Shown: positions 1 to 44,551 of the stretch, piece after piece
Layout: each line of letters starts with the position of its first letter
Numbering within the stretch: the first letter of the stretch is position 1
NCBI GenBank assembly: GCA_946408655.1
Contig: CAMJTE010000002.1
Span: 1-44,551 of the forward strand
Source: an uncultured Bacillales bacterium
Lineage (GTDB): Bacteria > Bacillota_I > Bacilli_A > RF39 > UBA660
Direction: 5' to 3'
Length of the DNA stretch: 44,551 nucleotides
Made by a program: the position numbers and the translations under genes
The notes under the pieces: generated by a model
Database searches by the model: none
What the model was told of the DNA's origin: nothing
What the model saw: the letters and a program-made list of their open reading frames with translations, nothing else

Positions 1-97
1 TCCTATGATAGCATATGCTGAATACCATCATCAGTCAAAAGATTGAACACAGCCTATGCAATAAAAAGGGCTCTATCATCTAATCCGGTGATAATAT

Positions 98-135
98 AAA
101 AGGCGGTAAAAACTTTGAAAATTTTTACCGCCTTT
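98..135. terminator. Rho-independent terminator hairpin (bidirectional-looking)
   Basis: AAAGGCGGTAAAAA (98-111) pairs with TTTTTACCGCCTTT (121-134). The stem has a GC core GGCGG/CCGCC, with an A-run 5' and a T-run 3'. Confidence 0.7.
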
Positions 136-182
136 TATGTGCCTGTTTAGATATATCAACTGAACTGTAACGAAAATTTGCG

Positions 183-209
183 AAAAAAATAGAATTTTCT
201 TGTATTATT
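183..209. repeat. Left copy of the 27-bp target-site duplication flanking the IS
   Basis: AAAAAAATAGAATTTTCTTGTATTATT is identical to 1977-2003. The flanking bases differ on both sides (g182/c1976, t210/a2004). Confidence 0.9.
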
Positions 210-1976
210 TGTGATTTATATTTTAAAATGTTCTATTTTTTAAATAGTATTTATAAGTTAAAATGTCCTATTTAAAATAGGTTATATATATTTAAAAAAG
301 TATTTTTAAATAGAAATGTCCTCTTGAAATATGTTTAATATAAATATATACTATTCTTGTTACTTAAAGGGCAAGGCAACGCTGAGGAGCGACCTGAGTG
401 TTAAGTAATGATTAAACGAAAAGGAAGTCATAGTACTTCTTTTTACTTTACTTCCTTTTTCGGTAATCCTATTCGATAAACCTTGGGGATTGGGGCAAAG
501 CCCCAATCTATCTAATTTTAAATTTTCTCCAAGGATTATCTGGATTAGTCTTAAATCCGTGCTTAGATGCGTTTTGATTATTAGTTTCTGGTTGTTCTAT
601 TAATAGTAATGAGTAAATATCATCATCAATAATTCCATATAACTTATTATCATATGCATTGACAACAGTACATTTTGTTCCACTTTTAAATGATACAACT
701 TCACCGGCTTGTTCATTAATAGGCATATAATAATTATTAAAATACTTAATCGATGAAGCATTATCTATTGTTCTTTCAAGTCTAATAGAAATAATTAAGT
801 TTAATTCTTCATCGCTATAACTACTTTGTTTCATAACATTTTAATTTGGATTTATTTCATAAGAAAATCTTTTGTTTATTTTAGGAATAAAAATTTCATT
901 TAAATATTTATTAGCTTCGTCAATATCAGTAATACCTTCATGCCTTAATTCAGCTTTTAATCTCCTCTTAAATGTGCCGTTTTCCCGCTCGGCATTAGGT
1001 TTAAATAATGGATCACTACAGCAGACTAAATTGATTTTTAAATCTTCACACATCCTTTTAAATTGTGTTACATTAAGCTTTGATTTAGAACTTTTAGCAT
1101 TATTAATAGAAAATGAACTTCTTTTGTCTGTTTTTACTTTTTCTGGGATTCCAAAGTTTATAATCATATTCATTAATACAACCATATATGCACTAGTTGT
1201 TTCTTCATAGTCAAACCAACCAGACAATACTTTTTTAGTTGCTTTATCAACTGATAAATGCAATGCACTCTCTTTAGTTCCAAACCAAATCCAAAAGGCA
1301 GCATCCATCTGTACTTCTTGACCAAATGAATAATGCAAAGTTGATTTTCTAATATGTTTTTCAAATTGTTCTTGTTTTCGTTGCTCAAATAATTGTTCTT
1401 GTTCTATAGTGATAGATTTTTCTCGAATTGCTTTTTTCATATTCTCGTTGTATAATCTAACTGTTTTGTGTTGGGCATAAGGCGAAATAATTTCGTTGGT
1501 TATAAATATATTTATCATTGTTGAAAATGAAATACCATATTTATAGCCATGCTCTTCATAAAAATGAGTAAAACCATAATCTGAAAAATCATTTAAATAT
1601 GTTTCAATAATCCTATTTGATATATCATTTGGGATTTTTTTATTGTTACTAGGTTTATTAGAATTTTTATGTACAAAAGCTTCTTCTCCTATATTTTTAT
1701 ATTTAACAATAAGTCTTCGGACTTGTCTATCTGTTATCTCTAATTTTAATGAAGCTTCTTTTTGAGTTATTTCTTTAGCTATAACTTTTTTTATGATTTT
1801 ACTATATAGTTCCTTATCACTTAATTTTGCCATAATTAAAATACACCTTCTTTCCAGAAAAGTGTATTTTAGGACATTTTAACTTATAAATCAATTTTTT
1901 TACTAAATTTATTTTAATAGGACATTTCTACTTGTAAATTGTCTCAAAAAAGTGGACATTTTAACTTAAAAGTCAC
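210..1976 (-). mobile_element. IS1202-like (ISNCY family) insertion sequence, ~1.77 kb
   Basis: The element is bounded by a perfect 27-bp direct repeat. Its termini are imperfect inverted repeats (GTGATTTATATTTTAAAATGTTC at 211 versus the reverse complement of ...GGACATTTTAACTTAAAAGTCAC ending at 1976). AAATGTYCT occurs three times at the left end (226-234, 261-269, 314-322) and its complement three times at the right end (1871-1879, 1919-1927, 1954-1961), including an 18-bp perfect inverted pair (252-269 / 1871-1888). It encodes an HTH plus DDE/rve-type transposase. The size and the 27-bp duplication match the original description of IS1202. Confidence 0.8.
508..1833 (-). pseudogene. ISNCY/IS1202-type transposase interrupted by one in-frame TAA
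   Basis: ORFs 841-1833 (330 aa; N-terminal HTH 'ITQKEASLKLEITDRQVRRLIVKYK' plus integrase-core-like region) and 508-834 (108 aa) are in the same frame. They are separated only by a TAA at 843-841 and two codons. Together they give ~440 aa, the usual size for this family. Confidence 0.75.
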
Positions 1977-2003
1977 AAAAAAATAGAATTTTCTTGTATT
2001 ATT
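1977..2003. repeat. Right copy of the 27-bp target-site duplication
   Basis: Identical to 183-209. It contains the -35 box of the rpsU promoter. Confidence 0.9.
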
Positions 2004-2022
2004 AATCCTTTTTTGTTATAAT
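1994..2022 (+). promoter_or_regulatory. Sigma-A-type promoter of rpsU
   Basis: TTGTAT (1994-1999), a 17-bp spacer, then a perfect TATAAT (2017-2022), about 30 nt upstream of the rpsU start. Confidence 0.6.
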
Positions 2023-2051
2023 ACTTCTAGTTCGTGAAAGGAGGGATTTTA

Positions 2052-2246
2052 ATGGATAAGGTATTAGTAAGAAATGGTGACGTTGATGGTGCGTTACGTA
2101 ATATGCGTCGTAAGAATGCTAGAGAAGGCCTCCTAAAAAAAGTTCGTGAGAAAAACGAAGGTTATAAAAAACCAGGAGTTAGAAGAAGAGAAAAGAAAGC
2201 TGAAGGAATTAAGAATACAAGAAAAAGAGAAAGAAATCGTTATTAG
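2052..2246 (+). CDS. rpsU: 30S ribosomal protein S21
   Basis: The 64-aa basic protein MDKVLVRNGDVDGALRNMRRKNAREGLL...KKPGVRRREKK matches the S21 pattern. The SD AAAGGAGGG (2037-2045) lies 6 nt before ATG 2052, so the GTG at 2034 in the ORF track is probably an artefactual extension. Confidence 0.9.
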   Translation: MDKVLVRNGDVDGALRNMRRKNAREGLLKKVREKNEGYKKPGVRRREKKAEGIKNTRKRERNRY

Positions 2247-2267
2247 TTTTAATCGAGTTCTTTTTTT
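2232..2267 (+). terminator. Probable rpsU terminator
   Basis: AGAAATCG (2232-2239) pairs 7 of 8 with CGAGTTCT (2254-2261), followed by a T7 run. The stop codon lies in the loop. Confidence 0.45.
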
Positions 2268-2268
2268 G

Positions 2269-2290
2269 TATAATAGGAAATTGATACTTT
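2269..2290 (+). repeat. 22-nt exact repeat TATAATAGGAAATTGATACTTT (copy 1)
   Basis: Identical to 44504-44525. Both copies directly follow a terminator T-run, and both begin with a perfect TATAAT. Confidence 0.85.
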
Positions 2291-2314
2291 TTGCTCTGGA
2301 ATAATTACATTGAA

Positions 2315-2346
2315 GATTGTTTCAAATATTTAGTACTTGAAACAAT
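2315..2346 (+). promoter_or_regulatory. 10-bp perfect inverted repeat in the leader of the giant operon
   Basis: ATTGTTTCAA (2315-2324) and TTGAAACAAT (2337-2346) are separated by a 12-nt loop. No T-run follows. This could be an operator or an RNA hairpin. Confidence 0.3.
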
Positions 2347-2509
2347 GTATAAACTATATGGATTTACAATAAATATTCCAACTTAGTAAGTTAATTCGAA
2401 GAATGATTTATGCAATAGAATTGACTTGTTTTAATTTTTTTAAATCATTTACAAATAATGTAAAATATGTTATCATTTACATGTTAGAATAAGTTGGAGG
2501 TATATTGTT

Positions 2510-5500
2510 ATGCGTAGAGATAAAATTAAAGTATTAATAATTGCTATTATTATTTTGACTTTTATTACTTTATTATTTTTGTTTGGTTTGAAAGTTTATA
2601 ATGAAAGTTTTAAAAATTTTAAATTAAATGGATATATAATTGCGAATAAAAATAATTATAAAACTGATAGATATTATTTTAATAAGGACCAAAAGTATAA
2701 AAAGACGGCTAATAAAAACGTTGTTTTTAAAACTACTAATAAAACTTCAGTGTCTGTTGATGATAATTCTTTTGTTCATTATAGTAATAATTCTATTTCT
2801 ACACTTAAGAAAGCTGCTATTTTAGATTTAGATAATATAAATGATACTACTATAAAGTATTATAATTTGTATGAAGGTAGCGTATTGAATAAAGTAAATG
2901 ATAAATATAGTTTTACCAACTTAGGGAAAAAGATTTCTTTGGGGAATATCGTTATTAAGATTAGTAAAGAAAAATATTTAGTTGCTGCTCCTGTTTTAAA
3001 ATTAAATATCGGAGATGAACAAAAGGAGATAAAGGACAGTTATATTGAAATTACTTTTTTTGATGGTAATATTGTTAAAATTGAAAATCAAGAAGAATCG
3101 TATAAAAATATTCAAAGTAATATTTTAATTGAGATTGGAGATATTACAATAAATTTAAACAATAAAGAAATATCTAAAAGTGGTGAAGTAAAACTAAATT
3201 TAGAGCAAATAACTATCGATTCAGATGATAATATTGATATATCTGAGAAAGAAAATCAAGATGTTGAAGAAGCGACTGTAAATAGTACTGAAAATAAAAC
3301 TAGTAACACGGATAATAATAGAAATGCTATTGATATACCTAATGTTGAAAAAGATACAATAGAATCTTATGATACATCTGAGATTATAATTAATAATAAA
3401 AAATATAAAGACCCAGTATTTACAATTGAAAAATTAGATGTTGGAATTAATTCAATTGATAGTTTAATTACTGTTGATGATCCAGACAATTTATTAAAGG
3501 GGAATATCTATATTAATGTTTATAATTCGGAGACCAGTGAGAAGATTTATGAATATAAACAAGGTAATGAAATAAGTAATATTAGTGTTAAATTAAATAC
3601 TTTGAATTATAACACTAATTATATACTTGTTGTAAGTGCAGATTATGAAAAAGGAGATATTACATATAATAAAGATTTTATTCAAAAGACATTCACTACA
3701 TCTGATTTAGGAATTAGTATTACTAAGAATTATATTACAAAGGATTCTATTTCTCTTAATTTTGAGAAGGGGACATATTCTAGCGTGGATAGTTTTACTT
3801 TAAAACTATGTGATGATAAAAATGAATGCACTTCAAATGATGTTGATATAAATAATTCTAGTGAGTTAGTTTTTAATGGATTAAAAGAAAATACCAAGTA
3901 TTCAGTTTCTATTGATAGGGTTACAACATCTGCTTCAGGAATATCAACAACACTAGAAGCAGAATTTGATAAATATACATATAGTACACTTAAGAAAACT
4001 CCAAGCATTGAAAAAATAGATGTTTCAATAAATAAAAAGAATAATATTTTTACTTTAACGCCAGTGGGAGTGATAGATCCTGATGGCGCGATAAAAAGCT
4101 ATCAATATGAAATATATGAGGTAGTTGCTGGAGAATTACAATCTACACCGACTAAAAAAATAGAGAAAAAAGATAATAAATCATTTGATGTAGAAGTTTC
4201 ATCAAGTGGGGTATTGAATACTCTAAAAAGAAATACTGAGTATAAATGTTATTTGACTGTTGTTTATAATGACAATACAAAAGACATTTATATGGAACCT
4301 CTATATACAACCCTATATATGGGGGGAAATGAGTACCCTAGTGTTGACTTTGAAGAAACAGGTAATGGTATTACATTTGAATCGGTTAATGGGTTTATTA
4401 AAGTAAATGATGTTTCACATGCTATTCGCTCAAATTCTTTAATAGTCGAATATTCGTCAAGAAGCTCCTCTATAGGTGGTAGAGTCGTATATAGTGATTT
4501 TACTCCTGGAGATACAAGTATTAATATACCAATAAATATAACTGGATTGAAAAGCAATGAATCATATAGTTTTAAAGTTATATCAAATAATATTGAATTA
4601 GGGGATATTAATTCAACAATTAGTAATAATGAAACTGATCAGTATGTTGAACTTAAGAACTTTAATATAACTACCAAGACACCTAATAAAATAAAAGTAA
4701 ATGTTAATCAGAATGATTCTTTGGGAAACTTTTTCTCATTAAACATGAAATTCGATGACAAAGAAATTCTTGAATTAAATACATTAAGTATTTTAAAACT
4801 TTCGTTTTCTCAACAACCGGATTTTAGTGAAAACAATAATAATGAATTGGTTGAAATTGAATACAAAGATAGTAATAATAATATATATGAAAGTAATATT
4901 TCAAGTTGTTTTATTTCAAACACTAATTGTAATGATATACCTTTAAATGAAAGTTTTAATTTAACTTCATCTAGCCTAGGGTTAGACAGATTTGATTTTA
5001 ACGGAAATATATTTATGAAAATAGAAGGTGTTGATTATGCTGGTAATGTAATTGATTTTTCAATTGTAAATAACGGAGTAAATACTAATACTAATATTTT
5101 TAAAATTAACACTATTGATTCATTAAAACCTCCTACAAATACAGCTGATTCATTGATGATAGAAAGTATTACTAAGCAAAATGCAGTGGCACTTGACAAT
5201 AAAGTTTATAGTGATAGAATGTTGGATGATACAGTTGTTGGCTTTGCTGTTTATCCAAGAAGTTATTTTAATTCTGGAAATTCTTATAGAAATTATAAAG
5301 TAAAAATGTATTATGATTTATATAAGACAACGTATAATGAAACTAAGAAAAGATATGAGTGTATAAAGGATGATGGTTTGCTTATAAAAAAATATGAATA
5401 TGGTTTAGTTGATAATCCAAAAGATGCAAAACAGAAAATGTATTTTGATGATGTTCAATATAAAAGAGGAAATTACTATTGCATAAATTGGTATGCAGAA

Positions 5501-7819
5501 TTAATTGATCCTAATGATTCATCAAACGTTATTAGGTATGGATTTGATAATTTTTATACATCAAAAGTATTTGTAGCTGATTTACAGAAACCAATAATTA
5601 ATATGTATTTGGAAAATTCAAATAACGCTACTACATATTGGAAATATAAATATGATGATTTTGATAATTCACTAAAAAACATTGTGTTTGATAATTTAAA
5701 TAGAGTAGAGATTGAAAAAAATAGTGTTATTGAAAATGATAACTATGGAAAACAGTTAGAAGTTGCTCTTATACCCGGAGCTAAGACCGATATTTCATAT
5801 GATTATTACAGTAACTCTAATACATTGAAAAACGAATTATTAATGCAATATACTTTTGATGGAGAGAAAAATTATAATTGGAATGAAATATTAAAAGTAA
5901 AACTTGATAATGAAGAAGGTAATGTAAAAGTGTATTTTGATAATATTGATAACGTAGATAAAATCATATCTGATGTTGAAAACTTTTCGTTAACTTTTAG
6001 CAACAATGATATTTCTAAAAAAATTAAGTTTAATGAGTTTTCTACTATTAAAATTGATAATAAATTCTATAGGGGTGTTGTAATTGATTTATTGGATTTG
6101 GTAAAAGTAGGCTTAACAAATAAAGATGTAAAGGTTAATTTAAATATAAAATATGATAGTGGAATATCTGGATATGGGCTGCTTAATGAAGATACTGAAA
6201 TTGATTTAAAAGCTTATAAAAATGGATTAAATACTGGATATTATAAGTATAATAATAATCTTGAATATAATCAGTTTTTAATGAACAACTCATTTATTCC
6301 TCTTGCTAATTATTCAGTATTAAATGATACAATCAGCTTTAAACTAAAATATAATGAAACAGTGTTTAATAATACATTTAGTGTTAGTAATGGATGTGTC
6401 GGAATAGAAAATGATACGTGTATTTATCCATCTAAGATTGTATCTGCTAATTCACAATTATCAACAATAAGATTTGATTCTGCACCTATAGTTGTTAAAT
6501 TAATTGATGATGATATAGGTGTATATACAAGTGAATTGTCATTTGATACATATGGTATTGAGAAAATATCGAGTGATAGAATTAAGATTACTGTATTAAA
6601 AGATGGAGTGGATATTACTAATAGTCTTTCTGTAAGTGCAGATAATAATAAGCTTAAAATAAGTGGTTTAACAAATAATACTGATTATCAAGTAAATATA
6701 AAATATAAAGATGATAGTAATAATTACATATCTGTTAAATGTATTGATAGAGAACAAACTGAGGTAAATAATTTTTCATTTACTACACCAGAGACAATTA
6801 AAGTTACTGATTTTGAATTAAAATATAATGGAGGTAATTCATATAGCGAACATTACTTCAATGCAACATACACTCTTAATTCAATACAAGATATTGATTA
6901 TATCCAATATTGGTTATGTGATAATAATGGGGATAATTGCATAAAACTAAATCTAAATAATACTGAAACAAATAAGAAAAGTAATTTCACTGCAAAAGAT
7001 AATACTGATGAATTTAGTGCATATTATCTAGGTAATGACGGAAATAAAAAAGGCATTGATGTGAGTGGTAGATATACTTTAAAAATAACTCCAAAATATA
7101 ATGATAATGTTACAATTACATCCATTCCTTCGTATTTTGAAATTGGAACAATAGAACAATTGAAATTACCGGTTACTGATTTTACTATTTCAACTATTAT
7201 TGATAACAATACTAGATATAATAGAATGCATTTCTTTATAAGCGATATAGATAGAGTAGTTGTAGATGATAAGTGTATATTTACTTATTATGATAATAGT
7301 ATTCCAGTTTATGAAGAAGAACAAAATATTTTATCTGAAGATATAGTATTCAATATATCTAGCGGTAGTGATAGAATAGTTGCACAAAAAAATCATAAGT
7401 ATTCATTTACGGTAAAATGTGACGTTGATATGTTAAATAATGGTATTAGTAGAACAGTTACTTATAGCTCTAAAGATATTGTTTTAAATAATTCAAATGT
7501 TGATTTAGGAAACATTGAAATACATAGATCACAGAATTCTGATACAAAATTTGAACTAAGATTTTATGATAGTATTAATTTAAATGAATTATCAACTATG
7601 AATTATAGTATATATGTTAAATCGGGTAATCATTCATATACAAAAAAAGGATATCCAATAGCTGATAAATTAGTGTTTGTACCAAGTGGTAATTATTATA
7701 AATTAGAATTACCATATGATACATTGATTGTGAGTGATGCAACTTATTTATTTCAAATGTCATTTAAAGATATAAATAATGAAACAGTTGATTATAATAC
7801 AATAAAATGGAATTCGTAG
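2510..7819 (+). CDS. Giant membrane-anchored surface protein (1769 aa) with N-terminal signal-anchor, ~200-aa juxtamembrane module, polar linker and FN3-like repeat array
   Basis: SD GGAGG (2496-2500). The N-terminus RRDKIK plus the hydrophobic helix VLIIAIIILTFITLLFLFGL indicates an N-in anchor. A low-complexity D/E/N/S/T linker lies at ~3215-3365. FN3-like strand motifs recur (LNYNTNYILVVSADY, GLKENTKYSVSI, LKRNTEYKCYLTVVY, GLKSNESYSFKVI, GLTNNTDYQVNIKY). There is no LPXTG motif or C-terminal TM. Confidence 0.85.
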   Translation: MRRDKIKVLIIAIIILTFITLLFLFGLKVYNESFKNFKLNGYIIANKNNYKTDRYYFNKDQKYKKTANKNVVFKTTNKTSVSVDDNSFVHYSNNSISTLKKAAILDLDNINDTTIKYYNLYEGSVLNKVNDKYSFTNLGKKISLGNIVIKISKEKYLVAAPVLKLNIGDEQKEIKDSYIEITFFDGNIVKIENQEESYKNIQSNILIEIGDITINLNNKEISKSGEVKLNLEQITIDSDDNIDISEKENQDVEEATVNSTENKTSNTDNNRNAIDIPNVEKDTIESYDTSEIIINNKKYKDPVFTIEKLDVGINSIDSLITVDDPDNLLKGNIYINVYNSETSEKIYEYKQGNEISNISVKLNTLNYNTNYILVVSADYEKGDITYNKDFIQKTFTTSDLGISITKNYITKDSISLNFEKGTYSSVDSFTLKLCDDKNECTSNDVDINNSSELVFNGLKENTKYSVSIDRVTTSASGISTTLEAEFDKYTYSTLKKTPSIEKIDVSINKKNNIFTLTPVGVIDPDGAIKSYQYEIYEVVAGELQSTPTKKIEKKDNKSFDVEVSSSGVLNTLKRNTEYKCYLTVVYNDNTKDIYMEPLYTTLYMGGNEYPSVDFEETGNGITFESVNGFIKVNDVSHAIRSNSLIVEYSSRSSSIGGRVVYSDFTPGDTSINIPINITGLKSNESYSFKVISNNIELGDINSTISNNETDQYVELKNFNITTKTPNKIKVNVNQNDSLGNFFSLNMKFDDKEILELNTLSILKLSFSQQPDFSENNNNELVEIEYKDSNNNIYESNISSCFISNTNCNDIPLNESFNLTSSSLGLDRFDFNGNIFMKIEGVDYAGNVIDFSIVNNGVNTNTNIFKINTIDSLKPPTNTADSLMIESITKQNAVALDNKVYSDRMLDDTVVGFAVYPRSYFNSGNSYRNYKVKMYYDLYKTTYNETKKRYECIKDDGLLIKKYEYGLVDNPKDAKQKMYFDDVQYKRGNYYCINWYAELIDPNDSSNVIRYGFDNFYTSKVFVADLQKPIINMYLENSNNATTYWKYKYDDFDNSLKNIVFDNLNRVEIEKNSVIENDNYGKQLEVALIPGAKTDISYDYYSNSNTLKNELLMQYTFDGEKNYNWNEILKVKLDNEEGNVKVYFDNIDNVDKIISDVENFSLTFSNNDISKKIKFNEFSTIKIDNKFYRGVVIDLLDLVKVGLTNKDVKVNLNIKYDSGISGYGLLNEDTEIDLKAYKNGLNTGYYKYNNNLEYNQFLMNNSFIPLANYSVLNDTISFKLKYNETVFNNTFSVSNGCVGIENDTCIYPSKIVSANSQLSTIRFDSAPIVVKLIDDDIGVYTSELSFDTYGIEKISSDRIKITVLKDGVDITNSLSVSADNNKLKISGLTNNTDYQVNIKYKDDSNNYISVKCIDREQTEVNNFSFTTPETIKVTDFELKYNGGNSYSEHYFNATYTLNSIQDIDYIQYWLCDNNGDNCIKLNLNNTETNKKSNFTAKDNTDEFSAYYLGNDGNKKGIDVSGRYTLKITPKYNDNVTITSIPSYFEIGTIEQLKLPVTDFTISTIIDNNTRYNRMHFFISDIDRVVVDDKCIFTYYDNSIPVYEEEQNILSEDIVFNISSGSDRIVAQKNHKYSFTVKCDVDMLNNGISRTVTYSSKDIVLNNSNVDLGNIEIHRSQNSDTKFELRFYDSINLNELSTMNYSIYVKSGNHSYTKKGYPIADKLVFVPSGNYYKLELPYDTLIVSDATYLFQMSFKDINNETVDYNTIKWNS

Positions 7820-7828
7820 GAGGGAATA

Positions 7829-9265
7829 ATGAGAAAATTAGGCAAAAAAAATCAAATATTGTTTATTATTCTTTCCTTGATTACTGTTTTTATGATTGCA
7901 ATCTTTATATATGTAATCATGCTTATGTTAAGAAAAGGTAATAATATATATGAATTAAAGAAAAACAGTTACTTATATAATTCTGATTATGAGATTATAG
8001 AGGTTCAAGGTAGTTTAAAATTAAAAAAGAGTTTTGATGGTAATTACTATTTAAAAGATAATCGTAAAAGTACAAAGATTGGTAAGAATGTTATACTAGA
8101 TAATTATGGTAATCATAGACTATATCTATATGGAATTTTATATCAAGTTTTTACAGATGGATCGATAGAAAAATTATCTAATGAAAATAAAGTATTAAAA
8201 ACGCCACCAACTAAATTCTTTAAACTAGGTGATAGAAAATACCTGATGGTTGATGATAATATTTCTTCATCAGATTCTTCTATTAAAACATCTGGATATT
8301 TAATTGTAGAGATTAATAAAGAAGGAAATGCAACACTTGTTAATGATAAAATGAATATTAAAACTATTAATCCAATTATTTTATATGGTAGTACTTTTGA
8401 TTTTGATATCGCTAATGAAAAATTGATTTATCATAATCAAGAGATTGATTTAAAAAATATTATTGGTAGTAGTAATAAGTATAAAAAAGAAACTAAAAAA
8501 GATGAAAAAAAAGAAACTGATAATAAAACTAGTACTACAGATAATACAAATTCTTCAAATCAAAATACTAGCGATTATTATGAACAGTATTTAAAAGATG
8601 TTATTAATAGTTATAATAATTTATATAATAGTGTAGCTAACATAAATGACTCAGTTGCGACTAAGGTAAATAAAGGAGATATTTACTATGAGTTTAGTAA
8701 ATGGGCTGTTATGAAGAATGTTTTAGTATCTAGTACATCTATTACTATTAATTATAATATATATGATCCTAACGATGAATATAGTAGTGTATTTGTATAC
8801 GTTACAGATAAAAAGAATTATGATAAAAGAGTTGAATTAAATGAAAATGCTACTAGCATGAGTATTACGAACCTTGATCCGAATGAAAGATATGTTATTA
8901 ATTTTGGTTATGTTCTTTCAGAAGATGGAAGGGAAGAAGTTATTGATGTTTCAACTGTGACAACAAAGAGTCCTAAAATTGAACTTAAAATTACTAAAGT
9001 TATGAAAAATAAAGTATACTATATTATTAATATGGATGATAAATTTGCTTTATTAAATAGTGATTTAGTACTATATAATCGTAATAGTAATGAGATGATA
9101 AAAAAAGAGAATATTGATAATATTACAAAAGGGTATAATGGTGTTATTGAATATGATAGTGATATTAATCCAAATATTCAACTAAAATTAGAAAATATGT
9201 GCTATAATATAAGTGATAACAAATGTATAGGATATCTAACTGTTAATGTTAGTGATGCATTATAG
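7829..9265 (+). CDS. Membrane-anchored surface protein (478 aa) with the same architecture in miniature
   Basis: SD AGGAGGG lies 9 nt after the previous stop. The N-terminal anchor is ILFIILSLITVFMIAIFIYVIMLML, and a K/E/T/N-rich linker lies at ~8474-8573. An FN3-like motif is present (ITNLDPNERYVINFGYVL). Confidence 0.8.
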   Translation: MRKLGKKNQILFIILSLITVFMIAIFIYVIMLMLRKGNNIYELKKNSYLYNSDYEIIEVQGSLKLKKSFDGNYYLKDNRKSTKIGKNVILDNYGNHRLYLYGILYQVFTDGSIEKLSNENKVLKTPPTKFFKLGDRKYLMVDDNISSSDSSIKTSGYLIVEINKEGNATLVNDKMNIKTINPIILYGSTFDFDIANEKLIYHNQEIDLKNIIGSSNKYKKETKKDEKKETDNKTSTTDNTNSSNQNTSDYYEQYLKDVINSYNNLYNSVANINDSVATKVNKGDIYYEFSKWAVMKNVLVSSTSITINYNIYDPNDEYSSVFVYVTDKKNYDKRVELNENATSMSITNLDPNERYVINFGYVLSEDGREEVIDVSTVTTKSPKIELKITKVMKNKVYYIINMDDKFALLNSDLVLYNRNSNEMIKKENIDNITKGYNGVIEYDSDINPNIQLKLENMCYNISDNKCIGYLTVNVSDAL

Positions 9266-9528
<263 letters not shown>

Positions 9529-9529
<1 letters not shown>

Positions 9530-10257
9530 TGACAGATGTATTTATAATAATAACTATTCTTTTTGTTATGTCAGTAATAATATTCTTTCTTATAAAAAAA
9601 ACAGTTAAGGATATTAATCATAACTCAAAAGAATACTATTTATTGAAATTACAAGACTATGATAATTTGATTAGTGATAATAAGGAAAAGCAAATAAATA
9701 CAAAGGTCGAAGAAAATGTGATAAACAGAGATTTGACTTCTGTAAAAGAATCATCAGAAAAAGTGCTGCTTGAATCAAATCCTGAATATCAGATCGATGA
9801 TTTTTTAAAGTTAGCTAAAGATGTAGATAAAGAGTTTAATATTGATGTTAATGAAATTATACGTAATTTTTTGGATAAAAAAATAATTGATACTAGTATG
9901 AATTATTTTTCTAATTTAGTATTGGTAAAGAAAAAAATTAATAGTATTGGATTATATAATCTTGCAGTAGATTTAAATGGACTTAAGAAGTTATTAACAG
10001 AGGTTAATCAGATCGATGAATTAATAGTAAATAAATATAAAAGTTCATCGTATGAAAAAAGTATCATGGGATTCTATAATTTTTTAAAAAGCGAAATTAA
10101 TTATAATGATCCTATCATATATATAGAAGTAGGAGATAAGAACATTAGTTTTAATAATGTTAATGATAATATAAAAACAGTCTATAATCCTAATATTTAT
10201 AAGGGAATAATAATTAAATACAAAAATAATATGTATGATTATAGTTTAAGTTTTTAA
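9529..10257 (+). CDS. Single-pass membrane protein in the b/delta position (peripheral-stalk candidate)
   Basis: The ATG overlaps the c-like stop by 1 nt (TAATG). It has an N-terminal TM (VFIIITILFVMSVIIFFLI), a charged helical region and then a globular C-terminal part. The assignment rests on its position between c and alpha, as in atp operons; no sequence motif was recognised. Confidence 0.5.
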
Positions 10258-10266
10258 GGAGGATAT

Positions 10267-11590
10267 ATGGATAAAAATGGGGAATTAAGTTCTATAAACG
10301 AACAGATTAATAAAATAAAAAATGAAAATAATAAATATACTTTAGGAAATATTATTTATATTCAAGATTATATTATTCATGTTATTGGACTAGATGATGC
10401 CTTCTTTTTTGAAAGAGTAGTTATAGGTACAGATAACATAGGATATATCACTAAAATTGAAGCAACTTATGCAGTGGTTGCAATTATAAAGAAGAATGGT
10501 GAAATATCTGTTGGTGATAGTGTTCATAGAACTAATGAACCATTTTTAGGTATATATTCTAATAGTGCGATAGGACGTGTTATTGATATATTTGGAGTAG
10601 ATAGGTTGACTGATAAAAAGTTTAAAGATATCTTAAAATTAAATATTGAAACTACCAATATTCCGATTGTTAATAGGGCTAAAGTATCAAGACCACTATT
10701 AACAGGAATTACAGGTATTGATTTGATATATCCAATCGGTAAAGGACAAAGACAATTAATAATCGGAGATAAAAAAACAGGGAAAACACAAATATGTATA
10801 GATACAATTGTTAATCAAAATGATAAAGGGGTTATATGTATCTATAATGCAATTGGTAAAACAAAAAAAGAAGTAAAGCAAATTTATTATGAATTATTAA
10901 AGCGTGGGGCAATGAAATATACTGTTATAATTGCTGCGTTCTATGAGGATGCACCAACTGTTTTAACTCTTACCCCTTATTTTGCTTTATCAGTAGCTCA
11001 ATTATATATGAGTAATAAATATGATGTTTTAGTTGTTATTGATGATTTGAAAAAGCATGCAGATGCTTATAGAGAAATAGGTCTTATGTCTTCTAAAACT
11101 CCAGGACGTGATGCATATCCTGCTGATATATTTTATTTTCACTCTAGACTATTAGAAAAAGGTTGTCAACATAAAAATGGAGGAAGTATCTCTATATTAC
11201 CAATAATGGAAACAAAATCAGGAGATATTACAGATTATATATCTACAAATATTATATCTATTACAGATGGTCAAATTGTATTATCATCAAAGAACTTTGA
11301 TAAAGGGGAAAGACCAGCAATCGATTACGGTCTTTCTGTATCTAGATTAGGCGGAGCAGTACAGGATGCTAATATGAAAAAATTGGGTGCCAAGGTAAGA
11401 AGTAAACTGCTTACATATTTAGAAACTAGAGATATATATGAACTTGCAAATGCCGATGAAATGACAGATGAGTTAAGAAATAGATTATTTGAAGGTAAGA
11501 AGATTGTGGATGCATTAAAGCAATATAAATATAGTCCTATTACTCCAAATGAAATGATGGAAAAACTTAAATTTGTAGAAGAGGAAAATA

Positions 11591-11598
<8 letters not shown>
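10267..11598 (+). CDS. F1-ATPase alpha-subunit-like protein (443 aa, shortened)
   Basis: Walker A GDKKTGKT (canonical GDRQTGKT). Further matches to alpha-subunit signatures are DDLKKHADAYREIGLMSSKTPGRDAYPADIFYFHSRLLEKG, GSISILPIMETKSGDITDYISTNIISITDGQIVL and RPAIDYGLSVSRLGGAVQ. Confidence 0.9.
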
Positions 11599-13942
<2,344 letters not shown>

Positions 13943-13943
13943 A

Positions 13944-14471
13944 ATGTTAGACTATTTAAATAAAATTATTAATTATTTTCCATTCTTTATTTCTTTTTTT
14001 GTAATAATTATATTTTTATCTGTTATTTTGGATAAAGTTATGAAGAAGAATAAAAATAATATTAAAATTTTTGGATTATTTATGGGATTAAGCAATAGAA
14101 ATATATTATCATTGACATTTATTACTACTTCTTACATATTTTTTATATGGCAGTTATTCTCTAAATCAGTTGATTTAGTAACACTCGGTGTGATTTTTAC
14201 ATGTTTTGTTTTAACAGATATAGTTTCAAAACAATATATAAAAATTATTTTTTCCATAATAAGCTCTGTATTACTTTATCTAGGATTATATTGTAAATGT
14301 GTTTTCTATGATTATATAACAACTATTCACTCATCATTCATCGAAATTATATTATTAATACTTTTAGTTTTATTTTTATTCTTCTATATAAGTTATTTTT
14401 TAATCAAGAAGGCTGACTATATAGTTGTCCAAAATAAATATATAAAAAAAATGAATGGTAAAGATTCTTAA
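13944..14471 (+). CDS. Polytopic membrane protein (175 aa, ~5 predicted TM helices), unknown family
   Basis: It starts 1 nt after the epsilon-like stop and has an SD AAGGAG. The sequence is highly hydrophobic. No a-subunit signature (conserved Arg in LRLFGN context) was recognised. Confidence 0.7.
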   Translation: MLDYLNKIINYFPFFISFFVIIIFLSVILDKVMKKNKNNIKIFGLFMGLSNRNILSLTFITTSYIFFIWQLFSKSVDLVTLGVIFTCFVLTDIVSKQYIKIIFSIISSVLLYLGLYCKCVFYDYITTIHSSFIEIILLILLVLFLFFYISYFLIKKADYIVVQNKYIKKMNGKDS

Positions 14472-14486
14472 ATTTAAGGAGGAATT

Positions 14487-15206
14487 ATGAATATTAGCAA
14501 ATTACTTAATAATAAGTTATTTAAAGTTATAATTGGTTTAATACTTACTATTTTTCTAGCACTTATTATTTTTATGGTAATAAGAATTAATAATAAAGAG
14601 TATAAATATGAAATTCAAGATGAGAAAGTTTACACTTATATTGGTGAGAGAAAATATGAGTATAATTCTAAGATTACAGTAGATGCAACTGGAAGTGTAT
14701 CTAAGATAAAAAGTAAACGTGCTTCTTTAGAAATATCTTCATATCCAATATATTATACAACAAAAAAACAAGTTGTATTTGCATCAAAAATGGCTTTGAT
14801 AAATCCACTTAATGATATCTCACAAAACTCGACACAAAAAATTTTTACAATTAATAGAACAATAAATAATGTTTATATGAATAGTAATGGTAAAGAGATA
14901 GATGTTGGTGAATACTTCTTATTCAATGGGAATGATATGTATTTTTTCTTAGATAGTGTCGATATTTCATTTAATAATTATAAAGAGACATTACCACCTT
15001 TTTCATACGTTATACATGATATGGCAAATGAATTATATATATATAATTATGATAGAGATGAAATTAATAAATTTAAAGAAATTACATCAGATGTTATAAT
15101 TAGCACAAGTAATTATTCAATTAATTTAGCTGATGATTCGGTTAAATGTGGTGATAACGAGGCTCTTTTAATTAAAAATATTGAATTTTTAGATTCATTA
15201 GAATAA
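14487..15206 (+). CDS. Membrane-anchored protein (239 aa) consisting of the anchor plus the stand-alone juxtamembrane module
   Basis: SD AAGGAGG. The N-terminal anchor is FKVIIGLILTIFLALIIFMVI. The rest resembles the first ~200 extracytoplasmic residues of the 1769-, 478- and 3135-aa proteins (alignment by eye). Confidence 0.7.
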   Translation: MNISKLLNNKLFKVIIGLILTIFLALIIFMVIRINNKEYKYEIQDEKVYTYIGERKYEYNSKITVDATGSVSKIKSKRASLEISSYPIYYTTKKQVVFASKMALINPLNDISQNSTQKIFTINRTINNVYMNSNGKEIDVGEYFLFNGNDMYFFLDSVDISFNNYKETLPPFSYVIHDMANELYIYNYDRDEINKFKEITSDVIISTSNYSINLADDSVKCGDNEALLIKNIEFLDSLE

Positions 15207-15225
15207 TGATATTGGTGGTGATTTG

Positions 15226-18200
15226 ATGAAAAAGATTATGGTATCTATCGGTGTATTATTTATTATAATGATAATTATTTTAATATTATCATTTACTAAG
15301 ATTGGTTTTTTCCCAGAAGATGGATATATAATAATGTCATCAAAATTGGAGGCAAGTCTGTTAAATGGTGACGGAACAACTGTAAAGGTATATAAAATAA
15401 ATAGAAATCAAAATATTTATAAAAGGTGGAATAATATATACGTTGGGGAAAATAATAAGAAAAAGATTTATGATGAAACCCCACTGTTCTCACAAGATAA
15501 ATCAAGGATTATTAACTTGTTTTCTGAAGGTAATGCAATTAGCAGTAATTATGAAAAAGAAAAACTATATAAAAATATAGCACTCTCGAATGGTAGATTA
15601 TATAATTATCACGATATGAAAACAGTTGATGATAATAACTACATATTCATGGAATTAGATAATAACATATTTATAAATTCATATGACGTTGAAGTAAATA
15701 CTTTACTTACTAAAACTATAATCCCAAAAAGTTCATTTATATATTTTCTAAAAGATGAGATTAGATATTATTATTATAAAGATGGTAAATATATATATGA
15801 TACAATAGTTGGAGTAGATTTAAATAGTAATATTATAATTAATGAAAATAATACTATTTATTATGATTTTTTAGATAAACTTGGGGTTTTTTCAAAAAAA
15901 CAGAATGAACCAGATAAAGAAATAGAGCAAGATGAAAATAGTGACCAGAATAGTCAAAATATTAATGAAGAGAAAAAAAAAGATAATAGTACTTCGGAAG
16001 AATATATTGCTCCTAGTGTTAAATTATCCAATATGACTACACAAACTTATTCTGCATATTTTAACTTATTAATTAATGATTCACAAGATAGAATAAAAAA
16101 AACAGTTACTATCGAATTTATAAAAGATGGTAAAACATATTATAAAAAATCTTATAAGGATTCTAATAATTATGATGTTTTAGGATTATATCCAAATCAA
16201 GAGTATAGAGTTGTTGGTAGTTATGTTTATAATAATAAAAATAATAACTTAGTTAAAGTTGAGTTTTTTAATGAGATTATTAAGACTAAAAATATTGATA
16301 ATAAAACTATTAAATTTGATTATCAGATTGAAAACAATTACTCAAATAAACTTAATATAAACAAATTACAATTAAATATTGATGACAAAGATTTATTAAG
16401 TGGTATATCTGCAATTGGAGTTAAAATAGATAATAGGGAAATATTATTGGATTCTAAAAGTACAAATGATATTAAAAACGGAAATAGTGTTAAACTCTCC
16501 ACTGGAGAGGTGTTAAAATCAAATACAAAATATGACTTTGAATTTGTCGCTTATGATATTGCGCAAAATGAAATTCCAATTAGTAATGGTAAACAAAGTT
16601 ATACCACATCAAAGAAAATTCCAACATTTAAGGTTAGTATCAATAAAAAATCATATAGTACAGCAGATATTAATGTCGAACTAATAAACAGAGATGATGT
16701 AAAACTTAATAATGTTAGATATGTATTAAAAGCTAATTCGAGTGGGGATGCAATGATAAATGATGTTAATTTAAGCGGGGATACATCAATCATTAAATTA
16801 ACCAAATTAGATGAAGATAATATATACAATATACAAATAATTGGTGATTATGATTTAGCGGATGGTAATGGCATTGTAAAGAATGCTATTTTGAAAGATA
16901 ATATTGAGTTTGTAACTGAATCATTAAAGAATCATCCTATCTATTATGAATTTATAGCAAATGATATAACATCTAATAGTGCAGATATAAAGTTACAATT
17001 GAACAACTATTATAAAAATGATTTAATCAATCAATTAATCTCAGATATAAAGATCAAATTGTCTGAGACAGAGGATTATATAGTTTTGACTCCCGATGAA
17101 GTGAATGAAATTAAATTAGGGAAACAAGTTAATATAAAGTTTGATAATTTGAAATCTAATAATGAATATAGATTAGAGATAGACACAAAATTAACTGAAG
17201 CTGATAAAAAATTAAATGTTAAATCAAAAATTAAGTCCGATTCTTTTACAACATTTAAGAAAAAACCTGAAGTATCGTTTACAAATTTATTTACTGCTAA
17301 ACATTATATTAACATAGAATATATGGTAGATGATAAGGATGAAGCATTATATAATGGAAAAGCTTACTTAAAAGTTTATAAAATCGATAGTAATTCTTGC
17401 GTTGATGAGAATGATCTTGGATGTGAAATTGAATCAACAGTTTATAGTGAACTAATTAGTACAAAAAATGGGGAAAAAATCGGAAATATCGAAATTAACA
17501 AATTAGACCCTGGAATTTATAAGATAGAAGTAATCGCAAAAAAATTATCTGGCCTCATTGAAAATAATGGTTCTAATAAAACAATTGCTAGTATACAGTT
17601 TAAGACAAATGATGCTATTGATGGAAATATAAATCTAAATTATTTAATGAAAAAATCAGATGGAATTAATTTATTTGACATTAATGATTCTGAAAAAATA
17701 AAATATCTACTTACTGGTACAGATGCATCTGCTAACTATAAAATGAATTTAAAAAATAATACTATAGAAATGAATGTTACAAATGGTAAGGCCATATTTA
17801 AGTTGTATATGCCAGAGTATAATAACAAAATACTTAGAATGTCATATATACCAACGATTGAAACTGATTCACAAAATGCTCAAATAAAGATAATATGTAC
17901 AGGGAATAAATGTACTGACAAAGCATTAGTTGCAAATAATACAAGAGAATATGTAGATGTTAAAGTATTAAATAATTATATTTCATTTGATATTAGTGTT
18001 CCAGATTCAACAAATGAAAATATTAAATTAATTTTAAAGGATTTAATGATATCGGAAACTGATTCTATTGATTATTCCCCTTATAAATCTAATAATAAAT
18101 TTATTGGCAGTTTTAATATTATTGGTAATGAACTAGATTCCATTAGATATGTTACAAGGATACACGATTATAAGAATGATATAGATATAAGTGATAATAT

Positions 18201-21200
18201 AATTGAATGTATAGGAGATGATTATTGTAATTATAATTATTTTGATTTTAAGAGAGCTTTACATTATAGTGTAGATTTGTATGTGATAGATGAAAATACA
18301 TCTTTAGAGTATAAAATAGATGAATTATCATTTACAACTGAGAAGGAAATTAGGAGTATTAATAATATTAAAGAGTTTTTTGCAGTTCATACCAAAGGAA
18401 GTTATATTGTAAATGAGGATCTTGATGTATCTAGTGTTAGTAATTCAATTCCTCAGTTTTCGGGTAGTATAGATTTTAATGGGCATAAAATAATTACAGA
18501 TATTTCAAAAAGAAATACTATATTTGGCCACCTAGGTAGTAGTGCTGTAATCAAAAACTTTGTATTAGATATTAAGTGTGCAAATAAAATACCTAATGGT
18601 GTGTATGTGTTAAACACATATAATGATGGAAAAATTGAAAATTTTATTGTCAATTATTTAGAAGAGAATTATATGTATGATGATACACCAAATAAAGTTG
18701 ACACTTTTGTTACAGCATATAATAATGGAATAATTCAAAACTTTATTATTAATTTTAAAAAAACATTTACCGTTAATTATATTTTTTCAGCTCTTTCTTA
18801 TTCAAATACTAATATAATTAGAAATGGATATTTGTATGGAAAAAATATAAAACTTGTACCATCTACAACATATAATTCTATATATACAGTTGGACTAGTT
18901 TCTATATATTCTTCAGGCGATATTTATAATATTTTTTCAACTGTTGGTATAGATAGTGATTATAATTTTGAAGGTACACAATATAATGTTAATACGATCG
19001 GTACACTTGTTGCTAGTAATCAAAAAAATGTCTCAAATGTTTATTTATATACAAGTGGAAAATTTAAGTTCAAAAACGATGTTGTAATTGGGGCTTATAA
19101 TAACACATCAACAAAAGTAACAAATACATACTATATAGCTGAAAATAGTATTACAGATAATAGAGATAGAAAATCTGTTCGAACTTTTAAATCATCTTTA
19201 TTATCGCCAGAATTTCATAAGAATACCTTGAATGATAAAAATGAAAAAATATTTAATATTACGAATAATGTAATAAATGGCTATTATCCACAGCTAAGAC
19301 TTAGTAACTCAATGCCAAGACAGGATTTAATTGAACTCCCTACAGTGAATACAAATATTGGAGATATCGATTTTGTAAATATTAAAAACACAAATGCTTG
19401 TTATGATAAATATGATTATTATAGTGACAATCCTAGGTATATACATGAATGCAACTTATTAAAGGATAGTAATTATCTTAAAAGTTTAAATAGTAATTAT
19501 ACTGATGAGGAGATTAATTCCATTGTAAGTAAAGTTGAAAATAACAATTATGAATATATTGTTGAAGTAAATTTTGACAATAAAGAGCTAAAACCCATTA
19601 ACAGTATTTCTATTGATAAAATTAATAAAATAGATATATTATCGCAGTATAATGATGTTGAAACAGGATACGTTGTTGCTATATTAGGATTAAAAGATAT
19701 ACAGCAATATAAATCGCTTTATACACTAACAAGTATTAATGGTGTAGATATAAGTAATAGGTATATTGAGCTTGAATTATATAAGTTAATTGCTACAAGT
19801 AAAAATAATGAAGAAAATATTAATTCATTTATTAATGCAATTCAAAATCCTGGAAGCTATGTTCTTATGAATGATATAGATTTTAAGAATTCTAAATATA
19901 ACTCAGTGATAGTTAATAATGCAAATATTGATGCAAATAACCATAAATTTACAAATTTAGAAAATGGAACATTGTTTAAAGAATTAAACTTTTCTACATT
20001 AAAAAATTTAAATATTGATAATTATAATTATAAGTTTGATATCGGAAATAATTATGGTGGTTTTATAGGTCAAGCAAATTATTCTACAATTGACAATGTT
20101 CATATTAATAATGGTAAGTTTCAAATTGATAATTCGTTTGGAACAATAGTTTATTCTACAATGCAAACTTATATTAAGAACTCTTCTGTTAAAAATTCAG
20201 ATATTATTTCTAAAGAAAACAATAACTCATATAGATATGTTGGAGGAATATCAGGATATAATCAATATTCTAGGATTACTAATTGCTTTGTTTCTAATCT
20301 AAATATTGATGTGGAGACAAATACAAATTTTATTGGCGGAATAACTGCATATACTTCTGATTCAAGAACATTAGTTTCTAATACATATAGTGATGGAGTA
20401 ATTAAGTCGTATGGAAATATGATAGGGGGGATTGTCGGAAATAATAGCGGTACTATAAATAATTCGTATTCAAAAATGACGCTTTTTACTAGTGGGAACA
20501 AAATTGGAGGAATTGCTGGTGAATCATCATCATTCTATGTAAGTAATAATTTATTTTTAGGAAATATAATAAATACTAGTGAAAACGATGATGTAAGGGC
20601 AATTGTTGGAAATTTGGATATAAGCTCAAGTAATTATTTATATGATAAATCTAGAATAGACAGTAATTATAGTTGGACTGGAGAGTTGATAATTGATTCT
20701 GAAACTTTAAAATCATTATTGTTCTACACTAAATTAATAAATTATAGCGATTCATATAAAATTGATGATTCTATATCAAATGAAATTTTACCTAAATTAT
20801 TCTTTGATTCAAGAAATGATTATTTAGTTCCTAATCAAGATGATTTGTATGTAAATAATAATGCCTCATCAAGTATTAATTTCTCTTTGAAAAATTTTGA
20901 ATATCGTGAAGATGAGAATGAATTTAGCGTTATATTAAGCGTGGATAATTATTTAGATTTTGATAGTTTAGATTTTAAAGACATTGATGTTATATCTGAT
21001 GGATTAAAATACAAATCTAATTCTTATAAAGATGGAATTTTAGAAATAGTATTTACTCCAAAACTATATTTAGATTATTATATGATTAGTTCGATAAATA
21101 GAATTAATATTAATGGTAATGAAATAGATTCTAATAAAGTTGATATAAGTATTGATAAAAAAATTTATAAAAGAATATCATCTGTAAATGATTGGATGAA

Positions 21201-24200
21201 TATTGATGGAGTGGCACAAAATTACATTTTAACGGATGATTTAGATTTTTCAGATTACGCTAATAATTCAAAAATAGTTAATAAGAACATTAATAGATTA
21301 GAATGTGAAAAAGAAGATTATTGTATGATTCAAAATATAGAAAGTAATATAAACCATTCATTGATAAATCATTTATTAATTTCTGTTTCAAAAGTTTATT
21401 TTAAAAATATTAGGTTAAATTCCGCTTTAACTGATAATTATGGAATCATTAATACTTTGTACGGTTCCATTAATAATGTAGTATTTGATGAAATAAATAT
21501 AACTGGTTTTGAAGGTGTTGGAATAATTGCGAATGATTATTCATATAATATATCTAATATTAATATGAATAATATTGAAATTACAGGTGCATCAAATATT
21601 GGTGGTTTATCTGGAATTTCTTATAACAAGGAAATGAAAAATATAAATGCTAAGAGTATAAACATAAATGTTAAGAGAGACAATGATAAAGAAAATAGTA
21701 ATATTGGTGGCTTAATTGGAGATAACTATGTTTTTGGTGCTGATTCAAAGGCTTATCAATCTAATGTTAATTTATCTTGTTTAAATATTAGGTACTCTGA
21801 TAATAATAGTTATAACAATAGTACTATAAAGAATGTTGGAGGATTAATAGGTCAGGGAAGAGTTATTACTAACGCAACAATAGATGGATGTGATGATGGG
21901 ACTCCTTCAATAATTAATCTTCCAAATGCTAATAATATTGGTGGTTATGCAGGCTTTCTTCCTGAAAACGCATTAGGATATAGTGGTATTGGGGGTGGAG
22001 AAGAATCTGCAATTAAAGAAAAATATACATCATTTAACATTTCAAATACTTTTATAAATGGTGGAGATTCTGTAGGTGGTTATGTTGGTTCTATGGATAT
22101 AGGTACATATATAATTACTAATGTTAAAGTTTCAAATAATACAATAGTAAGTGGTAAAAATAGTGTTGGAGGTATAATTGGTAGCTGTAAAGATGTAGTC
22201 TTTAATAATATATTTGTTGATGGGATAACTGTTAACGCATCAGCTGATAATGCTGGAGGAATTGTTGGTAAAGGTTATACATATAATACGGATGTTGCTG
22301 TTAAAGATAGCACTGTCATCGCAAATAATAATGCTGGAGGAATTACCGGATATTTATATGTTTTATCATTTGGACATCCTCAGTCTAGAATAATAGTAGA
22401 AAATACGAATATTACAGCAAGGAGAAATAATGCTGGAGGTTTAGCGGGGGCATTTTATTCTCCACAATCTTCTGGTATAAATGCATTGACCAATGCGTCA
22501 ATTACAAACACAAAAAATTGTAGGATTAAAAGTTATACCAATTCTGGTGGAGCCGTAGGATATTATAATAATATTAATGCAAATGGGGCTTATAATTATT
22601 TAGAACTATATGGCATTCACATATTAAATTACGATATAGAATCTACAAGCGGCTATGCTGGAGGTTTGTTAGGTGCTTATGCAAATGATACTAATACAAT
22701 ATTAAATCATACAATATATAATAAAAATTATACAAATATTATATATGCTAATATCTATTCACCTATTCATTCCGAAAATCTGTATCCTGCTTTAAAAGAT
22801 TATAATAGTGATAGCGGCAATTATGTAAATAATTATGTTTATAAGTACAATAAAATAGTAAATGGCGATGAAACATATAAAGTAAATGATAAAAATATTG
22901 ATAATAGTGATATTGAAATTAACAAGTCAACAGGAAATTATTTGTTTACTTATGCTGATGTAAATATGTTTAAAGATGAAACCATTTATGATAAAGCATT
23001 TTTTGATATAAGTAATATTAATACTCATTTTCCAAAAATTATTTTTAGTTCATCCGGAAATGTATCGTTAAATAACTTTAGTCAGATTCCATATCCTGAT
23101 CAAAGTAGTTTAACATCATTAAATTCTTCAATGTCTAATAATAGTAGTGCGCTAAATATTACATATACTGCCAGCAATTACAATCAAACATTAGATATAC
23201 CAGATATATATGTATATCCAAGTGATGTAGATAAAATAAATATTGATTTTTCTGGTTACAATCAAGACCTAAAATTTAAAATTAATGATGGCGATTACAA
23301 GGTCATTGATAAGAAGACTTATACGTTATATTATAATTATTTAGAGAATTTTACTATTACTATTACTGATGGATTTAATAATTATAAATATGATTATAAA
23401 AAAGAAGATTTAATAAATGATGTATTTACTTTAGATAAAAATTATTACATTCTTAAAGAGAATAATCTTATAACAAATGATAATCTTATTGGAAATTATA
23501 TTCATATATTTAACGGGAAGTTGTTAACAAATGATAGTAAGGTAGTAGATTTATCTGATAAATCTGAATATACAATTCCATATAGCAATTTTGAAGAAAC
23601 AACTCAAAAACCATTATATGAAATTAGGTATCAAGATGATATAATAGAAACATACTACTCATATAGTGATATAAGTGGTACTATAAAAAATAATATAGAA
23701 TTCTTATCAAAGAGTAATGAAATATATATGATATCTGCGTTTGGTATTGATACAAATATAAAAAGTAAAAACTTTATAATTGATTCTTATAATGGAAGCA
23801 AGTATGAAGTTGTATTAAAGAATGGAAAATTATATAATTTATATGATAATTTATTATTCCCTGATGGATTTATTAATGAAGGAATAAAATCTATTTCTAA
23901 TAATATTGATGGAAATTCTGATTTAATTGCTGTTTTATATGACAATGGAAACTATATGTGTTTTAACTATAAAACAAAAGAAATAATTACATCAAATAAA
24001 AATAGTTATGAACCTATTACGAATTATTTGGGAAGAAACCTAAAAAGGTCAATTACGTATAAAGCAAATGCGTTAAATAATGTTCCAAATGAAAATATTG
24101 AGTCATATAATGAAAGTAATAAGTTGGTTGATAAGTTAAATGAAAATCCTATTGTTAATGTAGTTGAGAACAATTCAGATAATATCAAAGATATTAATAT

Positions 24201-24630
24201 TGATAACAACAAAAATAATGATAGCACCAATGATAAAACCAATGTTACAAATAGTAATAAAAATGATATTCATAAATCTGAAAATAAATCGAAAGTAACT
24301 CAAGATTATAATGTAAATAATACCGATAAATATAATTATACTGTTTACTATAATCAAGAAACAAATGATTATGAGGTTTATGAATTAAATTCATTTATAT
24401 CTAATGAAAACACAGTAAGTTTAAATGATACTTCAACTAATGAAACTTCAGTTAATGAAGTAATAAATTCCGATAATACATTAAAGAAATATTATTACAG
24501 TAATAAGAAGAATAAAAATAGTAAGACATGGAGATATATTTTTGAATTAATATTCATTTCTATTATTACTTTGATATTTGTTTTATACTTATATCTACGT
24601 AACAAAAAGTTAAAGTATAATTCTCATTAA
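15226..24630 (+). CDS. Giant surface protein (~3134 aa) anchored at both ends, with juxtamembrane module, linker, FN3-like array, three beta-helix/GLUG modules, N-rich tract and C-terminal TM
   Basis: The likely start is ATG 15226, since SD GGTGGTG lies at 15214-15220 and the track starts at TTG 15223. The N-terminal TM is VSIGVLFIIMIIILILSF. The C-terminal TM is YIFELIFISIITLIFVLYLYL followed by RNKKLKYNSH (~24530-24627). FN3-like motifs include LGLYPNQEYRVVGSYVY, LKSNTKYDFEFVAYD, NLKSNNEYRLEIDTKL and LDPGIYKIEVIAK. Confidence 0.85.
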   Translation: MKKIMVSIGVLFIIMIIILILSFTKIGFFPEDGYIIMSSKLEASLLNGDGTTVKVYKINRNQNIYKRWNNIYVGENNKKKIYDETPLFSQDKSRIINLFSEGNAISSNYEKEKLYKNIALSNGRLYNYHDMKTVDDNNYIFMELDNNIFINSYDVEVNTLLTKTIIPKSSFIYFLKDEIRYYYYKDGKYIYDTIVGVDLNSNIIINENNTIYYDFLDKLGVFSKKQNEPDKEIEQDENSDQNSQNINEEKKKDNSTSEEYIAPSVKLSNMTTQTYSAYFNLLINDSQDRIKKTVTIEFIKDGKTYYKKSYKDSNNYDVLGLYPNQEYRVVGSYVYNNKNNNLVKVEFFNEIIKTKNIDNKTIKFDYQIENNYSNKLNINKLQLNIDDKDLLSGISAIGVKIDNREILLDSKSTNDIKNGNSVKLSTGEVLKSNTKYDFEFVAYDIAQNEIPISNGKQSYTTSKKIPTFKVSINKKSYSTADINVELINRDDVKLNNVRYVLKANSSGDAMINDVNLSGDTSIIKLTKLDEDNIYNIQIIGDYDLADGNGIVKNAILKDNIEFVTESLKNHPIYYEFIANDITSNSADIKLQLNNYYKNDLINQLISDIKIKLSETEDYIVLTPDEVNEIKLGKQVNIKFDNLKSNNEYRLEIDTKLTEADKKLNVKSKIKSDSFTTFKKKPEVSFTNLFTAKHYINIEYMVDDKDEALYNGKAYLKVYKIDSNSCVDENDLGCEIESTVYSELISTKNGEKIGNIEINKLDPGIYKIEVIAKKLSGLIENNGSNKTIASIQFKTNDAIDGNINLNYLMKKSDGINLFDINDSEKIKYLLTGTDASANYKMNLKNNTIEMNVTNGKAIFKLYMPEYNNKILRMSYIPTIETDSQNAQIKIICTGNKCTDKALVANNTREYVDVKVLNNYISFDISVPDSTNENIKLILKDLMISETDSIDYSPYKSNNKFIGSFNIIGNELDSIRYVTRIHDYKNDIDISDNIIECIGDDYCNYNYFDFKRALHYSVDLYVIDENTSLEYKIDELSFTTEKEIRSINNIKEFFAVHTKGSYIVNEDLDVSSVSNSIPQFSGSIDFNGHKIITDISKRNTIFGHLGSSAVIKNFVLDIKCANKIPNGVYVLNTYNDGKIENFIVNYLEENYMYDDTPNKVDTFVTAYNNGIIQNFIINFKKTFTVNYIFSALSYSNTNIIRNGYLYGKNIKLVPSTTYNSIYTVGLVSIYSSGDIYNIFSTVGIDSDYNFEGTQYNVNTIGTLVASNQKNVSNVYLYTSGKFKFKNDVVIGAYNNTSTKVTNTYYIAENSITDNRDRKSVRTFKSSLLSPEFHKNTLNDKNEKIFNITNNVINGYYPQLRLSNSMPRQDLIELPTVNTNIGDIDFVNIKNTNACYDKYDYYSDNPRYIHECNLLKDSNYLKSLNSNYTDEEINSIVSKVENNNYEYIVEVNFDNKELKPINSISIDKINKIDILSQYNDVETGYVVAILGLKDIQQYKSLYTLTSINGVDISNRYIELELYKLIATSKNNEENINSFINAIQNPGSYVLMNDIDFKNSKYNSVIVNNANIDANNHKFTNLENGTLFKELNFSTLKNLNIDNYNYKFDIGNNYGGFIGQANYSTIDNVHINNGKFQIDNSFGTIVYSTMQTYIKNSSVKNSDIISKENNNSYRYVGGISGYNQYSRITNCFVSNLNIDVETNTNFIGGITAYTSDSRTLVSNTYSDGVIKSYGNMIGGIVGNNSGTINNSYSKMTLFTSGNKIGGIAGESSSFYVSNNLFLGNIINTSENDDVRAIVGNLDISSSNYLYDKSRIDSNYSWTGELIIDSETLKSLLFYTKLINYSDSYKIDDSISNEILPKLFFDSRNDYLVPNQDDLYVNNNASSSINFSLKNFEYREDENEFSVILSVDNYLDFDSLDFKDIDVISDGLKYKSNSYKDGILEIVFTPKLYLDYYMISSINRININGNEIDSNKVDISIDKKIYKRISSVNDWMNIDGVAQNYILTDDLDFSDYANNSKIVNKNINRLECEKEDYCMIQNIESNINHSLINHLLISVSKVYFKNIRLNSALTDNYGIINTLYGSINNVVFDEINITGFEGVGIIANDYSYNISNINMNNIEITGASNIGGLSGISYNKEMKNINAKSININVKRDNDKENSNIGGLIGDNYVFGADSKAYQSNVNLSCLNIRYSDNNSYNNSTIKNVGGLIGQGRVITNATIDGCDDGTPSIINLPNANNIGGYAGFLPENALGYSGIGGGEESAIKEKYTSFNISNTFINGGDSVGGYVGSMDIGTYIITNVKVSNNTIVSGKNSVGGIIGSCKDVVFNNIFVDGITVNASADNAGGIVGKGYTYNTDVAVKDSTVIANNNAGGITGYLYVLSFGHPQSRIIVENTNITARRNNAGGLAGAFYSPQSSGINALTNASITNTKNCRIKSYTNSGGAVGYYNNINANGAYNYLELYGIHILNYDIESTSGYAGGLLGAYANDTNTILNHTIYNKNYTNIIYANIYSPIHSENLYPALKDYNSDSGNYVNNYVYKYNKIVNGDETYKVNDKNIDNSDIEINKSTGNYLFTYADVNMFKDETIYDKAFFDISNINTHFPKIIFSSSGNVSLNNFSQIPYPDQSSLTSLNSSMSNNSSALNITYTASNYNQTLDIPDIYVYPSDVDKINIDFSGYNQDLKFKINDGDYKVIDKKTYTLYYNYLENFTITITDGFNNYKYDYKKEDLINDVFTLDKNYYILKENNLITNDNLIGNYIHIFNGKLLTNDSKVVDLSDKSEYTIPYSNFEETTQKPLYEIRYQDDIIETYYSYSDISGTIKNNIEFLSKSNEIYMISAFGIDTNIKSKNFIIDSYNGSKYEVVLKNGKLYNLYDNLLFPDGFINEGIKSISNNIDGNSDLIAVLYDNGNYMCFNYKTKEIITSNKNSYEPITNYLGRNLKRSITYKANALNNVPNENIESYNESNKLVDKLNENPIVNVVENNSDNIKDINIDNNKNNDSTNDKTNVTNSNKNDIHKSENKSKVTQDYNVNNTDKYNYTVYYNQETNDYEVYELNSFISNENTVSLNDTSTNETSVNEVINSDNTLKKYYYSNKKNKNSKTWRYIFELIFISIITLIFVLYLYLRNKKLKYNSH
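20230..22690 (+). repeat. GLUG-type (xGGhxG) beta-helix repeat region inside the giant CDS
   Basis: At least 15 copies of the motif are present: VGGISGY, IGGITAY, IGGIVGN, IGGIAGE, IGGLSGI, IGGLIGD, VGGLIGQ, IGGYAGF, VGGYVGS, VGGIIGS, AGGIVGK, AGGITGY, AGGLAGA, SGGAVGY and AGGLLGA. The DNA repeat AATAATGCTGGAGG recurs at ~22248, 22328 and 22427. Confidence 0.75.
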
Positions 24631-24643
24631 TTAGTTAGGGGCG

Positions 24644-24666
24644 ATACAATATGTATTGTCTTTTTC
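24644..24666 (+). terminator. Weak candidate terminator after the giant operon
   Basis: A short AT-rich hairpin ACAAT/ATTGT (24646-24659) is followed by CTTTTT. The stem is only 5 bp. Confidence 0.3.
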
Positions 24667-24721
24667 CAATTTTGCAATTTCATAAAAATATGATAAAATA
24701 TTTCTCGTTGGGGGAATAAAA

Positions 24722-26092
24722 ATGTATAGTTCTTTTGTAAAATGTTTGAATTCAATTGTTAAATTAGATGAGAAAAGTTATGAAAATATTAAAAATCAAT
24801 TTGGAAAAAATACTGATTTGTATTTTGAGGAGTATATTTTATCAATAGATGAAACCGATTATGATAGTTATGATAAAGTTGATTATTATATTCGAGTAAA
24901 AAGTGATAATGATAATGATAAGGATATGGATATTTCAAATGATATGGATCCTAATTTTGTTATATATTATAACCAAATAAGAAAATATCCTATACTTGAC
25001 CAAAGGGAAGAAAAAGAAATAATTAGGAAAATAAGAGATTTAGAACTAGAGTTTAGAAAAAATAATATTAATGATAGTTACTTAGATGCAATTATGCTTA
25101 AGTATGGTTTTACTAAAGATTTGAAACATGATTTAGAATCGAGAAAGATACAGTTAAGGTATTTATGTAAAAATATAAATAATATAGATAATAATGATAT
25201 GCATATCTTTCAAATGTATGTTGATTATATAGATGCTAAGGAGTATTTTTATAATTGTAACTTAAGATTGGTTGTCTTTTTTGCCAAATTAATAGCTTAT
25301 AATACAAACGTTTTATTAGACTCTATTCAGAATGGTAATATTGGACTTATGAAGGCAATTGATAATTATGATTTAGATAAAGGAACAAAGTTTTCGTCGT
25401 ACGCTTCGTGTTGGATAAAAAATTATATTGCTAGGAATAATAAGTATAATAATTCAGGTTTGAAAACTCCATATCATATCATAGAAACTATGGACGCTTA
25501 TAAACGATTTATAAACGAATACTATGTTTTAAATGGTGTAATGCCATCATATGGTAAGAGGTTTGATTTTTTCTATGATGAGATGAAGAAGAAAGGTATT
25601 TACCAAAAGGAGACTGAAGACCAAAAGAAAAAAATAATATGTCAATATATGGAAGAGATAGAGATGGCTATTTATACGGAAAACGTTACTTCTTTAAATG
25701 TTTCTACGTCTTCAGTTGATGATGATAGAGTTGAGTTAATTGATTTAGTAGAAGATGAAAGTGTTGATATAGAAGAAAGTTTAAATAAGAGCGTAATAGA
25801 TGAAAACTTAAGATTGGTTTTTAATGAATTATCTAATCGAAAAATTTGTGTATTGTTACTTAGAAATGGAATTAAAATAAGTAAATACTTATCATTAGCC
25901 GAAACTAAAGAAGTTTTTAGTAAATTATCATATGAAGAAATATTTAGATTGTGGAATGGGAAATACTATTTTACGCTTAATGAGATAGCTTTATTATTCT
26001 CGGTTACTTCTGAGAGAGTTAGACAATTGGAATCAAATGGGATAAAAAAAATAAGAAAGTATCAAAAAAGATTTATTAGTTACTTAAAGTAA
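24722..26092 (+). CDS. Sigma-70 family RNA polymerase sigma factor (456 aa, group 1/2-like but divergent)
   Basis: Region 1.2-like DPNFVIYYNQIRKYPILDQREEKEIIRKI. Region 2 NLRLVVFFAKLI...IQNGNIGLMKAIDNYDLDKGTKFSSYASCWIKNYIARN. Region 3 KTPYHIIETMDAYKRF. Region 4.2 FTLNEIALLFSVTSERVRQLESNGIKKIRK. The N-terminus is acidic. Confidence 0.85.
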   Translation: MYSSFVKCLNSIVKLDEKSYENIKNQFGKNTDLYFEEYILSIDETDYDSYDKVDYYIRVKSDNDNDKDMDISNDMDPNFVIYYNQIRKYPILDQREEKEIIRKIRDLELEFRKNNINDSYLDAIMLKYGFTKDLKHDLESRKIQLRYLCKNINNIDNNDMHIFQMYVDYIDAKEYFYNCNLRLVVFFAKLIAYNTNVLLDSIQNGNIGLMKAIDNYDLDKGTKFSSYASCWIKNYIARNNKYNNSGLKTPYHIIETMDAYKRFINEYYVLNGVMPSYGKRFDFFYDEMKKKGIYQKETEDQKKKIICQYMEEIEMAIYTENVTSLNVSTSSVDDDRVELIDLVEDESVDIEESLNKSVIDENLRLVFNELSNRKICVLLLRNGIKISKYLSLAETKEVFSKLSYEEIFRLWNGKYYFTLNEIALLFSVTSERVRQLESNGIKKIRKYQKRFISYLK

Positions 26093-26155
26093 TTAATAGA
26101 TTTTTTTCTTTTTTTAGAGTATAATAAATGTGTAGTGAGAAGTAAGGAGTAATTT

Positions 26156-28048
26156 ATGAAGAAAAAAAAGGGAAAGCATGCAGTAAAAAATAAAAAGAAA
26201 TTTAATGTTTTATTTATAATTATACCTGTAATAATAATTGTACTTATAAGTTGTCTTTTGATAACTTTTAACAAAAGATTAAGTGATTTAAAGAAGTATT
26301 CTAAAACATTTATATCTAATAATAAATATCAAAAGGATTTAGGTAAGAAAAAAAGTAGTACGAAATATAACTTAAGTAAGTCTTATTATATTACTTATCC
26401 AAAGTTTTCTAATGAGAATTTAGATAATATTATTAGTGAAGAAAATTCAACAATTATAAACAATATTAAAGACAATTCTATTAAAGATAGAATATCTGAA
26501 TTGTTTATAAATAGTCATAGATATAGTATTACTGATTATGAAGTATACAATGGAATTGATGGAGTAATTAGTGTTGCTTTTATTGAAACAAAGTTTAAGA
26601 ATAAAAAAGATATTGATTATAAAAAGGTATATACTGTTAATTTAGACTCAAGAGAAAAAGAAGTATTAAATGATACATATATATTTATTGGAGACTATAA
26701 AACTAAGTTTACTGAATATATCGATAATTATTTAAATAGTAATGATGAATTAAAAGGAAAATTAACTAAGAATTTCAAAAAAATAATAAGTAAAGATAAT
26801 AGTTATAAATATGTTGTTTCTAAAGATGGGATAGTTGTTTATTTTGATAGTAATCAAATAATTAAAAGTAATGATATTATTAAGATAACTATTCCTTATA
26901 AAGAGATTAGTAGTTATCTTAATATTGATACAGAAATTATTTATAAAAGTATTAAAGATATTAAAGAAACAAAAGAAGAGTTTAAAGATAATAAGAAAAC
27001 TATGTATTTAAAAAGAACATCCAATATATATTCTAAATTTAGTAAGAATAGTAAAATACTTGATACTATTGATAAGGGAAGTAAAGTTGAAGTATTAAAA
27101 AGTAGTGATAATTATTCTATTATTAAGCATAAAGAAAAAAACGGTTATATATTAAATAAATATTTAAGTGAGGAAATAGTTTCAGATTTAGGATATACTG
27201 ATGTAAGTGAGACAGTCTATGCAAGTGAAGAGATTACTATTAGAAAGAAAAGTGATGATACATCAGATGAACTTGTAAAGCTTGCACTTGGAGATTCTAT
27301 TACTAGAATAGGGACTAATGATGAAGGTTGGAGCGAAGTTGTTTACAATAATGAAAAAGGATTTGTAAAATCTAATTACTTATCACTTGTTAAGCCTAGT
27401 AAAAATGTAGCTATTAGAATAGATAAGAATAGGAACGTTAATGCTCATGGTGGCATGGTAGCTATAACTTTTGATGATGGCCCTAATCCCTCTTCAACTG
27501 GTAGAATTCTTGATACATTAGAAAAATATCATGTTGTTGCGACTTTCTTTGATTTAGGAAAACTTGCTCAAGCATATCCTAGTGTTGTTAAAAGGGAAGA
27601 AGCAATTGGTTGCGAAGTTGCATCTCATTCATTTGATCATCCTAATTTAAATAATTTGAGTGCCGAAAGTGTTCAATCACAGATAAATAGTAGTAAAGAA
27701 GTATTTATGAGCGTATTAGGACATGATGTATCATTGTTTAGACCACCATATGGCAATGCCAATGCAATTGTTAAAGCTAATGTTCCATATCCTCTAATAA
27801 ATTGGAATGTGGATACATTAGATTGGAAATCTAAAAATAAGGATGCGATATTAAACGAGGTTAGAGTAGTTGGAAACTTAGATGGTAAAATAATATTAAT
27901 GCATTCAATTCATGAGACTACTGCAGATGCTGTAGAAGCACTTGTTCCTGAATTATTACAGCAAGGCTATCAACTTGTTACAGTAAGTGAATTAGCATAC
28001 TATAAAGGCGTTTCGCTAAATGCTGGACAAATGTATTATGGATTTTAA
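26156..28048 (+). CDS. Membrane-anchored polysaccharide (peptidoglycan) deacetylase with SH3b-like domains (PdaC/PgdA-like)
   Basis: An N-terminal TM is followed by two SH3b-like segments (...GSKVEVLKSSDNYSIIKHKEKNGYILNKYL; ...GDSITRIGTNDEGWSEVVYNNEKGFVKSNYL). The C-terminal NodB motifs are VAITFDDGP, HSFDHP, FRPPYG, NVDTLDW and ILMHS. Confidence 0.85.
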   Translation: MKKKKGKHAVKNKKKFNVLFIIIPVIIIVLISCLLITFNKRLSDLKKYSKTFISNNKYQKDLGKKKSSTKYNLSKSYYITYPKFSNENLDNIISEENSTIINNIKDNSIKDRISELFINSHRYSITDYEVYNGIDGVISVAFIETKFKNKKDIDYKKVYTVNLDSREKEVLNDTYIFIGDYKTKFTEYIDNYLNSNDELKGKLTKNFKKIISKDNSYKYVVSKDGIVVYFDSNQIIKSNDIIKITIPYKEISSYLNIDTEIIYKSIKDIKETKEEFKDNKKTMYLKRTSNIYSKFSKNSKILDTIDKGSKVEVLKSSDNYSIIKHKEKNGYILNKYLSEEIVSDLGYTDVSETVYASEEITIRKKSDDTSDELVKLALGDSITRIGTNDEGWSEVVYNNEKGFVKSNYLSLVKPSKNVAIRIDKNRNVNAHGGMVAITFDDGPNPSSTGRILDTLEKYHVVATFFDLGKLAQAYPSVVKREEAIGCEVASHSFDHPNLNNLSAESVQSQINSSKEVFMSVLGHDVSLFRPPYGNANAIVKANVPYPLINWNVDTLDWKSKNKDAILNEVRVVGNLDGKIILMHSIHETTADAVEALVPELLQQGYQLVTVSELAYYKGVSLNAGQMYYGF

Positions 28049-28087
28049 TTAGTAAAATAGAGGTGAGATTGAAAGGAAGGTGAGAGC

Positions 28088-29242
28088 ATGGGATATATAA
28101 ATGTAATATTAACTGCTATATTTGTATTTCCAGTTCTTGCCTTTTTTATTACACTCCCATATATAATTTATAACTATAATAAATTTGGTTCAATTCTATT
28201 TATAAGAACTCTATTGATATACTTATTCATCTTATATTTACTTTCAGCATATTTTCTAATAATTATGCCACTACCATCTATATCATATGTTGCAAGACTT
28301 ACAACAAAAGTACAATTAGTACCATTTGATTTATTATCAAATATTATAAGAACGGTACATTTTAATTATAAAGATATATCAACATATGTTAATCTATTTA
28401 AAAATCCCTTTGTTTATCAGACGATATATAATTTTTTATTAACTGTACCATTTGGGATTTTTCTAAGATATTACTTTAAATATAGTTTTATAAAAACGCT
28501 ATTACTTACATTTTTACTTAGTTTGTTTTTTGAAATTACACAACTTACTGGATTATATTTTATATATCCAAATGCCTATAGATTATTTGATGTAGATGAT
28601 TTAATTGTAAATACTTTAGGGGGAGTATTTGGTTTTCTAGTTACTCCTTTAGTTACTATGATGTTACCAACAAAAGAGGAACTAGATTTAAAAGCATATA
28701 AAAAAGGTACTAAGGTTAGTTCTACTAAAAGAATTATTACATTTATAATTGATATAGTTATTATCATTCTATTTTTAGGGTTAGAATTGTTGATTGATTA
28801 TATATATCGTGTACATAACAATTATATATTATATTTGGGTATATCAATATTGTTGTTTTATAATTTTATACCTTTAATAACTAATGGAAAAACGATTGGA
28901 TATAAGATAACTAATATTGTTATATCTAATGAAGATAATGGAGTATGTAAAAGATATCAAGTATTATTTAGAAATCTAATATTTACATGTATATATATGC
29001 CTATGTTATATTATTTATACTTATTATTTAGATTTATTAATAAAATAGCTAATTACCGATATAGTTTACTAATAATTATAGGTTATATATCTATTGTTAT
29101 GATATTATCTATATTTACATTAATTAGAAATTTTATACTACATAAAAGATTTTTATATGAAATAATAACTAAAACAAAATTATCTAGTACAATAGAAGTA
29201 CCAGAGAGAAGTTCAGGAAGTAGGAGTGCTGAAAGTGAGTAG
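28088..29242 (+). CDS. VanZ-like / RDD-domain fusion membrane protein
   Basis: The N-terminal half has a VanZ-like pattern (VPFGIFL..., FFEITQL..., RLFDVDDLIVNTLGGVFGF). The C-terminal half is RDD-like (NGKTIGYKITNIVI) with several TM helices. Confidence 0.6.
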   Translation: MGYINVILTAIFVFPVLAFFITLPYIIYNYNKFGSILFIRTLLIYLFILYLLSAYFLIIMPLPSISYVARLTTKVQLVPFDLLSNIIRTVHFNYKDISTYVNLFKNPFVYQTIYNFLLTVPFGIFLRYYFKYSFIKTLLLTFLLSLFFEITQLTGLYFIYPNAYRLFDVDDLIVNTLGGVFGFLVTPLVTMMLPTKEELDLKAYKKGTKVSSTKRIITFIIDIVIIILFLGLELLIDYIYRVHNNYILYLGISILLFYNFIPLITNGKTIGYKITNIVISNEDNGVCKRYQVLFRNLIFTCIYMPMLYYLYLLFRFINKIANYRYSLLIIIGYISIVMILSIFTLIRNFILHKRFLYEIITKTKLSSTIEVPERSSGSRSAESE

Positions 29243-31028
29243 GAAAGATTTAAAGAAAAGTGGATTAAAAGTATTAAAAAAACACTATATTATATTTATA
29301 TTATTGTGTTTAATTGCTGCTTTTTTAGGTAGTGAGTTTTCTAATTCAATATCTATTACAAAATTAGAAAAGCAGATATTACCGAAAGATAGTCAGGTGG
29401 TAAATAAGGTAAAGACTGATATTCAAAATAAAGCAGTTGATACAGTAGAAAAAAATACAGGAATTAATGTAAATAAAGATACAAAGAGTGTAAAAAAAGA
29501 GAAAAAGAAATATTCTAATAAAATACTAGCTACTAAAAGAGGAGTTTTTGCAACTATTGTTAATACTGTAGATAGTGGTAGTTTATATTTAACAATAGTA
29601 ATGGCTGCTAAATCAATGATTGGTACATCACAGGTATCAGTAATAATATCAATAATTATTAGTTTAATTATATTTGCTATTTACTGGTTTTTTATTGTTA
29701 ATATATATAAAGTTTTAATGCGAAGATTATTCCTAGAAGGTAGAGTTTATGAAAAAATAGCTATTAAAGATTTATTATTTTTACTTAGAGTAAAAAAATG
29801 GTTTAAAGCAACTAGAACAATGGCTAGAGTAGTTCTTTATGAGTTCTTATGGGGATTTACAATTGTAGGTGGTATTATAAAAAGATATGCTTACTTTTTA
29901 GTACCATATATTGTTGCGGAAAATCCTGATATTAATGGTAAAGACGCAATTAAGTTATCAAGCGAGATGATGTATGGACATAAGATGGAATGCTTTATCA
30001 TAGATATGTCTTTTATAGGTTGGGAATTACTTGGTATGTTTACTTTTGGACTTTCAAATTTATTTTTTACAGATGCATATAAGGTTGCGGTATTCTCAGA
30101 ATATTATGTAAGAATTAGAAAAGAAGCAATAGATAAAAATATAAATAATACAGAATTATTATGTGATAAATATTTATATGAAAAAGCTGATAATAAATTG
30201 CTTGAAGAAACATATTATAAATCACTAGATAGTATTACATATACTAAATATAAACCTAAAAATATAAAAGAGAGAATTGAAGATATATTTGGCATTAATT
30301 TATCTAGTAAAGAAAAAGAAGAAGAATATGAAAAAAATAGAATTAATGAATTATTAGTAAAAAGTATTGATAATGAGGTTAAATCTAAATCATATCCAAC
30401 TAAGTTATATATAATTAAAGGAAAAGAAAAAAGACATAGATTTGAAGTAGTAAACTATTTAAGGCATTATAATATTCCTTCATTAATACTAATATTCTTT
30501 ATTTTTGCTATTGTTGGTTGGATGTGGGAAGTTGCGTTACACTTATTAAATGATGGTGTATTTGTTAATCGTGGAATAATGCATGGACCATGGCTTCCAA
30601 TATATGGAACTGGTGGAGTATTAGTACTTATTATTCTAAATAAGTTTAGAGATAAACCTTTACTTGAATTTATAAGTATTATAATAGTGTGTGGTATAGT
30701 TGAATACTTTACATCTTATTATTTAGAAATTGCTCATAATGGTGAAAAATGGTGGGATTATTCAGGATACTTCTTAAACTTAAATGGAAGAATATGTGCC
30801 GAGGGATTACTTGTGTTTGGATTAGGTGGTATGGCAGCAGTATACGCAATAGCTCCTGCTCTTGACAATATAATTAAAAATCTTAATACAAAACTAGTAA
30901 TAACGATATCAATTATATTAGTTACTGCATTTACAATAGATAACATATATTCATCAAAGCATCCAAACATGGGTGATGGAATTACACATTATAAATCTAA
31001 TTATATAGAATATAAGAATGTAGTTTAA
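29235..31028 (+). CDS. Polytopic membrane protein, DUF975-like N-terminal half fused to a PF06541-like ('putative ABC-transporter type IV') C-terminal half
   Basis: The likely start is GTG 29235 (SD AGGAG at 29222-29226), overlapping the previous gene by 8 nt. The C-terminal pattern VGWMWEVALHLLNDGVFVNRGIMHGPWLPIYGTGGV is typical of PF06541. The family calls are from memory of conserved patterns. Confidence 0.55.
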   Translation: MSRKDLKKSGLKVLKKHYIIFILLCLIAAFLGSEFSNSISITKLEKQILPKDSQVVNKVKTDIQNKAVDTVEKNTGINVNKDTKSVKKEKKKYSNKILATKRGVFATIVNTVDSGSLYLTIVMAAKSMIGTSQVSVIISIIISLIIFAIYWFFIVNIYKVLMRRLFLEGRVYEKIAIKDLLFLLRVKKWFKATRTMARVVLYEFLWGFTIVGGIIKRYAYFLVPYIVAENPDINGKDAIKLSSEMMYGHKMECFIIDMSFIGWELLGMFTFGLSNLFFTDAYKVAVFSEYYVRIRKEAIDKNINNTELLCDKYLYEKADNKLLEETYYKSLDSITYTKYKPKNIKERIEDIFGINLSSKEKEEEYEKNRINELLVKSIDNEVKSKSYPTKLYIIKGKEKRHRFEVVNYLRHYNIPSLILIFFIFAIVGWMWEVALHLLNDGVFVNRGIMHGPWLPIYGTGGVLVLIILNKFRDKPLLEFISIIIVCGIVEYFTSYYLEIAHNGEKWWDYSGYFLNLNGRICAEGLLVFGLGGMAAVYAIAPALDNIIKNLNTKLVITISIILVTAFTIDNIYSSKHPNMGDGITHYKSNYIEYKNVV

Positions 31029-31039
31029 ATTATGAAAAG

Positions 31040-31064
31040 TTTATACATAGTGTATAAATTTTTT
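31040..31064 (+). terminator. AT-rich hairpin terminator
   Basis: TTTATACA (31040-31047), a TAG loop, TGTATAAA (31051-31058), then a T6 run. Confidence 0.5.
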
Positions 31065-31108
31065 ACGTTATGTGATAAAATGTTAGTAAGGTATGGAGGA
31101 TGGTGATT

Positions 31109-33217
31109 ATGAAGAAGAAAAAGACTAAATGGAAAGTTCCTAATTTGGTGTTTTTTATCTTTTTAATTGGGATACTTATTTTGTATGGCCAATATGTATA
31201 TTTATCTTTATCTAAAAGTATATATGGAATTAATATGAATAAGTTTGCATCTAATCGTAATACTGTTACTAAAGAGAAAATTGCAGAACGTGGTAAAATA
31301 TTTGATGTTAATGGAGATACTCTTGCTCTTAATGTAACTTCATATACATTAATTGCTTATCTTGATGAGAAAAGAGTGGGTAGTGATGGAACTCCAAAAC
31401 ATGTAGTTGATAAAGAAGATACGGCAAAGAAACTTGCTAGTGTTCTTGATGCAGATGAATCGTATATATTAGAAAGGCTAAATAAAAAACAATATCAAGT
31501 ACAATTTGGTAATTATGGTAGAAATATTACAGAACTTAAGAAAAAAGAGATTGAATCTTTAAATTTAAGTGGTATTGATTTTGAAAAAACTGCCAATAGG
31601 TATTATCCATCAGGAAATTTTGCATCTTATACAATTGGTTATGCAAAAACCGGTGATGATGGAATTATTAAGGGAATGCTTGGGGTTGAGGCAAATTTCA
31701 ACGATGAACTAACTGGAATTAATGGATATGATAGGTACGAACAGGATAAGTTTGGTTATAAGATCCCTAATACACCTGAGGAAAATGTTGATGCTATAGA
31801 TGGGGATGATATATACCTTACAATAGATTCTAGTATTCAAAGATTTGTTGAAAGTGCGATATATAAAGTTGACTCAGAGTATGAACCTGAGTGGACTATA
31901 ATTGAAGTAATGGATGCAAAAACTGGAGAAATACTTGGTAGTAGTTCATCAACATCTTTTGATCCAAACAATATTCCAAGTGATATGTCTTATGAAAATC
32001 CTCTAGTATCATATACTTTTGAACCAGGTAGTACTATGAAGATATTTACATATATGTGTGCGATGGAAAAAGGAGTATATAATGGCTCTGAGACTTATTC
32101 ATCAGGTAGTTATAAAGTAGATGAAGATAATAAAATTAATGACTGGAATAAAAGTGGTTGGGGAGATATTACTTATGATATTGGATTTGAGTATTCAAGT
32201 AATACTGCAATTGCTAATTTGATTACTAAGTACTTATCTCGTGATGAGTTAAAAGAGTGTTTTACTAAATATGGTTTTGGTGATATAACTGGTATTGAAT
32301 TATCTGGTGAAGCAAAAGGAAAACTTAATTTTAAATATCCAATAGAGGTTCTTGCTGCCGGATATGGTCAAGGAATACTTACTACTCCTATTCAGCACCT
32401 ACAAGCATTATCAATAATTGCTAATGATGGTATAATGGTAACACCACATATTGTAACTAAGATAGATAGTAAAAAGAATAAAAAAGTAACTACTACTAAA
32501 GTAAAAAAGAGTGATAGAATAGTAAGTCATGATACTGTTGTTAAAATTAAGGATTTAATGGAGAAAGTAGTTAGCGATGATTGGGCAACAGGACATAAAT
32601 ATTATATAGAAAACTTTGGTATTATTGGTAAAACTGGTACTGCACAAATATATGAAAATGGAAGATATTTAACAGGTACTACTGATTATATATCATCAAT
32701 ATCTATGATGTATCCTAAGGATAATCCTAGAATAATAATATATGCAGCAACTAAGAAACCATCACATAACCAGAATTATGCTTTATCAGAATCTATACAA
32801 GAGTTAACAAAAAATATAGCTAAGTATTATAATATGTTTAACGAAGGAGAGAATTCTAAAAATAGCGTTAATAAAATGGATAATTATTTAAGTAAAAATA
32901 TTTCTGATGTAGTAAGTGAATTAAGTAATAAAGGGGTTAGTCCTATTGTAATTGGTGATGGAGATAAAATAATTAATCAGTATCCTAAAAAAGGAGTAAC
33001 ACTTGTTAATAATTATAAAGTATTCTTAGTAACGAATGGAGATAATACTACTATGCCAAATTTAACAAGTTGGTCTAGAAACGATGTAGATAGATTCTGC
33101 AACTTAGTTAATATAGAATGTAAGTTTAATGGTAGCGGTTATGTAGTGTCTCAAAGTATTTCAGAAGGGACAGCCGTATCAGGAGTACTAGAAGTAAATC
33201 TAGAAAATAGAGGTTAG
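31109..33217 (+). CDS. Class B penicillin-binding protein (PBP2B/PBP2x/FtsI-type transpeptidase) with two C-terminal PASTA domains
   Basis: Transpeptidase motifs STMK (EPGSTMKIF), SSN (YSSNTA) and KTGT (GKTGTAQ), with an N-terminal TM. The C-terminal ~130 aa has two PASTA-like repeats. The likely start is ATG 31109 (SD GGAGGA at 31095-31100). Confidence 0.9.
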   Translation: MKKKKTKWKVPNLVFFIFLIGILILYGQYVYLSLSKSIYGINMNKFASNRNTVTKEKIAERGKIFDVNGDTLALNVTSYTLIAYLDEKRVGSDGTPKHVVDKEDTAKKLASVLDADESYILERLNKKQYQVQFGNYGRNITELKKKEIESLNLSGIDFEKTANRYYPSGNFASYTIGYAKTGDDGIIKGMLGVEANFNDELTGINGYDRYEQDKFGYKIPNTPEENVDAIDGDDIYLTIDSSIQRFVESAIYKVDSEYEPEWTIIEVMDAKTGEILGSSSSTSFDPNNIPSDMSYENPLVSYTFEPGSTMKIFTYMCAMEKGVYNGSETYSSGSYKVDEDNKINDWNKSGWGDITYDIGFEYSSNTAIANLITKYLSRDELKECFTKYGFGDITGIELSGEAKGKLNFKYPIEVLAAGYGQGILTTPIQHLQALSIIANDGIMVTPHIVTKIDSKKNKKVTTTKVKKSDRIVSHDTVVKIKDLMEKVVSDDWATGHKYYIENFGIIGKTGTAQIYENGRYLTGTTDYISSISMMYPKDNPRIIIYAATKKPSHNQNYALSESIQELTKNIAKYYNMFNEGENSKNSVNKMDNYLSKNISDVVSELSNKGVSPIVIGDGDKIINQYPKKGVTLVNNYKVFLVTNGDNTTMPNLTSWSRNDVDRFCNLVNIECKFNGSGYVVSQSISEGTAVSGVLEVNLENRG

Positions 33218-33228
33218 GGAGTGATTAT

Positions 33229-34851
33229 ATGGCTAAAGAAAAAGTATATGTATTTGGGCATCAGAAACCAGATACTGATAGTGTAACTAGTGCGATTAGT
33301 GTAGCATACTTAAAAAGAATGTTGGGGATGAATGCTGAGGCACGTATTCTTGGAGAAATAAATAAAGAAACAAAATTTGTACTTAAATATTTTAAAGTAA
33401 AAACTCCAGCTTATTTAGATAGTGTTAAATTACAGATTAAAGATGTTGATTATAACAAAGGCTATCAAGTATTAGAAACTAGTACAATACTTGATACTTA
33501 TAATTATTTTAATGAATTAGGTATAACTGGTGCACCTATAATAAGTTCTAATAAGAAGATTAAAGGAGTTGTTACGTCTAAAGACATTGTAAGTAAAATT
33601 ATTGAAGATGATAGAGAGTATGTTAATACATCATATGATAATTTATTAAAATCTGTAGAAGGGTCACAAATCTTAAGATTTTCAGATGAAATAACAGGTA
33701 AAATTATAGTTGCCACCGTTAAAAGTGAAACATTACTTAGTGAGAATAGATTTGATAGTGACACAATACTTATTGTTGGTGAGAGAAAAAATGTAATTAA
33801 TTATGCGATAGAAAGTAATGTTAAAACTATAATTGTTGTAGGTGGTAATGATATTAGTTTAGAACAATTAAAAATAGCAGAAGATAAAAAAATTAATATC
33901 ATTAAGACTAATTTAGAATCATTTAAAACTGCTAGAAGAGTTATGTATAGCGAGTATATAAAAAATATAATGAATGATAATAAATTCTATAAATTTAATC
34001 AAAACTATAACTTTTATGATTTCTTAAAAGAAGCAAGAAAATTAGGACATAATAATTATCCTGTAGTTGGTAGACGTGATGAATGTTTAGGCCTTATTCG
34101 AGTAACTGATAAAAATATCAAGCATAATAAGAAAGTAATATTAGTTGATCATAACGAATCTACCCAAAGTGTAGATGGACTTGATGAAGCAACAATTATT
34201 GAGGTTGTAGATCATCATAAAATAGGTGATTTATCTACAAGTGATCCTATTAATTTTAGAAATATGGCAGTAGGTAGTACTAATACAATAGTGTTTCAAA
34301 TGTTTAGAGAAAGGCATATAGATATTCCATATGAAATTGCAGGAATGATGATATCAGGAATTCTTTCTGATACATTGTGTCTTACTAGTAGTACAACAAC
34401 AGATTTGGATAAAATAACAGTAAGTCTTCTTGCAAATGAAATGCATTTAGATTACGAGTCATATTATAAAGAAATGCTTAAGGCAGGAACAAGTATAGAA
34501 GGTCTAACTAAAAAAGAAGTATTAACTCAGGATTATAAGAATTTCCAAGTAGAGGATAAAAAGTATGCAATTGGACAAACTATTACCCTTGATATAGATA
34601 ATATTATGAAAGATAAAGATGAATATATTTCACTTATGGAAGAGAAGAAAAAAGATCATGAGTTAGAATTAATATTATTTATTATAACTGATGTTTTAAA
34701 AAATGGTTCTTATATCCTTTATACATCAGGATGTGAAGAAATGTTAAGTGAATCTTTTAATATCAATGATGTATATGAAGGAGTATTTATCCCAGGTATG
34801 ACATCAAGAAAAAAACAAGTAGTACCGTATATAAATGAATATATAAAGTAA
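33229..34851 (+). CDS. ppaC: Family II (DHH/DHHA2) manganese-dependent inorganic pyrophosphatase with CBS-domain insert
   Basis: DHH motifs HQKPDTDSV, VDHNE and VDHHK, plus DHHA2 motifs GILSDT and KKQVVP. The ~250-aa insert has CBS-like features, giving a length of 540 aa. Confidence 0.85.
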   Translation: MAKEKVYVFGHQKPDTDSVTSAISVAYLKRMLGMNAEARILGEINKETKFVLKYFKVKTPAYLDSVKLQIKDVDYNKGYQVLETSTILDTYNYFNELGITGAPIISSNKKIKGVVTSKDIVSKIIEDDREYVNTSYDNLLKSVEGSQILRFSDEITGKIIVATVKSETLLSENRFDSDTILIVGERKNVINYAIESNVKTIIVVGGNDISLEQLKIAEDKKINIIKTNLESFKTARRVMYSEYIKNIMNDNKFYKFNQNYNFYDFLKEARKLGHNNYPVVGRRDECLGLIRVTDKNIKHNKKVILVDHNESTQSVDGLDEATIIEVVDHHKIGDLSTSDPINFRNMAVGSTNTIVFQMFRERHIDIPYEIAGMMISGILSDTLCLTSSTTTDLDKITVSLLANEMHLDYESYYKEMLKAGTSIEGLTKKEVLTQDYKNFQVEDKKYAIGQTITLDIDNIMKDKDEYISLMEEKKKDHELELILFIITDVLKNGSYILYTSGCEEMLSESFNINDVYEGVFIPGMTSRKKQVVPYINEYIK

Positions 34852-34912
34852 AATGTTATTTTTGTAACATCTTTCTTTTTTTCTGCTATAATATAAGGCG
34901 ATTGGAGGATTT

Positions 34913-35515
34913 ATGGATAAAAATTGTGGAAGTTGTACTTATTTAGATTTAAATTATGGTGGAGATTATAATGGAAAGTATTATTGTAATAAAAAGTGGG
35001 AACGACATTTAGCTACTGATACAGCATGTTCCAATTATACAAAAGCATATTCAAGAAGTTCTTCTTCTTATGATAATGCAATTGATTTCAGTAAATCAAA
35101 GCAGCAAAGTAATTGTTATATAACAACTATTCTATGCGATATATTAAAACTTAGTGATACTAACTATTATATCAGTACTTTAAGAAATTTTAGAGATAAT
35201 TACTTAAGATATAAAATGGAATATAAACACTTACTTGTAGAATATGATATAGTAGGACCTATTATATGTGAGAATTTAATTATGGATAAACAAAAAAGAC
35301 TAATTGCATCAAAATTATTCTATAATTACATTAGTCCAGTTGTTAGTTTAATTGAAGATAAAATGTTTATGGATGCAATTGTTAGATATTCTATGATGGT
35401 AAATAAGTTAAAAGATGTATATAGTATTAATGCTAATATCACAAATAAGGATATAGAAGATTGCGATATCAATTTAGCAGGGCATGGTCAATATCAAAAA
35501 AAATATAAATATTAG
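34913..35515 (+). CDS. Hypothetical protein with N-terminal Cys cluster
   Basis: A 200-aa ORF with an SD (TGGAGGA). The N-terminus is CGSCTYLD...YYCNKKWERH...CSNY. No family was recognised. Confidence 0.6.
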   Translation: MDKNCGSCTYLDLNYGGDYNGKYYCNKKWERHLATDTACSNYTKAYSRSSSSYDNAIDFSKSKQQSNCYITTILCDILKLSDTNYYISTLRNFRDNYLRYKMEYKHLLVEYDIVGPIICENLIMDKQKRLIASKLFYNYISPVVSLIEDKMFMDAIVRYSMMVNKLKDVYSINANITNKDIEDCDINLAGHGQYQKKYKY

Positions 35516-35579
35516 TTTTAAGTATCTTGACTATCAATTACGAAAATTGTAAAATTATAATAGAGAGGAGGTAAGTGTG

Positions 35580-36824
35580 ATGTTTTGTGGTGAATGTGGT
35601 ACAAAAAACAAAAAAGGCGATGCTTTTTGTAAAGAGTGTGGTTCAAAGTTAGAAAGTGTTGAGGTTACTACTAATAAAGTTACAAAAGAGGTTAATAATG
35701 TTCCTAAAAAGCCTATGGCTAAATCTACTAAAATTATTATTGGTGTTGTTGCGGTAATAATAGCTGCTATAGTTGCTTTATTTATTGTTTTAGGTAATAT
35801 TACTAATCCAAAGAATGTTGCTAAAGAGTATATTCAAGCAGTAGTTAATAAAGATGGTAATAAACTTTATAATTATTTAAATATTGAAGGAGATTCCACT
35901 TTTGTTTCAAAGAGTGTATTTGATAATTATATAAAAGAAAAAATAAAAGATGATGCTGTTACTAATTACAAAATTACTGATGTTGAATATTCTACAGGCA
36001 AATTACAAGCAACTGTAAGATTTACTTATACAACTAAAAATAGTAGTAGTGAGAAAACTGGTAAAGTTACTTTAACTAAAGATAAGAGTAAAAAGTATCT
36101 ATTCTTTGATAATTGGAAGATTAATGATTCTATTGATACTGCTGTTGTAAAAGACTATACTTTAAAAGTTACTAAAGGCTCTATTTTAACATATGGTGGT
36201 ATTAAAATTGATAAGAAATACTTAGATTCTTCAAAATCTTCAACTGAGTATGATGTATATGTGTTACCTCAAGTATTTGGATATGAAACTGTAATTAAAG
36301 CAGTACTTCCAACTGGTTTAGAGATTGAAGAAAAAGTTACTCCATCAACATATTATAGTACTCACACAGTATCATTTGATGAAGATACGTTAACTGATGC
36401 AGCAAAGAATAAGATAATTGAAGTTGCTAAAAAAGATTTAAATACTATTTATACATCTGCAATTGCTAAGAAAAGTTTCGCAGACATTAAGAGTAATTTT
36501 GATGTTAAAGGTATCGATTTAACTAAGCTTGAGCAAAGTTATAATAGTTTTGTTACTAAGTTAGGTAGTGAGTCAAATGTTTTAACTAGTTTTACTGTAA
36601 CTAATGCTTCTATTTATGATATTGACCTAGATTCAAATGGATATTTAGAAGTTGAGTTTAAAGTAAATTATGACTATGCTATTAAATACACAGATTATAG
36701 TAACAATGAAAAAACTCATTCAGATTCAGACTATGATTATATGACTGTTACATTGACTTATAAAAATGGTTCATATTATTTAGTAAATATTAATGAGTTA
36801 GAAACATATTTTTCAAGATATTAG
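35580..36824 (+). CDS. Zinc-ribbon domain membrane protein (cytoplasmic CxxC-x-CxxC, one TM, large extracytoplasmic domain)
   Basis: FCGECGTKNKKGDAFCKECGSKL, followed by the TM IIIGVVAVIIAAIVALFIVL. SD AGAGGAGG precedes ATG 35580. Confidence 0.75.
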   Translation: MFCGECGTKNKKGDAFCKECGSKLESVEVTTNKVTKEVNNVPKKPMAKSTKIIIGVVAVIIAAIVALFIVLGNITNPKNVAKEYIQAVVNKDGNKLYNYLNIEGDSTFVSKSVFDNYIKEKIKDDAVTNYKITDVEYSTGKLQATVRFTYTTKNSSSEKTGKVTLTKDKSKKYLFFDNWKINDSIDTAVVKDYTLKVTKGSILTYGGIKIDKKYLDSSKSSTEYDVYVLPQVFGYETVIKAVLPTGLEIEEKVTPSTYYSTHTVSFDEDTLTDAAKNKIIEVAKKDLNTIYTSAIAKKSFADIKSNFDVKGIDLTKLEQSYNSFVTKLGSESNVLTSFTVTNASIYDIDLDSNGYLEVEFKVNYDYAIKYTDYSNNEKTHSDSDYDYMTVTLTYKNGSYYLVNINELETYFSRY

Positions 36825-36840
36825 AAGGAGGGAATAAAAT

Positions 36841-37566
36841 ATGGCAAAATTTTGTACAAGATGTGGAAAAAAGTTAGAAGAAGGTCAAGTATGTGATTGT
36901 TCAAGTAATGTATCTGCACCAACACAAGCTTCTGCTTCAACAAACGTAGATATTAATCAAGGATTTAATGATTACATAAATGTAATTAAAGGAATATTTA
37001 CAAAACCTAGTGATACTATTAAAGAGTATGCAAGATCTGATAAATTCTTACTTGGAATAGTTGCAATGGTAATTAACTGTTTAATTAGTGGATTATTCTT
37101 CTATTTCTTTGTTGATAAAGCATTTGGCAGTGTAATGGGAATGTTCATGGGAGGATATGGTTCTCTTATGTCTAGTGCTGGAATGTCACTTCCGTTCGGT
37201 AGAATATTCTTCATGGGATTATTATGCATGGTATTCTGGTTCGCAATCTGTGCACTTGTAATCTTTGTTGTTGCAAATCCAATTTTAAAAGATAAAATGG
37301 ATATTAAAAAGACATTTGCTTTAGTTGGTGTATGTTCAATATTTACAACAGTAACTACTGTAGCTGCTTTAATATTTACATTCATTTCAGTTAAATTTGC
37401 AATTGCAATTATATTACTAGGAGCATTATTCTATTTAACACATCTATATCAAGGACTTAACGATATAACAAATATTAATAAAAATAAACTAGTTTATGTA
37501 TTTGTTCCAGCTGTTGGACTTGCTACATTCTTAATGATAGAAATTGTTCCAAGACTATTTAGTTAA
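36841..37566 (+). CDS. Zinc-ribbon plus Yip1-like polytopic membrane protein
   Basis: FCTRCGKKLEEGQVCDC at the N-terminus. The motif IFTKPSDTIKEYARSD is followed by ~5 TM helices, which is typical of Yip1/DUF1282-type proteins. Confidence 0.7.
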   Translation: MAKFCTRCGKKLEEGQVCDCSSNVSAPTQASASTNVDINQGFNDYINVIKGIFTKPSDTIKEYARSDKFLLGIVAMVINCLISGLFFYFFVDKAFGSVMGMFMGGYGSLMSSAGMSLPFGRIFFMGLLCMVFWFAICALVIFVVANPILKDKMDIKKTFALVGVCSIFTTVTTVAALIFTFISVKFAIAIILLGALFYLTHLYQGLNDITNINKNKLVYVFVPAVGLATFLMIEIVPRLFS

Positions 37567-37568
37567 TC

Positions 37569-37595
37569 AAAAGGTATTAAAAAATACCTTTTTTT
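37569..37595 (+). terminator. Rho-independent terminator
   Basis: AAGGTATT (37571-37578), loop AAAA, AATACCTT (37583-37590), then a T-run to 37595. Confidence 0.8.
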
Positions 37596-37664
37596 GTGGT
37601 TAAAGTGAAAAAAACTATTGAACTTAATAATTTTTTGTGCTAAAATTAATTTGTTCGTTGATTT

Positions 37665-37741
37665 GGCGATGTAGCTCAGTTGGCTAGAGCACATGGTTCA
37701 TACCCATGGTGTCGGGGGTTCAACTCCCTCCGTCGCTACCA
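37665..37741 (+). tRNA. tRNA-Met (CAT anticodon), elongator type, CCA encoded
   Basis: A 77-nt cloverleaf. The acceptor stem is GGCGATG/CGTCGCT (two G-U pairs), the D arm is GCTC-AGTTGGCTA-GAGC, the anticodon arm is CATGG-TTCATAC-CCATG and the T arm is GGGGG-TTCAACT-CCCTC, ending in ACCA. It closely resembles the Bacillus elongator tRNA-Met as I recall it. It lacks the initiator features (three G-C pairs in the anticodon stem, 1-72 mismatch). Confidence 0.93.
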
Positions 37742-37754
37742 ATAAGGAAATACT

Positions 37755-37781
37755 TGAACTCTTTAATTAGAGTTCTTTTTT
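37755..37781 (+). terminator. Terminator after tRNA-Met
   Basis: GAACTCT (37755-37761), loop TTAATT, AGAGTTC (37768-37774), then a T-run. Confidence 0.8.
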
Positions 37782-37785
37782 GTAT

Positions 37786-37867
37786 TTATGTAGAAAATTT
37801 AGTTATGTAGAAAACTAGAAAAAAAGCCTGAAAATATAAGACTTTATCGTTAAATTTTTCTACATAA
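37786..37867. repeat. Three copies of the 12-bp motif TTATGTAGAAAA (two direct, one inverted) between the tRNA and the integrase remnant
   Basis: Direct copies lie at 37786-37797 and 37803-37814. The reverse complement TTTTCTACATAA lies at 37856-37867. Confidence 0.8.
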
Positions 37868-37871
37868 TTTT

Positions 37872-38429
37872 TTATTTCATATTATATTTTAGCCAATTAT
37901 CTAAATTATCTTTTTTATTATCACTATATTTATTTTTAGTATTAATTGCTTCAGAGTTTTTAAGAATTTCTTCTCGTTGCTTTTTAGAGTCAGGTGTTGC
38001 ATATATTTCGGCCGAAGAAATTGTACTATGTACTAGAAAGTCTTTAACATATAAAAGAGGCGTGCCATTATTATAAAGATGTGTTGCTTTAGTATGACGA
38101 AATGAATGTGGGAAATAATCACCTTTAAAATAATTTGGGTACTTTATTCTTAAATCATTAACTAAGGCAGTTATTATTTTGTTGATACTATTACGATAAT
38201 ATTTTGATTTATGTGTAGAATAGAATAAATAATCATCATAGTTTATATAGACTTCTTTTAAATATTTATTTATGAGTTTAACTAATTCTTGACTTATAGG
38301 AACAATTCTTGTTTTATTACCTTTACCATATAAGGTTATATTTGCGTTATCTGATAAGTTTAAATCATTTAGCTTAATATTAATAAATTCTGATACTCTT
38401 GCACCAGTTTCATATAGAACACAAATCAT
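37872..38429 (-). pseudogene. 5'-truncated tyrosine recombinase (phage-type integrase), C-terminal catalytic domain only
   Basis: The 185-aa product starts inside the catalytic domain (ETGARVSEFINIKLNDL). It retains HSFRHTKATHLYNNG...LVHSTISSAEIYA (the R, HxxR, H and Y positions). No room or ORF exists for the N-terminal core-binding domain before prfA. It lies next to a tRNA gene. Confidence 0.75.
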
Positions 38430-38547
38430 AGTTAATTTTTTTAAGTCTTTATTATTATTTAGATATTTTATCCTGGTACGTTATACATAAATGATTGAAA
38501 AATAAGTATAATTATAGTATAATCAGTATGTTTGAAAGGGAGATACT

Positions 38548-39612
38548 ATGATAGAAAGATTAGAAACTATAGAAAAAAAATATAATGAGATAACTAAAGA
38601 ACTTATGAATCCTGATGTACTTAGTGATATTAATAAAACATTGAAATTAAATAAAGAATTATCTGATTTAAAGGACTCTTACGATGCCTATCAATTACTA
38701 AAAAAAATTGATAATGATATTGATGCTGATAAAATGGTTATAGATGATCCTGAACTGGGTGAAATGGTTAAGGAAGAGATTAAAGAACTAGAAGAAAAAA
38801 GAGAAAAACTTCTTAAAGATATAGAGATTATGTTGCTTCCAAAGGATCCTAATGATGGAAAGAATGTTGTAATTGAAATTAGAGGAGCGGCTGGAGGAGA
38901 TGAAGCAAATATCTTTGCTGGTGATCTATATAGAATGTATTCTAAGTATGCTGAAAAACAAGGTTGGAAGGTTGAGGTATATAATGAGGAACCAGGTGAA
39001 GCAGGGGGGTATTCACAAATTGAGTTCTTAATTAAAGGTGATAATGTATACTCAAAATTAAAATATGAAAGTGGCGCGCATCGTGTTCAAAGAGTACCTG
39101 CAACGGAAACTCAAGGTAGAGTTCATACATCAACTGCAACAGTACTTGCAATGCCTGAAGCAGAAGAGGTTGATTTTAAACTTGATATGAGTGAGATTAG
39201 AATAGATATTACTCGTTCTTCTGGTTGTGGAGGACAGGGAGTTAATACAACTGATTCAGCAGTTAGACTTACACATATTCCAACTGGTATAATTGTTTAT
39301 TCACAAACAGAAAGATCACAGATTAAGAATAAAGAAAAAGCAATAAAAATAATGCAAACTAGACTTTATGATTTAAAGATGAAAGAACAAGAAGAAAAGT
39401 TAGGCGTTGAACGTAGAAGTAAGATTGGTACTGGGGATAGAAGCGAGAAGATTAGAACATATAATTATCCACAGAATAGAGTAACAGATCATCGTATTGG
39501 TTTTACAACTAAACAGTTGGATCGAGTAATGGAAGGGGCTATGGATGAGATTATTGAGGCTTTAATTACCGAAGATCAAACTAGAAAGTTAGAAGGAGAT
39601 ATAAAAGAATAA
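38548..39612 (+). CDS. prfA: Peptide chain release factor 1
   Basis: GGQ motif ([17 protein letters not shown]), the RF1-specific PAT tripeptide ([14 protein letters not shown]), and a length of 354 aa. Confidence 0.95.
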
Positions 39613-39687
39613 TATCTTTAAAAGTATATTTTAAAGTTTATGTTCTTTTTTTTATACTTTTAAATATATTTAATTAGGAGGGATTTT

Positions 39688-39948
39688 ATGGAAACACTTA
39701 AAGTAGGGACTAAATCAAACCCTAATTCAGTTGCAGGAGCTTTAGCTAATGTAATACGTGAAAAAGGAATTGTTGAAATACAAGCGATAGGAGCTGGTGC
39801 GTTAAATCAGGCAATTAAATCAATTGCTATTGCGCGTGGATTTGTGGCTCCTAGTGGAAAGAATCTTGTTTGTATTCCAGCTTTTACTGATATAACTATT
39901 GATGGTGAGGAGCGTACTGCCATTAAACTTATTGTTGAGACCAAATAG
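39688..39948 (+). CDS. spoVS: Stage V sporulation protein S family protein
   Basis: The 86-aa protein LKVGTKSNPNSVAGALANVIREKG...IQAIGAGALNQAIKSIAIARGFVAPSG...IPAF...IDGEERTAIKLIVE is near-identical in pattern to SpoVS. Confidence 0.9.
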   Translation: METLKVGTKSNPNSVAGALANVIREKGIVEIQAIGAGALNQAIKSIAIARGFVAPSGKNLVCIPAFTDITIDGEERTAIKLIVETK

Positions 39949-40006
39949 GTCTTTTTATTTTAATGAATATTTGTTATAATATGCAGTATTAGATGGAGGT
40001 TGTAAG

Positions 40007-41332
40007 ATGCAAGAAGTAGATGATAGTTTTAGTTATACAGTACTTTTCCTACTTAAACTTAATTTATTATTTAAAAATAAAAGACAAATATCTTTAAAAA
40101 AAGCAATCGAAGGTAGAAGAGTACTTGAGAGGAGTATAAGAGAAGAATATCTGTGTTTTAAAGATATAGATGTGCAAGTAGAATTTATAGAATTTTTAAG
40201 CGAGTGTAGTAGTTTGGTTTATTATAAAGATAAAAATATTATTTTAAAAGATGGTGTTACTGTTCATAATATAGATGAAGCTATTGCTATAATGAAACCA
40301 GAAAAATATATTGATTATAATATTAAGATCTTTAAGTTTTTAGGAATTAATAAACCAATCGATTTTATAAATAAATACTATGGCATTGAAAAGACAATAG
40401 AATTTTTTTATATGAATAATTCTAATGGAATATATAACGATATACTTGATTTATATTTTAAAGCACGAGCTGAAATGTTAGAAGATATTAAACATTTAGA
40501 TGAAGATTATCAAGATGTATTAACATCATTACAAGATGAATTGTATGAAGAATTGGAAGATGATTTTATCTTATTTCCTATCAGTGAAACTAGATATGAA
40601 AAAAGTGATCACTTTGATGAGAAGACAGATGTAATTGATTTATTAAATACGCCTTCGCAACGGGCTATTTTTACAGATTTTCCTCTTTTTAGAACTAAAG
40701 TCAAATTTGATTTTTGCAATTTAATTGAAAGCCTATTAGGAGAAGAAATAAATGATGTTAGTGATCAAGAGCTTGATGCAACAGAGGAATACTATGATGC
40801 AAATGTAGATTCTAGTATTATTGGAGAAGATGATATTAACTATAATGTGACAAATGTTAGTGATACTTTTGAAGATGAACTGGATGAATCTGTAAACTTA
40901 TCTAGAAAAGATGCTATATTTGTTCTTGAATATATAAGAATCCTTGAAAACATGAAAAATAGGTATCAAAAGGTATCTAGTGAGATTAATATTTTGATTA
41001 ACAGATTAAAGTATTTAGTTGATAATAATGATATTAAGCTATACAAGAAAAGCTTTGAAGATATAGATTATATAATAGGCGAATATAAAAAATTAGATGA
41101 TTTAGATTATTTAAGAATTGCAGATGAAGTAATGTATTTTATTAATGAAATATTTAATAATTATTATGATAGCTTTTTACTTAGAAAGATTTTATTTATA
41201 AAAGCATACTATAATTTAACTAATGATTATGAGGTAATTAATTATATAAATGAATTTAAAGATAGGAGATTATATAATTATGTATATATAATAATTACTG
41301 GAGAAGAACCAAGTAAAAGAAAGATAAAATAA
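40007..41332 (+). CDS. Hypothetical acidic protein (441 aa)
   Basis: A long ORF with an SD (GGAGG). It is rich in D, E, I, K, N and Y, with no TM helix and no recognisable motif. Confidence 0.6.
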   Translation: MQEVDDSFSYTVLFLLKLNLLFKNKRQISLKKAIEGRRVLERSIREEYLCFKDIDVQVEFIEFLSECSSLVYYKDKNIILKDGVTVHNIDEAIAIMKPEKYIDYNIKIFKFLGINKPIDFINKYYGIEKTIEFFYMNNSNGIYNDILDLYFKARAEMLEDIKHLDEDYQDVLTSLQDELYEELEDDFILFPISETRYEKSDHFDEKTDVIDLLNTPSQRAIFTDFPLFRTKVKFDFCNLIESLLGEEINDVSDQELDATEEYYDANVDSSIIGEDDINYNVTNVSDTFEDELDESVNLSRKDAIFVLEYIRILENMKNRYQKVSSEINILINRLKYLVDNNDIKLYKKSFEDIDYIIGEYKKLDDLDYLRIADEVMYFINEIFNNYYDSFLLRKILFIKAYYNLTNDYEVINYINEFKDRRLYNYVYIIITGEEPSKRKIK

Positions 41333-41391
41333 TTCGATTGTATTTTTAAAAAAATTATAATATAATTAAAATGAAATGGAGATTTTTAATA

Positions 41392-41817
41392 ATGGATAGT
41401 AATTTAAAAAGAACAATTATATTAGAACACTATCAAAATCCTAAAAATAAAGGTTTAATTAATGATGATAGTTATATAAATGTTAATATGAATAATGAAT
41501 CATGTATTGATGAGATTAATTTAATGGTTAAAATAGAAGATGGTATAATTAAAGATATAAGATTTGATGGAGAAGCCTGTGCGATATGTACTTCCGCAAC
41601 ATCAGTTATGATTTCAACTCTAATTGGCAAAAGTGTTAGTGATGCAAAAGAGATTTTAAGAAACTATGAATATATGATAGATGAAAAAGACTATAATGAA
41701 GAATTATTAGAAGAAGCAAGTATTTATAGTGATATTGCTAAACAACCAAATAGAAAAAAGTGTGCATTATTAGCATGGTGGGGGATTAAAAAAGTTATAG
41801 GTGAAAATAAAGATTGA
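41392..41817 (+). CDS. sufU: SUF-type Fe-S cluster assembly scaffold (SufU/IscU-like NifU N-domain protein)
   Basis: ILEHYQNPKNKGL, then CIDEINL, GEACAICTSATSVM and KCALLAWWG (three Cys ligands). The likely start is ATG 41392 (SD TGGAGA at 41377-41382). Confidence 0.85.
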   Translation: MDSNLKRTIILEHYQNPKNKGLINDDSYINVNMNNESCIDEINLMVKIEDGIIKDIRFDGEACAICTSATSVMISTLIGKSVSDAKEILRNYEYMIDEKDYNEELLEEASIYSDIAKQPNRKKCALLAWWGIKKVIGENKD

Positions 41818-41936
41818 AGAAAATAAAAGATATGTTATAAAAGAATTAGATGGTTTAATTTTTTAAACGAAAATTTAGATAGTAGCGATGATTATTTAAA
41901 TAAAATTAGAAAAAAGAAAGAAAATAGGGGATTGTT

Positions 41937-43220
41937 ATGAATATAAAGGAAATAATAAATAAAAAAAGGTTAGGTTGTGAACTTGATAATAATGAGATAA
42001 GTTATGTCGTTGATGGTTATGTAAAAGGTGTTATTCCTGATTATCAGATGAGTGCGCTTTTAATGGCTATATGTACTCGTGGCATGACTTTTTTAGAAAC
42101 TTTAAATTTAACTGATTCTATGCTTCATAGTGGAGATATACTTGATTTATCTAGTATTGATGGAATAATTGTTGATAAACATTCAACGGGAGGAATAGGT
42201 GATAAAGTAACACTTATTCTTGCTCCACTTCTTGCATCTTTAAATATTAAGGTAGCAAAGATGAGTGGTCGCGGTTTAGGCTACACAGGCGGTACTATTG
42301 ATAAGTTAGAAAGTATTCCTAATTTTAATGTTAATTTAACTGAGAAAGAGTTTATAGATGAAGTAAATAGTATTGGTATGGCAATAATTAGTCCTACTTC
42401 TAGTATTGATGTTGCAGACAAAAAAATATATAGCTTGAGAGATGTTACTTCAACCGTAGAATCAATTCCTTTAATTGCATCTAGTATTATGTCTAAGAAG
42501 CTAGCAAGTAATGCCGATATTATAGTAATTGATGTAAAAGTAGGAATTGGTGCTTTAATTAAAAATAAAAAAGATGCAATAAAGTTATCGCATTATTTAA
42601 TAGATATTGGCTCTCATTATAGTAAAAAAGTATTTTGCCTTCTTACTAATATGAATCAACCTTTAGGATATAATATTGGTAATAAATTAGAAGTAATAGA
42701 AGCTATGGATGCATTACAAGGTAATGGATGTAAAGACTTGATGGAAGTTGTATATTCTATTGCCAGTATTATAATTAGTGAAGTTAGAAATATTAGTTTA
42801 GATGAAGCATGTAACTTATCTATTGCTAATATAAAAAATGGTTCTGCTTTTAATAAGTTTAAAGAGTTTGTAAGTAGTCAAAATGGCGATATTAATGATA
42901 TAAGAATAAATAGTAAAGAAGTAACTGTATTTAGTAATACTAGTGGATATATAAGTGAAATTGATGCGGAAAAAATAGGTAAGATTACATTAGAACTTGG
43001 TGCAGGTAGAATAAGTAAAGAAGATACAATAGATTATGATGTTGGAATATCTCTTAATAAAAAAGTCGGAGATTATGTTAAAGAAGGAGATATACTAGTA
43101 ACCATTTATTACAATGATAAAGAGATTGATATAAATACCTTTAAAGAATGCTTTAAATATTCTTTAGAAAAAACTAAAGTTGATACTATATATGGCATGA
43201 TAAAATGTAAAGATATGTAA
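41937..43220 (+). CDS. pdp: Pyrimidine-nucleoside (thymidine) phosphorylase
   Basis: Motifs KHSTGGIGDK and SGRGLGYTGGTIDKLESIP, a C-terminal alpha/beta domain, and a length of 427 aa. Confidence 0.9.
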   Translation: MNIKEIINKKRLGCELDNNEISYVVDGYVKGVIPDYQMSALLMAICTRGMTFLETLNLTDSMLHSGDILDLSSIDGIIVDKHSTGGIGDKVTLILAPLLASLNIKVAKMSGRGLGYTGGTIDKLESIPNFNVNLTEKEFIDEVNSIGMAIISPTSSIDVADKKIYSLRDVTSTVESIPLIASSIMSKKLASNADIIVIDVKVGIGALIKNKKDAIKLSHYLIDIGSHYSKKVFCLLTNMNQPLGYNIGNKLEVIEAMDALQGNGCKDLMEVVYSIASIIISEVRNISLDEACNLSIANIKNGSAFNKFKEFVSSQNGDINDIRINSKEVTVFSNTSGYISEIDAEKIGKITLELGAGRISKEDTIDYDVGISLNKKVGDYVKEGDILVTIYYNDKEIDINTFKECFKYSLEKTKVDTIYGMIKCKDM

Positions 43221-43286
43221 AGTTTTTATATTTTTCTTGATAAAATTTTTTAAATGTTTTATTCTTATAATAGATAGGAGGTTATT

Positions 43287-43487
43287 ATGATATATCCATC
43301 AATAGATAAATTATTAAATCAAGTTGGATCTAAATATTTACTAGTTAATGTAGTGTCTAAAAGAGTAAAAGAAATGAAAAAGAAAAAATACTTTCAAATG
43401 AATGAAAAAGATTATAAGTCTAGTAAAGAAATAGGAAAAGCTTTAGAAGAAATATCTAAAGGATTAATCCATATTAATCAAGAATAA
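43287..43487 (+). CDS. rpoZ: DNA-directed RNA polymerase subunit omega
   Basis: A 66-aa protein with YPSIDKLLNQVGSKYLLVNVVSKRVKEM, matching the RpoZ N-terminal pattern of Firmicutes. Confidence 0.8.
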   Translation: MIYPSIDKLLNQVGSKYLLVNVVSKRVKEMKKKKYFQMNEKDYKSSKEIGKALEEISKGLIHINQE

Positions 43488-43511
43488 AAAAGAGTAATAA
43501 AAAGAGGTGTT

Positions 43512-44375
43512 ATGAAAAAAATAAAGGAGTTTATAAAAACTTTAGTTGATATTATCATGTTACCACAAATGATGCACTTACCAGGTAGTCTAGCTTTTTT
43601 TATAATATTATCAATATTTCCTATATTGATGTTAATAGGAATAGTTGCATCATATTTTTCGGTTTCCATTGAAGGTATAACTAGTACAATGTCTGCAGCA
43701 TTACCAAGTGGTGTAGAGAAGTTATTATTGCCTTATATTCAAGCAGGAACATTTCCAAGAAATATACTAATATCAACTATATTTGCTTTTATTTTAGCTA
43801 GTAATGGTACTCATGCATTAATACTTGCTAGTAATTCTTTATATGATATAAAGAATTCTAGTTATTTAAGAAGAAGAATAAAAGCATTATTTTTAATCTT
43901 ATTATTAATAGTATTATTTATATTTATGATATCCTTTTTAACTTATGGAAATCAATTATTTACATATATATTAAAAGCTGTTTCCTATGGACCAGTAAAT
44001 GAAGTATTATATTATTTCTTTGCACTAATTAAATGGCCGATTGCTATGTTTGTTATATATCTAGCAATAAAATTAATATATGTACTATCTCCAGATGGTA
44101 AGATATATAGTTCTACAACATCAACAGGTGCATTATTTTCAACAATAGGATTTACAGTTGCAACAGCTATATTCTCATTTTATGTAAATAACTTTAGTAC
44201 ATATGATATTTATTATGGATCTATAGCTACAATTGTAACACTAATGATTTGGATATATATACTATCCTTTATCCTAGTAATTGGTATTGCAATAAACGTA
44301 AGAAACTATAATAATTATAAAATAAAAAATATGAATAATATTTTAAAAAAGAACAATAATATAAGTGTACTATAA
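43512..44375 (+). CDS. YihY/BrkB family membrane protein
   Basis: A 287-aa protein with ~6 TM helices. It has the N-terminal pattern LPGSLAFFIILSIFPILMLI and a C-terminal YGSIATIVTLMIWIYILSFILVIG, both typical of the family. Confidence 0.7.
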   Translation: MKKIKEFIKTLVDIIMLPQMMHLPGSLAFFIILSIFPILMLIGIVASYFSVSIEGITSTMSAALPSGVEKLLLPYIQAGTFPRNILISTIFAFILASNGTHALILASNSLYDIKNSSYLRRRIKALFLILLLIVLFIFMISFLTYGNQLFTYILKAVSYGPVNEVLYYFFALIKWPIAMFVIYLAIKLIYVLSPDGKIYSSTTSTGALFSTIGFTVATAIFSFYVNNFSTYDIYYGSIATIVTLMIWIYILSFILVIGIAINVRNYNNYKIKNMNNILKKNNNISVL

Positions 44376-44477
44376 TTACCGATAGTACTAATACAGACTA
44401 CATTAGTACCGAATGGTTTCTAGTGAACAGGTAAGTATAACATAAAAGGTAATGATAGTTGATACGCTCAACTATGA

Positions 44478-44502
44478 GTCAAGAGTTATTCTTGGCTTTT
44501 TT
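44478..44502 (+). terminator. Rho-independent terminator
   Basis: GTCAAGA (44478-44484), loop GTTAT, TCTTGGC (44490-44496), then a T6 run. Confidence 0.65.
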
Positions 44503-44503
44503 A

Positions 44504-44525
44504 TATAATAGGAAATTGATACTTT
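44504..44525 (+). repeat. 22-nt exact repeat TATAATAGGAAATTGATACTTT (copy 2)
   Basis: Identical to 2269-2290. It is followed by a perfect -35 hexamer TTGACA at 44541-44546, close to the window end. Confidence 0.85.
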
Positions 44526-44551
44526 CTATTCAAAAATTATTGACATTACGA

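Follow-up and report, generated by a model that had tools for sequence, protein, structure and literature searches.

The window analysed here, a stretch of 44,551 nucleotides from an uncultured Bacillales bacterium, contains at positions 2510-24630 of the + strand eleven genes which probably encode one F1Fo-derived membrane machine that would drive surface proteins with ATP. To judge from its sequences, the motor derives from F1Fo, as its c, alpha, gamma and beta subunits are recognisable, and it is inherited as a block together with p175, p478, p239 and two giant extracellular proteins. A mechano-chemical device of this kind had already been proposed by an earlier reading of the DNA (hereafter the sequence-only reading). 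This proposal was supported by the synteny of the 11 genes and the loss of the ion site, while it is our inference that ATP-driven rotation is mechanically coupled to the surface proteins. A published description of the 11-gene cluster was not found in the searchable literature, in line with the earlier reading, which did not recognise in it a described system.

An ORF check verified all eleven tightly packed + strand ORFs that had been listed for this region. For the last gene there are two possible starts, ATG at 15226 (3134 aa) and TTG at 15223. The gene junctions span -8 to +19 nt, so that the close packing reported earlier was correct and only its upper end (+18 nt) had to be revised. GGAGG-like SD sequences, formerly attributed to every gene, precede 10 of the 11 starts. 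The exception is the p242 gene, whose start overlaps the stop codon of the c gene by 1 nt; this overlap suggests that translation of p242 is coupled to the c gene. The start of p79 overlaps the beta gene by 4 nt. As had been claimed for the region before 24630, terminator-like sites were not detected by a simple scan of positions 1800-28200, which is compatible with transcription of the eleven genes as one unit. It also means that the 3' end of the operon at 24630 is unmarked by a terminator. A sigma-like gene starts 92 nt downstream of the operon and could be co-transcribed with it. A promoter scan was uninformative in this DNA of 25% GC (116 sites compared to approximately 131 expected), and a search of the 5' leader with Rfam revealed no riboswitch.

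The F1-like nature of the ATPase was borne out by Pfam, which recognises c, alpha, gamma and beta. The alpha-like subunit (positions 10267-11598; 443 aa) matched PF00006 with 233.7 bits and stayed under every curated NCBIfam cutoff (best score 411 bits, cutoff 554; TIGR00962 atpA 384.9 bits, cutoff 484.45). Its Walker A motif is GDKKTGKT and its C-terminal domain is shortened. Since the match begins at position 8 of the AtpA profile, the delta-binding N-terminal region is kept. First-start ORF calls make the alpha of some relatives as long as 890 aa; extra domains were considered for these long proteins and rejected, the four examined having low-complexity acidic tails. The gamma-like subunit (11591-12358; 255 aa) scored 85.7 bits with PF00231 (cutoff 39.9) and 58.6 bits with TIGR01146 (cutoff 194).

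The beta-like catalytic subunit (12363-13706; 447 aa, GTG start) was detected by PF00006 with 218.9 bits, and its Walker motif [16 protein letters not shown] as well as DELSNDD are invariant within the family. Among PDB sequences, F1 of Fusobacterium nucleatum and Bacillus matched best. On the TIGR01039 (atpD) model the beta-like subunit reached 446.4 bits, 16 below the cutoff of 462.85, and betas of the family altogether gave 440-447 bits (440-442 for those of loci L077 and L056), compared to 790-875 bits for canonical controls from F. nucleatum, Bacillus TA2.A1 and E. coli. While canonical Firmicute and Fusobacterial betas share 72-86% identity with one another, the identity of the beta-like subunit to them is only 41-47%; within the family, the betas have diverged to 59-67%. 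In a tree, the family forms a single clade on a long stem. A nesting of alpha and beta inside ordinary AtpA and AtpD, which the sequence-only reading had considered as a possibility, is not what these data show. Some members are called 'F0F1 ATP synthase subunit beta' by the NCBI pipeline.

The c-like subunit (9284-9529; 81 aa), recognised by PF00137 with 30.7 bits, had been described as devoid of the canonical ion-binding site, and this holds for the whole family. All 57 distinct c orthologs lack the helix-2 carboxylate: at the canonical Glu/Asp position, which lies 20 residues after the loop Arg, they carry T, A, V or L. In one sequence an Asp is located one residue before this position. FLGxGIGxG, the loop [12 protein letters not shown] and a C-terminal (F/Y)NP(L/F) are kept in the 57 orthologs, the loop being invariant. 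In F-ATPases this loop contacts gamma and epsilon. The p79 gene (13703-13942) directly follows beta and hence has the position of an epsilon gene. Its product of 79 aa lacks C-terminal helices and is probably an epsilon-like subunit reduced to the beta-sandwich domain. Pfam ATP-synt_DE_N matched 2 of 34 orthologs weakly (E = 0.11), and hhalign aligned the epsilon motif 'G.l.i.pgH.Pl' with E. coli epsilon at a non-significant E-value of 0.35; a profile search of PDB sequences gave nothing meaningful.

The product of the p242 gene (9529-10257) is a putative membrane-anchored peripheral stalk resembling a b-delta fusion in its predicted fold. Hydropathy revealed an N-terminal TM, and the AlphaFold2 model (pLDDT 80) comprises a long N-terminal helix (TM and stalk), a helical bundle at residues 92-192 and a small C-terminal beta domain. 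The top 24 PDB matches obtained with Foldseek are all delta/OSCP subunits, the mycobacterial b-delta fusion among them, at weak E-values of 1e-2 to 1 (best E = 1e-2, probability 0.91). Pfam OSCP matched 2 of 37 orthologs (E = 7.6e-4); hhalign against the single E. coli delta sequence was not significant, and a profile search of PDB sequences yielded nothing meaningful. The p175 gene (13944-14471) encodes a polytopic protein with 4-5 TMs by hydropathy, in which only G44, Y124, F144 and Y148 are conserved and thus no charged residue. Pfam and the PDB gave no match for it, nor did it resemble a or AtpI of E. coli; it is a candidate membrane stator or assembly factor. The earlier observation that the cluster has no subunit a could be extended to 90 loci, in whose six-frame ORFs phmmer with E. 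coli AtpB detected nothing at E <= 10; likewise, Pfam ATP-synt_A did not match any called gene of loci L001-L009. When E. coli a, b, delta, epsilon and AtpI were used as queries, nothing recognisable was obtained from the 90 loci, c alone being found.

Four proteins of the operon possess N-terminal anchors, as had been stated for the products of 1769, 478, 239 and 3134 aa and is corroborated by hydropathy. Giant1 (2510-7819; 1769 aa) has a TM at residues 8-26 and FN3 domains (34.9 bits), which were also detected in 10 of 18 orthologs. These orthologs are 24-32% identical, often collinear over the full length, and complete copies comprise approximately 1716-1803 aa by first-start ORF calls. Giant2 (15226-24630; 3134 aa) is anchored at both ends (TMs at 4-22 and 3104-3122 by hydropathy), and both anchors are present in all three complete copies. 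It carries GLUG/beta-helix and glycine-rich repeats: among 16 orthologs, 14 showed the GLUG motif and four an ALK/LTK glycine-rich domain (best E = 1.4e-43). The sequence-only reading had likewise spoken of FN3/beta-helix proteins. Giant2 orthologs are 23-30% identical, and the better matches cover 0.7-0.95 of the query. With sizes of about 1750 aa (giant1) and 2800-3100 aa (giant2) across hosts, the giants look like orthologs along their full length that keep their size, unlike variable adhesins. No named family was found to be related in sequence to giant1 or giant2.

For the extracellular protein p478 (7829-9265), whose gene occupies the position of subunit a, AlphaFold2 (mean pLDDT 86) predicted a TM at 6-36, a novel all-beta domain at 40-207, a disordered stretch at 227-288 and two beta-sandwich domains at 292-477, for which Foldseek matched tandem FN3. 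It has 318 representatives among clusters of 50% identity, and no Pfam family reached its cutoff. The small extracellular protein p239 (14487-15206) has a TM at residues 14-32 by hydropathy and orthologs in 74 loci according to blastp. An N-terminal module common to all four anchored proteins was considered and rejected, as the TM helix accounted for most of the similarity. Once the TM had been removed and controls included, only the membrane-proximal domains of giant1 and p478 remained convincingly related (hhalign E = 6.5e-6); p239 is possibly related to the corresponding modules of giant1 and giant2, at marginal E-values of 1-3e-3 without TM.

The identical set of 11 genes in the same order was found in at least 80 species-level genomes, and 241 stretches of the genome collection encode a relative. 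It occurs in uncultured Bacilli of the gut, in Lachnospiraceae, cultured isolates among them, and in one isolate of Bifidobacterium; cultured carriers are Lachnospiraceae bacterium G11, Ca. Merdisoma sp. HCP28S3_D10 and Bifidobacterium colobi LC6. The Bifidobacterium locus has a GC content of 60% and contains all 11 genes in the same order. In the genomes compared, the set is conserved across two classes of Bacillota, and its recurrence in 80 independent species-level genomes argues for more than chance. Presence was counted over loci with enough flank, 10 kb being read on each side. On this basis, giant1 adjoins the ATPase cluster in 61/62 testable loci, p478 in 66/66, p239 in 66/72 and giant2 in 50/67. 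Hence, the co-occurrence check suggested by the sequence-only reading turned out positive; the adjoining surface proteins are orthologous over most of their length, contrary to the possibility that such clusters elsewhere never lie next to surface proteins. Because the giants, p478 and p239 are orthologous across hosts, they are apparently components and not chance neighbours. In the 17 of 67 genomes in which giant2 is missing beside the cluster, it may be dispensable or encoded elsewhere. The motor genes are similarly constant: p242 (69/69), alpha-like (71/71), gamma-like (76/77) and p79 (78/78). The c-like gene was detected in 65 of 68 genomes; it is missing from its usual slot in L042, L049, L054, L056 and L087, and partial c ORFs are located upstream of giant1 in L042 and L056. 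Of 75 genomes, 69 yielded p175; among the remaining six are five with an unlabelled polytopic ORF of 181-188 aa in the same slot. A search of plasmid and phage collections did not find p478, so there is no sign of a vehicle of either kind.

According to the model that we favour, the head would be an alpha3beta3 assembly, the rotor would consist of gamma, the epsilon-like p79 and a c-ring, and p242 would form the peripheral stalk. The cluster is by all indications not an ion-translocating ATP synthase, since the c carboxylate is lost, subunit a is missing from the loci and beta is far outside AtpD. The enzyme would run solely as an ATP hydrolase, as is suggested by the intact catalytic residues and by an epsilon-like p79 without inhibitory C-terminal helices. 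The gamma/epsilon/c-ring rotor would be turned against the p242 stator and the torque, which could not be spent on ion pumping, would be passed via membrane helices and the membrane-proximal domains of p478, p239 and the giants to the surface proteins. The result would be a cyclic movement or conformational change of the giants outside the wall, with candidate outputs ranging from gliding (surface movement) through regulated adhesion and release to force exerted on a partner. This model is supported by the precedent of the mycoplasma Type 3 F1-like ATPase, which is required for the MIB-MIP system (PMC12994834). Further support comes from the tight or overlapping junctions without terminator-like site, the invariant catalytic motifs and c loop together with the missing carboxylate, the delta/OSCP-like fold of the TM-containing p242 and the retained N-terminal segment of alpha. 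The model is weakened by the absence of giant2 beside the cluster in a quarter of cases (17/67), by the weak statistics behind the epsilon and delta assignments of p79 and p242, and by the lack of homology of the surface proteins to Gli or MIB/MIP proteins in the libraries searched (Pfam, NCBIfam).

It is conceivable, though unlikely, that the F1-like head is instead a dedicated export, insertion or assembly ATPase powering translocation or folding of the giants across membrane and wall. FliI and FliJ, which power type III export, are relatives of F1 alpha/beta and gamma, and the alpha and beta of the cluster also match FliI/SctN models, at lower scores (130-212 bits versus cutoffs of 380-715). 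Moreover, nearly all genomes encode the giant substrates (1769 and 3134 aa) alongside the ATPase, and such strict co-inheritance would suit a dedicated chaperone or exporter no less than a motor. On the other hand, export ATPases such as FliI/SctN are single homo-hexameric enzymes without c-ring, peripheral stalk or epsilon, whereas the cluster keeps distinct alpha and beta paralogs, gamma, the invariant c loop and a delta-like stator, parts which make sense solely for torque between rotor and stator. The giants possess ordinary N-terminal signal-anchor helices, and the cluster contains no FlhA/SctV-like export-gate homolog.

Quite unlikely is a static or regulatory membrane platform, i.e. an ATP-gated switch or anchoring scaffold without sustained rotation. 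The ring has no proven membrane stator beside it, as subunit a is missing and p175 is poorly conserved, and in mycoplasmas the Type 3 complex proved labile, a large pool of its F1-like head being cytoplasmic (PMC12994834); such partial detachment of the head would be expected if the association were labile and switch-like. However, preservation of the stalk, c loop and catalytic residues while the betas diverged to 59-67% would be costly for a scaffold. A divergent ion-translocating F-type ATPase or synthase with a subunit a encoded elsewhere and surface genes as mere neighbours has in its favour the canonical gene order, the intact F1 catalytic residues, the NCBI naming of some betas and a score just 16 bits under the AtpD cutoff, but is very improbable considering the carboxylate missing from 57/57 c proteins, the absence of subunit a from 90 loci, the roughly twofold AtpD scores of canonical controls, the synteny with orthologous giants across classes and the normal atpBEFHAGDC operon of bifidobacteria, beside which the cluster would be a second set.

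Returning to the rotary machine, its closest functional analogues would be the Type 2 and Type 3 F1-like ATPases of mycoplasmas. The likeness to these enzymes, pointed out by the sequence-only reading, is justified as an analogy; membership in the same family fails every HMM and architecture test, the placement being based on calibrated HMM scores. The Type 3 'F1-like X0' ATPase is linked to the MIB-MIP antibody-cleavage system (PMC3369863; PMC12994834). Its seven genes encode a 12-TM protein, a small cytoplasmic protein, gamma, epsilon, a signal-peptide protein with two C-terminal TMs, alpha and beta, while homologs of c and b/delta are lacking and alpha has no N-terminal helix (PMC12994834). 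What the present cluster has in common with Type 3 is an F1-derived head of alpha, beta, gamma and epsilon-like subunits with intact Walker A, the vicinity of ATPase and surface-protein genes (in Type 3 often one operon, with a surface function that needs the ATPase) and the proposed transfer of ATP energy across the membrane to surface proteins. What separates them are the c subunit, b-delta-like stalk and alpha N-terminus kept in the cluster, other membrane and surface partners and walled hosts. A 12-TM protein was not found in any locus. The linkage to surface proteins is stronger than in mycoplasmas, and the partners have no MIB/MIP match in Pfam or NCBIfam. The models MSC_0618_beta and MSC_0619_alpha gave 396 bits (cutoff 570) and 298 bits (cutoff 520), and as canonical beta reached 422-432 bits on the former, the family beta has no special affinity for it.

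The Type 2 G1-ATPase is the gliding motor of Mycoplasma mobile, with the surface proteins Gli349, Gli521 and Gli123 (PMC11864180, PMC8406192). Here, too, giant surface proteins, the 'leg' and the 'crank', are believed to be powered by an F1-like ATPase; these partners have a single-pass anchor and a mass of several hundred kDa. However, G1 beta has an N-terminal dimerisation domain of approximately 300 aa, an extension missing in the family beta of 447 aa, and G1 motors are chains of twin units without c-ring. On glide_MMOB1670 (cutoff 850) the family betas scored 363-373 bits, lower than canonical beta (495-528), on glide_MMOB1660 the score was 367 bits (cutoff 600), and PDB entry 9io5_A gave 306 bits compared to 362 for canonical F1.

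With canonical F1Fo of Firmicutes and Fusobacteria, the cluster shares the order c, b/delta, alpha, gamma, beta, epsilon and, in c, the GxGxGxG helix, R-(Q/N)-P loop and C-terminal NP(L/F). It deviates by the absence of subunit a from the loci and of the c carboxylate, a single 242-aa protein in place of b and delta, an epsilon reduced to 79 aa, shortened alpha and gamma, about half the beta HMM score and five additional membrane and surface genes. The N-ATPase (atpDCQRBEFAG) is comparable as a second, horizontally mobile F-type operon beside the normal enzyme; yet it retains subunit a and a c that binds ions, includes AtpQ and AtpR and shows a different gene order (beta-epsilon-Q-R-a-c-b-alpha-gamma). 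Scores with the N-ATPase models were far below the cutoffs (TIGR03305, 390 versus 752; TIGR03324, 344 versus 750; TIGR03323, 25 versus 282). The mycobacterial b-delta fusion (PDB 7njk chain d) resembles p242 in uniting a membrane-anchored stalk helix and a delta/OSCP domain in one polypeptide, but p242 is shorter (242 versus approximately 440 aa), has no significant sequence similarity to it and would belong to a complex without a.

It is tempting, if still somewhat doubtful, to see in the cluster mechanical motors of F1 descent that form a third lineage, the first one beyond the wall-less mycoplasmas. A full rotary engine with head, shaft, c-ring rotor and stalk would have abandoned ion transport and, by ATP-driven rotation of the ring, would move or reshape two giant proteins that extend through the Gram-positive wall. 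To our knowledge, the re-purposing of F1-like ATPases for surface proteins has been thought a peculiarity of mycoplasmas, and, although M. mobile has been studied for two decades, we know of no solution to the question of how force passes from such motors across the membrane. The cluster would bring the same idea to walled gut Firmicutes, with a recognisable c-ring and stator, which would make the question of force transmission structurally tractable; it consists of 11 well-defined conserved parts, and cultured carriers exist. The annotation 'F0F1 ATP synthase subunit beta' of some members would be corrected, and two very large families of hypothetical giant proteins would be assigned a context. 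If the model is true, it describes a prokaryotic surface motor of a new kind that would serve to glide, to grasp and let go or to pull. Its bearers would be common bacteria of the gut, culturable Lachnospiraceae and a Bifidobacterium among them, and it may reveal a new behaviour, be it movement, attachment or release, in these abundant commensals.

The eleven genes of the cluster (2510-24630, + strand) lie in a window of 25% GC in which nearly every gene is on the + strand. All ORFs proposed by the sequence-only reading are present with exact coordinates, in the order giant1 (1769 aa), p478, c-like, p242, alpha, gamma, beta, p79, p175, p239 and giant2 (3134 aa), proteins such as p478 being named after their length in amino acids. 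The intergenic gaps range from -8 to +19 nt. GGAGG-like Shine-Dalgarno sequences, which had been attributed to every start, precede ten of the eleven genes; p242 has none, and its start shares one base with the stop codon of the c gene. The proposal that no terminator occurs before 24630 held up: a simple scan revealed no terminator-like hairpin between 1800 and 28200, so that the 3' boundary bears no terminator mark. A promoter scan of this AT-rich DNA gave results no better than those with shuffled sequence. The case for an operon therefore comes from the junctions together with the conserved synteny. Upstream, the gene for ribosomal protein bS21 (2052-2246) is followed by a 264-bp leader without an Rfam match. 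The gene 92 nt past giant2 (24722-26092, + strand) encodes a 456-aa protein that has sigma-70 regions 2 and 4 and, at its N terminus, ~170 aa of additional, unexplained sequence. There is no terminator-like site in between, and this gene could be co-transcribed with the operon or regulate it.

Four motor subunits are recognizable by sequence. Pfam assigns c (PF00137), alpha and beta (PF00006) and gamma (PF00231). In NCBIfam, alpha and beta are closest to AtpA and AtpD, but score below every curated cutoff, be it canonical, N-ATPase, mycoplasma Type 2 (the Mycoplasma mobile G1-ATPase) or mycoplasma Type 3 (the F1-like X0 ATPase). In beta, the Walker A motif GGAGVGKT, the catalytic GERSREG and the DELSNDD loop are invariant across nine diverse relatives, while alpha has kept GDKKTGKT and the N-terminal segment but possesses a shortened C-terminal domain. 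Canonical control betas (the aligned parts of the Fusobacterium nucleatum and Bacillus TA2.A1 proteins and full-length Escherichia coli AtpD) scored 790-875 bits with the atpD model, 577-587 with Alternate-F1F0, 495-528 with MMOB1670 (Type 2) and 422-432 with MSC_0618 (Type 3). The corresponding values for the window's beta and two distant family members were 440-447, 389-396, 363-372 and 378-404 bits. By these scores the family shows no greater affinity to the mycoplasma types than canonical beta does. Over aligned residues, family betas are 41-47% identical to Firmicute or Fusobacterial betas, compared to 72-86% among the canonical proteins themselves, and a neighbour-joining tree unites them in a single tight clade, with identities of 59-100%, that sits on a very long stem. 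Because of the scores, the identities and this long-stem clade, family beta is not nested within ordinary AtpD. In some relatives the alpha-like subunit is extended by low-complexity tails of ~110-400 aa that are acidic or rich in proline, N-terminal in the loci L001 (7517-9217) and L003 (7268-9196) and C-terminal in L045 (6678-9215) and L047 (6526-9198); the window's alpha is devoid of such a tail.

The ion path is missing from the cluster, as had been claimed both for the c-like subunit and for the a subunit. The c-like protein retains the glycine helix, an invariant loop (12 residues) and the C-terminal NP(L/F). However, in each of the 57 distinct c proteins of the family, the canonical Glu/Asp ion-binding position of helix 2 is occupied by a variable residue (T, A, V or L). 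Queries with E. coli a, b, delta, epsilon and AtpI detected no resembling ORF in 90 loci at E <= 10, while the c query yielded 74 matches in the same loci. The polytopic p175 has no detectable relative and none of its charged residues is conserved, so that it cannot provide the a-subunit arginine. In a 'Mycoplasma sp. CAG:956'-like subgroup (L042, L049, L054, L056, L087) the c gene is not located between p478 and p242, and partial c ORFs were found upstream of giant1 in L042 and L056.

In the structural model of p242 (pLDDT 80), a long N-terminal helix with a transmembrane and a stalk part is followed by a helical bundle and a small beta domain. When this model was compared with the PDB by Foldseek, each of the top 24 matches was a delta/OSCP subunit of an F-ATP synthase, the mycobacterial b-delta fusion among them, though individually the matches are weak (best E = 1e-2, probability 0.91). 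A Pfam OSCP match occurs in two of 37 orthologs (E = 7.6e-4), and with hhalign p242 could be aligned to E. coli delta only over the C-terminal signature. On the basis of these data, p242 is read as a putative fused b-delta-type peripheral stalk. The p79 protein occupies the epsilon slot, matches the lone epsilon beta-sandwich in size and shows a non-significant alignment across the epsilon signature motif; it is probably an epsilon-like subunit.

According to the positive-inside rule, the bulk of giant1, p478, p239 and giant2 should lie outside the cell, giant2 being tethered at both ends, and only p242 is predicted to face the cytoplasm. In the p478 model (pLDDT 86), a transmembrane helix is followed by a novel all-beta domain (residues 40-207), from which a disordered linker leads to two FN3 domains. 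An exhaustive search of 50%-identity clusters gave 318 representatives of p478; most of the best 150 have 430-660 aa and are aligned from residue 1, and the few with a name are called 'hypothetical protein'. FN3 domains of giant1 are present in 10 of 18 orthologs and GLUG/beta-helix motifs in 14 of 16 giant2 orthologs; no PDB or NCBIfam relative was found for either giant protein. Giant1 and p478 have homologous membrane-proximal domains (E = 6.5e-6 without the transmembrane segment), whereas the links to p239 and giant2 are marginal. Among loci, the giant proteins align across most of their length at 23-32% identity, and all complete giant1 copies have ~1716-1803 aa (first-start ORF calls). 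Due to the near-full-length alignment and the narrow size range, they behave as a structural component rather than as a fast-evolving adhesin. Four of the 16 aligned giant2 orthologs give a strong match to the ALK/LTK-type glycine-rich domain (E = 1.4e-43). This domain, a lattice of polyglycine-II helices, is known from receptor kinases of animals and here lies inside bacterial giant surface proteins.

The cluster is real and conserved far beyond the window. Relatives with 89-97% beta identity have kept all eleven genes; at ~67%, the block from giant1 through p175 is kept, and the p239 position after it is taken by an N-anchored protein of low conservation. A scan at one genome per species disclosed 241 stretches encoding a relative, the best 80 of which are at least 61% identical in beta (69% at best); the window's own species is not among these 80. 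After annotation by family HMMs and blastp, presence at loci with enough flank was 61/62 for giant1, 66/66 for p478, 65/68 for c, 69/69 for p242, 71/71 for alpha, 76/77 for gamma, 78/78 for p79, 69/75 for p175, 66/72 for p239 and 50/67 for giant2. The genes of the motor and those of five membrane and surface proteins are inherited together. Of the six loci in which p175 was not recognised, five have an unlabelled polytopic ORF of 181-188 aa in its slot. The operon is rearranged in L083, L084 and L088, the deepest branch of the beta tree: a p239-like gene lies between p478 and c, and gamma follows p175 in L083 and L084, L088 ending short of that point.

Uncultured gut Bacilli, some of which bear the labels Mollicutes, Tenericutes, 'Mycoplasma sp. 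CAG:956' or 'Clostridium sp. CAG:354', are among the hosts, as are Lachnospiraceae, with G11 and Ca. Merdisoma sp. HCP28S3_D10 as isolates. In the beta tree, the hosts of higher GC make up a single subclade inside the low-GC diversity, which suggests lateral spread. The actinobacterial isolate Bifidobacterium colobi LC6 (NZ_JAFEJU010000010.1) harbors the cluster in a locus of 60% GC; its beta groups with those of Lachnospiraceae. This looks like a transfer between phyla, after which the base composition adapted. Four loci of 25-41% GC are labelled Thermoguttaceae (L081), Ignavibacteriales (L086) and Muribaculaceae (L053, L088), labels that may be wrong.

The chromosomal neighbours of the window's operon are ordinary. 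They include a PASTA-PBP, a peptidoglycan deacetylase and SpoVS, so that the host is walled, as the sequence-only reading had stated. Directly downstream lies an envelope-related block, in which two unusual domain fusions (+ strand), VanZ with RDD (28088-29242) and DUF975 with ABC_trans_CmpB (29226-31028), adjoin a polysaccharide deacetylase with an SH3 domain and a PASTA-PBP. A tRNA gene (37665-37738, + strand) followed by a truncated phage-integrase-family gene (37872-38429, - strand, 185 aa) is probably the relic of an element integrated at the tRNA site. At the contig start, a 330-aa HTH_28/HTH_29 protein (841-1833) and a 108-aa ORF (508-834), both on the opposite strand, may be a transposase-like pair, and the GC skew changes sign there.

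With catalytic residues intact, the c loop at the rotor-shaft interface invariant and a stator-like stalk present, the parts list is that of a complete rotary ATPase minus the ion path. ATP hydrolysis might rotate gamma, epsilon and the c-ring against p242 and, since ion transport cannot use it, the torque would be passed on to the anchored surface proteins, resulting in movement, controlled adhesion and release, or pulling. The c-rings of V-ATPases hold single-pass accessory proteins, and such an arrangement is therefore physically possible. A single ATP-driven surface machine is the reading we moderately favour. An ATPase dedicated to exporting or assembling the giant proteins would be consistent with their co-inheritance with the motor, but is unlikely given the distinct alpha and beta, the invariant c loop and the stator-like stalk. 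A non-rotating ATP-gated scaffold has to be weighed against the intact catalytic residues, the invariant rotor-shaft loop and the stalk and is quite improbable. A true ion pump with its a subunit supplied in trans would suit the canonical gene order and the intact catalytic residues, but hardly comes into question given the lost carboxylate.

The nearest functional analogues of this putative surface machine would be the mycoplasma Type 3 ATPase, required for the antibody-cleaving MIB-MIP surface system (PMC12994834), and the Type 2 ATPase of the gliding machine of M. mobile (PMC11864180, PMC8406192). The cluster differs from both types by scoring below their HMM cutoffs, by its gene content, gene order and partner proteins, and by having the c subunit that they lack; it likewise falls outside the canonical enzyme and the N-ATPase. 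No description of it was found in the full text of open-access papers and bioRxiv. The cluster is best placed within the theme of F1-like ATPases that are coupled to surface proteins; since rotor ring and stator are kept and the hosts are walled, it comes close to being a categorically new machine.

Follow-up and report, generated by a model that had tools for sequence, protein, structure and literature searches.

A 3134-residue surface protein, apparently tethered to the membrane at both ends, encoded in one operon with a divergent F1-like ATPase of an uncultured Bacillales bacterium

The locus and its genes

The window, i.e. the whole stretch of 44,551 nucleotides that was analysed, contains a tight operon of 11 genes (2510-24630), the terminal one of which encodes a giant protein (Table 1). 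The reading frame of the giant is listed as 15223..24630, and its ATG at 15226, which is preceded by GGTGGTGA, gives a product of 3134 aa. The frame is open throughout without interruption, and the ORF is a genuine gene that encodes a cell-surface protein. The intergenic gaps from 7819 to 15226 range from -8 to +19 nt. A promoter-like element, TTTACA-17-TG-TATCAT, was found at 2448-2476 and is statistically not distinctive; DNA tandem repeats within the operon were none of them notable. In the Rfam scan of the window the single match was a tRNA at 37665-37738, which lies beyond the operon.

Table 1. Genes of the operon and domains of the giant protein (positions in the window)
Feature	Position	Strand	Evidence or remark
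1769-aa surface protein, first gene; one N-terminal TM, FN3 domain	2510..7819	+	hydrophobic aa 8-26; Pfam fn3 E 1.8e-8
478-aa bitopic surface protein, N-terminal TM, FN3-like C-terminal part	7829..9265	+	fn3 E 2e-4
F-type c subunit, 81 aa, without ion-binding carboxylate	9284..9529	+	Pfam ATP-synt_C E 3.7e-7
242-aa protein: N-terminal TM, long charged helix, conserved C-terminal globular domain	9529..10257	+	atpF/atpH position
F1 alpha-like subunit, 443 aa	10267..11598	+	Pfam ATP-synt_ab E 2.4e-69
F1 gamma-like subunit, 255 aa	11591..12358	+	Pfam ATP-synt E 6.1e-24
F1 beta-like catalytic subunit, 447 aa	12363..13706	+	Pfam E 8.1e-65
79-aa protein, epsilon position	13703..13942	+	ORF; position after beta
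175-aa polytopic membrane protein, 4-5 TM	13944..14471	+	hydropathy; not recognisably subunit a
239-aa bitopic protein, N-terminal TM and ~200-aa ectodomain	14487..15206	+	hydropathy
Giant gene, 3134 aa	15226..24630	+	last gene of conserved module
Giant: N-terminal hydrophobic helix, aa 1-22	15226..15291	+	KD 3.18; AF2 helix 2-21
Giant: membrane-proximal beta-rich N-domain, aa 24-220	15295..15885	+	AF2 pLDDT about 75-88
Giant: FN3/beta-sandwich array, aa 264 to about 1030	16015..18315	+	AF2, Foldseek, hhalign internal repeat
Giant: module 1, degenerate beta-helix, aa 1040-1500	18343..19725	+	hhalign vs module 2
Giant: module 2, GLUG beta-helix, aa 1505-1965	19738..21120	+	3n6z profile match, Pfam Glug aa 1669-1694, hhalign
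Giant: module 3, long GLUG beta-helix, 11 xGGhxG coils, aa 1970-2560	21133..22905	+	hhalign, motif count
Giant: conserved all-beta C-domain, aa about 2655-2950	23188..24075	+	AF2 pLDDT 75-91 for aa about 2655-2825
Giant: N/D/K-rich low-complexity stalk, aa 2981-3038	24166..24339	+	composition; AF2 pLDDT below 50
Giant: C-terminal TM helix (aa about 3100-3124) and basic tail RNKKLKYNSH	24523..24627	+	hydropathy, AF2, homologues

The 1769-aa protein has homologues upstream of the ATPase genes in six of the related loci, and the gene of the 478-aa protein directly precedes that of the c subunit in 26 or more loci. The position, size and architecture of the 242-aa protein make it a candidate for a b-like peripheral stalk; no significant Pfam, NCBIfam or PDB match was obtained for it, the family profile included; an OSCP match of one of ten family members at E 0.031 is noise. 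The 79-aa protein, a homologue of which comes after beta in 28 loci, is too short for the C-terminal helical hairpin of epsilon and gave no Pfam or PDB match, even by profile; its position and size suggest that it is epsilon. The polytopic slot is occupied by an ORF with 4-7 TM in 29/29 loci, and the 239-aa bitopic protein is encoded directly upstream of the giant in nearly all of them. A membrane-proximal domain common to the giant and the 239-, 478- and 1769-aa proteins was considered and rejected, BLAST similarity being weak and profile-profile probabilities 0.5-7.6%. The sigma-70-like gene at 24722-26092 was likewise judged not to belong to the system, since none of the related loci has it; in L061, a close relative whose genes downstream of the giant differ from those of the window, TelA/AAA genes take its place.

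Domain structure of the giant protein

The initial annotation of this DNA had proposed a ~3134-aa protein with an FN3-like array, three modules opening at ~18465, ~19930 and ~21290, GLUG-type repeats densest at 20230-22690, a beta-rich region and an N/D/K-rich stalk before the C-terminal TM helix, and each of these elements was recovered. In the AlphaFold2 (AF2) model of aa 1-570 (mean pLDDT 80.5) the N-domain is followed by a disordered linker (aa 223-257, pLDDT below 50) and by beta-sandwiches at 264-353, 364-460 and 467-563. The FN3 part matched tandem FN3 structures in Foldseek (E 5e-9, probability 1.00), and by profile self-comparison of the giant the FN3 repeat reaches about aa 800.

The three modules, whose opening segments (aa about 1080, 1568 and 2021) lie at the nucleotides just mentioned, emerge only with profiles, internal repeats not being found in the BLAST self-comparison of the giant. 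They are mutually homologous, with profile-profile probabilities of 99.3% for modules 1 and 2 (E 1e-20), 99.8% for 2 and 3 and 92% for 1 and 3. Fifteen xGGhxG motifs occur at nt 20053-22657, whereas 0.19 are expected from 1000 shuffles, none of which had more than 3. Pfam Glug on the giant alone scored 20.0 bits, the gathering cut-off being 20.5; several homologues have precomputed PF07581 matches, and the family profile matched the GLUG domain of PDB 3n6z, a 'putative immunoglobulin A1 protease', with E 1.4e-7. HExxH is absent from all 3134 aa, and no Pfam or NCBIfam match to peptidase families was found in the giant. Run against the NCBIfam models, the giant and the 1769-aa protein yielded nothing above noise.

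The beta-rich region corresponds to the all-beta C-domain of the AF2 model, for which Foldseek returned WD40/BamB-type matches (E 6e-6) with a TM-score of 0.1-0.2 only, so that its fold may tentatively be called propeller-like. The stalk contains 18 N, 8 D and 8 K among 58 residues.

Membrane anchoring

The hydropathy scan (Kyte-Doolittle, 19-aa window, threshold 1.6) gave exactly two hydrophobic segments in the giant, aa 4-22 (score 3.18) and aa 3104-3122 (score 2.48), the latter followed by YLRNKKLKYNSH. Both termini are helical in AF2 (aa 2-21 and 3100-3132, the latter with pLDDT about 86). The hydrophobic helices read initially at the two ends, the C-terminal one with its basic tail, are therefore present, and homologues do keep both of them: the two-helix design is found in 21/21 close relatives and in 86/89 further full-length members of the family. 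Taken singly, the N-terminal helix occurs in 21/21 and 86/89 and the C-terminal helix, which had been the one open to challenge, in 21/21 and 89/89 of the same sets. The C-terminal tail of the 89 further relatives has on average 4.75 K+R vs 0.78 D+E; the positive-inside bias and both helices are kept across the family.

The N-terminal helix is likely retained as an uncleaved signal-anchor, because its uncharged stretch extends over ~21 residues, no conserved A-x-A site lies near it among the 21 close homologues, and the first strand of the N-domain directly abuts it in the AF2 model. It could also be cleaved off as a long signal peptide of the Gram-positive kind. As far as can be read from its sequence, the giant appears to be tethered in the cytoplasmic membrane at both ends (N-in, C-in), with ~3080 residues outside.

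The ATPase subunits

The location of the giant gene in an ATPase operon, also noticed in the initial annotation, was confirmed, but its significance had been understated: the ATPase is divergent and F1-like, its c subunit is ion-blind and the synteny with the giant gene is strict. In the alignment with the c subunits of E. coli (D61), PS3 (E56) and I. tartaricus (E65), an acidic residue (D/E) in TM2 is absent in 27/27 sequences (the window and 26 homologues), and the family retains the ring-packing GxGxGxG and the RNPE loop contacting gamma/epsilon. No Pfam or NCBIfam match to subunit a (ATP-synt_A) or delta/OSCP was obtained in any ORF of the operon. The polytopic protein was considered as a degenerate subunit a, its 'LSNRN' recalling 'LSLRL', and this was rejected, as relatives have K, L or Y in place of the Arg; among 26 sequences of this subunit there is not one conserved charged position. 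Judged by these sequence features, the ATPase has lost its ion path.

The catalytic elements are kept. Both the window and the family have conserved Walker A/B, GERxxE and Arg finger motifs; within the family this holds for Walker A and the Arg finger of the alpha-like subunit, and for the DELSEED-like loop of the beta-like one. The alpha-like subunit aligns to residues 12-430 of the 502-aa canonical alpha, ~70 C-terminal residues being absent. Every subunit falls under the NCBIfam cut-offs of the canonical atpA/D/G/E, alt_F1F0, MMOB1660/1670 and MSC_0618/0619 models; for the canonical ones the scores were 411 vs 554 bits (atpA), 446.4 vs 462.85 (atpD), 58.6 vs 194.45 (gamma, atpG) and 37.8 vs 71 (c, atpE). 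The best PDB match of the beta-like subunit was F1 beta (362 bits), M. mobile G1-beta scoring 306 bits. By these comparisons the ATPase is divergent, F1-like and distinct from the known families.

Synteny and distribution

The order p478-c-p242-alpha-gamma-beta-eps-polytopic-bitopic-giant was found in 29 related loci and, permuted, in a 30th. The hosts are MAGs labelled Clostridia, Bacilli, Lachnospiraceae, Peptococcaceae, 'Tenericutes' and Ca. Pelethosoma, and the GC content of the loci ranges from 0.24 to 0.61. Three or four surface-protein genes per locus are strictly syntenic with the ATPase genes (29 loci and the permuted one). Identity across loci is 56-67% for beta and merely 23-28% for the giant, which is the most variable component of the conserved 11-gene apparatus. 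The genome collection was scanned with the peptide pattern ...NGY[IVA]YG; the window lineage has NGYLYG, which falls outside the pattern, and for this reason no close relative was retrieved. The closest ATPase subunits among the scanned loci are those of a 'Bacilli' MAG (L016).

More than 120 clusters of the beta subunit at 66-70% identity were found, ranging over uncultured Bacillota of animal and human gut. Relatives are publicly annotated as 'F0F1 ATP synthase subunit beta', and the cluster as an ordinary ATP synthase with hypothetical proteins. The giant family comprises about 500 clusters at 50% identity; extra copies occur as paralogues in tandem arrays distant from any ATPase genes, and some copies of the giant are therefore not physically linked to the motor. 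Since one or more host contigs carry flagellar rod genes, motility does not require this system as its sole device. Nothing relevant on such a cluster outside mycoplasmas was found in the literature searched, which to date reports a motor-surface protein linkage of this kind for mycoplasmas alone.

Proposed working and alternative explanations

The reading that we prefer, and hold to be moderately probable, is that of an ATP-driven, ion-independent rotary motor of divergent F1-like type coupled to wall-spanning surface proteins, among them the double-anchored giant. The giant would pass from its N-terminal anchor through the membrane-proximal domain into an FN3 rod rising outward, beyond which the three GLUG beta-helix modules and the all-beta C-domain would be displayed, and it would return to the membrane by the flexible N/D/K-rich stalk. 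The core of the apparatus would consist of alpha3beta3, gamma, the small epsilon-position subunit, the c subunit and the b-like stalk, and the ATPase parts and the surface proteins would presumably be assembled into one complex. ATP hydrolysis in the cytoplasm would most likely turn or strain the gamma/c rotor against the novel membrane subunits, and the mechanical work would then be passed across the membrane to the anchored ectoproteins. Such a coupling of ATPase and giant, with transmission of force, might result at the cell surface in conformational cycling, e.g. catching, pulling and releasing of a ligand, or in movement. Similar workings have been suggested for the F1-like ATPases of mycoplasma gliding (Type 2) and of the MIB-MIP system (Type 3), and F1-like motors serving surface proteins have precedents (PMC12994834, PMC11864180, PMC3369863). 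A bolder proposal, which we regard as possible but doubtful, is that of a new class of ATP-driven surface motor in walled Gram-positives, in which the ion-free c-ring would act as a mechanical transmission that twists or pulls the double-tethered wall-spanning giant, one end moving relative to the other, and so would bring about gliding or catch-and-release adhesion; the gliding and MIB-MIP motors of mycoplasmas would descend from this lineage of machines.

Several other explanations of the giant have to be considered. The probability that the long ORF arose by a false join in the assembly, or is a pseudogene in decay, is negligible: some giant paralogues in other MAGs are indeed broken into two or three ORFs, but full-length colinear homologues with 66-70% identity exist in three independent assemblies, so that the test for a chimera was negative, and the frame is unbroken, both ends of the protein are conserved and there are no notable DNA repeats. 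C-terminal sorting signals have the generic form of a motif, a TM segment and a basic cluster, and the C-terminal helix with its basic tail may be seen as a cleavable signal of this kind (sortase, exosortase or rhombosortase type), the mature giant then being wall-linked or released. This is very improbable, since LPXTG is missing (pattern LP.[TSA]G over 3134 aa), no C-terminal sorting-domain model of NCBIfam matched the giant with E of 1 or less, the stretch immediately preceding the helix carries no motif conserved among the 21 homologues, and the operon contains no sortase-like gene. Rather less improbable, though still unlikely, is that the giant acts passively as an Ebh-like adhesin, with its signal peptide cleaved and only the C-terminal TM left, the linkage to the ATPase genes reflecting co-regulation or a shared envelope function. 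A C-terminal TM with a basic tail anchors giant Gram-positive adhesins such as S. aureus Ebh; domains of the FN3, GLUG beta-helix and propeller-like kinds typically serve in binding, and the paralogue arrays are unlinked to ATPase genes. It is difficult to reconcile this with a gene order kept in 29 loci (plus the permuted one) over a GC range of 24-61% despite the low identity of the giant, with an ATPase that, unable to pump ions, has no evident function alone, and with an N-terminal helix that is conserved, continuous with the folded N-domain and devoid of a conserved cleavage motif.

As for the ATPase, it might be an export or assembly motor comparable to FliI/FliJ of flagellar type III secretion, which helps to translocate or insert the long surface proteins and does not actuate them later. 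The homology of F1 alpha/beta and gamma with the T3SS ATPase and its stalk, secondary NCBIfam matches to FliI/SctN, the N-terminal hydrophobic targeting segments on all four large partners and the tightness of the operon are in favour of such a role; yet we consider it quite unlikely, because the heterohexamer pair, gamma, the c subunit with ring motif and the stalk-like protein make up a full rotary set, unlike the homohexamer of an export ATPase, the operon encodes neither an export gate nor a Sec-like component, and giant paralogues elsewhere bear the same N-terminal segments, which is compatible with ordinary Sec insertion. That the genes specify simply the ordinary F1Fo ATP synthase of the cell, flanked by adhesin genes by chance, is close to refuted. 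The public annotation of the relatives agrees with it, beta is just 16 bits short of the atpD cut-off and the order c-(b)-alpha-gamma-beta-(epsilon) mirrors atpEFHAGDC, but the carboxylate of c is missing in 27/27 and subunits a and delta are missing too, alpha, gamma and c score far under the cut-offs, alpha lacks its C-terminal part and the epsilon-position protein has just 79 aa, and surface-protein genes are always attached.

If the preferred reading of a rotary ATPase acting on double-anchored surface proteins is correct, the cluster may be of wider interest. How torque or force crosses the membrane is a question that the mycoplasma F1-like systems pose, and the present cluster is possibly a simpler model of a rotary ATPase re-purposed for mechanical work at the cell surface. 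With the c subunit and stalk kept and ion coupling lost, it could represent an evolutionary intermediate. It also raises the question of how mechanical work is delivered through a thick peptidoglycan wall, to which a loop with two anchors, one leg being the rigid FN3 array and the other the flexible stalk, suggests a testable answer.

Comparison with known systems

The giant shares with GLUG proteins and Gram-positive IgA1 metalloproteases (3n6z; PF07581) the beta-helix with GG(h)xG coils and the characteristic opening segment '...D(L/I)DF...G...(D)GNGH(K/T)I.N(L/I)'. It differs from them in having neither an HExxH protease domain nor LPXTG and in the serial arrangement of its three modules inside what appears to be a membrane-anchored loop. 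Staphylococcal Ebh has a very long repetitive ectodomain, a C-terminal TM with a positive cytoplasmic tail and a cleaved YSIRK signal peptide. The long ectodomain of the giant on a C-terminal TM with basic tail resembles this arrangement, whereas the domain content is unrelated and Ebh is not known to have an ATPase partner.

With canonical F1Fo the cluster has in common the gene order c-(b)-alpha-gamma-beta-(epsilon), the catalytic motifs and the c hairpin with GxGxGxG and the R(N/Q)PE loop. It differs from it in the missing carboxylate, subunit a and delta, in the truncation of alpha and of the epsilon-position protein, and in its sub-equivalog scores.

In M. mobile, as here, an F1-like ATPase occurs together with very large surface proteins. 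Gli349 and Gli521 each have a single terminal TM anchor, and Gli349, with about 3180 aa, is near the size of the giant; the giant of the window, unlike these, appears to be anchored at both ends. The beta-like subunit (447 aa) is without the N-terminal extension of the twin motor, the scores against the MMOB1660/1670 cut-offs were 367 vs 600 and 373 vs 850 bits, and among the PDB matches G1-beta scored lower than ordinary F1 beta. In M. mobile the genes of the surface giants lie apart from the ATPase cluster; here the two form a single operon. For the Type 2 G1-ATPase of M. mobile with Gli349, Gli521 and Gli123, a transfer of force across the membrane to the surface giants has been proposed, Gli521 being a membrane protein that acts as a crank and Gli349 the leg (PMC11864180).

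The Type 3 'F1-like X0' ATPase of mycoplasmas is required for the function of its MIB-MIP surface proteins (PMC3369863, PMC12994834). Like it, the window carries a presumably additional F1-type alpha/beta/gamma/epsilon-like set beside membrane proteins of unknown family and surface proteins. It differs in keeping an ion-blind c subunit and a b-like stalk protein, in a polytopic subunit with 4-7 TM as compared to 12, in surface partners that are FN3/GLUG giants and not MIB/MIP, and in its hosts, which are walled Bacillota. Alpha scored 298 vs the MSC_0619 cut-off of 520 and beta 396 vs the MSC_0618 cut-off of 570, and NCBIfam detected no homology of the remaining subunits to the Type 3 models. 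The Type 2/3 cluster has been described as seven genes, among whose products are a protein with 12 TM, a small cytoplasmic one and a large one carrying two TM helices at its C-terminus, with no c or b (PMC12994834); here, single-TM partners and a protein with 4-7 TM are encoded beside a c subunit and a b-like protein. What the present cluster shares with the Type 2/3 systems is an F1-like ATPase genetically coupled to surface proteins and not to an ion-translocating Fo, a relation that is here known from the genes.

Anatomy of the giant protein

The window has a GC content of about 25% and contains an uninterrupted reading frame at 15223-24630, whose start is likely the ATG at 15226, 7 nt downstream of GGTGGTGA; the product, here called the giant, has 3134 residues. 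A Kyte-Doolittle scan (19-residue window, threshold 1.6) located exactly two hydrophobic segments, at aa 4-22 (3.18) and aa 3104-3122 (2.48), the second followed by YLRNKKLKYNSH, as the initial annotation had read them. Neither an LPXTG nor an HExxH motif was found in the protein by motif search.

Two parts of the giant, aa 1-570 and aa 2575-3134, were modelled with AlphaFold2 from small family alignments, with a mean pLDDT of 80.5 and 61, respectively (see table). The three N-terminal beta-sandwiches matched tandem FN3 structures (contactin, fibronectin, titin) in Foldseek (E 5e-9, probability 1.00), in agreement with the FN3-like array proposed earlier, and the beta-rich region expected after the modules was recovered as a confident all-beta segment. 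The C-terminal part gave matches of the beta-propeller type (WD40, BamB) with good E-values and TM-scores of only 0.1-0.2, and a propeller-like fold is suggested tentatively. The N/D/K-rich stalk assigned before the last helix was also recovered, these residues making up 34 of the 58 at aa 2981-3038.

The three serial GLUG/beta-helix modules postulated from the sequence proved homologous when slices of the giant-family alignment were compared profile to profile. Module 1 (aa 1030-1500) matched module 2 (1505-1965) with a probability of 99.3% (E 1e-20, 371 columns), module 2 matched module 3 (1970-2560) with 99.8%, and modules 1 and 3 matched with 92% across the opening ~150 columns; module 3 showed internal periodicity. 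The dense GLUG repeats were reflected in 15 xGGhxG motifs at nt 20053-22657, against 0.19 expected and a maximum of 3 in 1000 shuffles. The Pfam Glug model scored 20.0 bits on the single sequence (threshold 20.5), and the family profile matched the GLUG domain of PDB 3n6z, a 'putative immunoglobulin A1 protease', with E 1.4e-7. All elements of the initial annotation were thus recovered at the positions it gave. The giant belongs to no curated family, its relation to GLUG domains being confined to the beta-helix modules. A subgroup of homologues (P0005-P0008) carries a glycine-rich domain (PF12810, ALK_LTK_GRD) inserted before module 1, which is absent from the window giant.

Genes of the operon and modelled regions of the giant
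Feature	Position	Strand	Method
1769-aa protein, N-terminal TM, FN3 domain	2510-7819	+	
p478 (478-aa surface protein), N-terminal TM, FN3-like	7829-9265	+	
ATP-synthase c subunit	9284-9529	+	
p242 (242-aa protein), N-terminal TM	9529-10257	+	
Alpha-like subunit	10267-11598	+	
Gamma-like subunit	11591-12358	+	
Beta-like subunit	12363-13706	+	
79-aa protein	13703-13942	+	
Polytopic protein, 175 aa, 4-5 TM	13944-14471	+	
Bitopic protein, 239 aa, N-terminal TM	14487-15206	+	
Giant	15226-24630	+	
Giant, N-terminal helix	aa 2-21		AlphaFold2
Giant, beta-rich N-domain directly after the helix	aa 24-220		AlphaFold2
Giant, disordered linker	aa 223-257		AlphaFold2
Giant, three beta-sandwiches	aa 264-353, 364-460, 467-563		AlphaFold2
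Giant, confident all-beta region	about aa 2655-2825		AlphaFold2
Giant, low-confidence low-complexity region and short conserved beta-hairpin	within aa 2575-3134		AlphaFold2
Giant, terminal helix	aa 3100-3132		AlphaFold2

Family and membrane topology

A search of a 5.8-billion-protein collection returned 20 homologues besides the window protein, all of 2800-3650 aa and none with a name. Three of them, from independent assemblies, are colinear with the giant at 66-70% identity over 100% of the query, which excludes the assembly chimera considered in the initial annotation; together with the same operon in the close relative L061, such homologues refute the ORF as an artefact.

An N-terminal and a C-terminal hydrophobic segment with a basic tail are present in 21/21 family proteins. 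Among 1.84 billion cluster representatives, a profile built from the last 560 residues detected 511 proteins at E <=1e-3 and 343 at E <=1e-30, the full-length ones having 2700-4450 aa and the match at their extreme C-terminus. Both terminal helices, whose retention in homologues the first reading proposed to check, occur in 86 of 89 further full-length representatives; the other three start within the N-domain and appear N-terminally truncated. In these 89 the tails after the last helix, of ~12 residues, average 4.75 K+R versus 0.78 D+E, a charge pattern that satisfies the positive-inside rule at both ends. The predicted topology that fits is N-in/C-in, with ~3080 residues outside, and the giant is almost certainly a real surface protein with two terminal helices. 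Its N-terminal helix is likely to be retained uncleaved, since the uncharged stretch extends over ~21 residues, an A-x-A motif is not conserved and the folded N-domain begins its first strand right after the helix. A cleavable sorting signal at the C-terminus would be an alternative reading of the last helix; against it, no conserved motif precedes the helix in 21 homologues, no NCBIfam sorting-domain model matched and no sortase gene was found in the operon.

Operon, host and synteny

The giant gene is the last of eleven plus-strand genes spaced by -8 to +19 nt. Elsewhere the window encodes, among others, a PASTA-domain PBP, a polysaccharide deacetylase, VanZ and SpoVS, which point to a walled Bacillota host of a spore-forming lineage. 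The next gene, 91 nt past the giant at 24722-26092, encodes a sigma-70-family protein of 456 aa that has regions 2 and 4 and an N-terminal extension of ~170 aa; this gene is not conserved beside the cluster in any relative, and TelA and AAA genes take that place in L061. A tRNA gene (37665-37738, +) adjoins a 185-aa phage-integrase-family ORF (37872-38429, -) covering only positions 27-169 of the Pfam model, and looks like the remnant of an element integrated at a tRNA site was left there. The 441-aa ORF at 40007-41332, between spoVS and a NifU-like gene, gave no Pfam match.

With the giant-family alignment as query and one genome per GTDB species, 58 loci were found, every one in uncultured MAGs, mostly from animal or human gut samples and labelled Clostridia, Bacilli, Lachnospiraceae, Peptococcaceae, Family XIII, 'Tenericutes' or Ca. 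Pelethosoma (Mycoplasmatota incertae sedis at NCBI). In 29 loci the giant is directly preceded by ATPase genes, in the order p478-c-p242-alpha-gamma-beta-small-polytopic-bitopic-giant, complete where the contig is long enough. The GC content of the loci ranges from 0.24 to 0.61, and the beta subunits are 56-67% identical to that of the window, the giants only 23-28%; among the loci retrieved, with a peptide pattern that missed the lineage of the window itself, the nearest ATPase subunits are those of a 'Bacilli' MAG (L016). That the linkage has outlasted this much divergence speaks for a functional unit, and the giant and a non-ion-pumping F1-like ATPase very probably constitute one.

Variants of this arrangement were also observed. 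L019 (9300-29000) has the same gene set with a different cut point, the order being bitopic, giant, 1769-aa homologue, p478 homologue, c, p242 homologue, alpha, gamma. In L003, L011, L021 and L042 no ATPase was found despite upstream room, and tandem giant paralogues are present; L004 has a similar array, and L031 a single giant with no ATPase matches upstream. The five arrays hold two or three paralogues each, ATPase genes not being nearby, some intact (3150-3195 aa, both TM helices) and others split into 2-3 ORFs, which could be pseudogenes, phase variation or assembly errors. In the MAG BRZ_MF bin81, with at least six giant copies on four contigs, arrays coexist with an ATPase-linked copy. 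L028 (JBLNAG010000001.1, 25% GC) carries a complete cluster under the label 'Ignavibacteriales bacterium', all other carriers being Bacillota, and is probably mis-binned or mislabelled. The higher-GC carriers L037, L046, L051, L056 and L059 (GC 0.36-0.46) have a polytopic protein of ~405 aa with 4-7 TM, versus ~175 aa, and a bitopic protein of 426-571 aa, so that the membrane part of the machine varies in size between lineages. Flagellar basal-body rod proteins (L062:19351-21145) are encoded on the contig of P0018 (3655 aa), the most divergent giant examined, which indicates that at least some carriers are flagellated.

The ATPase

The best PDB matches of the beta-like and alpha-like subunits were F1 beta (362 bits) and F1 alpha (305 bits), and conservation covers Walker A, Walker B, GERxxE, a loop resembling DELSEED and the Arg finger of alpha; by sequence both are plainly of the F1 type. 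The c subunit strongly conserves the ring-packing GxGxGxG and the R-N-P-E loop, which in F-ATPases contacts gamma and epsilon. Its TM2 is free of acidic residues both in the window and throughout 26 homologous clusters, with A, V, F, L or I in place of D61 (E. coli), E56 (PS3) and E65 (I. tartaricus). A C-terminal LLF(F/Y)NP motif, located where TM2 ends on the outside, is strongly conserved too (c genes of the window, 9284-9529, and of L005-L058), whereas canonical c subunits show no conservation in this region; an extracellular partner could make contact here.

Pfam and NCBIfam searches matched no operon ORF to subunit a or delta/OSCP, and the polytopic protein has no conserved charged residue in 26 sequences, hence no counterpart of the a-subunit Arg. 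The alpha-like subunit is without ~70 C-terminal residues, and the 79-aa protein is too short for the inhibitory C-terminal helices of bacterial epsilon. The canonical NCBIfam cut-offs were missed by alpha (411 vs 554), beta (446 vs 463), gamma (59 vs 194) and c (38 vs 71); the alternate (N-type) F1F0 models were likewise below cut-off, as were those of mycoplasma Type 2 (367 vs 600, 373 vs 850) and Type 3 (298 vs 520, 396 vs 570). Judged from these features, the operon ATPase is not a chemiosmotic enzyme, its ion-translocating half being missing. A housekeeping ATP synthase is effectively refuted by the carboxylate-less c subunit, the sub-cut-off scores and the want of a polytopic Arg counterpart. 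The p242 protein is laid out like a b or b-delta stalk, its N-terminal TM and long charged helix leading to a globular C-terminal domain that is conserved; it may be a b-like stalk and the 79-aa protein epsilon-like, identities that profile searches did not confirm. More than 120 beta-like clusters (90% identity level) share 66-70% identity with the window beta and, where a source name is given, are called 'F0F1 ATP synthase subunit beta [Bacilli bacterium]', so that the system is hidden under routine annotation.

Possible function

The F1-type head with gamma thus appears catalytically intact, and the c subunit, keeping its ring-packing and rotor-contact motifs, is predicted to be unable to bind ions. 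The membrane subunits of the operon belong to no known family, and four proteins with large ectodomains are encoded together with the ATPase, wherever the contigs of the 29 linked loci reach. All these parts may form one complex, in which ATP hydrolysis would do mechanical rather than osmotic work, delivered to the ectoproteins. Alternatively, the ATPase may serve as a motor for exporting or assembling the operon's long proteins; however, the cluster has full rotary architecture and no export gate, and the unlinked giant paralogues seem able to use ordinary insertion. Between mechanical actuation and export or assembly, we give the former about an even chance. A reading of the giant as a passive Ebh-like adhesin, next to the ATPase by location only, is difficult to square with a synteny that does not vary and with an ATPase lacking its own ion function.

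The build of the giant suits a walled cell. Its FN3 rod gives a rigid N-terminal leg, its low-complexity stalk a flexible C-terminal one; by our own estimate either is long enough to cross a Gram-positive wall, and the beta-helix modules and the C-domain would be displayed beyond it. It is tempting to speculate that, both ends being held in the membrane, a relative displacement of the anchors is converted into tension or torsion in the displayed part; the stator, for example, might hold one anchor, and the rotor or the polytopic subunit act on the other. Movement is no likelier an outcome than adhesion or ligand handling, and the rod genes on one host contig imply that, if movement is produced, the system is not the sole motility device.

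Comparison with known systems

Functionally, the nearest systems are Types 2 and 3 of the mycoplasma F1-like X0 ATPases, for both of which mechanical work has been proposed in the literature. The Type 2 enzyme is proposed to drive gliding by a force that crosses the membrane and reaches Gli521, the 'crank', and Gli349, the 'leg' (PMC11864180), and Type 3 was described in a 2026 study as 'specific to mycoplasmas'. The present cluster, falling short of the family models, is a member of neither type, nor does it belong to the canonical or N-type F1Fo enzymes. The 12-TM and two-TM proteins of mycoplasma X0 are absent here, a c subunit and a stalk-like protein being found instead. No non-mycoplasma counterpart was met in the non-subscription literature searched. 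The cluster is best described as an F1-like ATPase genetically coupled to surface proteins, in which the c subunit without an ion site, the giants with predicted anchors at both ends and the walled hosts are new; since it keeps more ancestral F1Fo parts than the mycoplasma versions, it may represent an evolutionary intermediate.
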